Shown here piece after piece: positions 1-64,000 of a stretch of 64,000 bases of DNA. Made by a program: the position numbers and the translations under genes. Origin of the DNA: an uncultured Acidobacteriota bacterium (GTDB lineage: Bacteria; Acidobacteriota; Thermoanaerobaculia; Multivoradales; UBA5704); the NCBI GenBank assembly GCA_963770895.1, contig CAVYRF010000002.1, positions 4,480,001 to 4,544,000 of the forward strand, read 5' to 3'. The number at the start of each line of letters is the position of its first letter. Position 1 is the first letter of the stretch. The notes under the pieces are model-generated. The model saw nothing but the letters and a program-made list of their open reading frames with translations, did no database searches and was not told where the DNA came from.

Positions 1-1389
1 CATCGACTCGAACTGCGGGCGCAGCAGGTCGGCCGGGCCGACGGCGACGACGGCGATGTGATCCGGGTTCAGGTAGAGCTGGGCGGCGCGCTGGATGTCG
101 GCGCGGGTCAGGGCCGCCATGATTTGCAGGTTGCGCTCGAAATGATCGTCCGGCAGGCCGAAGATCGCCAGGTCGGCCAGGCGCCTGCCGACGTCGGAAA
201 CCGTCTGCAGCGTGTACGGGAAGACGCCGATGATGTAGCTGCGCGTCTCCTCCATCTCCTCATGGGTGACCGGCTCGTCCTGGATACGGCGCAGCTCGCC
301 CAGAACTTCGCGGGTGGCGGCGCCCGCCACCTCGGTGCCGACCGCGGTGCTGACTTCGAAGGGGCCGGGTCCCAGCCGCGACGCAAAGCGCGTGCTGGCG
401 CTGTAGGTGTAGCCGTGGCCTTCGCGCAGGTTGAGATTGATGCGGCTGGTGAACTTGCCGCCGAGCAGGGCGTTGAGGAACACGATCGCGCCGCGATCGG
501 GGTGGGGCCGCGGCACCCCGACGTGCCCCAGCCGCAGCTCGGTCTGGGCGGCGCCCGGACGATCGACGATGTAGATCTGCACGCCCGCGAGCGGCGCCGG
601 CCGGATGTCCGGAACGTCGATTCCCGCACCGCTGGCGCCAGGGGCGGTTCCGGCGCTGCCGGCGCTGCCGCCGGCACTGGCGGCGCCCCCGGCTGCCTGT
701 GCCAGTGCCTGTGCGGCTTGCTCGAGCAGCACTTCCGGATCGAGATCGCTGACCGCGATCAGGGTCGCGGCGGGCAGCAGGTAGCGCTCGCGATAGAAGC
801 CCGCGACCTGTTCGCGGTCGAGCGCCGAGACCGTGGCCGCGGTGCCGAGGGGGGTGTTGGCGTAGACGGTGCCGCGATAGACGGCCGCCGCCAGCTGTTC
901 GTCGGCAAGGGCAGACGGTTGATGGCGCCGGCGCACCAGCTCGGTCAGCCGCAGCCGCCGCACGCGCTCGAACTCTGCTGGCGGGAACGCCGGCGCGGCC
1001 ACCACGTCGCCCAACAGCCGCAGGCCGGCCTGGGCGTGCTGCGACAGCACCAGCAGACCGGCGTAGCCGACGTTCCAGTCGGCGCCGGTGGCGAGCTGCC
1101 CGCCCAGGACCTCGATGCGGTCGGCGACCTGGATGGCGTTCATGCCGCCCGCGCCCTCGTCGAGCAGGCCGCCGGTGAGGGTTGCCAGGCCGGCGCCGCC
1201 GGGCGGGTCGTGCTGGGCGCCCGCGGGAGTCAGCAGCTCCAGGCTGAGCAGGGGGCGGCCCGGCATCTGCGCGACATAGGCGGAGATTCCCATCGGCAGG
1301 CGGCGGTGCACGAAGGCGGGAAAGGGCGCCGGTTCGATCGTGCCGGCGGGCGGCGGCGCGGCGCGGTTGATGGCAGCCGCCTTCGTCAT
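1..1389 (-). CDS. M16B (pitrilysin-family) peptidase, non-catalytic partner subunit; 3' end runs off the window
   Basis: Not in the ORF track because it has no stop in the window. Manual translation from the ATG at 1389 (ATGA overlap with the upstream stop) gives MTKAAAINRAAPPP...GLATLTGGLLDEG...NALLGGKFTSRINLNLREGHGYTY. HxxEH is absent but the C-terminal R/Y motif of M16 is present. The + strand ORF 58..1449 is its shadow. Confidence 0.85.
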   Translation of the reverse strand, partial: MTKAAAINRAAPPPAGTIEPAPFPAFVHRRLPMGISAYVAQMPGRPLLSLELLTPAGAQHDPPGGAGLATLTGGLLDEGAGGMNAIQVADRIEVLGGQLATGADWNVGYAGLLVLSQHAQAGLRLLGDVVAAPAFPPAEFERVRRLRLTELVRRRHQPSALADEQLAAAVYRGTVYANTPLGTAATVSALDREQVAGFYRERYLLPAATLIAVSDLDPEVLLEQAAQALAQAAGGAASAGGSAGSAGTAPGASGAGIDVPDIRPAPLAGVQIYIVDRPGAAQTELRLGHVGVPRPHPDRGAIVFLNALLGGKFTSRINLNLREGHGYTYSASTRFASRLGPGPFEVSTAVGTEVAGAATREVLGELRRIQDEPVTHEEMEETRSYIIGVFPYTLQTVSDVGRRLADLAIFGLPDDHFERNLQIMAALTRADIQRAAQLYLNPDHIAVVAVGPADLLRPQFESM

Positions 1390-2684
1390 GCGGCGCCGGC
1401 CGGTTTGGCCACGACCGTCACCACGGCCCGTTGCTCGGCGGCCAGGTAGCCGGCGGCGATCTCCTGCACGTCGTCGCCGGATAGCTGCTGGTAGATGTCG
1501 GCCTGCCTGGCGAGGAGGCCCGGATCGTCGAAGTAGGTGGTGAACTGCGACAGGGCGTCGGCGCGGTTGCTGAGCAGCTCGAGGCCGGTCCAGAAGTCCG
1601 TCAGGATGCGGTTTTTTGCTCCCGTCAGCTCTTCGGCGCCGGGCGGCGTCGCGGCGGCGCGCTGCAGGTGCTCGGCGAGCGCCTGCTCGATCGCCGCAGG
1701 TTCGACGCCGGGGCGCGCCGTGGCGACCACCATGAAATCGCCCACCGCTTCGAACGGATTGGCATAGGCGGTGACGTCCTGGGCGATCTGGCGCTCGTAC
1801 ACCAGGTCGCGGTAGAGACGGCTGGACTTGCCGCTGGCAAGGAGCGCTGCCAGGAGGTCGGCGGCGTACCACAGATGGTGGCCGAAGGCCGGGATGCGGT
1901 GCGACATGTAGACCCTGGGCAGCGGCACGTCGTCGACCAGCACCGAGCGGCGCTCGCCCGCGAGCGGCGGCGGATGGCTCACGCTTGCCGGCAGCGGCGG
2001 CAGCGGCGGGCCGGCCGGGATGTCGGCGAAGTACGCCTGCACGCGGTCGAGCGCCGCCTCCGGCTCGAAGTCGCCGGCCAGGGTGAGCACCGCGTTGTTG
2101 GGCGTGTAGTAGGTGCGGAAAAAGGTGCGCACTTCGTCCAGGGTGGCGGCGGCGATGTCGTCCATGTAGCCGATCACCGGCCAGTGATAGGGGTGGGGCG
2201 ACGGGTAGAGCTGCTCGCGCAGCAGCTCGCCGGCGCGGCCGTAGGGCTGGTTCTCGATGCGCTGGCGGCGCTCGTTCATCACCACCTGGCGCTGCGTCTC
2301 CAGGTTTTCGGCGGTGATCGCGGGCAGCAGGAACCCCATGCGGTCGGATTCCAGCCACAGCCCCAGGTCCAGCTGGTTTGCCGGCAGCGTCTCGAAGTAG
2401 TTGGTGCGGTCGTACCAGGTCGAGCCGTTGGCGACGCCGCCGACCTGCTGCACGTAGCGGAAGTGCTCGTTGGTGCCGACGTGCTCGCTGCCCTGGAACA
2501 GCATGTGCTCGAACAGGTGGGCGAACCCGGTGCGGCCGGGGCGCTCGTTCTTGGAGCCGACGTGGTACCACAGGTTGATCGTCACCAGCGGCAGGGCGCG
2601 ATCCTGGTGGAGGATCACCCGCAACCCGTTGGCCAGGGTATGGCGGGTGAACGAGGCCTCCGCGATCACGGCAGTCGAATGCAT
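1386..2684 (-). CDS. M16B zinc metallopeptidase, catalytic subunit
   Basis: GSKNERPGRTGFAHLFEHMLFQGS (inverted zincin HxxEH), NGST..DRTNYFE, VVMNERRQR, YYTPNNAVL. Confidence 0.95.
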   Translation of the reverse strand: MHSTAVIAEASFTRHTLANGLRVILHQDRALPLVTINLWYHVGSKNERPGRTGFAHLFEHMLFQGSEHVGTNEHFRYVQQVGGVANGSTWYDRTNYFETLPANQLDLGLWLESDRMGFLLPAITAENLETQRQVVMNERRQRIENQPYGRAGELLREQLYPSPHPYHWPVIGYMDDIAAATLDEVRTFFRTYYTPNNAVLTLAGDFEPEAALDRVQAYFADIPAGPPLPPLPASVSHPPPLAGERRSVLVDDVPLPRVYMSHRIPAFGHHLWYAADLLAALLASGKSSRLYRDLVYERQIAQDVTAYANPFEAVGDFMVVATARPGVEPAAIEQALAEHLQRAAATPPGAEELTGAKNRILTDFWTGLELLSNRADALSQFTTYFDDPGLLARQADIYQQLSGDDVQEIAAGYLAAEQRAVVTVVAKPAGAA

Positions 2685-2757
2685 AGGTCGGGTGTTCGGG
2701 CGGCCGATGCGGCCTGCGGCAACCCGTCACCGACCTGGGTCGCGGCTGTGACGGGGC

Positions 2758-2786
2758 AGTGTATGGACCCCCCGCCGAGGTGTCAA
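2758..2786 (-). promoter_or_regulatory. sigma70-type promoter for the M16 peptidase operon
   Basis: Minus strand reads TTGACA-N17-TACACT (+ strand tgtcaa 2781-2786, agtgta 2758-2763), ~75 nt upstream of the ATG at 2684. Confidence 0.7.
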
Positions 2787-2840
2787 GGCGGCGCCGTGTC
2801 CCAGCGGGCGCCCGGTATGCGCATCCAGATAGGGGGGCAA

Positions 2841-4700
2841 ATGACGGAAATCCATCGACGGCGCATCCTTGTCTTCTGCTGCGGTATGGCGTGCTCGGCC
2901 TCCATGGCGCTGGCGCAGGGGCGCTGGACCTGGGTCAGCCCGTTGCCGCAAGGCAACGAGCTGAAGAAGGCCATCTTCGCCGCCGGTCAGTACGTCGCCG
3001 TCGGTGATCTGGGTGCGATCGTTACCTCGGTCGACGGCTCCAACTGGACGACGCAAGACTCCGGCACCACGGACGAGCTGTGGGATGTCACCTGGGGCGA
3101 CGGTCAATACGTCGCCGTGGGCGAGGCGATCGTGACGTCGCCGGATGCCCGTCACTGGACGGTGCGCAAGTCGGGGTTCCGCTATCCCCTGCACGGCGTC
3201 GCGTATGGCAACGGCCGCTTCGTCGCCGTCGGCGCGTTGCAGCTGTGGTCGCGCGACGGCCGCAGTTGGACGGTGGAGAAGCGGCGGCCTCGGTCCTTTC
3301 TCGACGGCGTGGCGTTCGGCAAGGGGCGGTTCGTCGCCGTGGGCAGTTTCGGCGGCATCGAGACCTCGGTCGACGGTCGCCGGTGGACGGCTCGGCGGGG
3401 GACGAAGAAGTCTCTCTGGGGGATCGCCTACGGCGACGGCCGCTTCGTCGCCGTGTCGCCGGAATACAGCGCCGGCAGCCGCGGCGCGATCCTGACGTCG
3501 CGGGATGGGATTCGCTGGACCCTCCAAAAGGCGGGCACCAGGAGGAGCGCCATCGACGCCGTGGGTGTCGCCTATGGCGGCGGTCGTTTCGTCGCCGTGG
3601 GACTCGAGGGCGAGATCCTGGCCTCGGCGCACGGCCAGGTCTGGCATGCCGTCGCGGCGCCGGAGGCGGCAAAATCACTGGCGTCGCTGCGCAGGGGGGG
3701 CCCCTTGGATGGCATCTCCTATTGCGATCGGCAGTTCGTGGCGGTGGGCTGGGCCGGCGCCATCTTCACCTCGCCGGATGGCAGCGTCTGGACGCCCCGT
3801 ACCGTCACCAAGGTCGAGGCACCGCTGGACGTGGCGTTCGTCGGCGACCGTTTTGTCGGCGTCGGCAAGAACGGCACGATCGAGGATTCCGCCGACGGCG
3901 AATCCTGGACGGTGCAGGATTCAAAGACCAGGGCAGATCTCGTCGGTATTGCCAGCGGCGCGGGTCACACCGTGGCCGTCGGGATTGGTGACGATAGCGC
4001 CGTCGTCGTCACCGCGACCGATGGCGGCGCCTGGCAGCCGCAGACCATGAAGGCGATCTGCCCTTCCTGCAGCATCCTGCGCGCCGTCGCTTTCGGCAAC
4101 GGTCGCTTTGTCGCCTGCGGCGATCCCGCGACGATCCTGTCCTCGCCGGACGGCTCGGTCTGGACGCGCGAGGCTTCCGACGTCACCGACGATCTGTCGG
4201 GGCCGCATGGGCACACTGCGGAGCACCTGCGCAGTATCGCCTACGGCGACGGACAGTTCGTGATCGTGGGCGATGAGGGCTCCATGCTGACCTCGCCCGA
4301 CGGCAAGATCTGGACTCCAAGGATCACGCCGGGAGCGATTCGGCGCTTCGCCGCGGTGACCTGGCACGACGGCACCTTCGTCGCCACGGGTTCGTTCGGC
4401 ACGTTGTGGATCTCGCGCGACGGCGTTGCCTGGCACGAGGCGGGATCTTTCGTCGACGACATCCTCAGCGGCTTGCAGGGCCTGACCTATGGCGATGGCC
4501 AGTTTGTCGGCGTCGGCTTCGGCACCATTCGCACCTCGACCGATGGCGTCACCTGGCTCGAGCGCAGGGCGATTCCCGCCGCGGATCTCAATCGCATCGC
4601 CTATGGCAACGGCCGCTTCGTCGCGGTGGGCAACGGCAACGTCCTGGTGTCGCGCGCCGAGACGGCGAGCGATTCCGCCGCGCCGCCGCCGCCGCCCTGA
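2841..4700 (+). CDS. secreted beta-propeller (WD40/YVTN/BNR-like repeat) protein
   Basis: ATG at 2841 after a G-rich RBS. N-terminal signal-like segment (RRRILVFCCGMACSASMALA). About 14 repeats of VAYGNGRFVAVG...TSPDGxxWT. The upstream part of track ORF 1668..4700 is shadow of the peptidase. Confidence 0.8.
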   Translation: MTEIHRRRILVFCCGMACSASMALAQGRWTWVSPLPQGNELKKAIFAAGQYVAVGDLGAIVTSVDGSNWTTQDSGTTDELWDVTWGDGQYVAVGEAIVTSPDARHWTVRKSGFRYPLHGVAYGNGRFVAVGALQLWSRDGRSWTVEKRRPRSFLDGVAFGKGRFVAVGSFGGIETSVDGRRWTARRGTKKSLWGIAYGDGRFVAVSPEYSAGSRGAILTSRDGIRWTLQKAGTRRSAIDAVGVAYGGGRFVAVGLEGEILASAHGQVWHAVAAPEAAKSLASLRRGGPLDGISYCDRQFVAVGWAGAIFTSPDGSVWTPRTVTKVEAPLDVAFVGDRFVGVGKNGTIEDSADGESWTVQDSKTRADLVGIASGAGHTVAVGIGDDSAVVVTATDGGAWQPQTMKAICPSCSILRAVAFGNGRFVACGDPATILSSPDGSVWTREASDVTDDLSGPHGHTAEHLRSIAYGDGQFVIVGDEGSMLTSPDGKIWTPRITPGAIRRFAAVTWHDGTFVATGSFGTLWISRDGVAWHEAGSFVDDILSGLQGLTYGDGQFVGVGFGTIRTSTDGVTWLERRAIPAADLNRIAYGNGRFVAVGNGNVLVSRAETASDSAAPPPPP

Positions 4701-4816
4701 GCCGCGCCGAGCCCGCAGGGCCAACGCTCGCCAGCCGTGGTCCGTACACCTGGCAGAATCACCACGGTTTGGGATTGAGCGACTGGGCGCGCTCCGGCCC
4801 TGGCAAAGGAGATGGG

Positions 4817-5593
4817 ATGAAATCGATGCGCCGCAGGATCGTGGGTTGCCTCACACTCGCCTGGGGGCTGCCGCTCGCCGCCGCCGGGTCCGCTGCCGTC
4901 CCGCCGGTGCCGTTGGGCGACGCCTTCCCGCTGAATCCGGGCGAGGTCTGCAGCGGTGCCAAGCCGTGCTCGTTCGATGCGCCGGTGGTCGTGGGCTCGC
5001 CCGGCGGCGGGATCCTGGGGGCCTGGGTGAAGCACAACGACAGCAGCGACGGAACGCTGTTTGCGCGCGCCTACCGGTCCAGCGGGGCGGCGGTGCAGGC
5101 CGCGGCGCAGGTGAGCGACGCGCTGGCGGTGTATGCGGCCGTGGCGGGCCAGCCCGCGGCTGCCTGCGACCCCGCCGGCGACTACCTGGTGACGTGGGGC
5201 AACCGGACGCAGGCCAACGGCGACGTGGTTCTGCGCCGGCTGAGCCCGCAGGGCGCCCCGGTTGCGCCGGCCGTCGACCTGGCTCCCGCCCCCGCCGGAT
5301 TCGACGGCGGCGATACGCCCAGCAGCTTCGCCTATGGCATCCTTTCGCGAGCCCCGGACGGCTCCTTCATCGTCGTCTGGGAGGACGAGGGCCCCACCAG
5401 CGGGCGCCTGGTCGGACGCCACGTCGACGCCTTCGGGGCGCCCCTGAGCGACGAATTCGAGATCGCCGCCGGCCTGGCCCTGGGCGAGCAGCCGTCCGTC
5501 ACCCACTACGGCACGACCGGCACCTTCCTGGTCGCCTGGGTGCTGAACCACCACCTCTACGCCCGCCGCTACGCTCCCGCCGCGACGCCTTAG
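4817..5593 (+). CDS. secreted hypothetical protein (beta-rich repeats)
   Basis: AAGGAG RBS, signal peptide MKSMRRRIVGCLTLAWGLPLAAAGSAA, repeated G.F(I/L)V.W...ARRY motifs typical of extracellular propeller-like repeats. Confidence 0.7.
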   Translation: MKSMRRRIVGCLTLAWGLPLAAAGSAAVPPVPLGDAFPLNPGEVCSGAKPCSFDAPVVVGSPGGGILGAWVKHNDSSDGTLFARAYRSSGAAVQAAAQVSDALAVYAAVAGQPAAACDPAGDYLVTWGNRTQANGDVVLRRLSPQGAPVAPAVDLAPAPAGFDGGDTPSSFAYGILSRAPDGSFIVVWEDEGPTSGRLVGRHVDAFGAPLSDEFEIAAGLALGEQPSVTHYGTTGTFLVAWVLNHHLYARRYAPAATP

Positions 5594-5663
5594 CAGACCG
5601 TTCGCCTCATCCCTGGCGGCGCCGCCGGCCCGTGGCGGTGGTGGGACGCGCTACGATCGGCGG

Positions 5664-7289
5664 ATGAGCATGCCTCCCGGCCCGTCGGCGGAGCGCGGCG
5701 GCGGGGCGGCCGGCCGCGGTGGGCTCGCCGCGGCCGGGCCGCCGGCGGACGACCCGGCGTCCTTGGACGGCCGGGCGCCGGCGCGGCCGCGATGGTGGGC
5801 GGTGGCGGTGCCGCTGGCGCTGGCGGCGGCGGTGCAGCTGGTGCTCAGCCTGCGGGTCGGGTTCTTTACCGGCGACGACGTGGAGGTGCTGGAGACGGCG
5901 CTGGTGCCGGTCGGCTTTGCCTATCGGCCGTGGGCCATCCGCAACCTGCTGTTTCCGCGGCTGCTGGTGTCGCCGGTGCTGCTGCTGGCGCGGGCGGCGG
6001 GGGTGGCGGACAACCTCGACCTGGTGCGGCTGGCCGTGCTGCCCTTCGTCGTCCTGACGCTGTGCAACGCGCTCCTGGTGTACCGGCTGGCGCTGCGGCT
6101 GTGCGACCGGCGGGTGGCGACGGTCGCCGCGGGGGCGTTCGCACTGCACTGGCTGCCGCTCGTCTACGGCGGCACGGTCTACCCGCGGACCGCCGGGACG
6201 ACCTGCATCCTGGCGGCGGCGTTGCTGCTGGCGGGCGGCGGCCGCGACCTGGGGCGCGGCTGCGGCGCCGGCGCCCTGATCGCGCTCGCTTTCGCGGACC
6301 GCTACAGCGAAGCGATCTACCTGGCGCCGCTGGGCGCCTACGTGCTGGTCGCCGGGGGGGCGGCGGCGGCGCGCCTGCGGCGTCTGGCCGGGCTGGGCCT
6401 GGGCTTCGCCGGCGGCGTGGCGGTGACGTCCGGCCTGTGCGACCTGTGGTTCTGGGGCAAGCCGTTCGCGAGCCTCCTGGCGTTCGGCCGCTTCACGCTG
6501 GTCGAGACCAGCGAAACCGCCGGCGTCGCCTTCCAGCCGGCGCTGTGGTACCTCCAAAATGCCTGGCAGTGGCTGCCGCCGACGCTGCTGCCCTTGCTGG
6601 TCGCCGCCCGCCGCCGCGCCGGCCTGCGCCTGCCCTGGCTGATGGCCTCGCTGCCGGTGCTGCTGCTGTCGGCGATCCACCACAAGGAGCTGCGCTATTT
6701 ACAAGGCGTGGTGCCGTTCCTGGCCATCCTGGTCGCCGCCGGCGTGGTGCAGCTTTGGAGAGCCGGCCAGGCCGTGCGGAGTGGCGGTCAGGCGTGGAAG
6801 ATCGCGGCGCGGATCGGGTGGACGGGGCGCGGCCGCCGGGTGTGGGTGGCGGCTCTGCTGGGCGCGTCGCTGCTGCTGTCGCTGGCGACGGCGGCCGCCG
6901 TGGTGCGCGAAAAGACCGTCACCGCCGTGGACGCGGCGCTGGCTCTGCGGCGGCGGCCGTCGGTGAGCCTGGTGGCGCTGTCGCAGCCCTGGTGCTTCGG
7001 CGATCGGCTCTTCCTGGCCGATGGCGTCACGGTGTTGCCGATGACCGTGCCGCCGCTGCCGCGGCAGGTCCGCGCCGCGCTCGGCACCGCCGATACGCTG
7101 GGGATCTTCGCCGCCAACCTGGCGCGGGTGCCCAGCCTGGCCGCTGCCGTCGCGGGCGCGGCGCCCGGCCAGGTCCAGTGGTTCCGCTCCTGGTGGAGCG
7201 AGCCGGTGATCCTGCTCGACCGTCCGGGGGTCAGTGCGGGGCGGCGACCAGGTCCTGGTCTTCGGGGTGGCGGTTCAGGTAGGCCTTGA
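5664..7289 (+). CDS. GT-C fold membrane glycosyltransferase, GT22 (Alg9/PIG-B mannosyltransferase)-like
   Basis: Multiple TM helices, acidic DDVE motif after the first TM, W.IRN motif, D.WFWG, and IHHKELRYL matching the HKExR(F/Y) signature of GT22. Confidence 0.7.
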   Translation: MSMPPGPSAERGGGAAGRGGLAAAGPPADDPASLDGRAPARPRWWAVAVPLALAAAVQLVLSLRVGFFTGDDVEVLETALVPVGFAYRPWAIRNLLFPRLLVSPVLLLARAAGVADNLDLVRLAVLPFVVLTLCNALLVYRLALRLCDRRVATVAAGAFALHWLPLVYGGTVYPRTAGTTCILAAALLLAGGGRDLGRGCGAGALIALAFADRYSEAIYLAPLGAYVLVAGGAAAARLRRLAGLGLGFAGGVAVTSGLCDLWFWGKPFASLLAFGRFTLVETSETAGVAFQPALWYLQNAWQWLPPTLLPLLVAARRRAGLRLPWLMASLPVLLLSAIHHKELRYLQGVVPFLAILVAAGVVQLWRAGQAVRSGGQAWKIAARIGWTGRGRRVWVAALLGASLLLSLATAAAVVREKTVTAVDAALALRRRPSVSLVALSQPWCFGDRLFLADGVTVLPMTVPPLPRQVRAALGTADTLGIFAANLARVPSLAAAVAGAAPGQVQWFRSWWSEPVILLDRPGVSAGRRPGPGLRGGGSGRP

Positions 7290-7518
7290 CGAAGGGGCAG
7301 GTGGGCACGATGTGCTCGCCGCGCGAGCGGGCGTCCGCCAGGACGCCGCGCACCAGGGCTTCGCCGGCGCCGCGGCCGCGCAGCGCCACGGGCACCTCGG
7401 TGTGCTGCAGGTCGATGGTGTGGGGGTCGACCACCGCGAAGCGGATGTGAGCTTCGTGCCCGTCCACCAGGGCGACATACTTGGCGTGATGGTCGTCTCG
7501 TTGGACTTGCAGGTCCAT
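7231..7518 (-). CDS. small GNAT-family N-acetyltransferase (YjdJ-like)
   Basis: AGGAGG RBS then MDLQVQRDD...HTEVPVALRGRGAGEALV...IVPTCPFV (acetyl-CoA loop RGxG and the C-terminal PxCPFV motif), 95 aa. Confidence 0.85.
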   Translation of the reverse strand: MDLQVQRDDHHAKYVALVDGHEAHIRFAVVDPHTIDLQHTEVPVALRGRGAGEALVRGVLADARSRGEHIVPTCPFVKAYLNRHPEDQDLVAAPH

Positions 7519-7639
7519 GCGTCCTCCTGGCCGCCGGCTGGTGCGGCCGCGGCATGCGGCGTCACGATGCGGCGGCGGCGCGCCGGCGTGCCCCCGGCGA
7601 GCGAGCGGGGCACCGGCCCAGCATAGCCCGGCTGGCCGC

Positions 7640-9799
7640 TCAGGGGGCCGGCGACAGGATGCGGGCCAGGCGGAAGCCGGTGCGCTGGCTGGCATAGCCG
7701 GGCTGGGCGTTGTCGCGGCTGGCGGAGCGGCAGTGCTGGGCGTCGTTGTCCCAGCTGCCGCCGCGCAGGACGCGCGGCGCCGCCGGGCTGGGCGTTGCCA
7801 GGGGATCGGTCTGCGGCTCCTCGCCGTACCGCGCGTAGGCGTCCTCCACCCACTCCTGGACGTTGCCGTACATGTCGTACAGGCCCCAGGGGTTGGGTTC
7901 CAGGGAGGCGGCCGGCAGGGTGTGCCAGCCGGCGGGGCGGCTGGCGGACCGGCAGTTGCCGAAGCGCGGGAGCTGCGGCGGGTCGTCGCCAAAGCTGTAG
8001 CGCCCGGTGCTGCCGGCGCGCGCGGCATACTCCCATTCGGCCTCGGTGGGGAGCCGGAAGAGGGCGGTGCCCGCCAGCTGGTTGAGCTGCTGGACGTAGG
8101 TTTGCGCGGCGTTCCAGGAGACGGTGTCGACCGGCAGGTTGGGGCCGCGGTCGTGGCTGGGGTTGGCGTGCATCACCGCCTGCCACTGCGCCTGGGTGAC
8201 CTCCGTCATCTGCATGCACCAGGCGGACAGCGTGACCTCGTGCACCGGCCCTTCGTCGGCGCCCTGCCGGCTGGCGCGGGGGCCGCCAGGGGCGCCAGGA
8301 TCGCCGCGAGCGGCTCCCATCTGGAAGGTGCCCGGACCGATCCTGCGAAACCGCAGGTCCTGCACGCCGAGCCGCTCGAGCGCCGGTGGCACCTCGCATC
8401 CCGGGCTCGAAGCCGGCAGCGCGGCGGCGCGGCCCCCCGGCACGGGGCGTGGGCCTGGCGCGGACAGGGGCCGCCAGCCAGCCAGCCAACCCCACCAGGC
8501 CGAGGCCGCGACGAGCAGCAGGCCGATCGACGCGATGAGCTGGCGAGCCCAGCCCCGGCGCCGGCGCGCGCGGTCCACGCCCTGGTCGTCGTGCGGCAGC
8601 GGAGCGCCCTGTGCTGCTGCCGGCGGCGCCTCCGCCGGAGATCCGGCGGTCTCCCCCGGCGGCGGCAGCGGCGCGAACAGGTCGAACAGGTCTCCGTCGG
8701 GCGCTCGCAGGAAGAGGACCGGCGCGGCCCAGGCGTTTGGCTCGGACGCGCCTCCCAGGCTGGCGCGGGCTCTGGCGACCGCCAGGTCCACCGGCGTGCC
8801 GCCTGCCAGAGCGGTGTACATGCGTTCGGAAAAGCGGATGGCGGTCGCGTCGCGGATGCGAAACTGGATCGCCACCAGCGCGGGGATCGCCTGGTAGGAA
8901 AGACCCTGCGCCAACCCGGCGAAGGCGTCGTCGGCGGCGCCCTGGGCGGTCTCGCAGGCGTTGAGGACCAGCAACCGCAGGCTCGGATGGCGCGAGAACG
9001 CTGCCTGGATCTCGAGCTCGCCGACCCGGGCAGCGGTTCCGGTCGGGCCTTCGAACATCAGGAAGGCCCTGCGCGCAGCGGCATCGAACGCGCCATGACC
9101 CATGAAGTGGAGCACGTGGCAGGGCGGCGAGCCGGTGTCGGGCTCGGCGAGGCGGTGCCAGATCTCCTGCCAGGTCGCGTGCCGGCAGCATTCGATCGCC
9201 ACCAGCCCGGCGTTTTCCAGGTCGCCCAGGTGGCTCTCGATCTTCGCCCTTTCGCCGTCCAGGTCGAGCCGCGGCAGGTCGCGCGGGCAGGCGAGCGCCA
9301 GCAGGATGCGCAGCGGCGGCGTCGGGCGGAGGCGCTCCAGGGGAATGCAGCCGCGCGGCGCCCGCACCACGATGACTTCGTCGATCAGCGTCAGGAATCG
9401 GTTGCGCTCGGGATCGTAGAGATACTCCCAGGGGAGCGCCGCCAGCTCGGGGACGTCGCTCAGGGTGAGCCGCAGCCGCAGCCGCTCCTCCCTGGCGCAG
9501 GAGCGATCGAGACAGCGCGCCCACAGGGTCCTCAGGTTGCGCGGGAAGGCGAGGTCGAAGAGAAAGGTACCGATCTGCTTCGGATCGCCGGCCGGGTGCT
9601 CCCGCACGTCGCGCCGCGGACCGGCATGCCGCCCCGCCGGCGTGCGCGGAATCTGGAACGGCGGCGGCAGGGTGAAATCCGCCGTGTCGCCGACGCCCCA
9701 CCGCTGGCATTCGACGCGCGCGCGGCAGCGTCGCTGGCCGATTTTCTCGACGGTCAGATTGAAATCGGCGATTTCGCGGGCCTTGGCGGGCGGCGACAC
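7640..9799 (-). CDS. CHAT (caspase-like) protease domain + TM helix + FGE-sulfatase (SUMF1/EgtB/PvdO) domain protein
   Basis: C-terminal part of track ORF 7640..14632; probable GTG start at 9799. LAALPWEYL, catalytic dyad motifs VLHFMGHG and LVLNACET, TM LIASIGLLLVAASAWWGWL, FGE motifs EVTQAQW, RLPTEAEWEYAARAG, NPWGLYDMYGNVQEW, RVLRGGSW, GFRLAR. Confidence 0.85.
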   Translation of the reverse strand: MSPPAKAREIADFNLTVEKIGQRRCRARVECQRWGVGDTADFTLPPPFQIPRTPAGRHAGPRRDVREHPAGDPKQIGTFLFDLAFPRNLRTLWARCLDRSCAREERLRLRLTLSDVPELAALPWEYLYDPERNRFLTLIDEVIVVRAPRGCIPLERLRPTPPLRILLALACPRDLPRLDLDGERAKIESHLGDLENAGLVAIECCRHATWQEIWHRLAEPDTGSPPCHVLHFMGHGAFDAAARRAFLMFEGPTGTAARVGELEIQAAFSRHPSLRLLVLNACETAQGAADDAFAGLAQGLSYQAIPALVAIQFRIRDATAIRFSERMYTALAGGTPVDLAVARARASLGGASEPNAWAAPVLFLRAPDGDLFDLFAPLPPPGETAGSPAEAPPAAAQGAPLPHDDQGVDRARRRRGWARQLIASIGLLLVAASAWWGWLAGWRPLSAPGPRPVPGGRAAALPASSPGCEVPPALERLGVQDLRFRRIGPGTFQMGAARGDPGAPGGPRASRQGADEGPVHEVTLSAWCMQMTEVTQAQWQAVMHANPSHDRGPNLPVDTVSWNAAQTYVQQLNQLAGTALFRLPTEAEWEYAARAGSTGRYSFGDDPPQLPRFGNCRSASRPAGWHTLPAASLEPNPWGLYDMYGNVQEWVEDAYARYGEEPQTDPLATPSPAAPRVLRGGSWDNDAQHCRSASRDNAQPGYASQRTGFRLARILSPAP

Positions 9800-9894
9800 G
9801 GCAGGAAGACACCCCCGGCGGGGTCGTCGGGTTAGCGCCGGGCCGGCGCGGCCGGCGTGGCCGCGGGGCGCGCGACCCGGCGGGGGCGGAGCGA

Positions 9895-12800
9895 TCAGCT
9901 GCCGAGCAGGCGGCGGAGGCTGGCTGCCAGGGCTGCCACGGCGGGTGGGCGGACGATCGAGTAGTGGTCGCCCGGCAGGGTCTGGATCTCGGTGCCGGCG
10001 CCGGCGAGCGCGGCCCAGGCGTCCGCGGGGTGGGTGCGGGCGCGGCCGGCGGCCGCGGTGGAGCGCCGGGATGCCAGCAGCAGGGTGAGCGGGCCGGGGG
10101 CGGCGACGGGGCGGTAGCGGTCGAGCGCCCGGCGCGTGGTCTGGAAGAGGGCGAACAGGCGCTCCACCTCGCCGGCCGCGAGCTCGGCCGGCAGCAGGCC
10201 GGCGCTGTGCGCGGCATCGACCAGGCGGGACAGGGGGACGTCCGCGGCGAAGGTGGCGTCGAGCCGGGCGAGCTGTGCCGCGCCGCCGGACACCAGGCAG
10301 AGGTCGCGCAGGAATTCCTTTTTGAGCTGCGCCGCGGCGGTCGCCCGCGGCGCCGCGGCGCGCCGGAGCGCGGCGGGATCGATCAGCACCAGAGGCTGGA
10401 CGGGGCGCCCGGCGGCGCGCAGCTGGCGCGCCATCTCGTAGGCGATGGCGCCGCCCAGCGACCAGCCGCCCAGGGCGTAGGGGCGGGGCGGCGCCCCGGG
10501 CGCGGCTGGCGGCGGCAGCGCCGCCACGTAGTGGGCGGCCAGCGTTTCGATCGTCGGCTCGGGCCCCAGGTCCACAAGCTCGGGCAGCTGCAAGCCGTAG
10601 AACGGCTGCGCGGGGCCCAGGGCGCGGGCCAGCTCGGCGTAGCACAGGACGTTGCCGCCGGCGGGATGGACGCAGAACAGGGGCCGCACCGGAGCCGCCG
10701 GCGCGTCGGCCGGCGCCGGGCCGGCGGCGGGGGTCAGCTCGACCAGGGCGGTGCGGCGCGCCGGTGTGGCCTGGGCGTCGGTTTGCAGCAGGGCGGCCAG
10801 GCCGGCGACCGTGGGGGCGCGCAGCAGCGCGGCCAGGGGCAGGTCGCGTCCGAAGGTGTCGCGAATCCGCGCCGCCAGGCGCAGGGCGAGCAGCGAGTGG
10901 CCGCCGAGGGCGAAGAAGTTGTCGTCGACGCCCACCGCCGGGCAGGCCAGGACGGCGCGGAAGAGGTCCGCCAGGGCGTGCTCGGCCGGCGTGCGCGGCA
11001 GCGCTCGGACACCGCCGTCGCCGCCGTCGCCGGCTGCCGGCGAGGGATCGGGCAGCGCCTTGCGGTCCAGCTTGCCGTTGGCGTTGAGCGGCAGGGCGTC
11101 GATGAGCATGGTTTCGGCCGGCACCATGTAGGCGGGAAGCCTGGCCGCCAGGGCCTGGCGCAGCTCGGCGAGGAGCGCCGTGCCGGCGGCGCCGGCGGCG
11201 CGCTCCGGCCGCGCCACCACGTAGCCCACCAGGCGATCGTCGCCGCCGCGGTCGCGCACCGCCGCCGCCGCCGCCCGCACGTCCGGGTGGGCGGCGAGCG
11301 CCGCCTCGATCTCGCCCAGCTCGATGCGAAAGCCGCGCACCTTGACCTGGCCGTCGAGGCGCCCCAGGAACTCGACCACGCCGTCGGCGCGCTGGCGGGC
11401 CAGGTCGCCGGTGCGGTAGAGGCGGCTGCCTGCCTCGTCGGGCGAGGCGAAGGGGTTGGGCACGAACGCCGCGGCGGTCAGCTCCGGCCGCCCCAGGTAG
11501 CCGCGCGCCAGGCAGGAGCCGGCGATGCACAGCTCGCCGGACGCGCCGGGCGGCACCGCGCTCAGCGCGCGGTCGAGCAGGTGGAGGCTGGCGCCGGCGA
11601 TCGGCCGGCCGAGCGGCACGGTCTGGCCCGGCGACTCGGCGCCGCAGAGCCATTCGGAGACCGACACGGCCGCCTCGGTGGGGCCGTAGCGCGCGACGAG
11701 CGCCGGCGCCGGCTGGGCCATGGCGGCGTGGTAGCGCGGCGGCAGGTCGCCGGGCACGCGGTCGCCGCCGGTCACCAGGCGGCGCAGCCAGCGGTTGGCG
11801 CGGAACGCGGGCTCGGCGAGCAGCACCGGCCAGAGCGCCGGCGGCAGGGTGAGGTTGGTCACCCGCTCGCCGGCGAGCAGGCTGGCGAGCGCGCCGGCCT
11901 CCTGGTGCCGCTCGGGCGGCACCACCAGCACGGCGCCCCCCATCCACAGCGGCGCGAAGATCTCCACCACCGAGATGTCGAAGGCGAGCCGCGTGCGCTG
12001 GAGCACGCGCGCTCCCGGCGCCAGGTCGGCGGCGACCTGGTAGCGCAGGCGGTTGACCACGGCGCGGTGTGACACCACGACGCCCTTGGGCCTGCCCGTC
12101 GAGCCGGAGGTGTACAGCACGTAGGCCGGGTGGTCGGGGTGCGGCTCCCCCGCCGCGGCGGCAGCGGCCGCCGCGGTTGGCCGGGGAGGCCGCGGGCGCC
12201 GGCCCGGCGCCGGCAGGGCGGCCGGCGCGCCGGGCCGGTCGAGCGGCACGGCGCGGGCGGCGGCGCCAAAGCGCCCGGCCAGCGGCTGGTCGGCCAGGAC
12301 CAGCCGCACTCCGGCGTCGGCCGCCATGCCCGCCAGGCGCTCGGCGGGCAGGGTCGGGTCGAGCGGCAGGTAGGCGCCGCCCGCCTTCAGCACCGCCAGC
12401 AGCGCCACGATGAGCGCGAACGACGGCTCGCCGCAGATGCCGACGACCTGCTCCGGGCCGACCCCCAGCCGGCGCAGCTGCGACGCCAGGCGCTCGACGC
12501 GGCCGGCCAGCTGGCCGTAGCGCAGCGTGCGCCCGCGCCGTCCGTTGCCGGCGGCCGCGGCGCCGCATTCGACCAGCGCCACCGCCTGCGGATGGCGCGC
12601 CGCGTGCCGCTCGAACGGCTGGTGCACCAGGTCGTCGCCGCCGGCGGCCCAGGCGGAGGAGTTCCATTCGATCGTCACCTGGTGCCGCTCGGCGGGGAAG
12701 AGCAGCGGCAGGTCGTGGGTGCGCGCGCCGCCGCCGCCGGCGGCGGCCAGGCCCGCGAGCAGGTTGCACAGGTGTCCGGCCAGGCGTTCGACGGTCGCCG

Positions 12801-15800
12801 GCTCGAACAGGTCGGCACGGTACTCCAGGCCGCCGGCCAGGTCGCCGCCCGTCTCGCGCAGCGCCAGGGTGAGGTCGAAGCGCGCCGCGAGCGTCGGGGC
12901 CGGCATCTCGGCGAGGCGCAGGCCGGCGACGGCGGGCAGCGCGGGCGGCGCCTGCTGCAGGGCGAGCATCGCCTGGAACAGCGGCGTCCGCGACAGGTCG
13001 CGAACCGGCTGCAGGTCGCCGACCAGCTGTTCGAACGGCAGCTCCTGGTGGGCGTAGGCGTCGAGCGCGGTGGCGCGCACCCGCTGCAGCAGCTCGCCGA
13101 TCGCCGGGTTGCCGCCCAGGTCGAGGCGCAGCACCAGGGTGTTGACGAAAAAGCCGACCAGCCCTGCGGTCGCCGGGTGGCCGCGGCCGGCGACCGGCGT
13201 GCCCAGGGTGAGGTCGTGCTGGCCGCTGTAGCGGCCCAGCAGCAGGCCGAATCCGGCGGTGAGCGCCATGAACAGGGTGACGTTCTGGTCGCGGCAGAGC
13301 CGCCCCAGTGCGGCGGCGAGGGGGCGGGAGACGGCCAGGGGACGCACCGCCCCGCGTCCGCTCGGCACGGCGGGGCGCGGCCGGTCGGTCGCCAGCTGCA
13401 GCGGCGGGGCGCCGGCCAGGCGGCGGCGCCAGAAGTCCAGCTCGCCGGCGATCACGGCGGCGGAGAGGCGGCGGCGCTGCCAGGCGGCAAAGTCGGCGTA
13501 CTGGATCGCCAGCTCCGGCAGGCGCGCGGCGGCGGGGCTGACCGCCGCCAGGGCCTGGTACTGCACCGCCAGCTCGTGCACCAGCAGGCGGATCGACCAG
13601 CCGTCGCTGACGATGTGGTGCATCGCCAGCAGCAGCACGTGCTCGCCGTCCGCCAGGCGCAGCAGCGCCGCCCGCAGCAGCGGCGCGCGGCGCAGGTCGA
13701 AGGGACGCCGGCCGAAGGTGACCGCCAGCCGCTCGGCTTCGCGGCGCGCGAGGCGCCGTGCCGCGGCCAGGTCCACCAGCGGCAGGGCGAGCCGGGCGTC
13801 GTCGTCGATCACCTGCACGGCGTCGCCGTCCGCGGTGGCGCGGAACGCGGTGCGCAGCGATTCGTGGCGGCGCAGGCAGGCGGCCAGGCTGCCGGCCAGC
13901 GCCGCGGGCGACAGCGGGCCGTGCAGCGACACCGCCATCGCCAGGTTGTAGATGGCGTTGCCGGGCGCGAGCCGCTCCAGGAACCACAGCCGCTGCTGCG
14001 CGAACGACGGCGCCATCTCGGCTCTGGGCGCGCTGCGCGCCAGGCGCGGGATGGCGTCGCCGGCGCGGCCGTCCGCCAGGCGCGCCGCCAGCTCCGCCGG
14101 CGTCGGCGCCTCGAACAGGGTGCGGATCGGCAGCTCGCGGCCGAGCTCGGCGGCGACGGCGGCGATCAACCGCATGCCGAGCAGCGAGTGGCCTCCCAGC
14201 TCGAAGAAGTTGTCGTGGATGCCGACGGCGGCGACGCCGAGGAGGCGGCCGAAGATCTCGACCAGGCGCGCCTCGGCAGCGGTGCGCGCGGCCGCCCGCG
14301 GCGCCGCCGGGGCGGCGGGGGTGCCGGCGGCAGGGTCGGCGGCCAGGCGGGCCAGCGCGCGGCGGTCGAGCTTGCCGGTCGGCGTGCGCGGCAGCGCGGC
14401 GAGCTCGACGACGGTCGCCGGCACCATGTACTCCGGCAGGCTGCGCCGCAAGGCTCGCCGCAGGTCGGCGGCGGCGATGGTGGCACCGGCGCGCGGGGTG
14501 ACGCAGGCGGCCAGCTGCCAGCCGCCGTCGCGCGCCTCGATCGGCACCACCGCGGCTTCGCGCACCTCCGGCAGGGCGGCCAGGCGGGCTTCCACTTCCG
14601 CCGGCTCGACGCGGAAGCCGCGGATCTTGCACTGGCGGTCGGCGCGCCCGGCGAAGGCGACCTCGCCGTCAGGCAGGAAACGGCCCAGGTCGCCGGTGAG
14701 GTACAGCCGCTCGCCGGGCACGCCGCCCAGCGGGCAGGGGGCAAACTTCTCCGCCGTGAGCGCGGCGTCGTCCAGGTAGCCGAGCGCCAGGTGGGGGCTG
14801 CGCATGACGATCTGGCCCAGCTCGCCGATGCCGGCCAGGTCGCCGTGGCGGCCGCAGACCAGCAGCTGCGCGTCCTGCATGCCGCGGCCGAGCGGCAGCA
14901 CCTGGTGCGCGCCGCGGCGGTCGCCGCCCGCCTCCAGCGCGTCGGGGTCCGCCACGTGGTAGGCGAGCGCCCGCTGGGTTTCGGTGGCGCCGTACAGGTT
15001 GAGGCAGACCGCCCGCGGCGCCAGGCGGCGGATGCGCGCGGCGTCGCGGCGCGCCAGCGCTTCGCCGATCCACATCACGCAGCGCAGGTCGGGCAGCGGC
15101 GCCACGGCGCCGCCCGGCGGCGGCTCCGCGATCACCTGCGACAGCGCCGGCGTGAGGTTGGCGACGGTGATCCGCGCCGTCGCCATCCAGGCGGCCAGGC
15201 GGCCCGGTTGGGTGATGGCGTCGGCATCGGGGATGACGATCGCGGCCCCCAGGCAGAGCGGCGTGAAGATCTCGCGTTGCAGCGGGTCGTGCGGCAGCGC
15301 CGACAGCATGGCGAAGCGGTCGGCCGCCGACAGGCCGAAGCGCTGCCGCATCCACGGCAGGAAGTGGGTCAGCGAGCCGTGGCGGCCGAGGATGCCCTTG
15401 GGGGTGCCGGTCGAGCCGGAGGTGAAGCCGATGCACGCCAGGTCGTCGGCGCCGGGCTGCCGTTGCCGCGGCGCGCCGGCGGCGCGCGGCGCGATGGGCG
15501 GCTGTGCCGCGAGCCAGGCCCGCAGCGCCGCGGCGCCGCCCCGCGGCAGCACCCAGCGCGGACAGCCGGCGGCGGCGAGCCACGCCGCCACGTCCGGCGG
15601 CGGCTCGCCGGCGGCGGCCAGTCCCAGCCAGGCGCGCGGTTGCGCCAGGCGCAGGATCGTCAGCTGGCGCGCCGGCGGATAGGCGGGATCGAGGATGAAG
15701 AACGCGGCGCCCGCCGCGAACGTCGCCAGCAGCGCCGGCACCAGCGGTGCGCTGCGGTGGGCGTAGATCGCCACCCGGTCGCCGCCGCCGACGCCTGCCG

Positions 15801-18800
15801 CGGCGAGCCGCAGCGCCAGCAGGCGGGCGGCGTCGTGGACCTCGCCGCGGCTCCAGGTGGCGGCGCCGTCCTCGATCGCCGGCCGGTCGGGGTCGCGCCG
15901 CGACTGCTGGGCGAACAGCTGGTCGACCGCGCCGTGCCAGGTGGCGTCCAGCGCCTGCGCCGGGTCGGCGGGGTCGGGCAGCACGGCCGCGGCGCCGGCG
16001 GTGACCAGCGACAGCCGCGCGATCGCTGCGTCGGGGTGCGCCGCGGCCTGGGCGACGACCGCCGCGATCTGCGCCAGCAGGTCCGTCATGCGCGGCGCGT
16101 CGAACAGGTCGGCGTTGTACACCAGCTCGATCGCGATCGCGCCGTCGTCGCCGGGCGGGCGATCGTCGACGTAGAACGTCAGGTCGAACTTGGCGCGCAC
16201 CTCGGGCAGCGGCAGGGTGGCGAGGCGCAGGCCGGTCAGGCGGATCTCGCCCGGCGGCAGGTTGAGCAGGTTGAGCATCACCTGGAAGAGCGGCGTCCGC
16301 GCCAGGTCGCGCTCCGGGCGGAGCTCTGCGAGCAGCGCTTCGAACGGCACGTCCTGGTGGGCGTAGGCGCCCAGCGCGGCGGTGCGGGCCCGTCCCAGCA
16401 GGGTGCGGAAGCTCGGTTCGCCGGAGAGGTCGGCGCGCAGCACCAGGGTGTTGAGGAAGCAGCCGATGAGGGCTTCGGTTTCGACCTGGCGGCGGCCGGC
16501 GACCGGCGCGCCGACGGCGAAGTCGAGCTGGCCGCTGTGGCGGTGCAGCACGACTTCCAGCGCGGCGAGCAGGCCCATGAACAGCGTGGCGCCTTCGCCG
16601 CGGCAGAGGCCGCGCAGGCGCCGGGCGAGATCGGGGTCCAGGCGCAGCTCGCCGCGGCCGCCGCGGTAGGTCTGTGCGGCCGGGCGTGGGCGGTCGGTGG
16701 GCAGGTCCAGGTCCAGGGCCGCCAGGCGGTCGCCGGCCGGGTCCGCCAGCTGGCGGCGCCAGTAGGCCAGCTCGCCGCGCCGCGCGCCGGCCAGGGCGGC
16801 GCGCTGCCAGATGGCGAAGTCGGCGTATTGGATCGGCAGCGGCGGCAGGGTCGGCGCGCGGCGCCGGCGCAGCGCGTCGTACGACTCCGCCAGCTCGCGC
16901 ACGAAGACGCTCGCCGACCAGCCGTCGGCGGCGACGTGGTGCACCACGGCGACGAAGCGGTGCCGCTCCGCCGCCTGGCGCAGCAGCAGGGTTGCGAGCA
17001 GCGGGCCGCGTTGCAGGTCGAGGCGGCGCCCGGCCAGCGCCGCGGTCAGGCGCACGGCCTCCGCCGCGCGCGCCGCGGACGGCAGCGCCGCCAGGTCGGC
17101 GAGCGGCAGCGGCGCGGCGTCCGGAGGCGGCGCGACGCGCTGCACCGGCACGCCGGCGGCGACGGCGAAGGTGGTGCGCAGCGATTCGTGGCGGCGGACC
17201 ACGTGGTGCAGGGCGCCGGCGAGCGCCGGCACGTCGAGCGCGCCGGCCAGCTCGACGGCGAGCGGCATGTTGTAGGTGGGGTCGCCGGGGTCGAGGCGAT
17301 CGAGGAACCACAGGCGCTCCTGGGCGAACGACAGCGGCAGCTCGACGCCTGGGCGGCGCGGGGCGGCGACCAGCGGTGCCGGGGCGGCGCCGCCGCCGGC
17401 CGGGCCGGCGCGCAGCGCCGCGTCGAGCTGCGCCGCGACGGCCGCCACCGTCGGGCGTTCGAACAGGTCGCGCAGCGGCAGCTCCACGGCGCAGCTGCGC
17501 CGCAGGCGGGACACGGCGCGGGTGGCGAGCAGCGAGTGGCCGCCCAGGGCGAAGAAGTCGTCGTGGCGGCCCACGTGGTCGCGCCCCAGGAGCTCGCACC
17601 ACACCGCCGCCACCAGGGCCTCCCACGGGCCGGCGGGCTCGTCGTGGCGGCGCGCGCGGCCGGCGCCGTCGAGGGCGTCGAGGGCGTCGGCGGCGGGGGC
17701 CGCGTCGCCCTCCAGGGCGATCAGGCCGCGCAGGCCGGCCTCGACCCCGGCGGCGGGCGCGGCGGCGCCCGCGGTCCCCTCTGCGTGGTGTGCGACCGGC
17801 GGGGAGCCGGGCGCGCGGGCCGTGCCGGCGGCGGCGCGCGTCAGGGCGGCGCGGTCGAGCTTGCCGTGGGCGTTGCGCGGCAGCGCGTCCAGAGCGAAGA
17901 AGCGCGCCGGGACCATGTGCTCGGGGAGGCGCCGGCGCAGCCAGCGGCGCAGGTTCATGCCGCGCGCGGCGGCGGCCGTGGCGGGCACCACGAAGGCCGC
18001 CAGCGCCGCGGCGCCGGCGGCCGGCGCCGTCACCACCGCCACCTCGCGCACGCCGCCGTGGGCCGCGAGCGCGGCTTCGATCTCCGCCGGCTCGACGCGG
18101 AAGCCGCGGATCTTCACCTGGCGGTCGAGGCGGCCGAGAAATTCCAGCTGACCGTCCGGCCGCCAGCGCCCGCGGTCGCCGGTGCGGTAGAGGCGCGCGC
18201 CGGCGCCGCCCAGCGGGTCGGGCACGAACCGCGCCGCGGTGCGGGCGGGCTCGGACAGGTAGCCGCGCGCCACGCCGGCGCCGCCCAGGGCGATCTCGCC
18301 GGCGACGCCGGCGGCTGCCGCGGCGCCCCACCCGTCGAGCACCCGCAGCACCACGCCGGCGAGCGGGCGGCCCAGCGGCACGGAGCCGGGCGCCGCGCCG
18401 GTTGCGGTCGCCGCGGGCGTCGCCGGCGCCGCGGCGACGCGATGCACGGTCGCCACGACGGTTGCCTCGGTGGGACCGTAGGTGTTGAACAGCGCCACGC
18501 GGCCGCCGAAGCGCCGCTGCCACTGCGCCACGCGGGCCGGCAGCACGCGCTCGCCGCCCAGCACCACGGCGCGGACGCTGGCCGGCAGGCCGTCGCCGTC
18601 CGCGGCCGTGGCGGCCTGACAGATCTCGTGCCACCAGGCGGTGGGCAGCGTCAGCAGGGTGACGGCCTGCTCGCGGCAGCGATCCAGAAAGCTGGCGGCG
18701 GCGCGGCGCATCGGATCGCTTGCCACCACCAGCGTGGCGCCGCTGGCCAGCGCCGGAAAGATCTCCTCGACGCTCAGGTCGAAGCCGGGGGAGGCGAAGT

Positions 18801-21800
18801 GCAGCACGCGGTCGCCGGCGCGCAGGCCGTAGGCGCCGGCGGCGGCCCGCACGTAGGAGACCGCGGCGGCGTGCTCGACCAGGACACCCTTGGGCGCCCC
18901 GGTCGAGCCCGAGGTGTACATGACGTAGGCGAGCCCGCGGGGGGAGGCGCCCGCGGTGGCATCGGTTGCATCGGGGCGCGGCGCGCCGTCGTCCGCCGCG
19001 GCGCCGGCGCCCGCCGCGGCCGCCGGCTGCCGGTCCATGACCAGGATCGGCATCCCGGCGGCGTGCGCGCGCCGGCGCCAGGCGGCCAGGGTGAGGAGCG
19101 CCGCCGGGCGGGCGGCCGCCAGGATCGCGCGCAGACGGCCGTCCGGGTGGGCGGGATCGAGCGGCAGGAAGGCGGCACCCGCCTTGAGCGTCGCCAGCTC
19201 GGCGAGGACCAGCTGCGGCGAGCAGGGCAGCAGGATGGCGACCGGCAGCTCCGCACCGGCGCCGGCGCGGCGCAGGACGGCCGCCAGGGCCTGGGCGCGG
19301 CGCTCCAGCTCGCCGTAGGTCAGGTGGCCCGCGGCGGAAGCGCCGTCGCCGGCGACCGCGACGGCGTCGGGCGCGGCTCGCGCCTGCGCCTCGACCAGCT
19401 GGTGCAGGCCCGGCGGGGCGGGGGGCGCTGCCGCCGGGGGCCTCGCCCCACTCCCGCGCCAACTGGTGGCGCTCCGCTTCGCTCAGCAGCGGCAGCGCGC
19501 CCAGGTCGCGGTCCGGCTGCTCGACCGCGGCGGCCAGCAGCCGCAGCCAGGCGCCAAGCAGGCGGCGCGCGCTCGCCGGCGCGAACAGGTCGGCGCTGTA
19601 TTCGAGCTCCGCCCGCAGCTCCTCTCCCGCCGCCGCAACGGTCAGGGTGAGGTCTAACTTGGCGGTCGCGGTGCGCAGCGGCAGCCTTTCGACGGTGAGG
19701 CCGGCGGCGAACGGGCTGGGCGCGCCGATCGCGGGCAGGGGGTCGGTCGCGGCGAAGTCGAACAGCACCTGGAACAGCGGCGAATGGCCGAGGGAACGTT
19801 GCGGCACCAGCGCCGCGACCAGCTTTTCGAACGGCAGATCCTGGCGCAGCTGGGCGTCGAGCCAGACCTCCCGCACCCGCGCCACGATCTGCCGCATCGT
19901 GTCCCACGGCGTCAGGGTGGTGCGCAGCGCCAGGGTGTTGACGAACAGGCCGATCAGCGGCTCGATCTCGACGTGGGTGCGGCCGGCGACCGGCGCGCCG
20001 ACGCACAGGTCCAGCTGCCCGGTCGCGCGTGCCAGCAGCGCCTTCCATGCCGCCAGGAGCAGCATGGACAGGGTGGCGCCGCCGTGCCGCGCCAGCCGCC
20101 GCGCCGCCGCGGCGACCGCCGGCGGCACCTGCAGATGCTCGCTGGCGCCGCGCGCGCTGCGCACCGCCGGCCGCGGCCGGTCGCCCGGCAGGTCGAGCGC
20201 CGGCGGCAGCCCTGCCAGCTGCCCGCGCCACCAGGCCAGCTGGCGTTCCAGCGCGTCCCCCGCCAGGTGCCGGCGCTGCCACACCGCATAGTCGGCGTAC
20301 TGGACCGGCAGGTCGGGCGGAGCTGCCAGGCGCTCGCCGGGCTGCTCGCCGCGGCTGGCGTCATAGAACGCCCGCAGCTCGCCGACCAGGATGCCGCTCG
20401 ACCAGGCGTCGCTGACGATGTGGTGGACGCTCACCAGCAGGGCGTGGTCGCCGGCGGCGAGCCGCAGCAGCACGGCGCGCAGCAGCGGTCCGCGCGCCAG
20501 GTCGAAGGCGCGGCCGGCTTCGGCCTGTGCCAGCGCCGCCTGCTCGGCGGCGCGGCGCGGCGGCGGCAGCGCGGTCAGATCGATCGCCGGCAGCGGGCGG
20601 TGCGGCGGCGCCGCCGGCGGCAGGACCCGCTGCACCGGCGTTTCCGCGACCTCGACGAAGACGGTGCGCAGCACCTGGTGACGCCGCGCCACGGCGGCCA
20701 GGGCAGCCGCCAGCGCCGCGGCGTCCAGCGCGCCGCGCAGGCGCAGGGCGGCCGCCATGTTGTACAGGGTGCCGCCGGGCTCCAGGCGGTCGAGGAACCA
20801 CAGCCGCTCCTGCGCAAAGGACAGCGGCAGCGGCCGGTCGCGCGGCGCCGGCAGGATCGGCGGCGGCGGCTCGATCGGCGGGCCGGCGTGCGGCGCCTGT
20901 TCGATGCGGCGGGCCAGGGCGGCCACCGTCGGGCTCGCGAAGATCTGCCGCAGCGGCAGCTCGACGCCGAAGCGCTGGCGCACGCGCGCGGCGAGGCGGG
21001 CGGCCAGCAGCGAGTGGCCGCCCAGGCCGAAGAAATCGTCGTCCAGGCCCACCGGGTCGACGCCCACCAGCTCGGTGAACAGGGCGGCGACCACCTGCTC
21101 GGCGGGCGACACCGGCGGCCGCCGGGCCGGCGCCCGCGGCGTCGCTGCCGCGGCCGGCGGCGGCGGCAGCGCGCGGCGGTCGACCTTGCCGCTGGGCGAC
21201 AGCGGCAGCCGGTCGAGCCACACGAATGCCGCCGGCACCATGAACGGCGGCAGCCGGGCGGCGAGCAGGCCGCGCAGGTCGGCGGCGTCGGGGCGGGCTG
21301 CGGCGCTGTCGTCGTCGGCGGTGTCGGCGGCGGCGTTGCCTGCCAGGTAGGCGACCAGCGCCTCGGGGGCGCCGGCGGCGGCGGCCAGCGGGCGCAGCGC
21401 GACGGCGGCGGCGTGCACCGCCGGATGGGCCAGCAGCGCCGCTTCGATCTCCCCCAGCTCGACGCGGAAGCCGCGGATCTTCACCTGGCCGTCGATCCGC
21501 CCCAGGTAGTCGACGGCGCCGTCGGGCAGGTGGCGCGCCAGGTCGCCGGTGCGGTACAGGCGCGCGCCGCGCGGCGCCCCGCCGGCCACGCCGGCGAGCG
21601 GGTCGGGCACGAAGCGTTGGGCGGTGAGCGCCGGCCGTCCAAGATAGCCGCGGCAGACCTGGACGCCGCCGATCAGCAGCTCGCCGGCGATGCCCTGCGG
21701 CACCGGGTCCCCGGCCGCGTCGAGCAGCCGCAGCCAGGTGTTCGCCACCGGGCGGCCGATCGGCACCAGGCGCCGCGCACCGTCCGGTTCCGTCGCCCAG

Positions 21801-24800
21801 CTGGTGACGTCCACCGCCGCCTCGGTCGGGCCGTACAGGTTGTGCAGCGGCGCCCCGACCGCCGCCGCGTGCTGCTGCATCAGCTGGTAGGACAGCGCCT
21901 CGCCGCTCGCCATCACCCGCCGCAGGCTCGCCAGGCCCCCAGGGCTCGCAGCGGTCCCGTCGGGCAGCGCGTCGACGAAGGCGGCGAGCATCGCCGGCAC
22001 GAAGTGCAGGGTGGTGATCGCCTCGGCGGCGATGGCGTGCCGCAGGTAGGCCGGATCGCCGTGGGCGCCGGGCTGCGCCATCACCAGGCGGGCGCCGGTG
22101 AGCAGCGGCCAGAACAGCTCCCAGACCGAAACGTCGAAGCTCCACGGCGTCTTTTGCAGCACCCGGTCGTCGCCCGCCAGGCCGTAGCGCTGCTGCATCC
22201 ACAGCAGGCGGTTGACGATGCCGCGGTGGGTGTTCATCGTCCCCTTGGGCCGCCCGGTCGAACCCGAGGTGTAGATCACGTACGCCAGGTTGTCCGGCGT
22301 CGCCAGGGGCGGCAGGTCGCGCTGGGAGCCGCGCCGCCAGCTGTCGTCGTCCAGCCAGAGCGTGCGCAGCTCCGGCGGCAGCGGCTCGCCCAGGCGCGCG
22401 GCGAGCCGGCGCTGGGCCAGCAGCACGTGGGCGCCGCCGTCGGCCAGCATGAAGCGCAGGCGCTCGGGCGGGTAGCCCGGATCGAGCGGCAGGTAGGCGC
22501 CGCCCGCCTTGAGGATGGCGACCAGGCCGACCGTGGCGGCGACCGACCGTTCGGCGCAGATCGCCGCCACCGTCTCAGGCCCCACGCCCCAGCGCCGCAG
22601 CTGCCGCGCCATCTGGTTGGCGGCGCCGTTGAGCGCGCCGAAGCTGAGGCAGTCGCCGGCCGCGTCGGCCACGGCGATCGCCTGCGGGCTGCGCCGCGCC
22701 TGCTCTTCGATCAGCGCGTGCAGGCAGCGCGGGCCGCCGCCGGCCGCGACCCCCCGGCGCTGCCAGTCTTCCCAGGCGACCTGGGTATCGTTCCACTCCA
22801 GCAGCTGCTGGCGATCGCTCGCACCGAGCAGCGGCACGTCGTCCAGGCAGCGGCGCGGGTCGCCGGCGAGCGCCTCGAGCAGCAGCCGGTAGTGCGCCGC
22901 CAGGCGCTTGATGGTGGCGGCGTCGAACAGGTCGCGGCTGTGCTCGAAGGTCAGCTCCAGGCCGGCGGCGGTGTCCACGGCTTGCAGCGAGAGGTCGAGC
23001 TTGGCCGTCGCGGTGTCGATCTCGCGCAGCTCCAGCTGGAGCGTGCCGCCGTCCGGCACGGCGATCGGCGCCACCCGGCGGTCGGCGGCGTTTTGCAGCA
23101 CCAGCAGGGCCTGCAACAGCGGCGCCGCGGCCAGGTCCCGCACCGGCGCCAGCTCCTCGACCAGCCTGTCGAAGGGCAGCTCCTGGTGCGCGAAGGCGTC
23201 CAGGCTCGCCTGGCGCACCCGCGCCAGCATCGCGCCCGCCGGCGGCCGGCCGGCGGTGCTGGCGCGCAGCGCGAGCGTGTTGACGAAGCAGCCGATCAGG
23301 CCTTCGATCTCCAGGCGGTCGCGGTTGGCGACGGGCGTGCCCACGACGACGTCCTGCTGGGCCGACCAGCGCGCCAGCAGGGCGGCGAAGGCCGCCAGCA
23401 GCGCCATGAACAGCGTCGCGCCGGCGCGCTGCGCCGCCTGGCGCACCTCGCCGGCGAGCGCCGGCGGCACGACGACCACCGTGCGCCCGCCGCGCAGGCT
23501 TTGCGCCGGCGGCCGCGGCCGATCGGCGGGCAGCGCCAGACGCGCCGGCGCCCCCGCCAGCGCCAGCCGCCAGTGGCGCAGCGCAGCCTCCAGCCGCTCG
23601 CCGGCCAGCTGGGCGCGCTGCCAGGCGGCATAGTCGACGTACTGCACCGGCAGCTCGGCCAGGGCGGGAGCCGCGGCGCCCGCCAGGGCGGGGTAGATGG
23701 CCGCCAGCTCGCGCAGGAAGACGCCGATGGACCAGCCGTCGCCCACGATGTGGTGCAGCACCAGGATCAATTGGTGATCGCACGCCCCCAGCCGCGCCAC
23801 CACGGTGCGCAGCAGCGGCCCGCGCGCCAGGTCGAAGGGTTGGCAGCCCAGCCGCGAGGCCAGCGCCTGCGCCGCGGCGGGCGCCGCCGTCTCCGCCGCC
23901 GCGAGGGCGGAGAGATCCACCAACGGCGTGGGCAGTGTGAAGTTCGCCAGCAGCTCTGACATCGGCTGTCCGGCGGCCGCCGGGTACGCGGTGCGCAGCA
24001 CCTGGTGGCGGCCGGCGATGGCGCGCAGGCTGGCGGCCAGCGCCGCCAGGTTCAGCGGGCCGCGCAGGTGGAGCGCCCCCGCCAGGTTGTAGGCGGCGCT
24101 GCCGGGCGCCAGCCGGTCGAGGAACCACAGGCGCTCCTGGGCGAACGACAGCGGCGGCGGCGCGGCCGGCAGCCGTCGCGGGATGGGCGCCGGCGCGTCC
24201 GGCAGGCGTTGGGCGAGGCGCGCCGCCAGCCGCCGCACGGTGGGATGCTCGAACTGCTCGCGCAGCGCCAGCTCGCCGCCGGTGGCCGCGCGCAGGCGCG
24301 CCGTCACCTGGGCGGCAAACAGCGACTGCCCGCCCAGGGCGAAGAAGTCGTCGTCGGCGCCGACGGGCGCGACCCCCAGGACCTGCTGCCAGATGCCGGC
24401 GATCAGCTGCTCCAGGCCGGGCCGCGGCGCGGCGAAGGCGGGGCGGTCGCCGTCCGCGCCGGGCGCCGGGCCGGGCAGCGCCTGGCGGTCCAGCTTGCCG
24501 CTGGCGGTGAGCGGCAGGGCGGCCAGCGCCACCACCTGCGCCGGGACCATGGCGGCGGGCAGGCGCGCCAGCAGCCACGAGCGCAGCGCGCCGGGGTCGA
24601 CCGTCGCGGCGCCGGGGGCGGGCACCACGAACGCCACCAGGCGGCGCGGCTCGCCGCGCGCCGCGACCGCTGCCGCGCCCACCGCCGGATGGCGCGCCAG
24701 CGCGGTTTCGATCTCGGCGGGCTCGATGCGTACGCCGCGGATCTTGAGCTGGAAATCGCCGCGTCCCAGGTAGTCGATCGCGCCGTCCGCCAGGTGCCGC

Positions 24801-27800
24801 GCCAGGTCGCCGGTGCGGTAGAGCCGGGCGCCGCCGCCGGCGAAGGGGTCGGGCACGAACTTTTCGGCGGTCAGGTCGGGCCGGCGCAGATAGCCGCGGG
24901 CGAGCTGCACGCCGCCGATGTGGAGCTCGCCCGCCACGCCCGCCGGCACCTGGCGCCCGGCCTTGTCGAGCAGGTGGATGCGGGTGTTGGCGACCGGCCG
25001 GCCGATCGGCACCAGCCGACGCGAGCCCGCCGGGTCGCAGGCCCAGGCGGTGACTTCGACCGCGGCCTCGGTCGGGCCGTAGAGGTTGTGCAGCGGCGCG
25101 CCCACCGCGGCGTGGAAGCGCTGCTGCAGGTCGTAGGGCAGCGCTTCGCCGCTCGCCAGCACGCGGCGCAGGTGGCGCCAGCGCGGCCCTGCCGCCGCCG
25201 GCGCCGCCGGCAGGGCCTCCACCGCGGCAAGGAACGAACGCAGCATCGCCGGCACGAAGTGGACGATGGTGACGTCGAGCCTGGCCAGGGCGTCGACCAG
25301 GTAGGCGTCGTCCAGGTGGCCGCCGGGGCGGGCCATGACCAGCTGGGCGCCGGCCGCGAGCGGCCAGAACAGCTCCCACACCGAAACGTCGAACCCCACC
25401 GGCGTCTTTTGCAGCACCCGGTCGGCCGGCGCTGCCGGCACGCCCGGCGGGGCTGCGGGTGACAGGGGGTGGCATCGCTCGGCCCAGCGCAGGCGGTTGA
25501 CGATGCCGCGATGGGTGTTCATGGCGCCCTTGGGCCGCCCGGTCGAGCCCGAGGTGAAGATCACGTAGGCGAGGTTTGCCGGCCCGGCGCCGTCGATCGG
25601 CGCCGCCACCGATGCCGCCGACGCCGCCGATGCCGCCGACGAGGCCGATGCCGGTGACGGCCAGGGCCGGGCGCCGCGGCGTGACCAGGGCGCGGCGGGG
25701 TCGTCGAGGGGCACCGTCGCGATGGCCGGCGTCCCCAGGCGCGCGGCAAGGCCGTCCTGGGCGACCGCCAGGGTCGCGCCCGCGTCCTCCAACATGAGGC
25801 GCAGCCGCTCCGCCGGCGCGTCGGGTTCGAGCGGCAGGTAGGCGCCGCCCGCCTTCAAGATGCCGAGGAGCCCCACCACCAGGGCGACCGACCGCTCGGC
25901 GCAGATCGGCACCACCGCGTCGGGCTGCACCCCCAGCTGCCGCAGGCGCTGCGCCAGCGCATCGGCGCGCGCGTCGAGCTCGCCATAGGTCAGGTGCGCC
26001 GGCGGCAGGCCGCCGGCCGGGTCGTCGACCACCGCCACCGCGTGCGGGGCGCGCCGCGCCTGCCGCTCGATCAGCTGGTGCAGGCAGCGGTCGGCGGCGG
26101 CCCAGGCGACCGCCGTGTCGTTGCCTTCGACCAGCTGCTGGCGCTCGGCGGCGGTCAGCAGCGGCAGCTGCGACAGCGGCGCCGCGCTGCCCGCGGGGGC
26201 GCCGCCGGGGCCGGCGGCCGCGGGGCTGGCGACCGCGGCGGCGAGCACCTGGAGGTGTCCGCCCAGGCGGCGGATGGTCGCGGCGTCGAACAGGTCGCGG
26301 TTGAACACCAGCGATGCGGCCACCGCGCCGTCGATCAGGGCCGTCGCCAGAGTGAGATCGAATTGGGCGGCGCGTTGCGGCAGGGCGACGCTCGCCAGCT
26401 CGATGCCGCCCAGGTCGAGACGCCCGCCGGTCGCTCCCAGCGCCACGGCCGCCAGCCCGCGCTCGCCGGCCGCGCCTTCGCGGTAGTGCACGAACATCAC
26501 CTGGAAGAGCGGCGAGCGGCTGGGATCGCGCTCGCCGCCCAGCCGCTCGGCGAGCCGCGCGAAGGGGTAGCGCTGGTGTGCCAGCGCCGCGATCACCGTG
26601 TCGCGCACCCGGCGCAGCAGCTCCGCGAAGGGCGGGTCGCCGGCGCAGTCGCCGACCGCCACCACCGGGTTCACAAGGTAGCCGACCAGGCCGTCCAGGC
26701 CGCGGTCGCCGCGGCCCGCCGTGGGCGTGCCCACGCGCACGGTCTCCTGGCCGCTGTGGCGGTGGAGCAGCGCCACCAACAGGGCGAGCAGGGTCATGAA
26801 GGGCGTCGCCCCCGTGCGTTCGCCCAGGGCGCGCAGGCGCGCGGTCGTGGCGGTGTCGATCGCCAGCGGCAGCGAGCCGCCGCGGGCCGTCTGCACCGGC
26901 GGCCGCGGCCGGTCGGCGGGCAGCGCCAGGGGCGGCGCCGTGGCTGGCAGGACGGCGCTCCAATACGCTTCGTCGGCGCGCCGGCGCGGTGCGTCGTCCT
27001 CCCAGCCCCGCTCCTGGGCGGCGAGCGCCCGGTGATAGGCGCCGGCGTCGAGCGGCGGCAGCGCGTCGCCGCGGTAGAGCGCTCCCAGGTCGCCGAGCAG
27101 GATGCCGAGCGAGCCGAAATCGGCGGCGACGTGGTGCACCGCGAGCGCCAGCCAGGGCGGCGCACCGGCGCGGCGGTAGACGGCGAGGCGCAGGAGCGGC
27201 CCGCGGCCGAGGTCGAAAGGCGTCTCCGCCCACTCGGCGAGGTGGGCGCGCAGGCGATCGTCGCTCCAGCCGCCGGCGTCCACCTCCGCGAGCTCGACAC
27301 CGGGCTCCGCATGGACCTCCTGGACGAAGGATTCGCCTTCCTGGACGAAAGCGCTGCGCAGCGGCGGATGGCGCGCCGCGACCGCCGCCAGCGCCCGCCG
27401 CAGCCGCGCCGCGTCCAGGCTGCCGCGCACCACCCGCGCCGCGCCGGCCAGGATGTAGGCCGGGTTGCCGGGGATCAGGCGGTCGAGCAGCAGCAGCGCC
27501 CGCTGGCCGGGCGAGGCCGGATACCGTGTCGCCGTCGGCGTCGGTGTCGCCGTCGGTATGGTGTCGGTGGCTGGGGCCGGCGCGGCTGGAGCCGCCGTGG
27601 GTCGGGCCGGCGTGGGTCGGGCCGCGAGTTTGGCCCGCTGCAGGCGCCGGTGCCGTGCGACCGCGGCTCGCAGCTCGGCCAGGGTCGGCCCTTCCAGCAG
27701 CTCGGCGATCGGCACCGCCACTCCCAGGTCCGTCTCGATGGCGCCGGCCAGCTCGGCGGCGGCGAGCGAGTCCAAACCCAGGGTGACGAGGGACCGGTCT

Positions 27801-27907
27801 TCCGGCAGCCGCGCGCCATCGATGCCAAGGGCGCGTCCCGCCAGCTCCGAAAGATGCGACGCCAGCACGGCGCGGCGCGGCCGCGCAACAGCACCGGGCG
27901 CTTTCAT
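9895..27907 (-). CDS. multimodular NRPS T0-C-A(Ser-like)-T-C-A(Ser)-T-C-A(basic aa-like)-T-C-A(Lys2/Aad-like)-T-C-A(unknown)-T-TE, ~6003 aa after correcting a +1 frameshift at ~19420
   Basis: Carrier motifs LGLDSL, LGGQSL and 4x LGGHSL. C-domain motifs HHVAADF, HHIVGDG, HHIVSDA, HHVAADG, HHIVSDG. Five A domains with (Y/F)TSGSTGxPKG, YGxTE, TGD and GKxDR. TE GWSLG...GDHY. Track ORFs 14669..27907 (valid to ~19430) and 9895..19053 differ by one base of frame. Confidence 0.93.
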
Positions 27908-28014
27908 AGTTGGATGCCTATATTATCATGCGGCAGCATGCGGACATTCCGGGCATCGGCCGGATCGTAGGTTGCCGACGACATCGCGCCGGCGCCGGCG
28001 TGGGGGGGAGACCT
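27908..28014. promoter_or_regulatory. shared divergent promoter region of NRPS and PEARL
   Basis: 107-bp intergenic with a lone AT-rich patch (ctatattatcat, 27918-27929) giving -10-like hexamers on both strands; GGAG RBS before GTG 28015. Confidence 0.5.
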
Positions 28015-30687
28015 GTGGCGGAGCGGCAGCACCAGGAGGCGAGCGATGGGAGGGACGGCGAGGATCACCTGGTGCGCCTGCCGGGCGAGCAGTTTGCCGT
28101 GTGGACCTGGGCCTCGGTGCGGGGCGCCGGCTTTCCGATCGCCGATCTGCTGCAGCTGGGTAGCGAGGACGCCGCGGCGGCGGCCGATCGCGCGCTGACG
28201 GCGCAGGAGGCGCTGGCGGCGGCGCGGGAGGCGGGGCTGGCTGCCCTGGTCGAGGGTTTCGATCGCTGCCCGCCCCAGTTGCAGCCGCAGTGGCAGGCCG
28301 CCGGCCGCCAGCTGGCGAGGGGCCGGCTGCCGGCGCTGCCGCAGGCCGAGACCGCGGACTTCGCGGCGGCGTTCCAGGCCGCGGCGGCGGCAGGCGACGC
28401 CCACCTGCTGGCCTATGCCGCCGCGCGGCGCCGGCAGTCCGAGGTGCTGCGCCGCGCGGCGGGTGAGCCCAGGCTGCGCGAGGCGGTGACGTGGCAGAAT
28501 CGCCACGCCCTGGCCACGGCCTTCGATCCGCTGTTGCGCCAAGCGGCGGCCGGCGACGGCAGCGGCGATGGCGATGGCGCCGGGGCCAACAAGCAGACCC
28601 GCCGGCACGAGCAGCTGGTGGCGTCCTACCTGCACCGCTACTGCACCAAGAACGACACCATCGGCTTTTTCGGTCCGGTCGGCTGGGCGCGGGTCACGGA
28701 CGCGCCGGTTGCGATCGTCGCCCGTCCGGGGGCGCGGCTGGTCTCCCACCGCAGGGTGTTCTTCGAGACCTGGTGCATCGACGCGGTGGCCGAAGCCCTC
28801 GCCCGCGACCGGCCGCTGCGCCCCTGGCTCACGCCGCGGCAGCTGCCGTTCTTTGTCCTCCAGGGCAACCTGTACATCCCGTTCGCCGGGACGCCCAGCC
28901 AGCTGTCGCCGGCGGAACGCGCCGTCTTCGCCGCTTGCAGGGGACGCCAGACGGCGCTGGAGCTGGCGGCGCGGCTGACGGGCGATCCGGCGGCGGCCGC
29001 AGCCGGCAGCGACGGCGACGGCAAGCTGGACCCGGTGCTCGGGCTGGCGTCGGCGGCGGACGTGTTCGAGGTGCTGGAGAGTCTGGCGGCCAGAGGCATG
29101 ATCGTGTGGCAGATGGAAGTGCCGATGCACCTTGCCGGCGAAGAGGAGCTGGCGCGCATCGTGCGGCGGGTCGCAGACCCGGCGTTGCGCGAGCCGATGC
29201 TGGCCGAGATCGGCGAGCTGGTCGCCGCCCGCGATGCGGTGGCCGCGGCGGCGGGCGACGCCGACCGCCTGCTGGCGGCGTTGGAAGCGCTCGACGGCCG
29301 CTTCCAGCAGTGCACGGGCGGCGCGGCGCGGCGCCTGCCGGGGCAGACCTATGCCGGGCGCACGCTGGTCCACGAAGACTGCCGCCGCGATCTCGACGTC
29401 GAGATCGGCGCCGATTTTCTGGCGGCGCTGGGGCCGCCGCTGTCGCTCGTCCTGATGGGTGCGCGCTGGCTTTGCGAAGAGACGGCGCGGCGCTTTCGCG
29501 GCGAATTTCAGCGCGCCTACGGCGAGCTCTGCGCCGCCTCGGGCGCGACGGCGATCGGCCTGCTGCAGTTCCTGCAAAAGGTGGCGCCGGTGCTGCTCGC
29601 GCCCGGCTCCAGCCTGGTCGCCGCGGTCGCCGCCGAACACGAGCGGCGCTGGTCCGAGATCCTCGCCCTGCCGGCCGGCGAGCGGCGGGTGCAGCTCGCC
29701 GGCGAGCGCATCCAACCGCTGGTGGCCGAGGCGTTCCGGGCGAGCGGGCCGGGCTGGAGGCTGGCCAGGCATCACAGCCCCGACCTGCTGGTGCGCGCAG
29801 CCAGCGTCGAGGCGATCGGCCGCGGCGATTTCCAGGTCGTGCTGGGCGAAGTGCACCTGGCGACCAACACCCTGCGCAATGCGGTGCTGATCGCCCACCA
29901 CCCGCAGCCGCAGGACCTGTGGCGGGCGATGCTGCGCGACATCCCCGACCCCACGGTCATCCCCTGGCTGCCGCGGCGGCGCGACGGCCAGCCGCGCAAA
30001 AACCCGCTGGGCTTCCACGTCATCCCGCGCAGCGCCCGGCTGGAGCTGGGCCTGATCGGCGCCAAGGACCTGCGCCTGGCGCTCGACACCGACCCGCCCG
30101 GCGACCCGCACGCCACCACCCTGTTTCTGGGCGACTGCCTGGTGACCGAGCGCGGCGGCGCCCTGTCGGTGGTGACCCGCGACGGCTCGCAGTGCATGGA
30201 CGTCGTGGACTTCTGCGAGCTGGCCATCTCCGTGCACACGATCAACAGCTTCCGCCTGCTGTCGGGCCGGCCGCACACGCCGCGCATCGCCATCGACAAG
30301 CTGATCGTGCAGCGCGAGCTGTGGCGCGTGCCGCTGGCGGACATTCCTGTCGCCGCCGCGCGCCCCGGCGCCGATCGCTTCCTGGCGGCGCGCGCCTTCG
30401 TGCGGCGGCATCGCCTGCCGCGCTTCGTCTTCGTCGGCTCGCCCTACGAAAAAAAACCCTTCTGCGTGGACTTTGCCAGCCCGGCGGCGATCGAGATCTT
30501 CGCCCGCGCCTGCCGCGGCGCGCAGGAAAAAGGCGGCCCCGACGTGCAGATCGCCATCTCCGAGATGCTGCCCGAGCCGGAGCAGACCTGGCTGCCGGGC
30601 CCCCACGGCGAGCGCTACACCAGCGAGCTGCGCCTGGTCGCGGTCGATCGCGCCGGCCGCTCCGGAGCGACGGCTGGAAGCACCTGA
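28015..30687 (+). CDS. stand-alone lantibiotic dehydratase N-terminal (glutamylation) domain protein, PEARL (peptide aminoacyl-tRNA ligase)-like
   Basis: VRGAGFP, LREAVTWQN, YLHRYCTKNDTIGFFGP, YAGRTLVHEDCRR, HHSPD, VLGEVH, TPRIAIDKLIVQRELW, EKKPFCVDF, SEMLP, YTSELR; ~890 aa with no LanB elimination domain. GTG start chosen from the RBS (track start 27910). Confidence 0.85.
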   Translation: MAERQHQEASDGRDGEDHLVRLPGEQFAVWTWASVRGAGFPIADLLQLGSEDAAAAADRALTAQEALAAAREAGLAALVEGFDRCPPQLQPQWQAAGRQLARGRLPALPQAETADFAAAFQAAAAAGDAHLLAYAAARRRQSEVLRRAAGEPRLREAVTWQNRHALATAFDPLLRQAAAGDGSGDGDGAGANKQTRRHEQLVASYLHRYCTKNDTIGFFGPVGWARVTDAPVAIVARPGARLVSHRRVFFETWCIDAVAEALARDRPLRPWLTPRQLPFFVLQGNLYIPFAGTPSQLSPAERAVFAACRGRQTALELAARLTGDPAAAAAGSDGDGKLDPVLGLASAADVFEVLESLAARGMIVWQMEVPMHLAGEEELARIVRRVADPALREPMLAEIGELVAARDAVAAAAGDADRLLAALEALDGRFQQCTGGAARRLPGQTYAGRTLVHEDCRRDLDVEIGADFLAALGPPLSLVLMGARWLCEETARRFRGEFQRAYGELCAASGATAIGLLQFLQKVAPVLLAPGSSLVAAVAAEHERRWSEILALPAGERRVQLAGERIQPLVAEAFRASGPGWRLARHHSPDLLVRAASVEAIGRGDFQVVLGEVHLATNTLRNAVLIAHHPQPQDLWRAMLRDIPDPTVIPWLPRRRDGQPRKNPLGFHVIPRSARLELGLIGAKDLRLALDTDPPGDPHATTLFLGDCLVTERGGALSVVTRDGSQCMDVVDFCELAISVHTINSFRLLSGRPHTPRIAIDKLIVQRELWRVPLADIPVAAARPGADRFLAARAFVRRHRLPRFVFVGSPYEKKPFCVDFASPAAIEIFARACRGAQEKGGPDVQIAISEMLPEPEQTWLPGPHGERYTSELRLVAVDRAGRSGATAGST

Positions 30688-30734
30688 AGGAAGGCTCGTT
30701 GCCTTCGAAGCATTGAGCAATTTAAGATCATCGT

Positions 30735-32003
30735 ATGACGCGAAGCCGACTGCCTGCACGATGCCTGGCCGCGCTGCTGGCTACCGCCTGGCTGCTGGCC
30801 GGTGCGGCACCTCCTCCTGCTGCATCCGCGGGTCCGACGGGCGCCGGGCACCTGGCGCCCCAGGCGGTAGAAGGCTTCAGCGGCGGGCCGCTCGATCCGT
30901 CGAGGTTTGCGCCTGGTATCGAGCGGCAGATCGTCGAAAGGCTCGACTCTCGTTACGAGAAGATACTGCGGGGGGCCAACGAAGAAGATGGGCGCCTCCG
31001 CGAGCAGATGACGCTGATCCTGGACGGGACAACCTTCGCCCTGACAGTTATTCTGTTTATCCTGGCGGTCCTGGCCTTCGCCGGGATTCGCGAGTTTCGC
31101 CAGGTCATCAAGACTCAAAGGGACGCCGCGGCGAGAATGGTGGCGAGCAGCGAGCAAGCTGCGCAGGAGACAAAAAAGATCCTGGACGAGGCTGCCCTGG
31201 AGACGCAGAAGGTCCGCGATCTCTCTGCCGGCCTCGACCAACGTATCCTGGAGCACGTCAAGGGTTCGATCGAGAAGACCTGGAGCGGGCTGATGCTTCA
31301 CTTCGACCAGCTCCCGACGATCGGTGACAAGCAGCGGCTGGCCGGTAGTGCTCCCGATCTGGTCAGCCCAGAGGCCAGACAGGCGTATGAAGAGGCGGAT
31401 CTGCTGGTGGTATTGGGAGATAAGCTGGGCTCTCTCGGCGGCGCTGAGAAGGCTACAACCTATTTCAACCACTTGGCGCGGTTCTGGTGGGGCGTCGAGG
31501 ACTGGGCTCGGGCCACGGCTCGATCCAGGCGGGCGATCGAGCTTGCCCCGACTTGCTTCGACGCGTACCTGACTTTTGCCATTGGCCTGATGGACCGCAG
31601 TGACAGACCTCCGGCACCGGACACTGCCACCAAGTTGCGGCTTCTAGCGGAGGCGGAGTGGCTGCTGGCGACTGCCCGGGAGTTGAAGCCCGAAGAGGCT
31701 GCCCAGATCGTCCATCGGCTGGGATGGATCGCCGATGAGAAGGGCAACTTCGCGCGCGCCGCCGACCTGTATGCCAATGCCCTCACCGGACAGCTGACGC
31801 CCGAGCTGCAAGGACGAATCGGCTACGATCTGGCTTGTGCTCAGTGTAAGTTGGGTCAACTACAGGAAGCCATCGATACTCTCAAACCGATCATCGACCT
31901 GGACGACAATCGGCGCCTGGCGGCGACAGATCCCGATTTCGAAAACCTGCGGCAGTCCTCAACACTGAAGGTGCACTTTGCAAATCTGATCGCGGTTCCT
32001 TAA
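30735..32003 (+). CDS. membrane-anchored coiled-coil/TPR protein
   Basis: Signal-like N-terminus, TM (FALTVILFILAVLAFAGI), coiled-coil, TPR-like helices ending in YDLACAQCKLG...AATDPDFENLR. Visibly more A/T-ending codons than its neighbours. Confidence 0.7.
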   Translation: MTRSRLPARCLAALLATAWLLAGAAPPPAASAGPTGAGHLAPQAVEGFSGGPLDPSRFAPGIERQIVERLDSRYEKILRGANEEDGRLREQMTLILDGTTFALTVILFILAVLAFAGIREFRQVIKTQRDAAARMVASSEQAAQETKKILDEAALETQKVRDLSAGLDQRILEHVKGSIEKTWSGLMLHFDQLPTIGDKQRLAGSAPDLVSPEARQAYEEADLLVVLGDKLGSLGGAEKATTYFNHLARFWWGVEDWARATARSRRAIELAPTCFDAYLTFAIGLMDRSDRPPAPDTATKLRLLAEAEWLLATARELKPEEAAQIVHRLGWIADEKGNFARAADLYANALTGQLTPELQGRIGYDLACAQCKLGQLQEAIDTLKPIIDLDDNRRLAATDPDFENLRQSSTLKVHFANLIAVP

Positions 32004-32129
32004 AGCTGATCTCCGGGGCCTCTTTTCTGGCGCATCTCGAGCCTCCTTTCTCCAACTAGCGGCAGTCTACTACCTGCCCGCGTCTGCTTCAAGCCAGCAG
32101 CGACTCCAAGGCCTGTCGCGAGTCGGGGC

Positions 32130-32158
32130 TTGCATTACGCTGGGTTACCGCCTATGCT
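32130..32158 (+). promoter_or_regulatory. sigma70 promoter of lexA (probably leaderless mRNA)
   Basis: TTGCAT (32130-32135)-N17-TATGCT (32153-32158), 6 nt before ATG 32165; no SD. Confidence 0.7.
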
Positions 32159-32164
32159 GTGCCC

Positions 32165-32812
32165 ATGACCTACCTCACCGAGCGCCAGAAAGCGATCCTT
32201 GAGTTTGTGCACGAGTACCGGCGGGAGCGGGGCATCGCGCCGACCCATCGCGAAATCTGCGACCGCTTCGGCTACTCCTCCTACGGCACCGTCTACAAAC
32301 ACCTCAAGCTGCTGCAAGACAAGGGCTTCCTGCGGCGGGACTGGAACCAGAAGCGCGGCATCGAGCTGATCCGTGCCATTCCGGGCGGGCCCGGCGACGG
32401 TCCTCCGGGCAGCGACCACGACCTGCCCTTCTTCGGTCGCATCGCCGCCGGCAGGCCGATCGAAGCGGTCACCGGGAACGAACGGGTGACGGTGCCGGCG
32501 CACCTGCTGTCTTCGCGCACCGGCATGCCAGGCGTCCCTTCGGAGCACTACGTCCTGCGCGTGGTCGGCGACTCGATGATCGAAGACGGCATCCACGACG
32601 GCGACTTCGTGATCGTCCTGCGGCGAGAAGTGGCCGAGCCAGGCGAAATGGTGGTGGCCCTGGTCGGCGACGAAGCAACCCTCAAGCGCTTCTACCCGGA
32701 AGGGGAATTCGTCCGCCTGCAGCCCGCCAATCCCAACATGCAGCCCTTCCGCGTCCCCGCTCGCGACCTCCGCGTCCAGGGAGTCGTCGTCGGCCTGATG
32801 CGCAAATTCTGA
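32165..32812 (+). CDS. lexA: SOS repressor LexA
   Basis: LTERQKAILEF...PTHREI wHTH, Ala-Gly cleavage site GRIAAGRPI, catalytic Ser GDSM and Lys ATLKRF. Confidence 0.96.
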   Translation: MTYLTERQKAILEFVHEYRRERGIAPTHREICDRFGYSSYGTVYKHLKLLQDKGFLRRDWNQKRGIELIRAIPGGPGDGPPGSDHDLPFFGRIAAGRPIEAVTGNERVTVPAHLLSSRTGMPGVPSEHYVLRVVGDSMIEDGIHDGDFVIVLRREVAEPGEMVVALVGDEATLKRFYPEGEFVRLQPANPNMQPFRVPARDLRVQGVVVGLMRKF

Positions 32813-32946
32813 CGCCCCGGCGCCGTCGCAACCCCGGCCTGGAATGCCGGCACAGGGGCGTTCACGGCGCGGGCCAGGTGAAGTCAGGAAGGTGCCAGGG
32901 CTCCGCGACGTAGGCGGGGTTGCGGCGAGCCAAGTGGGCAGGTAGG

Positions 32947-33142
32947 CAAAGAGGCGGACCATGTAGTCGGGTAGGCAAGGTCGGCTGCTCAGCAGGCAGG
33001 TAGGCAAATTGACAAGGCGCCCCGGGACCACAAGGCCGGCTGACCAAAGAGGCGGACCATGTAGTCGGGTAGGCAAGGTCGGCTGCTCAGCAGGCAGGTC
33101 GGCAAGTCGACAAGGCGCCCCGGGACCACAAGGCCGGCTAAC
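32947..33142. repeat. tandem direct repeat, 2 x 98 bp, intergenic
   Basis: caaagaggcggaccatgtagtcgggtaggcaagg...ggccggct starts at 32947 and again at 33045; 4 mismatches by eye. Confidence 0.9.
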
Positions 33143-33328
33143 GCGATTTGGGCGCCGCCGCCGACGTCAGGCGAGCGCCCATGGCTCCGTGCGGGAGTCC
33201 GGCGAGATGGTGCAGGTCCGTAGGCCGCCGGTACCAGCGGGCGCCGGGTATGCCGGCCCCACTGGCTTGCGCAGGGCCGGCGGGTACCCGCCAGGTAGAC
33301 GGCGAGCCCTGAGGGCGGCGACTTCCTG

Positions 33329-34663
33329 TCAGGTGAGCTGGCGCAGGGCGTCGGCCAGACGGGGCAGGGCGGCGTCGATGTCGGATTCGCTGGCGGCGCC
33401 GACGCTGAGGCGGAACCAGCCGTCGTCGTGGGGGAAGCCGAAGGCTTGGAAGGGCACGACGCCGATGCCGGAGGCGTCCAGGACGTAGCGTCGCACGTCC
33501 TCGTTGGTGCGCAGCTCGGCGCCTTGCGGCGTGCGCCTGCCGAAGGGCTGGATGCGGGCGGTCAGGTAGATGGCTCCCATGGGCGGGATGCTGTCGACCG
33601 GCAGGCCCGCGGAGCGGAGCGCCTGCATGCCGGCGTGCAGGCGGGACAGGCGCGATTCGATGCCGCGCAGGAATCCCGTCAGGTAGCTGTCCATCGCCGG
33701 TTGATCGTCCAGCAGCTTGATCGTCGCCACCTGTTCGGCGCGCGGCGCCCAGGCTCCCACGTGGCCCAGGACGGCCGACATGCGGGCCATGACGTCGGCG
33801 GGCCCCACGCCCCAGCCGACCCGCAGGCCGGTGGCCGCAAAGCACTTGCTGATGCCGTCGATGAAGATTGTGTAGCGGGCCATCTCGGGAATCAGGGCCG
33901 GCGGCGTGATGTGCTCGGTTTCGCCGAAGCAGAGCTGCCAGTAGATGTGATCGAACATCAGGTAGAGCGGGCGCTGGCCGGTGCGCTCGCGCTGCTCGTT
34001 TTCGCCCAGCACCGCTTCGCAGATCTGCTCCAGCACGTCCGGTTCGAAGGCGGTCCCGGTGGGATTGAGCGGCGAGTTGAGGCACAGCAGGCGCGCCCCG
34101 GCGAGCTGCCCGCGCAGGTCGCCCGCGGTGGGCAGAAAACGCTGCTGCGGGGTGCATTCGACCGGCACGCCGACGCCCTGGACCAGGTGCACGTAATGGT
34201 TGTTGTTCCAGCTGGGGACGGGATAGACGATGCGGTCGCCGGGGTCGCAGAGGGTGCGGAAGGTGCAATAGATCAGCGGCCTGGCGCCGCCGGCTATCAA
34301 CACCGATTCCACCGGATATTGCAGCCCCAGCCGGCGGGCGTAGAAGCGCAGCACCGCCTGGCGCAGCTCGGGCATGCCGGTGGCCGGCGGATAGTTGGTT
34401 TCGCCCTGTTCCAGGGCGCTGGTGACGGCCGCGCACAACCGCTCGGGAATCGGGAACTGGCGCGGATCGAAGTCGCCCACCGTCAGGTCGCAGATGGTGC
34501 GCCCGGCGGCCCGCAGGGTGCGCATCTCGGCAGCGATCTTGAGGATCTCGGAGCCGATCAGACTGGCGGCGGATGCCGAGATCCGGCTGCGGGGGTTCGC
34601 GCCCGCTTCGCGGGCCAGGACGGTCAGGTCGGCAGTCCCGGTCTCTACTCGCTGGGTGGCCAT
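33329..34663 (-). CDS. PLP-dependent aminotransferase class I/II (AspC-like)
   Basis: LTVGDFD, YPPATGMPELR, NSPLNPTG, DHIY, DGISKCFAATGLRVGW (PLP Lys), FRLS. Confidence 0.92.
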   Translation of the reverse strand: MATQRVETGTADLTVLAREAGANPRSRISASAASLIGSEILKIAAEMRTLRAAGRTICDLTVGDFDPRQFPIPERLCAAVTSALEQGETNYPPATGMPELRQAVLRFYARRLGLQYPVESVLIAGGARPLIYCTFRTLCDPGDRIVYPVPSWNNNHYVHLVQGVGVPVECTPQQRFLPTAGDLRGQLAGARLLCLNSPLNPTGTAFEPDVLEQICEAVLGENEQRERTGQRPLYLMFDHIYWQLCFGETEHITPPALIPEMARYTIFIDGISKCFAATGLRVGWGVGPADVMARMSAVLGHVGAWAPRAEQVATIKLLDDQPAMDSYLTGFLRGIESRLSRLHAGMQALRSAGLPVDSIPPMGAIYLTARIQPFGRRTPQGAELRTNEDVRRYVLDASGIGVVPFQAFGFPHDDGWFRLSVGAASESDIDAALPRLADALRQLT

Positions 34664-34729
34664 GTTTGAACTATGCCATAAAGTGCAGCCGGTTGTCGGA
34701 GCGCCGCGGACCCCCGCCCGCCGGCGGCG

Positions 34730-34805
34730 GCTTCCCACCTGGGAAGCCTTCGATGGACAAGCGCCGCGGATCGCGGTCCTGGCGCTGGCTTCCCACCTGG
34801 GAAGC
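34730..34805. promoter_or_regulatory. two identical 18-bp palindromes GCTTCCCA-CC-TGGGAAGC (candidate operators)
   Basis: Copies at 34730-34747 and 34788-34805, upstream of the aminotransferase start. Confidence 0.55.
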
Positions 34806-34978
34806 GTCTGGGGGGCCGGGACGTGTTGCTGCTGTGGCTGCCGTCCAGGGGTCCCCGTCGGAAGCTTTGGCGGGCGACGGCGCCGCGCCTGCGTGTGTCT
34901 CGGCCCTTCCTTCTCTCAGGTGTCGCCAGCGATCGTTTTCGCTACCGATCCCGGTGGGGGCGGCGGGCGGCCAGGGTC

Positions 34979-35530
34979 TTAGAGCGGCAAGGCGAGCTGC
35001 TGGCGCGCCGCGACGCGCGCGGCCGGGACCACGCCTTCCAGGCCGAGCAGGTAGCGCTTGAGGTCCAGGCCGCCGCCGTAGCCGGTGAGCGATCCATCCG
35101 AGCCGATGACGCGGTGGCAGGGGATGACGATCGGAATCGGGTTGCGGCCGTTGGCCCGGCCGACCGCGCGGCAGGCGTCGGGCCGGCCGATGGTGCGGGC
35201 GATCTCGGCGTAGGAGCGGGTTTCGCCGTAGGGAATCGCCACCAGCGCATCCCACACGCTGCGCTCGAACAGGGTGCCGCGTGGGGCAAGGGGCAGCTCG
35301 AACGCGCGCAGCCGTCCGGCAAAGTAGGCCGCAACCTGGCGCCGCACCTCGGGCAGCGGCGCCAATTGGGGACGGTGCGCCGCTCCCTCGGGCACCGCCG
35401 CCAGCGCGGCTGCCGCATCGCGGTAGAAGGTGAGCTCCACCAGCGCGCCATCGTCCGCCACGGCCAGCAGCATGCGGTTGCCGTATCCGTCGTCCAACGG
35501 CATGGCAACCAGGTCGTATCCCAAGCTCAT
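34979..35530 (-). CDS. ogt: methylated-DNA--protein-cysteine S-methyltransferase
   Basis: IPYGETRSYAEIA, RAVGRANGRNPIPIVIPCHRVIG, LTGYGGG. Confidence 0.95.
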   Translation of the reverse strand: MSLGYDLVAMPLDDGYGNRMLLAVADDGALVELTFYRDAAAALAAVPEGAAHRPQLAPLPEVRRQVAAYFAGRLRAFELPLAPRGTLFERSVWDALVAIPYGETRSYAEIARTIGRPDACRAVGRANGRNPIPIVIPCHRVIGSDGSLTGYGGGLDLKRYLLGLEGVVPAARVAARQQLALPL

Positions 35531-35741
35531 CCTGCACGCCTCCCGCGGATCGCCCTCCGCAGGTCCATGCTAGTGCCCCGCACCCGCAAAATCCAGGTTG
35601 CCTGCCTTTCCTCGCCTGCTGCCTTGCCGGCAAAGGGCGCCCGGTCGAGGCGCTGAGATGAGAAATCGCGTTCGGCGGCCGTCCAACGGGTAAAGGTGGG
35701 GCGCGCGCCTGACTCGGCGCGGGCCCGTATGGAGGTGCTCC

Positions 35742-36311
35742 ATGGACGCTCGCGCCGGGCTCAAGGCTGTCTGCCTGTGTTCGCTGTCTGTTCTGGGTTC
35801 GTCCGCCGCGTGGGGCGCCGGCGCGATACTGCCTCAATACCATCCATCCGAGATCCACTTCGGGACGCACGACCTCGGCACCGTGACCACGCCGGTCCAG
35901 GTGAGGATCGACAACCCGGAGCCCCTCCAGCGCGAATTCGGGCGAGGGCGCAACGCTCAGGACTGCCGCGAAGCGCTCTTTTTCGATCCAGCTGACCGGC
36001 ACAGGCCATAAACCCGAGCTCGGCGTCTCACCGCCTCACCTCTGGTTTCCCTGCCGGAGTGCCACCGAGCCCGGCGCGGCGCAGACGCTGGTCCTCCGCA
36101 ACGACCGCGCCACCAGCCTGTCCATCGACGACGTGATCGTCGTCGGCGACTATGCCGTCTCGGCGCCGAAGCTGCCGCGCGCGTTGGACCCCGGCTCGAC
36201 CGTGGTCCTGCCGGTGCGGCGCAGAAGGCGACCGCCTCCGGCACCTTCACGCTGATCGTTAATGCTGCCGCGGCGGCGCCGGCAGTCGAGCAGAATCCCG
36301 ACAAGCGGTGA
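35742..36311 (+). pseudogene. degraded secreted Ig-like (ASH/choice-of-anchor D-like) domain gene
   Basis: GGAGG RBS, signal peptide, PSEIHFGTHDLGTVTTPVQVRIDN, stop at 36011. Further fragments in other frames: QTLVLRNDRATSLSIDDVIVVGDYAVSAPKLPRALDPGSTVVLPV (from 36082) and ATASGTFTLIVNA...TGA (36311). Confidence 0.55.
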
Positions 36312-36488
36312 CCGGACGGTCCGCCGCGCAGGCTTGCCCGGCCGGTCCTTGCCGGCCTGGCCGGCGGCGATGGCGCCGCCAGGGCGCAGGCGCGGGCGGG
36401 TCGTATATGCTGGCGCGGCGTTCGCGGCGCGCGCCCGCGGATGGTGCGCCGCGCGCCGCGGCGGTTTGCTCAGGGAGGCTGGAACGGG

Positions 36489-38162
36489 ATGGCTTCGGAC
36501 ATCGAAATCGCACAGCAGGCGAAGCTTTTGCGCATCGCGGACGTGGCCCGCGACAGGCTGGGGATTGCCGAGGAGCACCTGGAACCGTACGGGCATTTCA
36601 AGGCCAAGCTGTCGCTCGACGCCATCGAGGGCTTGCGGGAGCGGCCCGACGGCAAGCTGGTGCTGGTCACCGCGATGACGCCGACGCCGGCGGGGGAGGG
36701 CAAGACCACGACCACCATCGGCCTGGGCGACGCGCTCCACCAGATCGGCAAGCGGGCGCTGATCTGCGTGCGGGAACCGTCGCTGGGGCCGGTGTTCGGC
36801 ATGAAGGGCGGCGCGGCGGGCGGCGGCCGGGCGCAGGTGGTGCCGATGGAGGACATCAACCTGCACTTCACCGGCGATTTCAATGCGATCGCGCTGGCCA
36901 ACAACCTGCTGGCGGCGATGCTGGACAATCACCTGCACTTCGGCAACGCCCTGGGCGTCGATCCGCGGCGGATCGGCTGGCGGCGGGTGATGGACATGAA
37001 CGACCGCGCGCTGCGCGAGATGGTGATCGGCCTGGGCGGGGTCGCCAACGGCTATCCGCGCCAGGACGGCTTCGACATCGTCGCCGCCTCCCAGGTGATG
37101 GCCGTCCTGTGCCTGGCGACCTCGCTTGCCGATCTCAAGGAGCGGTTGGGCAATCTCGTCGTCGGCACGACGCGCGAGCGCCGGCCGGTGCGGGCGCGCG
37201 ACCTGGCGGCGCACGGCGCGATGACCGCGCTGTTGCGCGACGCGATCAAGCCGAACCTGGTGCAGACGCTGGAAAACAACCCGGTCTTCATCCACGGCGG
37301 CCCGTTTGCCAACATCGCGCACGGCTGCAACTCGGTGATCGCCACCCGCGCGGCGCTCAAGCTTGCCGACTACGTGGTCACCGAAGCCGGTTTCGGCGCC
37401 GACCTGGGCGCCGAAAAGTTCGTCGACATCAAGTGCCGCAAGGCAGGCCTGAAGCCGGCCGCGGCGGTGGTCGTCGCCACCGTGCGGGCGCTCAAGTATC
37501 ACGGCGGCGTGGAGCTGCCGGACCTGCAACGCGAAGACCTGGCGGCGCTCGCCAAGGGCATGGCCAACCTGGAGCGCCACCTCGACAACGTCAGCGGTCA
37601 CTTCGGTCTGCCCTGCGTCGTGGCGATCAATCGCTTTACCTCGGACACGGCGCAGGAGCTGGCGTTGATCGAATCGCAGCTGGCCCAACGGTCGGTCTCC
37701 GCCGTCGTCGCCGACCATTGGGCGCACGGCGGCAAGGGCGCCGTCGATCTGGCGCACCGGGTCGTCGAGCTGTGCGAGCGGCCGGGTACCGTGCGGTTTG
37801 TCTACGAAGACAGCGACACCCTGTGGGAAAAGGTCGAGAAAGTCGCGACCAACATCTACGGCGCCGCGCACGTCACCGCCGAAGCCAAGGTGCGCGAGCA
37901 GATCACGCGCCTGCAGGACGACGGCTACGGCAGGTTTCCCATCTGCGTCGCCAAGACCCAATATTCGTTCTCAACCGATCCGCGCCGCCGCGGCGCCCCG
38001 TCCGGTCACACCCTCGACATCCGCGAAGTCCGCCTGTCCGCCGGCGCCGAATTCGTCGTCCTGCTCTGCGGCGACATCATGACCATGCCGGGCCTGCCGC
38101 GCGTCCCGGCAGCCCAGTCGATCGACGTCCTCGACGACGGCCGCGTCACCGGACTGTTTTAG
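36489..38162 (+). CDS. fhs: formate--tetrahydrofolate ligase
   Basis: [89 protein letters not shown]. Confidence 0.97.
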
Positions 38163-38228
38163 TCGCAGGATCGTCACCTGGTCGCCAGCCACTGCGAATT
38201 TCACTGGTTCAGGCCGCTGGCGCCAGCT

Positions 38229-39116
38229 CTACGCGACGGGGCGCGCTGCCCGCTCGGTGGCCTCGACGGTGTGGGTGAGGAGGGTGGCGATGGTGATCGG
38301 GCCGACGCCGCCCGGCACCGGCGTGTAGGCGGCGCAGCGGTCGGCCGCGCCTGCCAGGTCGATGTCGCCGACGCCGATGCCGGCGCCCATGCCACCGCCG
38401 CCGGGCTGGGGGTGGTAGCCGGCGTCGACGACCACGGCGCCGTCGCCGATCCAGGCGCCCTGTACGCAGTGGGGGATGCCTGCCGCTCCGACGACGATCT
38501 GCGCCTGGTGCACCAGGTCGCGCAGGTCGCGGGCGGCGGGATCGCAGAGCGTGACCGTGGCGTCGGCGGCCAGCAGCATCAGGCCCATCGGCCTGGCCAG
38601 GATGGTGTTGTTGCCGACGACCACCGCCAGCCTGCCGGCGACCTCGATGCCGTGGTGGGAGAGCAGGCGCAGGATGGCCGCCGGCGTCGCCGATGGAAAG
38701 GCATCCGCCCGTCCCACCGCTCGCCAGCCCAGCCCCAGGCAGGTGTCGCCGCCGACGTCCTTGGCAAGGGCGATGCGGTCGAAGCAGCGGCGCTGGTCGG
38801 CGCGGCCGGCCACCGGGTGCTGCAGGAAGATCCCCTGCACGCCATCGTCGTCGTTCAAGCGGTCGATCGCGGCCACCACCTCCGCGGTGCCGGCGTCCGC
38901 CGCAAAGCGCAGCTGGAGCGCGGCGATGCCGACCCTGCGACAGGCGCTCTCCTTCATCCGCGCGTAGGTTTCCGCGGCGCCGTCGGCGCCGACCAGGACG
39001 ATCGCCAGCCGCGGCGCCCGGCCGCCCGCCGCCGCGGTCACTGTTGCGACCCGGCGGGCCAGCGGCGCTTCCAGCTCCCGCGCCAGACTCCTGCCGTCCA
39101 GGACCAATGCCGCCAT
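38229..39116 (-). CDS. folD: FolD-family methylene-THF dehydrogenase/cyclohydrolase with divergent motifs
   Basis: LDGRSLA, LAIVLVG, YARMK, LNDDDGVQGIFLQHPV, SATPAAI, VVVDAG, TPVPGGVGP; RBS GGGAGG. Has KDVGG instead of KDVDG and GNN instead of GRS. Confidence 0.88.
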   Translation of the reverse strand: MAALVLDGRSLARELEAPLARRVATVTAAAGGRAPRLAIVLVGADGAAETYARMKESACRRVGIAALQLRFAADAGTAEVVAAIDRLNDDDGVQGIFLQHPVAGRADQRRCFDRIALAKDVGGDTCLGLGWRAVGRADAFPSATPAAILRLLSHHGIEVAGRLAVVVGNNTILARPMGLMLLAADATVTLCDPAARDLRDLVHQAQIVVGAAGIPHCVQGAWIGDGAVVVDAGYHPQPGGGGMGAGIGVGDIDLAGAADRCAAYTPVPGGVGPITIATLLTHTVEATERAARPVA

Positions 39117-39240
39117 CGTGCCTCCCCGCCGCCGCCGGGTTTGCGGCGGCTGGCTCCCGATCATGCCCCGAAACGACGCATGCAGTGGTCGGGCGCGCTG
39201 TCCGGCTCGGCCTTGCCCTCATCCTATGACGCGATGTCTG

Positions 39241-39407
39241 CTAGTGTCCCGAGTCAGAAATTCGCGGCATAAGTCGGCGAGTCGTCCGCGCTCCTGGCCA
39301 GGCGCGCCGCCGCAGGCATAGTCGAACCTATGTCGAGGAGGCGCAACGCCGCCAGGGGCGTGGAGGGCCGCCGAATGATGGTGTGAATTTATGACTCGGG
39401 GCACTAG
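39241..39407. mobile_element. 167-bp palindromic MITE-like element with 23-bp terminal inverted repeats bounded by CTAG
   Basis: Left end ctagtgtcccgagtcagaaattc; right end reverse-complemented ctagtgccccgagtcataaattc (21/23 identical). The interior also base-pairs into one long hairpin. Confidence 0.75.
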
Positions 39408-39520
39408 CCTCCGCCGCGGACGATGGGCCGGACCCCCGGTCCTGTGCCTGGACTTGGCCCGGAGCTGGGCTTGGAGGCACCGGGACTCGAACTCGAACCT
39501 GGCGGCAGGCGTTGGTGAGA

Positions 39521-40825
39521 ATGACGATGCGTGATGGGACCCCGGCAGAACCTGTGGCGATACCGGCTCCCAGACCGGCTGCGATATCGGCTCCCGCCCC
39601 GGCCGCGATGCCGCCTGCCGTGCCGGCGGCGGTCGCTCCGGCGGTGCCGCGGCCGGCGGGGATCGATCGCGGGCTGGTGTGGGTGATGGCGGTGGGTTGC
39701 GGTGTGGCGGTGGCCAACCTGTATTACATCCAGCCGTTGCTGGCCGAAGTCGGGCGGGCGCTGGCGGTGGATGCGCGGCACATGGGCGGGGTGGCGGCGG
39801 CGTCGCAGATCGGCGTGGCGGTGGGGATGTTTCTGTTCGTGCCGCTGGGGGACATGTTCGAGCGGCGGCGGCTGGTGGTGACGGTCAGCTGCCTGGCGGC
39901 TCTGGCGACCGCGGGGATGGCCGCGGCGCAGGGGCCGCGGACGCTGCTGGCGGCGAGCCTGACGGTCGGGCTGGCGGGGATCGTGCCGCACCTGCTCATC
40001 CCGTTCGCGGCTCGGCTGGCGGCGCCGGCCGAGCGCGGGCGCATCGTCGGCCAGCTGCTGGCGGGCCTGTTGACCGGGGTGCTGCTGGCGCGGACGGTGA
40101 GCGGCCTGATCGCCCAGGCCTTTGGCTGGCGGGCGGTGTATGTGTTTGCCAGCGGCGCGATGGTCGCTGTCGGCCTGGCGCTGGGCCGGCGGCTGCCGGT
40201 GAGCCCGCCGGTGGCGGACCTGTCGTACCCGGACCTGCTGCGTTCGCTGGTCCGCCTGGTGCGCGAACAGCCGCAGCTGCGCGAGGCGGCGCTGACCGGC
40301 GCCATGCTGTTCGGTGCCTTCAGCGTGTTCTGGTCGACGCTGGTGTTCCGGCTGGGCGCGCCGCCTTTTCACTACGGCAGCCGCGAGGCGGGCCTGTTCG
40401 GGCTGGTCGGGGTGATGGGGGCGGCGGCGGCGCCGCTCGCCGGCCGGCTGGCGGACCGCGCGAGCCCGCGCCTCACCGTCGGCCTGGGCATCGCCGTCGC
40501 CGTCGCGAGCTTCGCGGTGTTCTGGCAGCTGGGCGCGAGCCTCTGGGGGATCGGCGCCGGTGTCATCCTGCTGGACCTGGGGGTGCAGGGAGGCCACGTC
40601 GCCAACCAGACCCGCATCTACACGCTGGTGCCCGACGCCGGCAGCCGCCTGAATACCGTCTACATGGTGTCGTACTTTGTCGGCGGCGCCTGCGGCTCGG
40701 CGCTCGGCACCTACGGTTGGAGCGTCGGCGGGTGGCGCGGCGCCTGCGCCGCCGGCGCCGGCCTGCTGGCGGTGGCGCTGGCGGTCCAGGCGGCCAGCGC
40801 GCTGCGCGCCCGGCGGGCTGAGTAG
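39521..40825 (+). CDS. MFS transporter
   Basis: About 12 TM segments; ANLYYIQPLL, PLGDMFERRR, AGRLADR, LLDLGVQ, SRLNTVYM; exact start uncertain. Confidence 0.9.
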   Translation: MTMRDGTPAEPVAIPAPRPAAISAPAPAAMPPAVPAAVAPAVPRPAGIDRGLVWVMAVGCGVAVANLYYIQPLLAEVGRALAVDARHMGGVAAASQIGVAVGMFLFVPLGDMFERRRLVVTVSCLAALATAGMAAAQGPRTLLAASLTVGLAGIVPHLLIPFAARLAAPAERGRIVGQLLAGLLTGVLLARTVSGLIAQAFGWRAVYVFASGAMVAVGLALGRRLPVSPPVADLSYPDLLRSLVRLVREQPQLREAALTGAMLFGAFSVFWSTLVFRLGAPPFHYGSREAGLFGLVGVMGAAAAPLAGRLADRASPRLTVGLGIAVAVASFAVFWQLGASLWGIGAGVILLDLGVQGGHVANQTRIYTLVPDAGSRLNTVYMVSYFVGGACGSALGTYGWSVGGWRGACAAGAGLLAVALAVQAASALRARRAE

Positions 40826-40871
40826 GCGGGCAGCCTGGGGTCTTGTAGAATGAAGCGCGATTGAACCGACC

Positions 40872-42287
40872 ATGGAACTAGACCGCCTCCTCAAGGTAAT
40901 GACGGACAAGGGGGCTTCAGATCTGCATCTGAAGCCGACGCGGCCGCCTCTGCTGCGCATCAGCGGCAAGCTGATCCCGATCGACCTGCCGCCGATCACC
41001 GTCGACGAGCTGTCGCAGATGCTCATCGGCGTCCTCAACGCGCCCCAGCGCGCCAAGCTGGAGGAGCGCCTGTCGGTCGACATCGGCTACGGCGTCAAGG
41101 GGCTGGCGCGCTTCCGCGGCAACATCTACGTGCAGCGCGGCAACCTGGCGGCGTGCTTCCGGCGCGTGCCCTACCAGATCAAGACCCTGGAAGACCTGGA
41201 CCTGCCGGCCGTGATGGATGAATTTTGCGAGCTGCCGATGGGCCTGGTGCTGGTGACCGGACCGACGGGCAGCGGCAAGTCGACGTCGCTGGCGGCGATG
41301 GTGCGGCGGATCGCCACGACGCGGCCGGTGCACATCATCACCATCGAAGACCCGATGGAGTTCCTGTTCACCGACGACATGGCCTCGATCTCCCAGCGCG
41401 AGCTGGGGACCGACACCATGGCGTTTTCCGAAGCGCTGCGCAACGCGATGCGGCAGGACCCCGACGTGATCATGGTCGGCGAAATGCGCGACCGGGAAAC
41501 GGTATCGACGGTCATGACCGCCGCCGAGACCGGCCATCTGGTGTTCTCGACCCTGCACACCAACAGCGCGCCGCAGACCGTCGACCGGATTCTCGACACC
41601 TTCCCCGCCGACCAGCAGGGACAGATCCGGGCGCAGCTGGCGCAGGTGCTCAAGGGCGTCGTCTCGATGAAGCTGGTGCAGCGCCAGGACGGCCAGGGAC
41701 TGGTGGCGGCGCTGGAGATCATGCGCGCCTCCCCCAAGATCTGTAAGTTGATCGAAGAGGGAGAAACGGCGGCGCTGCACGAAGAGCTTGAGTCGTCGGT
41801 GGGCTACTACCGCATGCAGTCGCTCAACCAGTGCCTGCTGTCGCTCTTGGTGCACGGCACGATCACCTACGCCGAGGCGATGCGCCAGGCGTCCGATCCC
41901 GAAGACCTCTCCCTCAAGCTGCGCAAGATGTTCCCGATGATCGAAGAACGAGGAGGCGACATGAGCCCGGTGACGTCGGATTTCTCACAGATCGTCGAGC
42001 TCCAGCAGTTCAAGCGGCTGTACGAAGAGCAGGAGGAAAAGACCCGCCTGCGCCTGGGTGAAAAGGATGAAGAGATCGAGCACATGCACGGCCTGATCCG
42101 CACTCGCGACCAGCAGATCGAAGAGATCCAGGCCCGCCTGCAGGAGATGGGGCAGGATCGCGAGCGCGTGCGCGGCGACTACAACCGCCTGCGGCAGGAA
42201 GCCCAGGAAAAGATCGACAAGCTGATGGAGCGCATCAAGGAGCTCAACCAGCGCCTGATGGGCGCACCCGCCAGCGGCCCGCGGTAA
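40872..42287 (+). CDS. PilT/PilU-family type IV pilus ATPase with C-terminal coiled-coil extension
   Basis: GASDLHL, RFRGN, Walker A GPTGSGKST, TIEDPME, RQDPDVIMVGEMRD, AAETGHLVFSTLHT; ~110-aa charged heptad tail. Confidence 0.9.
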   Translation: MELDRLLKVMTDKGASDLHLKPTRPPLLRISGKLIPIDLPPITVDELSQMLIGVLNAPQRAKLEERLSVDIGYGVKGLARFRGNIYVQRGNLAACFRRVPYQIKTLEDLDLPAVMDEFCELPMGLVLVTGPTGSGKSTSLAAMVRRIATTRPVHIITIEDPMEFLFTDDMASISQRELGTDTMAFSEALRNAMRQDPDVIMVGEMRDRETVSTVMTAAETGHLVFSTLHTNSAPQTVDRILDTFPADQQGQIRAQLAQVLKGVVSMKLVQRQDGQGLVAALEIMRASPKICKLIEEGETAALHEELESSVGYYRMQSLNQCLLSLLVHGTITYAEAMRQASDPEDLSLKLRKMFPMIEERGGDMSPVTSDFSQIVELQQFKRLYEEQEEKTRLRLGEKDEEIEHMHGLIRTRDQQIEEIQARLQEMGQDRERVRGDYNRLRQEAQEKIDKLMERIKELNQRLMGAPASGPR

Positions 42288-42422
42288 CGCCGGCAGCCGC
42301 CGGCGGCTGAGGCCGGGCAGCCGGCCGGCCGGCGCCTGGCGCGGCTGCGGTCTGGTCGCGCCTCTTCCGGCACGTCACACACCCACCGTCCGATCGACGT
42401 CCTGAAGCGCTTCCGCGCTGCC

Positions 42423-43967
42423 TCAGCTCGACGGGTCGGGCGCGGCCGGCCCGGCGTGCCGCAGCACGTAGGCCAGGGCTTCGTCGCGGCTGCGCACCAG
42501 GCCGTCGATCTGCGCCGCGGTGACGCCGGCAAGGGCGCTGCCGACGCGCGGGCCGGGCGGGATGTCGAGCAGGTGCTGGACGTCCTGGCCGCTGATCAGC
42601 TTGGGCGGGGCGATCAGCGCCGGGCCGTCGCGGAGCGCCACCTGGCACAGCGCCGTGGCCGCGCGCCGCCAACGCGCGGCGGCAGCGTCTCCCCGCACCG
42701 CGGCCGCGGCGCCGCAGGAAACCGCCGCGGTCAACCAGCGCCGCCCATGCTGGTGCAGGAACCGGCGCCGGCCGATCTGCGTCCCCGGCAGGTGCGCCGG
42801 CATCGCCAGCACAGACCGGACGTCGGCGGCCGTGCGGGCGGTGACAAATCCAGCCTCCGCCATGCGGTCGAGCGCCGCGGCGGCGGTGCCCGGGTGCCTG
42901 GACCGGGCAGCGTCCTTTCCTGTGGCCCCTGCGTGCGGGCGATCTCCAGCAGCTTGTCGCGGGTCCGGCAGGTGGCGAAACGTTGCGGCATAGCGCGCGA
43001 TCGTCAGGTTCACCGCGTCCCAGGCGGCGGTGGGTGCGCCGGCCGCGGCCAGGCAGGCGGCAAGGTGATGGGCGCAGGCTGGCAGGGCCGCCATCTCTTG
43101 GGCGGTGCGTTCGGCGGCGGCCACGCCCAGGTCGCTGGGGGAAGCGGCGGCCGCGGGATCGCCGGCGGCGCCGCCAGGGGGGGCGGGGGGGCCGCCAGGA
43201 GGCGCGGAGACCGAGCCGAGCCAGAGCGCGGGGTAGACGTCCAGGTCGGCGAGGGCGAGCAGAGCGGCGTCGGCGCGCTCATGCGACAGCATCAGCCCGA
43301 TCTCGTCGCGGATGCGTTCGACGCTCACCTGGCCCAGGTGCGGCGCGGCGGCACGCGCCAGCTCGCGGGTTTCCTCCTGGGCGGTAAATCCGGGCAGTCG
43401 CTGCAGCAGGCGCGCCAGACGCAGCACGCGCAGCGGGTCGCCGGTGAAGCCGTGCTGCGTGGTGGCCCGCAGGACGCGCGCGTCCAGGTCGGCGAGGCCG
43501 CCGAAGGGATCGACGGTCACGTTACGGCGCGGCTCCCAGGCGATCGAATTGATGGTGAGGTCGCGGCGCGCCAGGTCGTCGTGCAGCGACATGTCCTGAC
43601 GGTCCCAGATGTCGACCATGGTGAAGGTGTCCGCCGCTGGCTCGGGTGCCGTACCATGGTCGCGGCTGGCGCCGGCATCGGCACCGTCGCCGCCGGCCGC
43701 GCCGGGCAGCAGGACCAGGCGAAAGGCGGCAAATTCCTTGCCGCCCAGGAGCACCAGGCGGGCCGGCAGGGTCCTGGCCAGGACCTGAGCGATCTCGCTC
43801 CCCCGGCCCGCCACCGTCACGTCCAGGTCGTGCGTCGCCAGGCCCAGTGCGCGGTCGCGCAGGACGCCGCCCACCAGGTGGCATGGGGTGTCGCCGCAGG
43901 CGGCAAGCAGCGCCTGCACCACCGGGTCGCGGCGCAGCGCGGCGAAAGCCTTTGGCGGCGCGGACAT
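42423..43967 (-). CDS. class II tRNA nucleotidyltransferase (CCA family, possibly CC-adding)
   Basis: VGGVLRD..HDLDV, DDLARRDLTINS, DPFGGLADL, DPLRVLR, VSVERIRDE, C-terminal LISGQDV..GPRVG. ATG 43967 lies 6 nt after TACAAT. Confidence 0.85.
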   Translation of the reverse strand: MSAPPKAFAALRRDPVVQALLAACGDTPCHLVGGVLRDRALGLATHDLDVTVAGRGSEIAQVLARTLPARLVLLGGKEFAAFRLVLLPGAAGGDGADAGASRDHGTAPEPAADTFTMVDIWDRQDMSLHDDLARRDLTINSIAWEPRRNVTVDPFGGLADLDARVLRATTQHGFTGDPLRVLRLARLLQRLPGFTAQEETRELARAAAPHLGQVSVERIRDEIGLMLSHERADAALLALADLDVYPALWLGSVSAPPGGPPAPPGGAAGDPAAAASPSDLGVAAAERTAQEMAALPACAHHLAACLAAAGAPTAAWDAVNLTIARYAATFRHLPDPRQAAGDRPHAGATGKDAARSRHPGTAAAALDRMAEAGFVTARTAADVRSVLAMPAHLPGTQIGRRRFLHQHGRRWLTAAVSCGAAAAVRGDAAAARWRRAATALCQVALRDGPALIAPPKLISGQDVQHLLDIPPGPRVGSALAGVTAAQIDGLVRSRDEALAYVLRHAGPAAPDPSS

Positions 43968-44006
43968 GACGGGATTGTAGCGGTGGGCCGGCACCTGGCG
44001 CGGGAT

Positions 44007-44035
44007 TTGCGTTCCAGCGCGAGCAAGGCTAAACT
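44007..44035 (+). promoter_or_regulatory. sigma70 promoter for gatCA
   Basis: TTGCGT-N17-TAAACT, 14 nt upstream of the gatC ATG at 44050. Confidence 0.55.
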
Positions 44036-44049
44036 TTCACTTGAGAACC

Positions 44050-44374
44050 ATGGCCCTAACCATCGACGATGTAAGGAAGATCGCGACTTTGGCCCGTCTC
44101 CGTCTGACCGCCGAAGAGGAGGCGACGTTCACCGGGCAGCTGGGCACCGTGGTGGAGTATATCGACCAGTTGCAGGCGTTCGACGCCGGCCAGGCCAGCG
44201 GATCCGGCCATCCCGGGCTTTCCGGTGACAGCGACAGCGGCGTCGCGGCCGGCGACTCGCGCGAGGCCGCGGACCAGACGGTGCCGTGCCTGGGGCGCCA
44301 GGAGTTTCTGCGCAATGCGCCGCAGGCGCTGGACGCCTTCCTGGTGGTGCCGGCGGTCAAGGCGGGGGGCGGCG

Positions 44375-44391
<17 letters not shown>
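44050..44391 (+). CDS. gatC: Asp/Glu-tRNA amidotransferase subunit C
   Basis: DDVRKIATLARL, FLRNAP...FLVVPAV; directly upstream of and overlapping gatA. Confidence 0.9.
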
Positions 44392-45870
<1,479 letters not shown>

Positions 45871-45871
<1 letters not shown>

Positions 45872-48549
45872 TGCGCCCCGCCGCCCGCCCTCCAGGCCGC
45901 CGGTGCACCGGCGTTTCGGCGGCGGCGGTGCTCCTTGCCCGCGCCACCCTGGCGATTGCCGGAGCCGCCGGGGCCGCGGCGGTGGCCACGATCGCCGCGG
46001 GCTCGCTGATCGCGGCGCCGGCGGCGATCGCGCTACCGGCGGTGATGGCGGAGCAGGATGCCCTGGCGCCGGCCGCGGGTGCTCCCGGCGCGGCTGCCGC
46101 GCCAGCCGCTGCCGGTGGGACAGCCGGATCCGGCCGTCCGGCGGCCGCTCGCTCCGGCCCCTGCCGAGTGCCCGCAACGTCCGCGTTCCGGCTTGCCGCT
46201 TTGCGCTCGGGCGTCGCATCTGGGGCGGCGCCTCCGTCTGCTGCGCTCGGCCCAGCTTCTGCCGCGCGCGTGGTGAGCTTGGGCGGACCACCTGCCGTTC
46301 CGTCACGCGTTGGCGCGGCAGCGCCTTGCGCTGCTTCGTCAAGGCTGGGCATCGCGCCGGTTCCTGCTGCGTTCAGAATCACGGCGTGCGCTGAGCGTTT
46401 TGCTGGGTCGCCTGCCGCTCCGTCACGCGTTGGCCCGGCAGCACCTTTCGCTGCATCGTCAAGGCTGGGTGTTGCGCCGGTTTCTGCTGCGCTCGGATTT
46501 GCGGCGCGTGCGGTTGGGTCCTCGGCTGGGGGCGGGCATGGGGCGGCGCCTGCGTCTGCTGGATCGTCTACGGCTGGCGGATCGTCGTCCCGCGGTGCCA
46601 CAGCCGCTGGCGGCGCTGACGCCGGCAACGGCGACGACGATGCCGAAGCCGACGGCGGCGATCCGGCGACCGGCTCAGCGACCGCGCCGGCGCCGGCAGG
46701 TCCGGTCGCCAGCGGCCTGGGCGCACCGGGCAAGGGCGGTGGGGCGGCGGCGCCCGCCACCTCGCCAGGCCGATCCCCGTCGGCCGCGGCGCGGCACACG
46801 ACGAGCGCCGGCGGTCAGCCGGGCGGTGCGGCCCAGGGGAGCGCGGCGGCGGCGCGGACGGTGCGGCTGGCGGCGGTGCCCGCCAAGGGGATGCGGGTGC
46901 GGCTGGAGGAGGGGGTCGAGGCGTTTGTCAGCGGCGAGGGGCAGCTGGAGATCCAGGCGAGGCCGCGCCGGGGCGAGGGTTTCACCGTCTTCGCGCAGCG
47001 CCTGTGCGGCGATGCGCGGCTGGTGCCGCAGGTGTTGGAGGCCAATCGCCTGCGCGCCGGCGCGCGGCCGCTGACCGGCGTGCGGTACCACTTTCCGTTC
47101 GAGATCCTGTCGGCCGCCTGGCAGCTCAAGGTGGAGCAGGCGCTGTACCCGGAAGACCGCGGCGACGCCACCGGCTGGCGCCACCAGGTGCGCGGCCTGG
47201 GCGCGCTGCACCAGGAGAACCTGTGGCAGCTTTCGGAGTGGTTCACCGGCAAGGGCGAGAACTTCCGCGCCATCCGCGAATACAACAAGCTGCGCGACGA
47301 AGACGTGGCGCAAAACGCCGTGCTCACCATCCCGTCGGAGCTGCTGCGCCCGGCCTTCGGCGCCGCGCTGCCGGTGCCGCAAAAACCGTTCACCCTGGGG
47401 TACGGCAAGGACGAAACCGGCGAGTACGCCGTCTACCGCCTGCGGCCCGGCGAGGCGCTCTATTCGGGGGTCGTGGTGCGCTTCACCGGCCGCATCTACG
47501 CCGCCGACGTCAACGCCCTGGCCGCGGAGATCGCCCACCGCAACGGCATCGAGGACGTGACCGCGATCCCGGTCGGCTTCCGGGTCAAGATCCCCCTGGA
47601 CCTGCTGCAGCCCGAGTTCCTGCCCGACGGCGATCCGCGCCGCAAGGAGTACGAAGCCGGCCTGCGCGCCAGCTCGCAGTTCAGCAACCAGGTGCACGCC
47701 CGCGGCCTGGAGGGGATCACCGTCATCCTGGACCCCGGCCACGGCGGCCTGGATTCGGGGGCCACCATGGCGGGGGTGTGGGAGAGCCTGTACGTCTACG
47801 ACATCGTGGTGCGGCTCAAGCGCCTGCTGGAGGCGCACACCGCCGCCGCGGTCCAGGTCACGACGCGCGACGGCGACGACTATCACGTCGTCGACGCCGA
47901 CGTGCTGCCGGCGTCGCGGCGCCACGCCGTGCTCACCAATCCGCCCTATCCGATCGAAGATCCGGTGGTCGGGGTCAATCTGCGCTGGTACCTGGCCAAC
48001 AGCTATTTCCGCCGCGCCATGAACGCCGACAACGATCCGCAGAAGGTGGTCTTCCTGTCCATCCACGCCGATTCGCTCCACCCATCGCTGCGCGGCGCCA
48101 TGGCCTACATCCCGGCCGCCCGCATGCGCGACGAGAGCTACGGCAAGAGCGGCCCGCTCTATGAAGCGCGCGAGGAGTTCCGCGAGAGCCCGCGCGTGGA
48201 GTTCCCCTGGAACCAGCGGGTGGAAAGCGAAGGCCTGTCGCGCGAGCTGGCCAAGCAGATCATCGGCGCCTTCGAAGAGACCGGCCTGCCGGTCCACCCC
48301 TTCACGCCGGTGCGCGACCACATCATCCGCAAGCGCAGCGAATGGGTCCCCGCCGTGCTGCGCTACAACTCCGTCCCGGCCAAGATGCTGCTGGAAGTCT
48401 GCAACCTGAACAACGACCTGGACCGCAACCTGCTGAAGACCCGCGCCTACCGCCAGAGCGTCGCCGCCGCCATCCTGGACGGCCTGCTGGCCTACTACGG
48501 CCAGAACGCCGCCCAACCCGCCGTCCGCGTCGCCCGCGCGGCGAAGTAG
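45871..48549 (+). CDS. N-acetylmuramoyl-L-alanine amidase (Amidase_3) with LysM-like domains and a long low-complexity N-terminus
   Basis: ILDPGHGG, WESLYV, LSIHADS and LLEVCNL Zn/catalytic motifs; LysM-like segments (ENLWQLSEWFTG...IREYN, YRLRPGEALYS); start codon uncertain. Confidence 0.8.
46291..46500 (+). repeat. imperfect ~90-bp duplication with 120-bp period inside the amidase N-terminal region
   Basis: cctgccgttccgtcacgcgttggcgcggcagc...gtcaaggctggg at 46291 and cctgccgctccgtcacgcgttggcccggcagc...gtcaaggctggg at 46411. Confidence 0.8.
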
Positions 48550-48590
48550 ATCTGCCAGCGGCGCTTGGCGGTACGCCGATCGCGCAGGAG

Positions 48591-48638
48591 GTCTGTGTTG
48601 CAGACTGATTGACAAGGAAGATAAGTCTGAGGCACAAT
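48591..48638 (+). promoter_or_regulatory. sigma70 promoter with candidate operator palindrome
   Basis: GTCTG-N5-CAGAC (48591-48605), TTGACA (48609-48614)-N18-CACAAT (48633-48638). Confidence 0.6.
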
Positions 48639-48660
48639 GGCGGTTGGGAGGGCGGCTTCG

Positions 48661-49359
48661 ATGAACCAGCATGACCTGCGGCGGATCGACTTCGTAACGC
48701 GCAAGTTCAAGGCACTGCAAGGGCTCCGCATGTTTGTCCCGCTGGGCTTGTTACTCCTCGGCGGCGGGCTCACCTCGGCCGTGCGTCCCCAGTCTCTGGT
48801 GGGGGGACTTCTGGCGGTGCTGCTGATCAACGGGCCTGCCTTGTTTCTGATGTGGCGTGCGCCCGCCTACTATGCCAAGCGGTTTGGCGTGGTCCTGCCG
48901 TTGCCTGCTACGGGATCCATCCGCAAGCTCTCGCTTTCAACCTCTCGCCGGCTCGCGGTGGGGGAGTTCCAATTCCTGTCCAGATCCTCTCCGGGCCTGC
49001 GCATCGTGGTCGCGCTGGGGGCGGGTGTTGCCATCCTCGTCGCCCTGATCTGGTCGCACCCGGACCACGTGGCCTTGGCCCGCTTCACCTACCTGGTCAT
49101 GGGCTCAAGTCTGCTCTTCCTCTGGTGGGCCGATCGAGAGCACCGTCTCTCGCAGGGGTACCCGGCGCTGCTTGGGTTGCTGCTGATTGCATTTGCCGGA
49201 CTCAACGGCCGGGCTGGAGCGTTGCATTGGGAAGCGTCCAGGATCGTGGTAGGTGGGGCGATGCTCCTATGCGGCCTGCTTGACCACCTGCAGCTGGTCA
49301 GGGTGCTGGGTCCGGCGCCCTCGGATGTTGCAACGTACGCGGAGGAAGCACAGCGATGA
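48661..49359 (+). CDS. integral membrane hypothetical protein (~6 TM)
   Basis: Hydrophobic helices; GGAGG RBS; ATGA-coupled to the downstream wHTH regulator. Confidence 0.7.
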   Translation: MNQHDLRRIDFVTRKFKALQGLRMFVPLGLLLLGGGLTSAVRPQSLVGGLLAVLLINGPALFLMWRAPAYYAKRFGVVLPLPATGSIRKLSLSTSRRLAVGEFQFLSRSSPGLRIVVALGAGVAILVALIWSHPDHVALARFTYLVMGSSLLFLWWADREHRLSQGYPALLGLLLIAFAGLNGRAGALHWEASRIVVGGAMLLCGLLDHLQLVRVLGPAPSDVATYAEEAQR

Positions 49360-49706
49360 CAACGCCGTTCGAGCAGCTGGCAAACCTGGACCGCACGATC
49401 CACGAGCCGACGCGGCTGGCGATCCTGACCGCGCTGGCGGCTTGCGACGCCGCCGATTTCCTCTTCCTGCAGCGCATCACCGGCATGACCAAGGGGAACC
49501 TGTCGTCCCACCTGTCGAAGCTGGAAGAGGCGGGGATGGTGGAGATCGAAAAGAGCTTCGTCGACAAGAAGCCCCACACCCTGGTCCGCCTGACCCGCCC
49601 CGGCCGCGGCGCGGTGGACGGCTACTGGCGCGAGATGGAAGGGGTGCGCAAAAAGGCCGCCCGCTGGGGCGTCAAGCACGCCGCCCCGGCGCCCTCGCGA
49701 GGGTAA
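49356..49706 (+). CDS. winged-helix transcriptional regulator (HTH_34, ArsR/MarR-like)
   Basis: LDRTIHEPTRLAILTAL, GMTKGNLSSHLSKLEEAGMV.IEK.F..KKP.T..LT..GR. Confidence 0.9.
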   Translation: MTTPFEQLANLDRTIHEPTRLAILTALAACDAADFLFLQRITGMTKGNLSSHLSKLEEAGMVEIEKSFVDKKPHTLVRLTRPGRGAVDGYWREMEGVRKKAARWGVKHAAPAPSRG

Positions 49707-49770
49707 GCCCCCCTACCGCGGGACTGGCGTGGCCGCGTAAAATCGCGGCACGGCGGCGGGCGGGGCAGCA

Positions 49771-49799
49771 GGAACTTTTCCGCTTGGGCGCCGGTCCAA
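49771..49799 (+). promoter_or_regulatory. ECF (RpoE-like) promoter upstream of the sigma gene
   Basis: GGAACTT-N16-GTCCAA, 43 nt upstream of the GTG at 49843; close to the RpoE consensus. Confidence 0.65.
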
Positions 49800-49842
49800 C
49801 TAAGATGAGCGGGAAGGGTCCTCGACGCGGAAGGGGGGGACC

Positions 49843-50541
49843 GTGAAGGCAGCGACGTTTGCCGGTGCGGTACCGCACGACCACGATTGCGACCTGGAGC
49901 TGGCGCAGCGGCATTGCGCCGGCGACCCTGGCGCCTTCGACGAGGTGTATGCGCGGTACGCCGCGATGGTCTACAACCTGGCGCTGCGGCTGGCGGGGGA
50001 TGCAGACGAAGCGGCGGACCTGACGCAGGAGGTGTTCCTGCGGGTGCATCGCGGCCTGGGCGGCTTCAGCGGCCGCTCGGCGCTCAAGACGTGGATCTTC
50101 CGCGTCGCGCTCAACCACTGCCGCGAGCGCCTGTCGCGCTTCCGTCCCATCCTGCGGCCGATCGCCGAAGACACCAACCTGGCCCATGACGGCGGCAGCT
50201 CCTGGGGGCACGCCGGCGCCGCCGATGATGGCGGTGGTGGCGGCAGGGGCGGAGGCGGCGGCTGGGGCGGCATGGGCAGCTGGCGGGCCGAGCCGCTGGC
50301 CGATCCCGGACGCGACCCCGAGGCGCTGGCGATCGCCGCCGATTGCGGCAGGCAGGTTGCCCACGGCCTGGCGCTGCTGCCGCCCGCCTTTCGCGAGGCG
50401 GTCGTGCTGCGCGACCTGCAGGGGCTGTCGTACCAGGAGATCGCCGCCGTGCTGCAGGTCCGCGTCGGCACCGTCCGCTCGCGCATCGCACGCGGCCGGG
50501 AACAGCTGCGCATCTGGCTGGACCAAGGAGAGCGCGCATGA
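49843..50541 (+). CDS. ECF RNA polymerase sigma factor
   Basis: Region 2 AADLTQEVFLRV..F.G.S.LKTWIFRVALN; region 4 LSYQEIAAVL....GTVRSRIARGR; Gly-rich linker insertion. Confidence 0.93.
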   Translation: MKAATFAGAVPHDHDCDLELAQRHCAGDPGAFDEVYARYAAMVYNLALRLAGDADEAADLTQEVFLRVHRGLGGFSGRSALKTWIFRVALNHCRERLSRFRPILRPIAEDTNLAHDGGSSWGHAGAADDGGGGGRGGGGGWGGMGSWRAEPLADPGRDPEALAIAADCGRQVAHGLALLPPAFREAVVLRDLQGLSYQEIAAVLQVRVGTVRSRIARGREQLRIWLDQGERA

Positions 50542-51473
50542 GCCGCCACGTCTCGTCCGAAGCGCTGTCGGCCTTCCTGGACGGTGAAAGCGCCAGCTCC
50601 GATGGCCCCGCCATCGCCTTCCACCTGGCTTCGTGTGCCGCCTGCCGCTCGCGGCTCGACTCGATGCGCCGCCTGGTCCGCGGTCTGGGCCGCCTGACCC
50701 CGGTCGCACCGCCGGCGGATCTGGAGCGCCGCGTCCGCGACACCCTGGCCGCCCGCACGGCCACGCGCCCGGCGCACACCGCCGGGGGCGCCGCCCCCCA
50801 GCCCGCCGTCCTGTCGCTGGCGGCCGCGCCGCCGCCGGTGCCGCCCGGTCGGGTCGCCGCCTCGCCGGTCCCCATGGCCGTCGCGCCCATGTCTTCCCTC
50901 GCGTCCGTCGCGCCCCTCGCGCCGCGCGGAATGTCGCGTCCGTCGCGCAGCGGTGTTGCCGCGGACTGGCTGGCGCCGGCACGGCGGGTGCGGGCCTGGT
51001 GGGCGCGGGTGTCGCTGCCCAGGTTCTCGGGACCGCCGCGCCTTGCCGGTGCGCCGCTGGGCGTCGGCTTGGCTTTCCTGCTGACCCTGGTGGTCCTGCA
51101 ATACGGCGGCGGTGGCGGCGCCGGTGGCGGCCTCGGCGTGCTGCACCTGTCCACGGCGCCGGCGGCAGGCGGCTCCCGGATCGAACGGCCGGAGTTTCGG
51201 GTGAGCGAATTCTTCGGCGACGCCCCGGTGGTGCCGCCGCAGACCACCAGCGAGGTGGCGGGGCGGGTCTTCGTGCTCAGCGACGACGTCTGGGTGCAGC
51301 GCGGCCTGGACGCCACCGACACCGCCCAGCCGCATGCCCTGATCAGCGCCCGCAGCCCCCGCGGCCGCCGCCTGCTGGCCCGCTATTCCGACCTGGGCGT
51401 CCTGCTCGCCGACGGCTCCCGCGTCGTCCTGCGCGACCACCTGCAGACGCTGGAACTGTCCAACGACTCCTGA
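50538..51473 (+). CDS. zinc-binding (zf-HC2) transmembrane anti-sigma factor
   Basis: H..EALSAFLDGE...HLASCAAC (HxxxCxxC), one TM (GVGLAFLLTLVVL), ATGA-coupled to the sigma gene. Confidence 0.85.
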   Translation: MSRHVSSEALSAFLDGESASSDGPAIAFHLASCAACRSRLDSMRRLVRGLGRLTPVAPPADLERRVRDTLAARTATRPAHTAGGAAPQPAVLSLAAAPPPVPPGRVAASPVPMAVAPMSSLASVAPLAPRGMSRPSRSGVAADWLAPARRVRAWWARVSLPRFSGPPRLAGAPLGVGLAFLLTLVVLQYGGGGGAGGGLGVLHLSTAPAAGGSRIERPEFRVSEFFGDAPVVPPQTTSEVAGRVFVLSDDVWVQRGLDATDTAQPHALISARSPRGRRLLARYSDLGVLLADGSRVVLRDHLQTLELSNDS

Positions 51474-51509
51474 GTCGGCCGCCCGGCACCAGGCGCCGCG
51501 CGGCGGCGA

Positions 51510-52439
51510 TCAGGCACCGGCGGTGTGGGGGTGGGGGTGGTCGTGATGATGGTAGACGCCGGCGAAGTGCGCGGCCCAGGTTTCCAGGGTGGTGCCGGTG
51601 GTGTTCTCCGGCAGGCGCGGCTCGGCGGGGCGAATCTTGCCGGCGTTGAAGGCGCGGTTCATCTCCAGCATCATGTCGATCATGTGCGGCGGCATGCCGT
51701 GCGCTGCCATCGCCTGGCGCGCCTGGTCGTCGGTCACCTGCACGTAGGGGAGCTCCGGCTTGCCGATGGCGGTGCCCAGGATGGCGGCCGCTTCCGTCAG
51801 GGTGTAGTCGCGAGGCCCCAGCAGCTCGCGCGTGGACGTGTCGCCAAATTCCAGGCCGGCGAGCAGGCGCGCGGCCTCCTGGGCGATATCGGCGGTAGCG
51901 ATCATGGGCAGCTGCAGGTCGGCGCGCAGGGTGCCCGCGTACACCCCCTGGCCGTGGATGGCGGGGATCGCGTGCAGGTGGTTTTCCATAAAGAAGGTGG
52001 GCCGGAGGTGCACCATGGCGACGCCGGTGAGCCGGTCGAGCCGCTCTTCGTGGTCGTGCAGGCCGGCGATCGGCCCGGTGCCATAGGGCACTTCGGCGCC
52101 GATGCTGCTCAGGTTGACGACGAAGGGGACGCCCGCCTGGGCAAGCCCGTAGGCGATGGCTTCGGAGACGCGGTTCTGCCAGCCGCGCAGGTCGCGGTCC
52201 GCCATCGGCGTCGGCAGCATCGTGAACGCGGCGTGCGCGCCGGCAAAGGCCTGGCGCAGGAAGTCCGCATCGTGCAGGTCGCCGGCCGCCACCTCGGCGC
52301 CCTGGTCGCTGAGCGGGCCGAGGCGCTCCGGGTTGCGGGCCACGACCCGCAGCCGCCGGCGCCCTTCCAGCAGCAGCGTCGCCACCCGCCTGCCGATGTT
52401 GCCGCTCGCGCCTGTCACCACAATCAGTTGCTCGCTCAC
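51510..52439 (-). CDS. NmrA-like NAD(P)H-binding protein
   Basis: VVTGASGNIG Rossmann motif, VNLSSIGA, LRPTFFMEN; His-rich C-terminus HHHDHPHPH. Confidence 0.9.
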   Translation of the reverse strand: MSEQLIVVTGASGNIGRRVATLLLEGRRRLRVVARNPERLGPLSDQGAEVAAGDLHDADFLRQAFAGAHAAFTMLPTPMADRDLRGWQNRVSEAIAYGLAQAGVPFVVNLSSIGAEVPYGTGPIAGLHDHEERLDRLTGVAMVHLRPTFFMENHLHAIPAIHGQGVYAGTLRADLQLPMIATADIAQEAARLLAGLEFGDTSTRELLGPRDYTLTEAAAILGTAIGKPELPYVQVTDDQARQAMAAHGMPPHMIDMMLEMNRAFNAGKIRPAEPRLPENTTGTTLETWAAHFAGVYHHHDHPHPHTAGA

Positions 52440-52730
52440 CCTGGCCTCCCTTTCAGCAGGTGGTTGCGGCGCCGCCGTTGCGGCCGCCGCCGTCCCCGCA
52501 ACCGCGGTGTATCGCCGCCCATCATAGATGAGAGGGGGGAACGGCCGCTGTGCAGGCGGGCCGGCGGGAGGTGTGCCGGGGCAGGCACGGTTTCCGAGAC
52601 CGGCGGCCGGTGCGTTGGGGCTGGTGCACCGCCCGCTCCGCTCGGTGGGCGATCTGCTAGCGGACGTAGGTGAACCAGGGGGTGGGATAAGAGCTGGAAA
52701 TATCGCACTCTCTGCGCCACCGGCAGCCGG

Positions 52731-52757
52731 CCGGCGCCAGGGGTTGCCTGGCGCCGG
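52731..52757 (-). terminator. hairpin just downstream of coxL (possible terminator or stabiliser)
   Basis: Perfect 11-bp stem ccggcgccagg-ggttg-cctggcgccgg; no U-tract. Confidence 0.4.
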
Positions 52758-52781
52758 GGGTGGCGGGGCGGCTTTGCCGGA

Positions 52782-55148
<2,367 letters not shown>

Positions 55149-55162
55149 GGTTCCGTCTCCTC

Positions 55163-55645
55163 TCACGCTACCTTGGAGCGCAGCTGCGCCGCGGCGTGCT
55201 GGACCGCCTTGACGATGTTGACGTAGCCGGTGCAGCGGCAGAGATTGCCCGAGATCGCCTGGCGAATCTCCAGCTCGCTGGGGTCGGCGTTTTGCTGCAG
55301 CAGCGCGTAGCTGGTCATCATCATCCCCGGCGTGCAAAAGCCGCACTGCAGGCCGTGTTCCTGGAAGAAGCCTTCCTGGATCGGATCGAGCTTGCCGTCC
55401 CGCTCCAACCCTTCGACCGTCGTCACGTCGTGGCCGTCGGCCTGGACCGCGAGCACCGTGCACGACTTGACCGGCCGGCCGTCGAACAGCACGGTGCAGG
55501 CGCCGCAGTGCGTGGTGTCGCAGCCGATATGGGTGCCGGTCATCCCCAGCACCTCGCGCAGCAGGTGTACCAGCAGCAGGCGCGACTCCACGGTCACCGC
55601 GTGCTCGACGCCCTGGACCTTGACCTTGATCTGATGTTGGGCCAT
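55163..55645 (-). CDS. coxS: CO dehydrogenase small [2Fe-2S] subunit
   Basis: GCDTTHCGACT..C, QCGFCTPG, NLCRCTGY. Confidence 0.95.
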   Translation of the reverse strand: MAQHQIKVKVQGVEHAVTVESRLLLVHLLREVLGMTGTHIGCDTTHCGACTVLFDGRPVKSCTVLAVQADGHDVTTVEGLERDGKLDPIQEGFFQEHGLQCGFCTPGMMMTSYALLQQNADPSELEIRQAISGNLCRCTGYVNIVKAVQHAAAQLRSKVA

Positions 55646-55647
55646 GT

Positions 55648-56520
55648 CTAGTGCTCCTCGGCCCGTTGGAGGGCCCGTTTGAGGGCTCGCGCCGTCAGCA
55701 CGCGCGACATCTCACGTTTGTATTCGACCGCGCCGCGGCGGTCGGCGCTGGGGGTGGCGGCGGCGGCGGCCAGGCGTGCCGTTTCGGCGATCGTTTGGTC
55801 AGTCGGGCGCTTGCCGGTCAGGTACCGCTCGGCCTCCATGGCGCGCACCGGCATCGGTCCGGCGTTGGTGAGGGCGATGCCCGCCTGGGCGACGGTGCCG
55901 TCCGCCGCCAGGGTGAGCTGCACGGCGCTGGCGGCGGTGGCGAAGTCGCCCACCTTGCGCTCCAGCTTCTGATAGGCGCCGCCGCTGCGCGGCGCCGGCT
56001 GCGGCACGCGGATCTCGGTCAGGATCTCATCGGGCGCCAGGGCGGTGGCGAACAGGCCGACGAAGAAGTCGTCGATGGGGATCTCGCGCCGGCCGCCGGG
56101 ACCGGTGGCGACCACCGTGGCGCGCAGCGCCAGCATCGTCGCCGGATGGTCGTTGGCCGGATCGCCGTGCGCCAGGTTGCCGCCGACGGTCGCCATGTTG
56201 CGCACCAGCGGGTCGGCGATGACCTCGGTCGTTTCGACCAGCAGCGGGTAGCGCCGGCGCGCCACCTCGGAGCGCTCCAGGTCCGCCTCGCGGGTGCGGC
56301 CGCCGATGGCGAGCACCCCTGCTTCCTCGCGGACGTATTCGAGGCCCGGAATGCGCCCGATGTCGACCAGGTGGCCGGCCACCCCCAGCCGGAGCTTGAG
56401 CAGCGGCAGCAGGCTCTGGCCGCCCGACAGCACCTTGGCGTCGTCGGGGTGAGCTTGCAGCAGCGCCACCGCTTCCTCCAAGGTCTGGGGAGCGTGATAG
56501 TCAAACGCGGCAGGAATCAT
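55648..56520 (-). CDS. coxM: CO dehydrogenase medium FAD subunit
   Basis: MIPAAFDYH, LSGGQSL, VRNMATVGGN.AHGDPANDHP, KLERKVGDFA. Confidence 0.94.
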   Translation of the reverse strand: MIPAAFDYHAPQTLEEAVALLQAHPDDAKVLSGGQSLLPLLKLRLGVAGHLVDIGRIPGLEYVREEAGVLAIGGRTREADLERSEVARRRYPLLVETTEVIADPLVRNMATVGGNLAHGDPANDHPATMLALRATVVATGPGGRREIPIDDFFVGLFATALAPDEILTEIRVPQPAPRSGGAYQKLERKVGDFATAASAVQLTLAADGTVAQAGIALTNAGPMPVRAMEAERYLTGKRPTDQTIAETARLAAAAATPSADRRGAVEYKREMSRVLTARALKRALQRAEEH

Positions 56521-56566
56521 CAGCAAAACTCCTTTCCACCGGTGCGCCGGCCCTGCGGCGGCGCCC

Positions 56567-57640
56567 CTAGCGATGGGAGAACCAATAGATCAAGACCAGA
56601 GCGACCGCGACCGCCAGCCAGAACCCCGGCCGCCGCAACGTCCGCCCCGCGGCCCGCGCCATCGCCCTGGAGCCGATCGCGCCCACGTCCAGCACGTCTT
56701 CGTGACTCGTGGTCGGCAGTTGCGGCGGCGCGGGCGCGGCGCCCGCGCCGCGGCCAGTGTTTGGGGCCGCCGCCGCGAGTGCCGCAGGCGCTACCGTGCC
56801 CGCCGCCGGCAGCGATGGCGTGCCAGTGCCGGCCGGCACTGCATTCGCGGTTGCAGCGGCGCCGGCGGACGTTGCGGCCGTGTTGGCGGGCAGCGCTGCC
56901 GCAGCTGCGGCGGCGTGTGCGTCCGTCGCGCCAGCACCGCCTGTCGCTCCCGCCGCGCCAGGTGCCGCTCCGGTGTCGCCGGTCGCGCCTGCGGGACCTG
57001 GCCGCGAGGCGGCGGCTGGCGTCACGGCGGCACCGCCTGTCGCGTCCGCCGTGTCAGGTGGCGCAAGTGCGGCGCTGGTCGCGCTCGTTGCGCTTGCGGG
57101 GACTGGCTGCGAGGCGACAGCTGCCGTCGCGCCGGCGCCGGTTATCGCTTCCGCCGCGCCAGTTGTCGGTCGCGCGGCGGTGGCGGCGCCTTCCAGTTCG
57201 CGGCGCATGGCGTCGCTGAATTTTTGGAAGAGCTGGTCGCTGACGTCCTGGATCATGCCGCGGCCGAACTGGGCGAGGACGCCGACGACGTTGACGTCGG
57301 AGCGGACGGTAACTTCGCTTTCCGTGGGCGAGCGCTCTACGATGCGGCTGTGCATGCGCATGTCGGCGCCGCCCTTGCCGCGGGTCTCCTGGCCGGTGCC
57401 GCTGAGCTCGGCTTCGCGCGCTTCGGGATCGAGGCGATCGAAGCGCAGCTTGCCGCGGTAGGCGGCGGTCACCGGACCGACCTTGACGGTCATGGTGCCG
57501 GCGTAGGTCTTGTCGTCCACCTGCTCGGTGATCGCCGCGCCGGGCAGGCAATGTGCCACCCGCCGCGGGTCGGTCAGGAAGTCCCAGACGGCGCCGGCCG
57601 GGGCATTCACCACGAAGCTCTTTTCGATCGGGATACCCAA
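56567..57640 (-). CDS. coxG: CoxG (SRPBCC domain) with Ala-rich linker and C-terminal membrane anchor
   Basis: VWDFLTDP..VAHCLPGA, VKVGPV..Y.G, LAQFGRGMI; C-terminal FWLAVAVALVLIYWF. Confidence 0.85.
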   Translation of the reverse strand: MGIPIEKSFVVNAPAGAVWDFLTDPRRVAHCLPGAAITEQVDDKTYAGTMTVKVGPVTAAYRGKLRFDRLDPEAREAELSGTGQETRGKGGADMRMHSRIVERSPTESEVTVRSDVNVVGVLAQFGRGMIQDVSDQLFQKFSDAMRRELEGAATAARPTTGAAEAITGAGATAAVASQPVPASATSATSAALAPPDTADATGGAAVTPAAASRPGPAGATGDTGAAPGAAGATGGAGATDAHAAAAAAALPANTAATSAGAAATANAVPAGTGTPSLPAAGTVAPAALAAAAPNTGRGAGAAPAPPQLPTTSHEDVLDVGAIGSRAMARAAGRTLRRPGFWLAVAVALVLIYWFSHR

Positions 57641-57650
57641 GGCTCTCCCT

Positions 57651-59036
57651 TCACGCCGCGAGCAGCGGCAGCAGCCGCGCCAGCGATTCCAGGTTGTGCG
57701 CCGGCAGCAGGTGGTCGAGGTACGGCAGCGCCGCCGCCATGGCGCGGGCGGTGGGCTGGTAGCGCTGGTCGCCGGCCAGCGGATTGAGCCAGACGATGCG
57801 CCGCGCCCGCGCCCGGATGGCCGCCAGCGCCCCCGGCAGCCGGTCGACGTCGCCGCGATCCAGGCCGTCGCTGAGGATCAGCACCACCGTTCGGCTGTCG
57901 ACCAGGTGCAGGTAGGTGTCCGCGAACTCGGCAAGGCAGTCCGCGATGCGCGTCCCTTCCGACCAGTCGGGGATCTGGCGCGCCAGGCGGTCCAGCATCG
58001 CCGCGATGCCGTGCGGCCCGTCCAGCCCTTCCGGTCGCATGCCACCGGAGCGCAGCCAGCCGGTGAGCCGTACCAGCGAAGTGTTGAAGGCGAAGACTTC
58101 GCTGTGCCGCGCCGCCCGGCGCAGCGCCAGCACGAACGCCAGCAAGAACCGCGAATGCGGGTCCATCGAGCCGCTGGTGTCGCACAGCACCACCAGCCGC
58201 GCCTCTTCGATCGGCCGCGCCCGCCGCGCCAGCACCGCCAGGTCGCCGTCCAGGGCCGCCGCCCGCCGCAAACTGCGCCGCAGGTCAGGGTCGCCGCGGC
58301 CGCGCACCGGCACCCGCCGCCGGCTGCGCCGGGTGGCGAGGCGCTGCGCCAGCCGCGCGATCAGCGGCTCCATCGCGGCGCGCTCCGCCGCCGTGCACTC
58401 CTCGAACGGCTTGCGGCGCAAGATCGCCTCGGGGCTGTAGCCCGGCTGTTCGCCGTCGGCCAGGGCCGGCGCCGCCGCGTCGTCGGCCTCCTGCCGCCGC
58501 TGGTCCGTTGCCCGCGCCGCAGCCTGCCGCGCCGGCGCCGGCCCTGGCCGCGCGTCGGCGCGGCCCGCCTGTGGCGGCCGGGTGGGGTCGATCACCGGTG
58601 GATTTTGCGACGGCGGCGCGGCCGCCTGCCGCCGCTCCTCGGCAGGCGGGTCGTCCAGCCGCCCGTCGCTGGCCGCTCCCACAGCGTCGTCGGCCCCACG
58701 CCACATCTCCGCAAACAGCTCCTCGAACGCCGCCGCGTCCCGCGGCCGGATCTTGAGTGCCACCCGCAAGGCGCGCCTCACCTCGTCGCGGTCACCCACG
58801 TCGACGAACGTCAGCGCCGCCAGACCGTCCGCTTCATCGCTCAGCGTGACTGCGACGCCGCGCGGCCGCAAGGCACGCCCAAACCGAGCCAGGTGCCACA
58901 CCAAGCCGCTGGAAAGAGGTCCGGCCGTCGCCTCTGGCGACGGCGCGGTCTGGTTAGCCACCCACAACCCAGGGCCGGCCCCTGGCGCCGTGGCGCGGCC
59001 GGCCTCCGCCTCGCCGCCCGCGTCCCGCTCGCTCAC
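57651..59036 (-). CDS. coxE: CoxE vWA-domain protein
   Basis: DLRRSLR, MIDAS CDTSGSM, EGTRIA, LSDGLD, WLNPL; GTGA-coupled start at 59036. Confidence 0.88.
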   Translation of the reverse strand: MSERDAGGEAEAGRATAPGAGPGLWVANQTAPSPEATAGPLSSGLVWHLARFGRALRPRGVAVTLSDEADGLAALTFVDVGDRDEVRRALRVALKIRPRDAAAFEELFAEMWRGADDAVGAASDGRLDDPPAEERRQAAAPPSQNPPVIDPTRPPQAGRADARPGPAPARQAAARATDQRRQEADDAAAPALADGEQPGYSPEAILRRKPFEECTAAERAAMEPLIARLAQRLATRRSRRRVPVRGRGDPDLRRSLRRAAALDGDLAVLARRARPIEEARLVVLCDTSGSMDPHSRFLLAFVLALRRAARHSEVFAFNTSLVRLTGWLRSGGMRPEGLDGPHGIAAMLDRLARQIPDWSEGTRIADCLAEFADTYLHLVDSRTVVLILSDGLDRGDVDRLPGALAAIRARARRIVWLNPLAGDQRYQPTARAMAAALPYLDHLLPAHNLESLARLLPLLAA

Positions 59037-59926
59037 GCTGGCACCTCTTCGAGGGCGACGGCCAAGGTGGCGGCGAGGGTGGCGCCGGTGAGGTCGTGGA
59101 GGTCGTGGCGGTCTTTGAGGATGCAGCCCAGGGTTTGCTCGACGGTTTCGAGGTCGAGGTGGTCGCGGTGGAGGTGGAGCAGGGCTTGCGCCCAGTCGAG
59201 GGTTTCGGCGACGCCGGGGGTTTTGTTGAGGCGGCGCTGCCGCAGGGACTGCATGAAGCGGCCGATCTGGGCTGCCAGGCGGGGGGCTGCCTGGGGCACC
59301 CGCGCCGCCAGGATGCGGACCTCTTTTTCGAGGGTGGGGTGCTCGATGTAGAGGTAGAGGCAGCGCCGGCGCAGGGCGTCGCCGATCTCGCGGCTGCGGT
59401 TGGAGGTGAGGACGACGTGGGGGATGTGTTCCGCGCGCAGGGTGCCCAGCTCGGGGATGGTGACCTGGAAGTCGGACAGGATCTCGAGCAGGAAGGCTTC
59501 GAAGCCGTCGTCGGCGCGGTCGATCTCGTCGATGAGCAGCACCGGCGCGCCGTCCCGGCGGGTGATGGCGCGCAGCAGCGGCCGCTCCAGCAGGTAGTCG
59601 CGGCCGAAGATCAGCTCTTCGGTTTCGGCGGCGCTCTTGCCCTGTTGCTCGGCCAGGCGCAGGCGCAGGATCTGGCGCTGGTAGTTCCACTCGTAGAGCG
59701 CGGTCGAGACGTCGAGCCCTTCGTAGCACTGCAGCCGGATGAGGTCGGTGGCCAGCAGGCGCGCCCAGACCTTGGCGATTTCGGTCTTGCCGACGCCGGC
59801 GTCGCCTTCGACGAGCAGCGGGCGGCGCATCTTCTGGGCCAGAAAGAGCGACGTCGCGATCGCCGGGTCGGCGACGTAGCCCGCGCCTTCCATCGCTGAC
59901 TGGAGCTGCGCGATCTCCTCCCTCAC
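59033..59926 (-). CDS. coxD: CoxD MoxR-type AAA+ ATPase
   Basis: LLVEGDAGVGKT, RLQCYEGLD..ALYEWNY, LLIDEIDRAD, DFQVTIPELG, DALRRRC. Confidence 0.92.
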   Translation of the reverse strand: MREEIAQLQSAMEGAGYVADPAIATSLFLAQKMRRPLLVEGDAGVGKTEIAKVWARLLATDLIRLQCYEGLDVSTALYEWNYQRQILRLRLAEQQGKSAAETEELIFGRDYLLERPLLRAITRRDGAPVLLIDEIDRADDGFEAFLLEILSDFQVTIPELGTLRAEHIPHVVLTSNRSREIGDALRRRCLYLYIEHPTLEKEVRILAARVPQAAPRLAAQIGRFMQSLRQRRLNKTPGVAETLDWAQALLHLHRDHLDLETVEQTLGCILKDRHDLHDLTGATLAATLAVALEEVPA

Positions 59927-60957
59927 GCGACCCCTCCCACCGCCGCGTGGTGCTCGGGCGCCGCCACGAAGCGGGCGCGGCAGCCGGCGCAGCAGAAATA
60001 GAAGACGCGCCCGGCGTGCTCGGCGGTGTGCCGCGCGCCGGCGATCTGGACCGTCATGCCGCAGATCGGATCGATGGCCTGGCCCGCCGCGGGCGGCGAG
60101 TGCTGCGTGTCCGTTTCCGCCGGCCCGGCGGCGGCGGTGCTGGCGGCGAGCGCGTGGCGCCGCTCGACGATTTCGGCCAGCACGCTCAGGGCGATCTCTT
60201 CGGGGGTCTGGGCGTGGATGGCCAGGCCGGCGGGGCTGCGGATCGTTGCCAGCTGCGCTTCCGAGATGCCTTGCTCGCGGAGAGTCGGCCGCATTTGCGC
60301 GAAACGCCGCGCGCTCGCCACTACCCCGAGATAGGCCGGAGCGAGGGCCAGGGCGGCGCCGATCGCCGCCTCGTCGTCTTCTCCCATGGTTGCCACGACC
60401 GCGAAGCATTGCGCTCCGCCTGTCGCCGCTACGGCGCCGATGATGGTCCGGCTGGTCCCGGTCGCCGCGCTGGCCTGGCCTTCGGCCGTGGCTGCCGCAG
60501 CGCCGCCTGCCGGCGCCGCCGCGGCGCCCGGGACGGGCGTCACGTGGTAGCCCATGGCGGCGCCCAGGCGGGCGAGGGCTCGCGCGGTGGGGGATTCCCC
60601 GAAGACTGCCAGGCGCGGCGCCGGTTGGATGGGTTCGAGGTAGATTTCCACGCTCCCTCCGCTGTGGCAGGTCATGGGAAAGACGGCGACGCCCGGCCGC
60701 TGCTCGGTTTCGGGGTCGGGGGTGAGGGCGAGCAGGCGCGGCTTGCCGCTGGCGAGCACGCGCCGCGCTTCGCGCAGCACGGTGGGCTGGATGCAGCTGC
60801 CGCCCAGCCAGCCGTGGAAGTCGCCGCCGGCGGTGATGATCGCCATGTCGCCGGCCTGCGCCGAGCTGGCGGGCCGCCGGCGCACCACCAGCGCCAGCAC
60901 GAAGGGCTCCTGCCGGCGCGTAAGATCCGCTGCCATCTGCAGGAGCTCGGCGTGCAT
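59923..60957 (-). CDS. coxF: CoxF/XdhC-family Moco chaperone fused to a C-terminal YHS (TRASH) domain
   Basis: GWLGGSCI, MTCHSGG, PAGL.I.AQTPEEIALS, then DPICGM...FYFCCAGC. Confidence 0.85.
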   Translation of the reverse strand: MHAELLQMAADLTRRQEPFVLALVVRRRPASSAQAGDMAIITAGGDFHGWLGGSCIQPTVLREARRVLASGKPRLLALTPDPETEQRPGVAVFPMTCHSGGSVEIYLEPIQPAPRLAVFGESPTARALARLGAAMGYHVTPVPGAAAAPAGGAAAATAEGQASAATGTSRTIIGAVAATGGAQCFAVVATMGEDDEAAIGAALALAPAYLGVVASARRFAQMRPTLREQGISEAQLATIRSPAGLAIHAQTPEEIALSVLAEIVERRHALAASTAAAGPAETDTQHSPPAAGQAIDPICGMTVQIAGARHTAEHAGRVFYFCCAGCRARFVAAPEHHAAVGGVA

Positions 60958-60984
60958 GGTCGCGATGCCTTTCCCTTGCTAGTC

Positions 60985-61737
60985 CTAAGGTTCCGAAGGT
61001 TCCGTGTCGCCGCGCGCGGTGGACGGTGGTCCGGCCAGGACCGGGAGCGGCACCGCCGGTACGGTGGGCGGACCGGGGGCCGGGGCCAGCGACGGCGCCG
61101 TGTGGCGCAGCCGCTCCAGGTCGGCCGGCAGGTCGAGATCGGCGAGCGCGGTCACCGGCCAGTGCAGCACGACGGCGGTGCCGCGGTGGCGCTTGACCAC
61201 CTGTTTGCCGCAGCCGGCGCCGCCCTTGGCACTGGTCATGCTGAGGATCTCATGAAAGAGCGAGCGATCATACAGCGTCGGCGGCGCGTTCACGCCTTCG
61301 TAATCCGAGATCACCAGCGCCGCGCCGCTGTCGCGGTAGCGCGCCACCAGGTCGGCGACCATGGCGCCGGTGACGAAGGGCATGTCGGCCAGCATCACCA
61401 CCGCCGCTCCCACCGTGGGCGCCGACCGCGCCAGGGCTGCGACGCCGGCTTGCAGCGAGGTGGTGATGCCGTGCTGGTAGTTGGGGTTGACCACCACCTG
61501 GCAGGCGCAGCCCAGAAGCTCGCGCCGCGCGCTTTGGGATTCATGCCCCAACACCACCAGCAGCGGCGCCAGGCCGCCGCCCAGCGCCTGGCGCACCGCC
61601 CGCCGCAGCACGCTTTCGCCGTCCAGCTGCAGCAGCATCTTGTTGCTGCCCATGCGGCTGGAGGTGCCGGCGGCGAGCAGGATGCCGGCGACCGGCACGG
61701 CGTCGCCGGCCCGCGGCGGTGCGGCCTCAGCCGACAT
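60985..61737 (-). CDS. mocA: molybdenum cofactor cytidylyltransferase (MocA-like NTP transferase)
   Basis: ILLAAGTSSRMGSNK, NPNYQHG..SL, LADMP, DLDLPAD. Confidence 0.85.
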   Translation of the reverse strand: MSAEAAPPRAGDAVPVAGILLAAGTSSRMGSNKMLLQLDGESVLRRAVRQALGGGLAPLLVVLGHESQSARRELLGCACQVVVNPNYQHGITTSLQAGVAALARSAPTVGAAVVMLADMPFVTGAMVADLVARYRDSGAALVISDYEGVNAPPTLYDRSLFHEILSMTSAKGGAGCGKQVVKRHRGTAVVLHWPVTALADLDLPADLERLRHTAPSLAPAPGPPTVPAVPLPVLAGPPSTARGDTEPSEP

Positions 61738-62926
61738 GGATGGCCTCGCGGCGTTCGCTCAGGTGGCGCGGCAGGCGGCCGGCGGAAAAGGCGAGCAGTT
61801 CCGCGACGATGCTGATCGCCACCTGCTGCGGACCGTCGGCGCCGAGGTCGAGCCCCACCGGGCCGAACACCCGCCCGCCGTCGTCGCCTTCGCCGATCAG
61901 CCGCAGGATGGCGTCGGTGCGCGCCCGCGGCCCCAGGACGCCGACGTAAGGGAGGCCCGCGGCGAGCAGTCTTCGCACCCATTCGCGGTCGTGTGCCAGC
62001 GAGTGCGTCTTGACGACCGCCAGCGACCGGGCGGCCGGCGGCAGGGCGAGCTGCGGCTCGTCGGGGCGCGCCAGGATGCGCTGCGCCGCCGCCGGGAACG
62101 CCTGGGCGGCCAGAAACGCCGGCCGGTGGTCGACCAGCGTGACGCGAAAGCCGGCGTCGGCGGCGTAGGCGACCAGCGGCCGCGCGTCGTCGCCGGCGCC
62201 GCAGACGACCAGGTGCGGCGGCGGCGCCAGGACTTCGAAGAAGACCTCCCGGCCGGCGACCGTCTCCACCCGCGAAGCGCCGGTTGCCAGCCGCACGCGC
62301 GCCCTGTCGATGACCGCCCGGCGAAAGGCTGCGTCCTCAGGCGTGCCGGTGCCCGCCGCATCCCCCGCCGGTGCCACCGCGCCGCCGTGGACCACCAGGA
62401 GCATGCCGCCACCGTCCCGGCGTCCGCCGCCCGCGGCGCTCGCCGCTGCCGCGCCGCTCGGCGCGGTCCCAACGTTGGCGCTTGCCGCGGCGCCGGCCGG
62501 AACGTCGCCGCCGTCGAGCGCCGTGGCGAGCACGAACGGCGCGTCGCCCGCGAGCAGCTGCCGCAGGGATCCGGCGAGCTGCGCCAGCGGGCCTTCGGAC
62601 GCGGGTTGGACGAAGATGTCGACGTGGCCGTTGCAGCCCAGGCCCAGGCCCCACACCACGTCTTCGTCGCCGGTTTCGTAGTGGCGCAGCCAGGGATTGC
62701 CGGTTTCGAGCACCGCCCCGGCGATCTCGCGCACGTCGGCTTCGAGGCAGCCGCCGCTGACGCTGCCGACCGTGTCACCCGCCTGTTCGATCAGCAGCTT
62801 GGCGCCCGGCCGCCGGTAGGCCGAGCCGGCGATGCGCACCACCGTCGCCAGGGCCGCGCGGCCGCCGGCGGCTTCGACCGCGGCCAGCCGCAGGAGGATG
62901 TCGGCGCTTTCCTTCCAATGGATCAT
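61727..62926 (-). CDS. XdhC/CoxI-family molybdoenzyme accessory protein
   Basis: ATVVRIAGSAYRRPGAK, GSVSGGCLE, GLGCNG, GAGDDA, GPVGLDLGA. Confidence 0.9.
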   Translation of the reverse strand: MIHWKESADILLRLAAVEAAGGRAALATVVRIAGSAYRRPGAKLLIEQAGDTVGSVSGGCLEADVREIAGAVLETGNPWLRHYETGDEDVVWGLGLGCNGHVDIFVQPASEGPLAQLAGSLRQLLAGDAPFVLATALDGGDVPAGAAASANVGTAPSGAAAASAAGGGRRDGGGMLLVVHGGAVAPAGDAAGTGTPEDAAFRRAVIDRARVRLATGASRVETVAGREVFFEVLAPPPHLVVCGAGDDARPLVAYAADAGFRVTLVDHRPAFLAAQAFPAAAQRILARPDEPQLALPPAARSLAVVKTHSLAHDREWVRRLLAAGLPYVGVLGPRARTDAILRLIGEGDDGGRVFGPVGLDLGADGPQQVAISIVAELLAFSAGRLPRHLSERREAIHVG

Positions 62927-62960
62927 CGGCCACCGGGCCAGTCACTTTTGGTCCTCTCGA

Positions 62961-62989
62961 ACCATACCTCCGGCCGGCGCCGGTTTCAA
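62961..62989 (-). promoter_or_regulatory. sigma70 promoter heading the cox operon
   Basis: Minus strand TTGAAA-N17-TATGGT, 34 nt upstream of the xdhC ATG at 62926. Confidence 0.65.
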
Positions 62990-63056
62990 GGCGCCGGAAC
63001 CTGGCTGCCGGAGAGACGGATCGGAAAGACCTGAAGTGGGAGGCGGCGGGCGCGGC

Positions 63057-64000
63057 TCAGTTATAGGGCGCGATCGCGGTGACCGTCCACGTTTCGCCGC
63101 CGATCTGGACGGTGCCGCCGACCGGCTGGTCGAGCAGCTGCTTGCCGAGATCGGCTTCGTAGGACAGGATGCCGTCTTCGGGGCGGCTCTCCCACGGACC
63201 GAGGATGGTGATGGTGCGCCTTTGGCCGCCGGCGCTGGCCAGGTGGACGCGGGCACCGATGCGCACCGCCGACAGGTCCATGGAGGTGGTGTCGATGGGA
63301 CGCACCCGCGACAGCTCGCCGTTGAGCGCCGCGGCGCGGGAGTTGAGGTATTCGTGGCGCGCCCGCGCCGATTTGTATTCGAAGTTCTCGCGCAGGTCGC
63401 CCAGGGCGCGGGCTTCTTCGATCGCCTTGCGATTGGCCGGGATCTCGACTTTCATGATCTGGTCGAGCTCGGCGCGCTTGGTGGTGATCGAATCGAGCGT
63501 CGCGTAGAGCGGCATTTCGATCTCTCGCCGCAGCGAGCGGAAGCGCAGCTCCAGGGCAGCCAGGAGCTGTTCGCGCTGGTAGGGCTCCAGGGCGGCGGCC
63601 CGCCGCACGGCGTCTTCGGCCTGCGGCGCCTGGTCTTCGGTCAGGTGGTTGAGCACCCGCGGCACGGTGCCGCCCGATTCGGCCAGCGCCAGCAGACGCA
63701 GCCGGAAGGTGGCGAATTCGTCGCGGTTCAGACTGTTGAGGATCTGCTGCAACAGGCGCAGCGGGTTGCGTCCGCGCAGCTCTTCGTCGGTGGCGGCCCG
63801 TTCGGCCAGCCAGGTGAAGGCGGACGGCTGCCGGTGTGGCTGGGTGACGAGGGTGTCGTAGAAGCGTTCCAGTTCCCGCGGCGCGCCCGCCGCCATGCCG
63901 GCCGCCAGGGTGTCCAGGGCGCGCGGGTCGGTTTCGCGCGCCAGGGCGTCACGGTAGACCGCCGGCCAGTCGGTGCGTCGCTCGCGCACCATCTGGTACG
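63057..64000 (-). CDS. GreA/GreB-domain transcription elongation factor with long N-terminal extension (5' part outside the window)
   Basis: IPANRKAIEEARALGDLRENFEY, TILGPWES.P..GILSY; the frame is open to the window end. Confidence 0.85.
   Translation of the reverse strand, partial: YQMVRERRTDWPAVYRDALARETDPRALDTLAAGMAAGAPRELERFYDTLVTQPHRQPSAFTWLAERAATDEELRGRNPLRLLQQILNSLNRDEFATFRLRLLALAESGGTVPRVLNHLTEDQAPQAEDAVRRAAALEPYQREQLLAALELRFRSLRREIEMPLYATLDSITTKRAELDQIMKVEIPANRKAIEEARALGDLRENFEYKSARARHEYLNSRAAALNGELSRVRPIDTTSMDLSAVRIGARVHLASAGGQRRTITILGPWESRPEDGILSYEADLGKQLLDQPVGGTVQIGGETWTVTAIAPYN

What the first reader, a model, noticed from the sequence alone, without database searches (positions are those of the whole stretch)
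9895..30687. NRPS-PEARL hybrid cluster with no precursor peptide and no ureido module: candidate tRNA-dependent branching of a nonribosomal peptide
Seen: a five-module NRPS and a ~890-aa LanB-glutamylation-only protein are head-to-head across 107 bp. No LanB elimination domain, LanC or plausible short precursor ORF flanks them. Known: such small LanBs (PEARLs, e.g. TglB and the BhaB enzymes) use ATP and aminoacyl-tRNA to add an amino acid to a free peptide carboxylate. As I recall, the NRPS-linked PEARL case studied in Stackebrandtia relies on a ureido-forming C domain to expose that carboxylate. Seen: all five C domains here keep HHxxxD rather than the EHxxxD-type ureido motif. Inference: the free carboxylate must come from elsewhere. 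Options are the alpha-COOH left when module 4 (Lys2-like) links a diacid through its side chain, the C-terminus released by the TE, or a diacid starter on T0. The first would give a branched peptide built jointly by NRPS and tRNA chemistry.
Basis: partly seen in the sequence, partly recalled or inferred. Interest (0 to 1): 0.9.

Follow-up and report, generated by a model that had tools for sequence, protein, structure and literature searches.

The report
Lipopeptide synthetase beside a tRNA-dependent ligase
A five-module peptide-making enzyme sits back to back with an enzyme of the kind that uses a charged tRNA to add one more amino acid to a free acid group; such pairs turn out to be common, but how they work when the known "ureido" trick is missing is still open.

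Summary
On the minus strand, 27907 to 9895, lies one NRPS: T0-C1-A1-T1-C2-A2-T2-C3-A3-T3-C4-A4-T4-C5-A5-T5-TE. It is broken by a single frameshift beside G/C runs in the C3-A3 linker. Across 107 bp, an 890-aa protein (28015-30687) matches only Lant_dehydr_N. The window holds no elimination domain, LanC, tRNA gene or obvious precursor. None of the five C domains has the EHHxxHDG ureido motif. A4 is Lys2-like (code DPRNMILRA).

- The protein keeps residues that match the ATP/Mg and tRNA-CCA residues reported for PEARLs. The genome's own full LanB lacks them.
- NRPS-linked relatives without a ureido domain are the rule: 66 of 80 loci carry NRPS domains, and 2 of 80 have the ureido motif.
- T0-C1 is a lipoinitiation unit, not a diacid loader. 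The same genome uses it at least ten times without a PEARL.
- DPR-type A domains occur three more times in this genome without a PEARL, and in 4 of 80 PEARL loci. That link is weak.

Best reading: a lipopentapeptide gains one amino acid on a free carboxylate through ATP and aminoacyl-tRNA. Which carboxylate is unresolved. This is a new variant of the SnaE-type class, of moderate interest.

The parts
28015..30687 (+). PEARL-like gene (Lant_dehydr_N only). It is 890 aa from the GTG at 28015. Alternative starts are the ATG at 27928 and the TTG at 27910.
   Evidence: Residues D590, E612, H614, R757, E871 and R873 are 97-100% conserved in 89 family members.
27908..28014 (.). 107-bp divergent intergenic region between the NRPS start and the PEARL start
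19450..27907 (-). NRPS, first reading frame: T0-C1-A1-T1-C2-A2-T2-C3
27647..27874 (-). T0, an N-terminal carrier domain with no A domain in cis. It is of the type that follows FAAL domains.
26228..27514 (-). C1 (VHHVAADFG), a member of the lipoinitiation C clade
19420..19445 (-). Approximate site of the single frameshift in the C3-A3 linker, beside G6/G5 runs
   Evidence: Not verifiable from public contigs.
9895..19482 (-). NRPS, second reading frame: A3-T3-C4-A4-T4-C5-A5-T5-TE
14353..15945 (-). A4, a Lys2-like adenylation domain with code DPRNMILRA
9937..10686 (-). Terminal thioesterase domain
7640..9800 (-). CHAT plus FGE-sulfatase fusion gene directly downstream of the NRPS on the same strand. 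Start not fixed; membership of the cluster unknown.

Best explanation
This is a two-gene cluster for an N-acylated pentapeptide that is extended by one amino acid taken from a charged tRNA.

Inferred pathway:
1. A fatty acyl group is loaded on T0 by a fatty acyl-AMP ligase encoded elsewhere in the genome.
2. C1 joins it to the first residue. A1 and A2 have codes that I recall as Ser-like.
3. Modules 2 to 5 extend the chain, and module 4 uses a Lys2-like A domain.
4. The TE releases the product.
5. The 890-aa protein acts as a PEARL-type ligase. It phosphorylates a free carboxylate of the product with ATP, lets the amino group of an aminoacyl-tRNA attack it, and the tRNA is then hydrolysed off.

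Shown here: the domain order, the fold, the conserved residues and the family-wide NRPS linkage.

Inferred: every chemical step, the acyl starter and the site of addition.

My split for the site, given that the enzyme is a PEARL:
- C-terminal alpha-carboxylate after hydrolytic release: about 0.4
- Pendant alpha-carboxylate of a side-chain-linked diacid at position 4: about 0.3
- Another acidic side chain, or an on-line step on a carrier-bound intermediate: about 0.3
For: Fold:
- Pfam finds Lant_dehydr_N only.
- The AF2 model has pLDDT 84.5.
- Foldseek's best hits are the glutamylation domains TbtB (9.4e-23), MibB, GodF, MadB and NisB.

PEARL-type residues:
- D590, E612, H614, R757, E871 and R873 are 97-100% conserved in 89 family sequences.
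- Their order and spacing match Asp558, Glu575, Arg715 and Glu813-x-Arg815 of BhaBC-Trp (PMC11962472 section 10).
- The helix at 193-211 carries R196/R197, Q200, Y205 and R208. This matches Arg197, Gln201, Tyr205 and Arg208 in helix 193-211 of BhaBC-Trp.
- The same genome's full-length LanB has V, G, A and V where the PEARL family has D590, E612, H614 and R873 (partly aligned by eye).

No dehydratase partner:
- The only stand-alone Lant_dehydr_C is 1.17 Mb away, beside its own divergent N-like protein.

NRPS linkage of the family:
- 57 of 80 loci have a C domain and 66 of 80 have some NRPS domain.
- Of the 43 loci with at least 8 kb on both sides, 40 have an NRPS domain.

Precedent:
- SnaE adds Thr to a free carboxylate of an NRPS product (PMC11212132).

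Lipoinitiation:
- C1 clusters with C domains that follow FAAL-T.
- That A type is a fatty acyl-AMP ligase by NCBIfam, 1.2e-121.
- T0's top six hits among 146 locus T domains are all FAAL-T-C.
- FAAL homologues exist elsewhere in the genome.
Against: - No characterised PEARL (TglB, BhaB, AmmB, SnaE) could be aligned, because no tool gave me their sequences. The residue matches rest on order, spacing and numbering, not on an alignment.
- Pfam and the PDB cannot tell PEARLs from LanB glutamylation domains.
- The NRPS carries a frameshift, so the cluster may be dead. I could not check this in reads.
- No orthologous cluster was found in 40 relatives; the best PEARL match is 45% identical. Conservation of this pair is therefore unshown.
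- No FAAL, MbtH or transporter gene lies next to the cluster.
- In 16 actinomycete loci the homologue is fused behind C-A-T in one ORF. That hints that at least some family members act on carrier-bound intermediates, not on released acids.
- The A1/A2 Ser assignment and the acidic or basic guesses for A3 and A5 rest on codes recalled from memory.
Confidence: 0.55

Rival explanations
1. Module 4 activates the distal carboxylate of an aminoadipate-like diacid. Its alpha-carboxylate is left pendant in mid-chain, and the PEARL adds an amino acid there. The product would be a branched lipopeptide built by NRPS and tRNA chemistry together.
For: - A4's best family hit is the Lys2 model TIGR03443 (1.2e-119, 400.7 bits), against 336.6 bits for the generic adenylation model.
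- Its code is DPRNMILRA.
- DPR-type A domains recur in four PEARL-linked loci from three phyla: L007, L024, L065 and L083.
- An N-acylated alpha-carboxylate of this kind would resemble the C-terminal residue that PEARLs normally act on (inference).
Against: - Only 4 of 80 loci have a DPR A domain within 10 kb.
- In this genome 4 of 256 full A domains are DPR-type. The other three are internal C-A-T modules of NRPSs with no PEARL anywhere near.
- The substrate of bacterial DPR-type A domains is not known to me, and two literature searches gave nothing useful.
Confidence: 0.17
2. The enzyme works on the assembly line, not on a released acid. It would either attack a carrier-bound thioester with aminoacyl-tRNA, or load a carrier domain from aminoacyl-tRNA as a stand-in for an A domain.
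For: - In 16 actinomycete loci, C-A-T and the homologue lie in one stop-to-stop ORF.
- A-less C-T modules or T-first genes sit directly beside the homologue in L005, L031, L065, L083, L075, L026 and L082.
- The paper notes fusions to T and TE domains, and leaves open whether SnaE acts on-line.
Against: - In this window the gene stands alone and is divergent.
- T0 is explained as a lipoinitiation carrier. It recurs at least ten times in the genome without a PEARL.
- The ATP-type residues are conserved, which would be unnecessary for attack on a thioester.
Confidence: 0.12
3. It is a LanB-type acyl transferase. It would esterify the Ser side chains of residues 1 and 2 from an aminoacyl-tRNA, possibly leading to dehydroalanine.
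For: - A1 and A2 have codes DVWHLSLVE and DVWHMSLVD, which I recall as Ser-like.
- The fold is that of glutamylation domains.
Against: - No elimination domain lies in the window. The only stand-alone one is 1.17 Mb away with its own partner.
- The residues that separate this family from the genome's own LanB match the ATP/Mg set of PEARLs.
Confidence: 0.06
4. The cluster is a relic. The frameshift is real, the NRPS is not made whole, and the pair has no current product.
For: - A single frameshift lies in the C3-A3 linker.
- No orthologous cluster was found in 40 relatives.
- The upstream frame runs on for about 1,590 nonsense codons, and the downstream frame has its first start inside A3.
Against: - Both frames are otherwise open over 18 kb with GC3 of 0.96. 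That argues against long decay.
- The shift lies beside G6/G5 runs.
- The genome is a 3-contig assembly from soil metagenome data. Length errors in base runs are a known assembly artefact (inference).
- No C or A domain in the genome is itself split across ORFs: 0 found.
Confidence: 0.1

Closest known systems
SnaE and the sna cluster of Stackebrandtia nassauensis (threopeptin; Yu and van der Donk 2024, PMC11212132)
   Same: - A Lant_dehydr_N-only enzyme encoded beside an NRPS.
- No carrier or precursor peptide and no elimination domain.
- Proposed ATP- and aminoacyl-tRNA-dependent addition of one amino acid to a free carboxylate of a nonribosomal product.
- The two genome loci whose homologue is sister to this one (L038, L041; support 0.916) do carry an EHHxxHDG C domain.
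   Different: - None of the five C domains here has EHHxxHDG, so the carboxylate cannot come from ureido chain reversal.
- There is no PKS, MbtH or stand-alone TE gene.
- The NRPS is a five-module line with lipoinitiation and a TE.
- I could not align SnaE itself.
RiPP-type PEARLs (TglB, BhaB enzymes, AmmB enzymes)
   Same: - Glutamylation-domain fold without an elimination domain.
- The conserved Asp, Glu and Glu-x-Arg, and the Arg/Tyr/Arg helix, agree in order and spacing with the residues reported for BhaBC-Trp.
   Different: - No ribosomal carrier peptide gene was found beside it.
- The partner is an NRPS.
Class I lanthipeptide dehydratases and split LanBs (NisB, MibB, TbtB, GodF)
   Same: Same fold: Foldseek 9.4e-23 to 2.5e-14, TM 0.45-0.64. 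Same Pfam family.
   Different: - No elimination domain, LanC or precursor in the window.
- The family-specific residues D590, E612, H614 and R873 are replaced in the genome's own full LanB.
FAAL-ACP-C lipoinitiation units of lipopeptide synthetases
   Same: C1 and T0 cluster with the C and T domains that follow fatty acyl-AMP ligase domains in 11 related loci and in this genome.
   Different: The ligase is not encoded in cis or in the window.

Membership tests
PEARL (peptide aminoacyl-tRNA ligase) | Lant_dehydr_N (glutamylation) fold with no Lant_dehydr_C domain in the protein | tested here: met
   Pfam finds only PF04738. The AF2 model's Foldseek hits are glutamylation domains. All 120 listed homologues carry PF04738 only.
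PEARL (peptide aminoacyl-tRNA ligase) | No elimination-domain gene in the neighbourhood | tested here: met
   The genome search finds PF14028 at two places only, 0.67 and 1.17 Mb from the gene. The window's ORFs have no such hit.
PEARL (peptide aminoacyl-tRNA ligase) | Extra conserved residues for ATP-dependent phosphorylation (Asp, Glu, Glu-x-Arg) | tested here: inconclusive
   D590, E612, E871 and R873 are 97-100% conserved in 89 sequences. The genome's own LanB has V, G and V where the PEARL family has D590, E612 and R873, but keeps a Glu at the E871 position. The match to the BhaBC-Trp residues rests on order and spacing only. No characterised PEARL was aligned, and Fig. S12 of PMC11212132 is a supplement I could not see.
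PEARL (peptide aminoacyl-tRNA ligase) | Conserved Arg/Tyr/Arg helix that binds the tRNA 3'-CCA end | tested here: inconclusive
   Helix 193-211 of the model carries invariant R196, R197, Q200, Y205 and R208. This compares with Arg197, Gln201, Tyr205 and Arg208 in helix 193-211 of BhaBC-Trp. LanBs share tRNA-binding residues, so this does not discriminate.
PEARL (peptide aminoacyl-tRNA ligase) | Clusters with TglB, BhaB and SnaE, not with LanBs, in a phylogeny | not tested
PEARL (peptide aminoacyl-tRNA ligase) | ATP- and aminoacyl-tRNA-dependent amide formation at a carboxylate | not testable with these tools
   Needs biochemistry.
SnaE-type NRPS-linked PEARL | Encoded beside NRPS or PKS genes, with no carrier peptide | tested here: met
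   Divergent from the NRPS across 107 bp. Family linkage: 66 of 80 loci carry NRPS domains. No convincing short ORF.
SnaE-type NRPS-linked PEARL | A ureido-forming C domain (EHHxxHDG) supplies the free carboxylate | tested here: not met
   The five C motifs are VHHVAADFG, LHHIVGDGW, VHHIVSDAW, VHHVAADGW and MHHIVSDGW. My genome scan printed no Curea-like motif among 305 C-domain hits.
Class I or split LanB dehydratase | Elimination domain, LanC and precursor peptide in the cluster | tested here: not met
FAAL-ACP-C lipoinitiation unit | C domain in the clade that follows FAAL-T, and a carrier domain of the FAAL-linked type | tested here: met
   C tree of 127 domains. FAAL identity by NCBIfam, 1.2e-121. 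T0's top six hits are FAAL-T-C.
FAAL-ACP-C lipoinitiation unit | Fatty acyl-AMP ligase in cis | tested here: not met
   There is no A-type domain before T0. FAAL-type domains lie elsewhere in the genome, and one sits in a 647-aa frame.
Lys2 / alpha-aminoadipate-type adenylation domain | Best match to the Lys2 model, and D-P-R at pocket positions 235, 236 and 239 | tested here: met
   TIGR03443 at 1.2e-119 over profile positions 233-647. This is below the whole-protein cut-off, because only the A domain is present. Code DPRNMILRA.
Lys2 / alpha-aminoadipate-type adenylation domain | Activates the distal carboxylate of alpha-aminoadipate | not testable with these tools
   Needs a substrate assay.

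The most novel reading that the evidence does not exclude
The PEARL adds an amino acid from a charged tRNA to a pendant alpha-carboxylate left in mid-chain, where the Lys2-like module 4 links a diacid through its side chain. The product would be a branched lipopeptide made jointly by thiotemplate and tRNA chemistry. More broadly, this family would be a general, non-ureido way for assembly lines to extend carboxylates that they cannot activate themselves.
Probability: 0.17. Interest if true: 0.8.

Novelty: new variant of a known kind. Interest (0 to 1): 0.48.

Why it matters
Only one NRPS-linked PEARL has been characterised. It depends on a ureido-forming C domain to expose a carboxylate. In my sample, 78 of 80 related loci lack that motif, and so does this one, so the published mechanism cannot explain most of the class.

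This cluster is unusually compact. It has one NRPS gene and one ligase gene with housekeeping flanks, which makes it a clean test case for where a non-ureido PEARL acts. The answer would improve structure prediction for about two thousand clusters (the paper's count). It could also give a tool for adding amino acids to nonribosomal peptides.

Against this, the class is already flagged in print, the NRPS carries an unverified frameshift, and the organism is an uncultured soil bacterium.

Tried and rejected
1. C1 as a new chain-reversal domain. C1 (HHxxxDF) sits in the same position as the ureido C domain in PEARL-linked lines, so I first took it for a new counterpart of that domain. I rejected this. 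The A domain before such C domains is a fatty acyl-AMP ligase. The same T-C start also occurs at least ten times in this genome without a PEARL.

2. A specific PEARL / DPR-A-domain link. Rejected as unsupported.

3. The stand-alone Lant_dehydr_C as a distant partner. Rejected. It lies 1.17 Mb away beside a 939-aa protein that weakly resembles the C-terminal part of the family (hhalign probability 57%, E 1e-4).

4. Context of the closest relatives (57-65% identical; P0006-P0011). Two metagenome scans found none of them, so their context is unknown.

5. Read check of the frameshift. Four soil-metagenome runs hold 21-26% of the words. Their contigs do not bridge window 19420-19450, so nothing can be said either way.

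6. Frameshifts as a general assembly fault. Six C-to-A or A-to-T steps in the genome change ORF, all in linkers, and three of the six lie beside runs of five or more G. No C or A domain is itself split. This is inconclusive.

7. PDB search by sequence. The single protein gave no meaningful hit. The profile found TbtB at 7.5e-13.

8. Literature on pocket codes. A search with recalled codes found nothing. A word search gave no paper on bacterial DPR-type domains. A search for later work on NRPS-linked PEARLs (terms 'lantibiotic dehydratase', 'NRPS', 'PEARL', from 2024) found only PMC11212132.

I did not use the look-up of encoding contigs, which was declared closed. Supplements are closed. Fig. 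S12 and Tables S2/S3 of PMC11212132 and the SI of PMC11962472 may bear on the residue comparison.
Full report
**What is there**

The window is G+C-rich, 0.65-0.79, with the NRPS region highest at about 0.78. It lies in an 8.16-Mb, three-contig genome at C2:4480001-4544000.

On the minus strand, two long frames overlap: 27907-14669 and 19053-9895. Translation shows that the first is a real protein only down to '...AREWGEAP'. The second frame picks up upstream of its first ATG, with '...GLHQLVEAQARAAPDAVAV...'. One indel therefore separates them, in the C3-A3 linker, beside G6 and G5 runs at window 19420 and 19436.

Pfam on the two frames gives five Condensation, five AMP-binding, six PP-binding and one Thioesterase domain. 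A BLAST of the window's own domains orders them as T0-C1-A1-T1-C2-A2-T2-C3 | A3-T3-C4-A4-T4-C5-A5-T5-TE.

On the plus strand, the ORF 27910-30687 matches only Lant_dehydr_N, at 2.8e-37.

The flanks are:
- a CHAT plus FGE-sulfatase gene (7640 to about 9800, minus strand);
- a GT22-like membrane protein and an M16 peptidase;
- a TPR protein, LexA, an aminotransferase and MGMT;
- formate-THF ligase, FolD, an MFS transporter and others.

The window holds no tRNA gene and no LanC-like match; 14 exist in the genome, all outside the window. It holds no Lant_dehydr_C; two exist in the genome, both outside. No convincing short ORF lies beside the gene.

**The ligase-like protein**

An AF2 model built on 17 sequences is confident: pLDDT 84.5, pTM 0.86. 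Its best PDB matches are the glutamylation domains TbtB (9.4e-23), MibB, GodF, MadB and NisB. A profile of the family finds TbtB by sequence at 7.5e-13.

No solved PEARL appeared in these searches, so fold alone cannot separate PEARL from LanB. I therefore used the residues reported for BhaBC-Trp (PMC11962472, sections 10 and 11):
- Asp558 and Glu575 bind Mg.
- Arg715 and Phe755 bind adenine.
- Glu813-x-Arg815 contacts the ribose, the gamma-phosphate and the substrate carboxylate.
- Arg197, Gln201, Tyr205 and Arg208, in helix 193-211, bind the tRNA CCA end.

In 89 family sequences from the loci, the following are 97-100% conserved: D590, E612, H614, R757, E871 and R873, together with the R...Y..R helix. 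The model's helix spans 193-211.

The genome's own full-length LanB can be aligned to the family profile over two stretches. Reading on from those anchors by eye, it has V, G, A and V where the family has D590, E612, H614 and R873.

This favours an ATP-using PEARL over a glutamyl transferase. It is still a match of order and spacing, not an alignment to a characterised PEARL.

**The family and its neighbours**

The protein has more than 1,000 relatives, at about 40% identity, among 8,000 scored candidates. All 120 listed carry PF04738 only. The closest, at 57-65%, are from metagenomes, and I could not fetch their contigs.

A scan of species-representative genomes found 547 relatives, and I kept the best 80 loci. 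They come from Acidobacteriota, Chloroflexota, Actinomycetota, Myxococcota and others. I scanned them with HMMs built from the window's own domains:
- 57 of 80 loci have a C domain.
- 66 of 80 have some NRPS domain.
- Of the 43 with at least 8 kb on both sides, 40 have an NRPS domain.

The ureido motif EHHxxHD occurs in 2 of 80 loci, L038 and L041. These two are the sister group of the window's protein in a FastTree of 89 sequences, with local support 0.916.

The paper that founded the class (PMC11212132) says three relevant things. About two thousand NRPS/PKS clusters encode such enzymes. Some are fused to T or TE domains. SnaE is probably the first of a broader class. The pairing is therefore known. 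The non-ureido form is common and uncharacterised.

**T0-C1**

In a tree of 127 C domains, C1 (VHHVAADFG) falls in a distinct clade whose motif is HHxxxD[F/L]. In the loci, every such C domain follows an A-T pair whose A domain has a DMxGFGCLx-type code. That A domain is a fatty acyl-AMP ligase by NCBIfam: PRK05850 at 1.2e-121 and FadD32 at 1e-111.

T0's six best matches among 146 locus T domains are all FAAL-T-C carriers.

The window's genome carries about 300 each of C, A and T domain hits. It uses the same T-C start at least ten times, and FAAL-C three times, with only one PEARL in the whole genome.

T0-C1 is thus the organism's ordinary lipoinitiation head. It is not a PEARL-specific device, and it is unlikely to be a diacid loader.

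**A domains**

Pocket codes were read off an alignment anchored on A1 motifs:
- A1 DVWHLSLVE
- A2 DVWHMSLVD
- A3 DLETVGTVV
- A4 DPRNMILRA
- A5 DIVTVGRVS

I recall the first two as Ser-like. The other assignments are guesses.

A4 scores higher against the Lys2 model (400.7 bits) than against the generic adenylation model (336.6 bits). DPR-type codes occur in L007, L024, L065 and L083, so 5 of 123 A domains including the window's. They also occur in 4 of 256 A domains of this genome. The other three are internal modules of PEARL-less synthetases.

**Rival partner**

The only stand-alone elimination-domain gene lies at C2:3.339 Mb. It has no NRPS domain within 40 kb. It sits beside a JmjC protein and a 939-aa protein that weakly resembles the family's C-terminal part. 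It probably has its own partner.

**Relatives**

In 40 related genomes the best match is 45% identical. Twelve genomes have strong, near-full or half-length matches, several of them in tandem. No orthologue of this cluster was found in those genomes.

**Frameshift**

Public contigs from four soil-metagenome runs of one study do not bridge the site. Whether it is real stays open.

**Verdict**

The most likely mechanism is a PEARL-type, ATP- and tRNA-dependent addition of one amino acid to a free carboxylate of a lipopentapeptide. The site of addition is unresolved. This is a new variant of a known kind, and of moderate interest as a compact test case.

Noticed in passing
Whole genome G000 (C1, C2): The NRPS load is extraordinary. 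HMMs built from the window's domains hit 305 C, 297 A, 288 T and 9 TE domains in 8.16 Mb. Open frames reach 12,745 aa.
   Followed up: partly
L013, L050-L053, L056, L060, L063, L067, L068, L073, L074, L077, L078, L084: In 16 actinomycete loci, a C-A-T module and the PEARL homologue lie in one stop-to-stop ORF, 4-592 nt apart. A gene starting with C-A-T follows. These look like C-A-T-PEARL fusion proteins placed in line.
   Followed up: partly
L005, L031, L065, L083, L082, L075, L026: C-T modules with no A domain, or genes that begin with a T domain, sit directly next to the PEARL homologue. This might mean that the enzyme serves a carrier domain.
   Followed up: no
L038:5056-14355 and L041:5121-14419: The sister loci of the window's PEARL read FAAL-(T)-C(AHHLVTDGR) | PEARL | A-T-C(EHHxIHDGW)-A-T... 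A lipoinitiation unit and a ureido module thus flank the ligase.
   Followed up: partly
L016, L037, L066, L076; G025:C9:118555-128739: Two to four PEARL homologues lie in tandem with no NRPS domain nearby. These may be carrier-peptide systems.
   Followed up: no
G000:C2:3334840-3340623 (L109:2840-8623): A stand-alone Lant_dehydr_C gene lies beside a JmjC protein and a 939-aa protein with no Pfam hit. That protein weakly resembles the C-terminal part of LanB-N/PEARL proteins.
   Followed up: partly
G000: C2:2132427, C2:2176019, C2:4098612, C2:4499508, C1:945964, C1:1029662: Six C-to-A or A-to-T steps change ORF within 78-210 nt. All are in linkers, and no C or A domain is itself split. Three of the six lie beside runs of five or more G.
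   Followed up: partly
Window 7640-9800 (-): A gene fusing a CHAT domain (7.7e-29) to an FGE-sulfatase domain (7.3e-46) follows the NRPS stop on the same strand. A second CHAT gene lies near the stand-alone Lant_dehydr_C.
   Followed up: no
L007:3294-6564; L065:14129-17393; L083: DPR[HN]FGFQ-type A domains are followed by a C-like domain with no HH motif. In L007 a domain with code DLYNLSLIW comes next, which I recall as Cys-like. This is a recurring pair in Blastocatellia and Streptomyces.
   Followed up: no
Window 10001-28000 against the flanks: The NRPS has G+C of 0.76-0.79, while the flanks at 30-36 kb have 0.66-0.70. The cause could be composition bias of the protein or a foreign origin. 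I did not resolve this.
   Followed up: no
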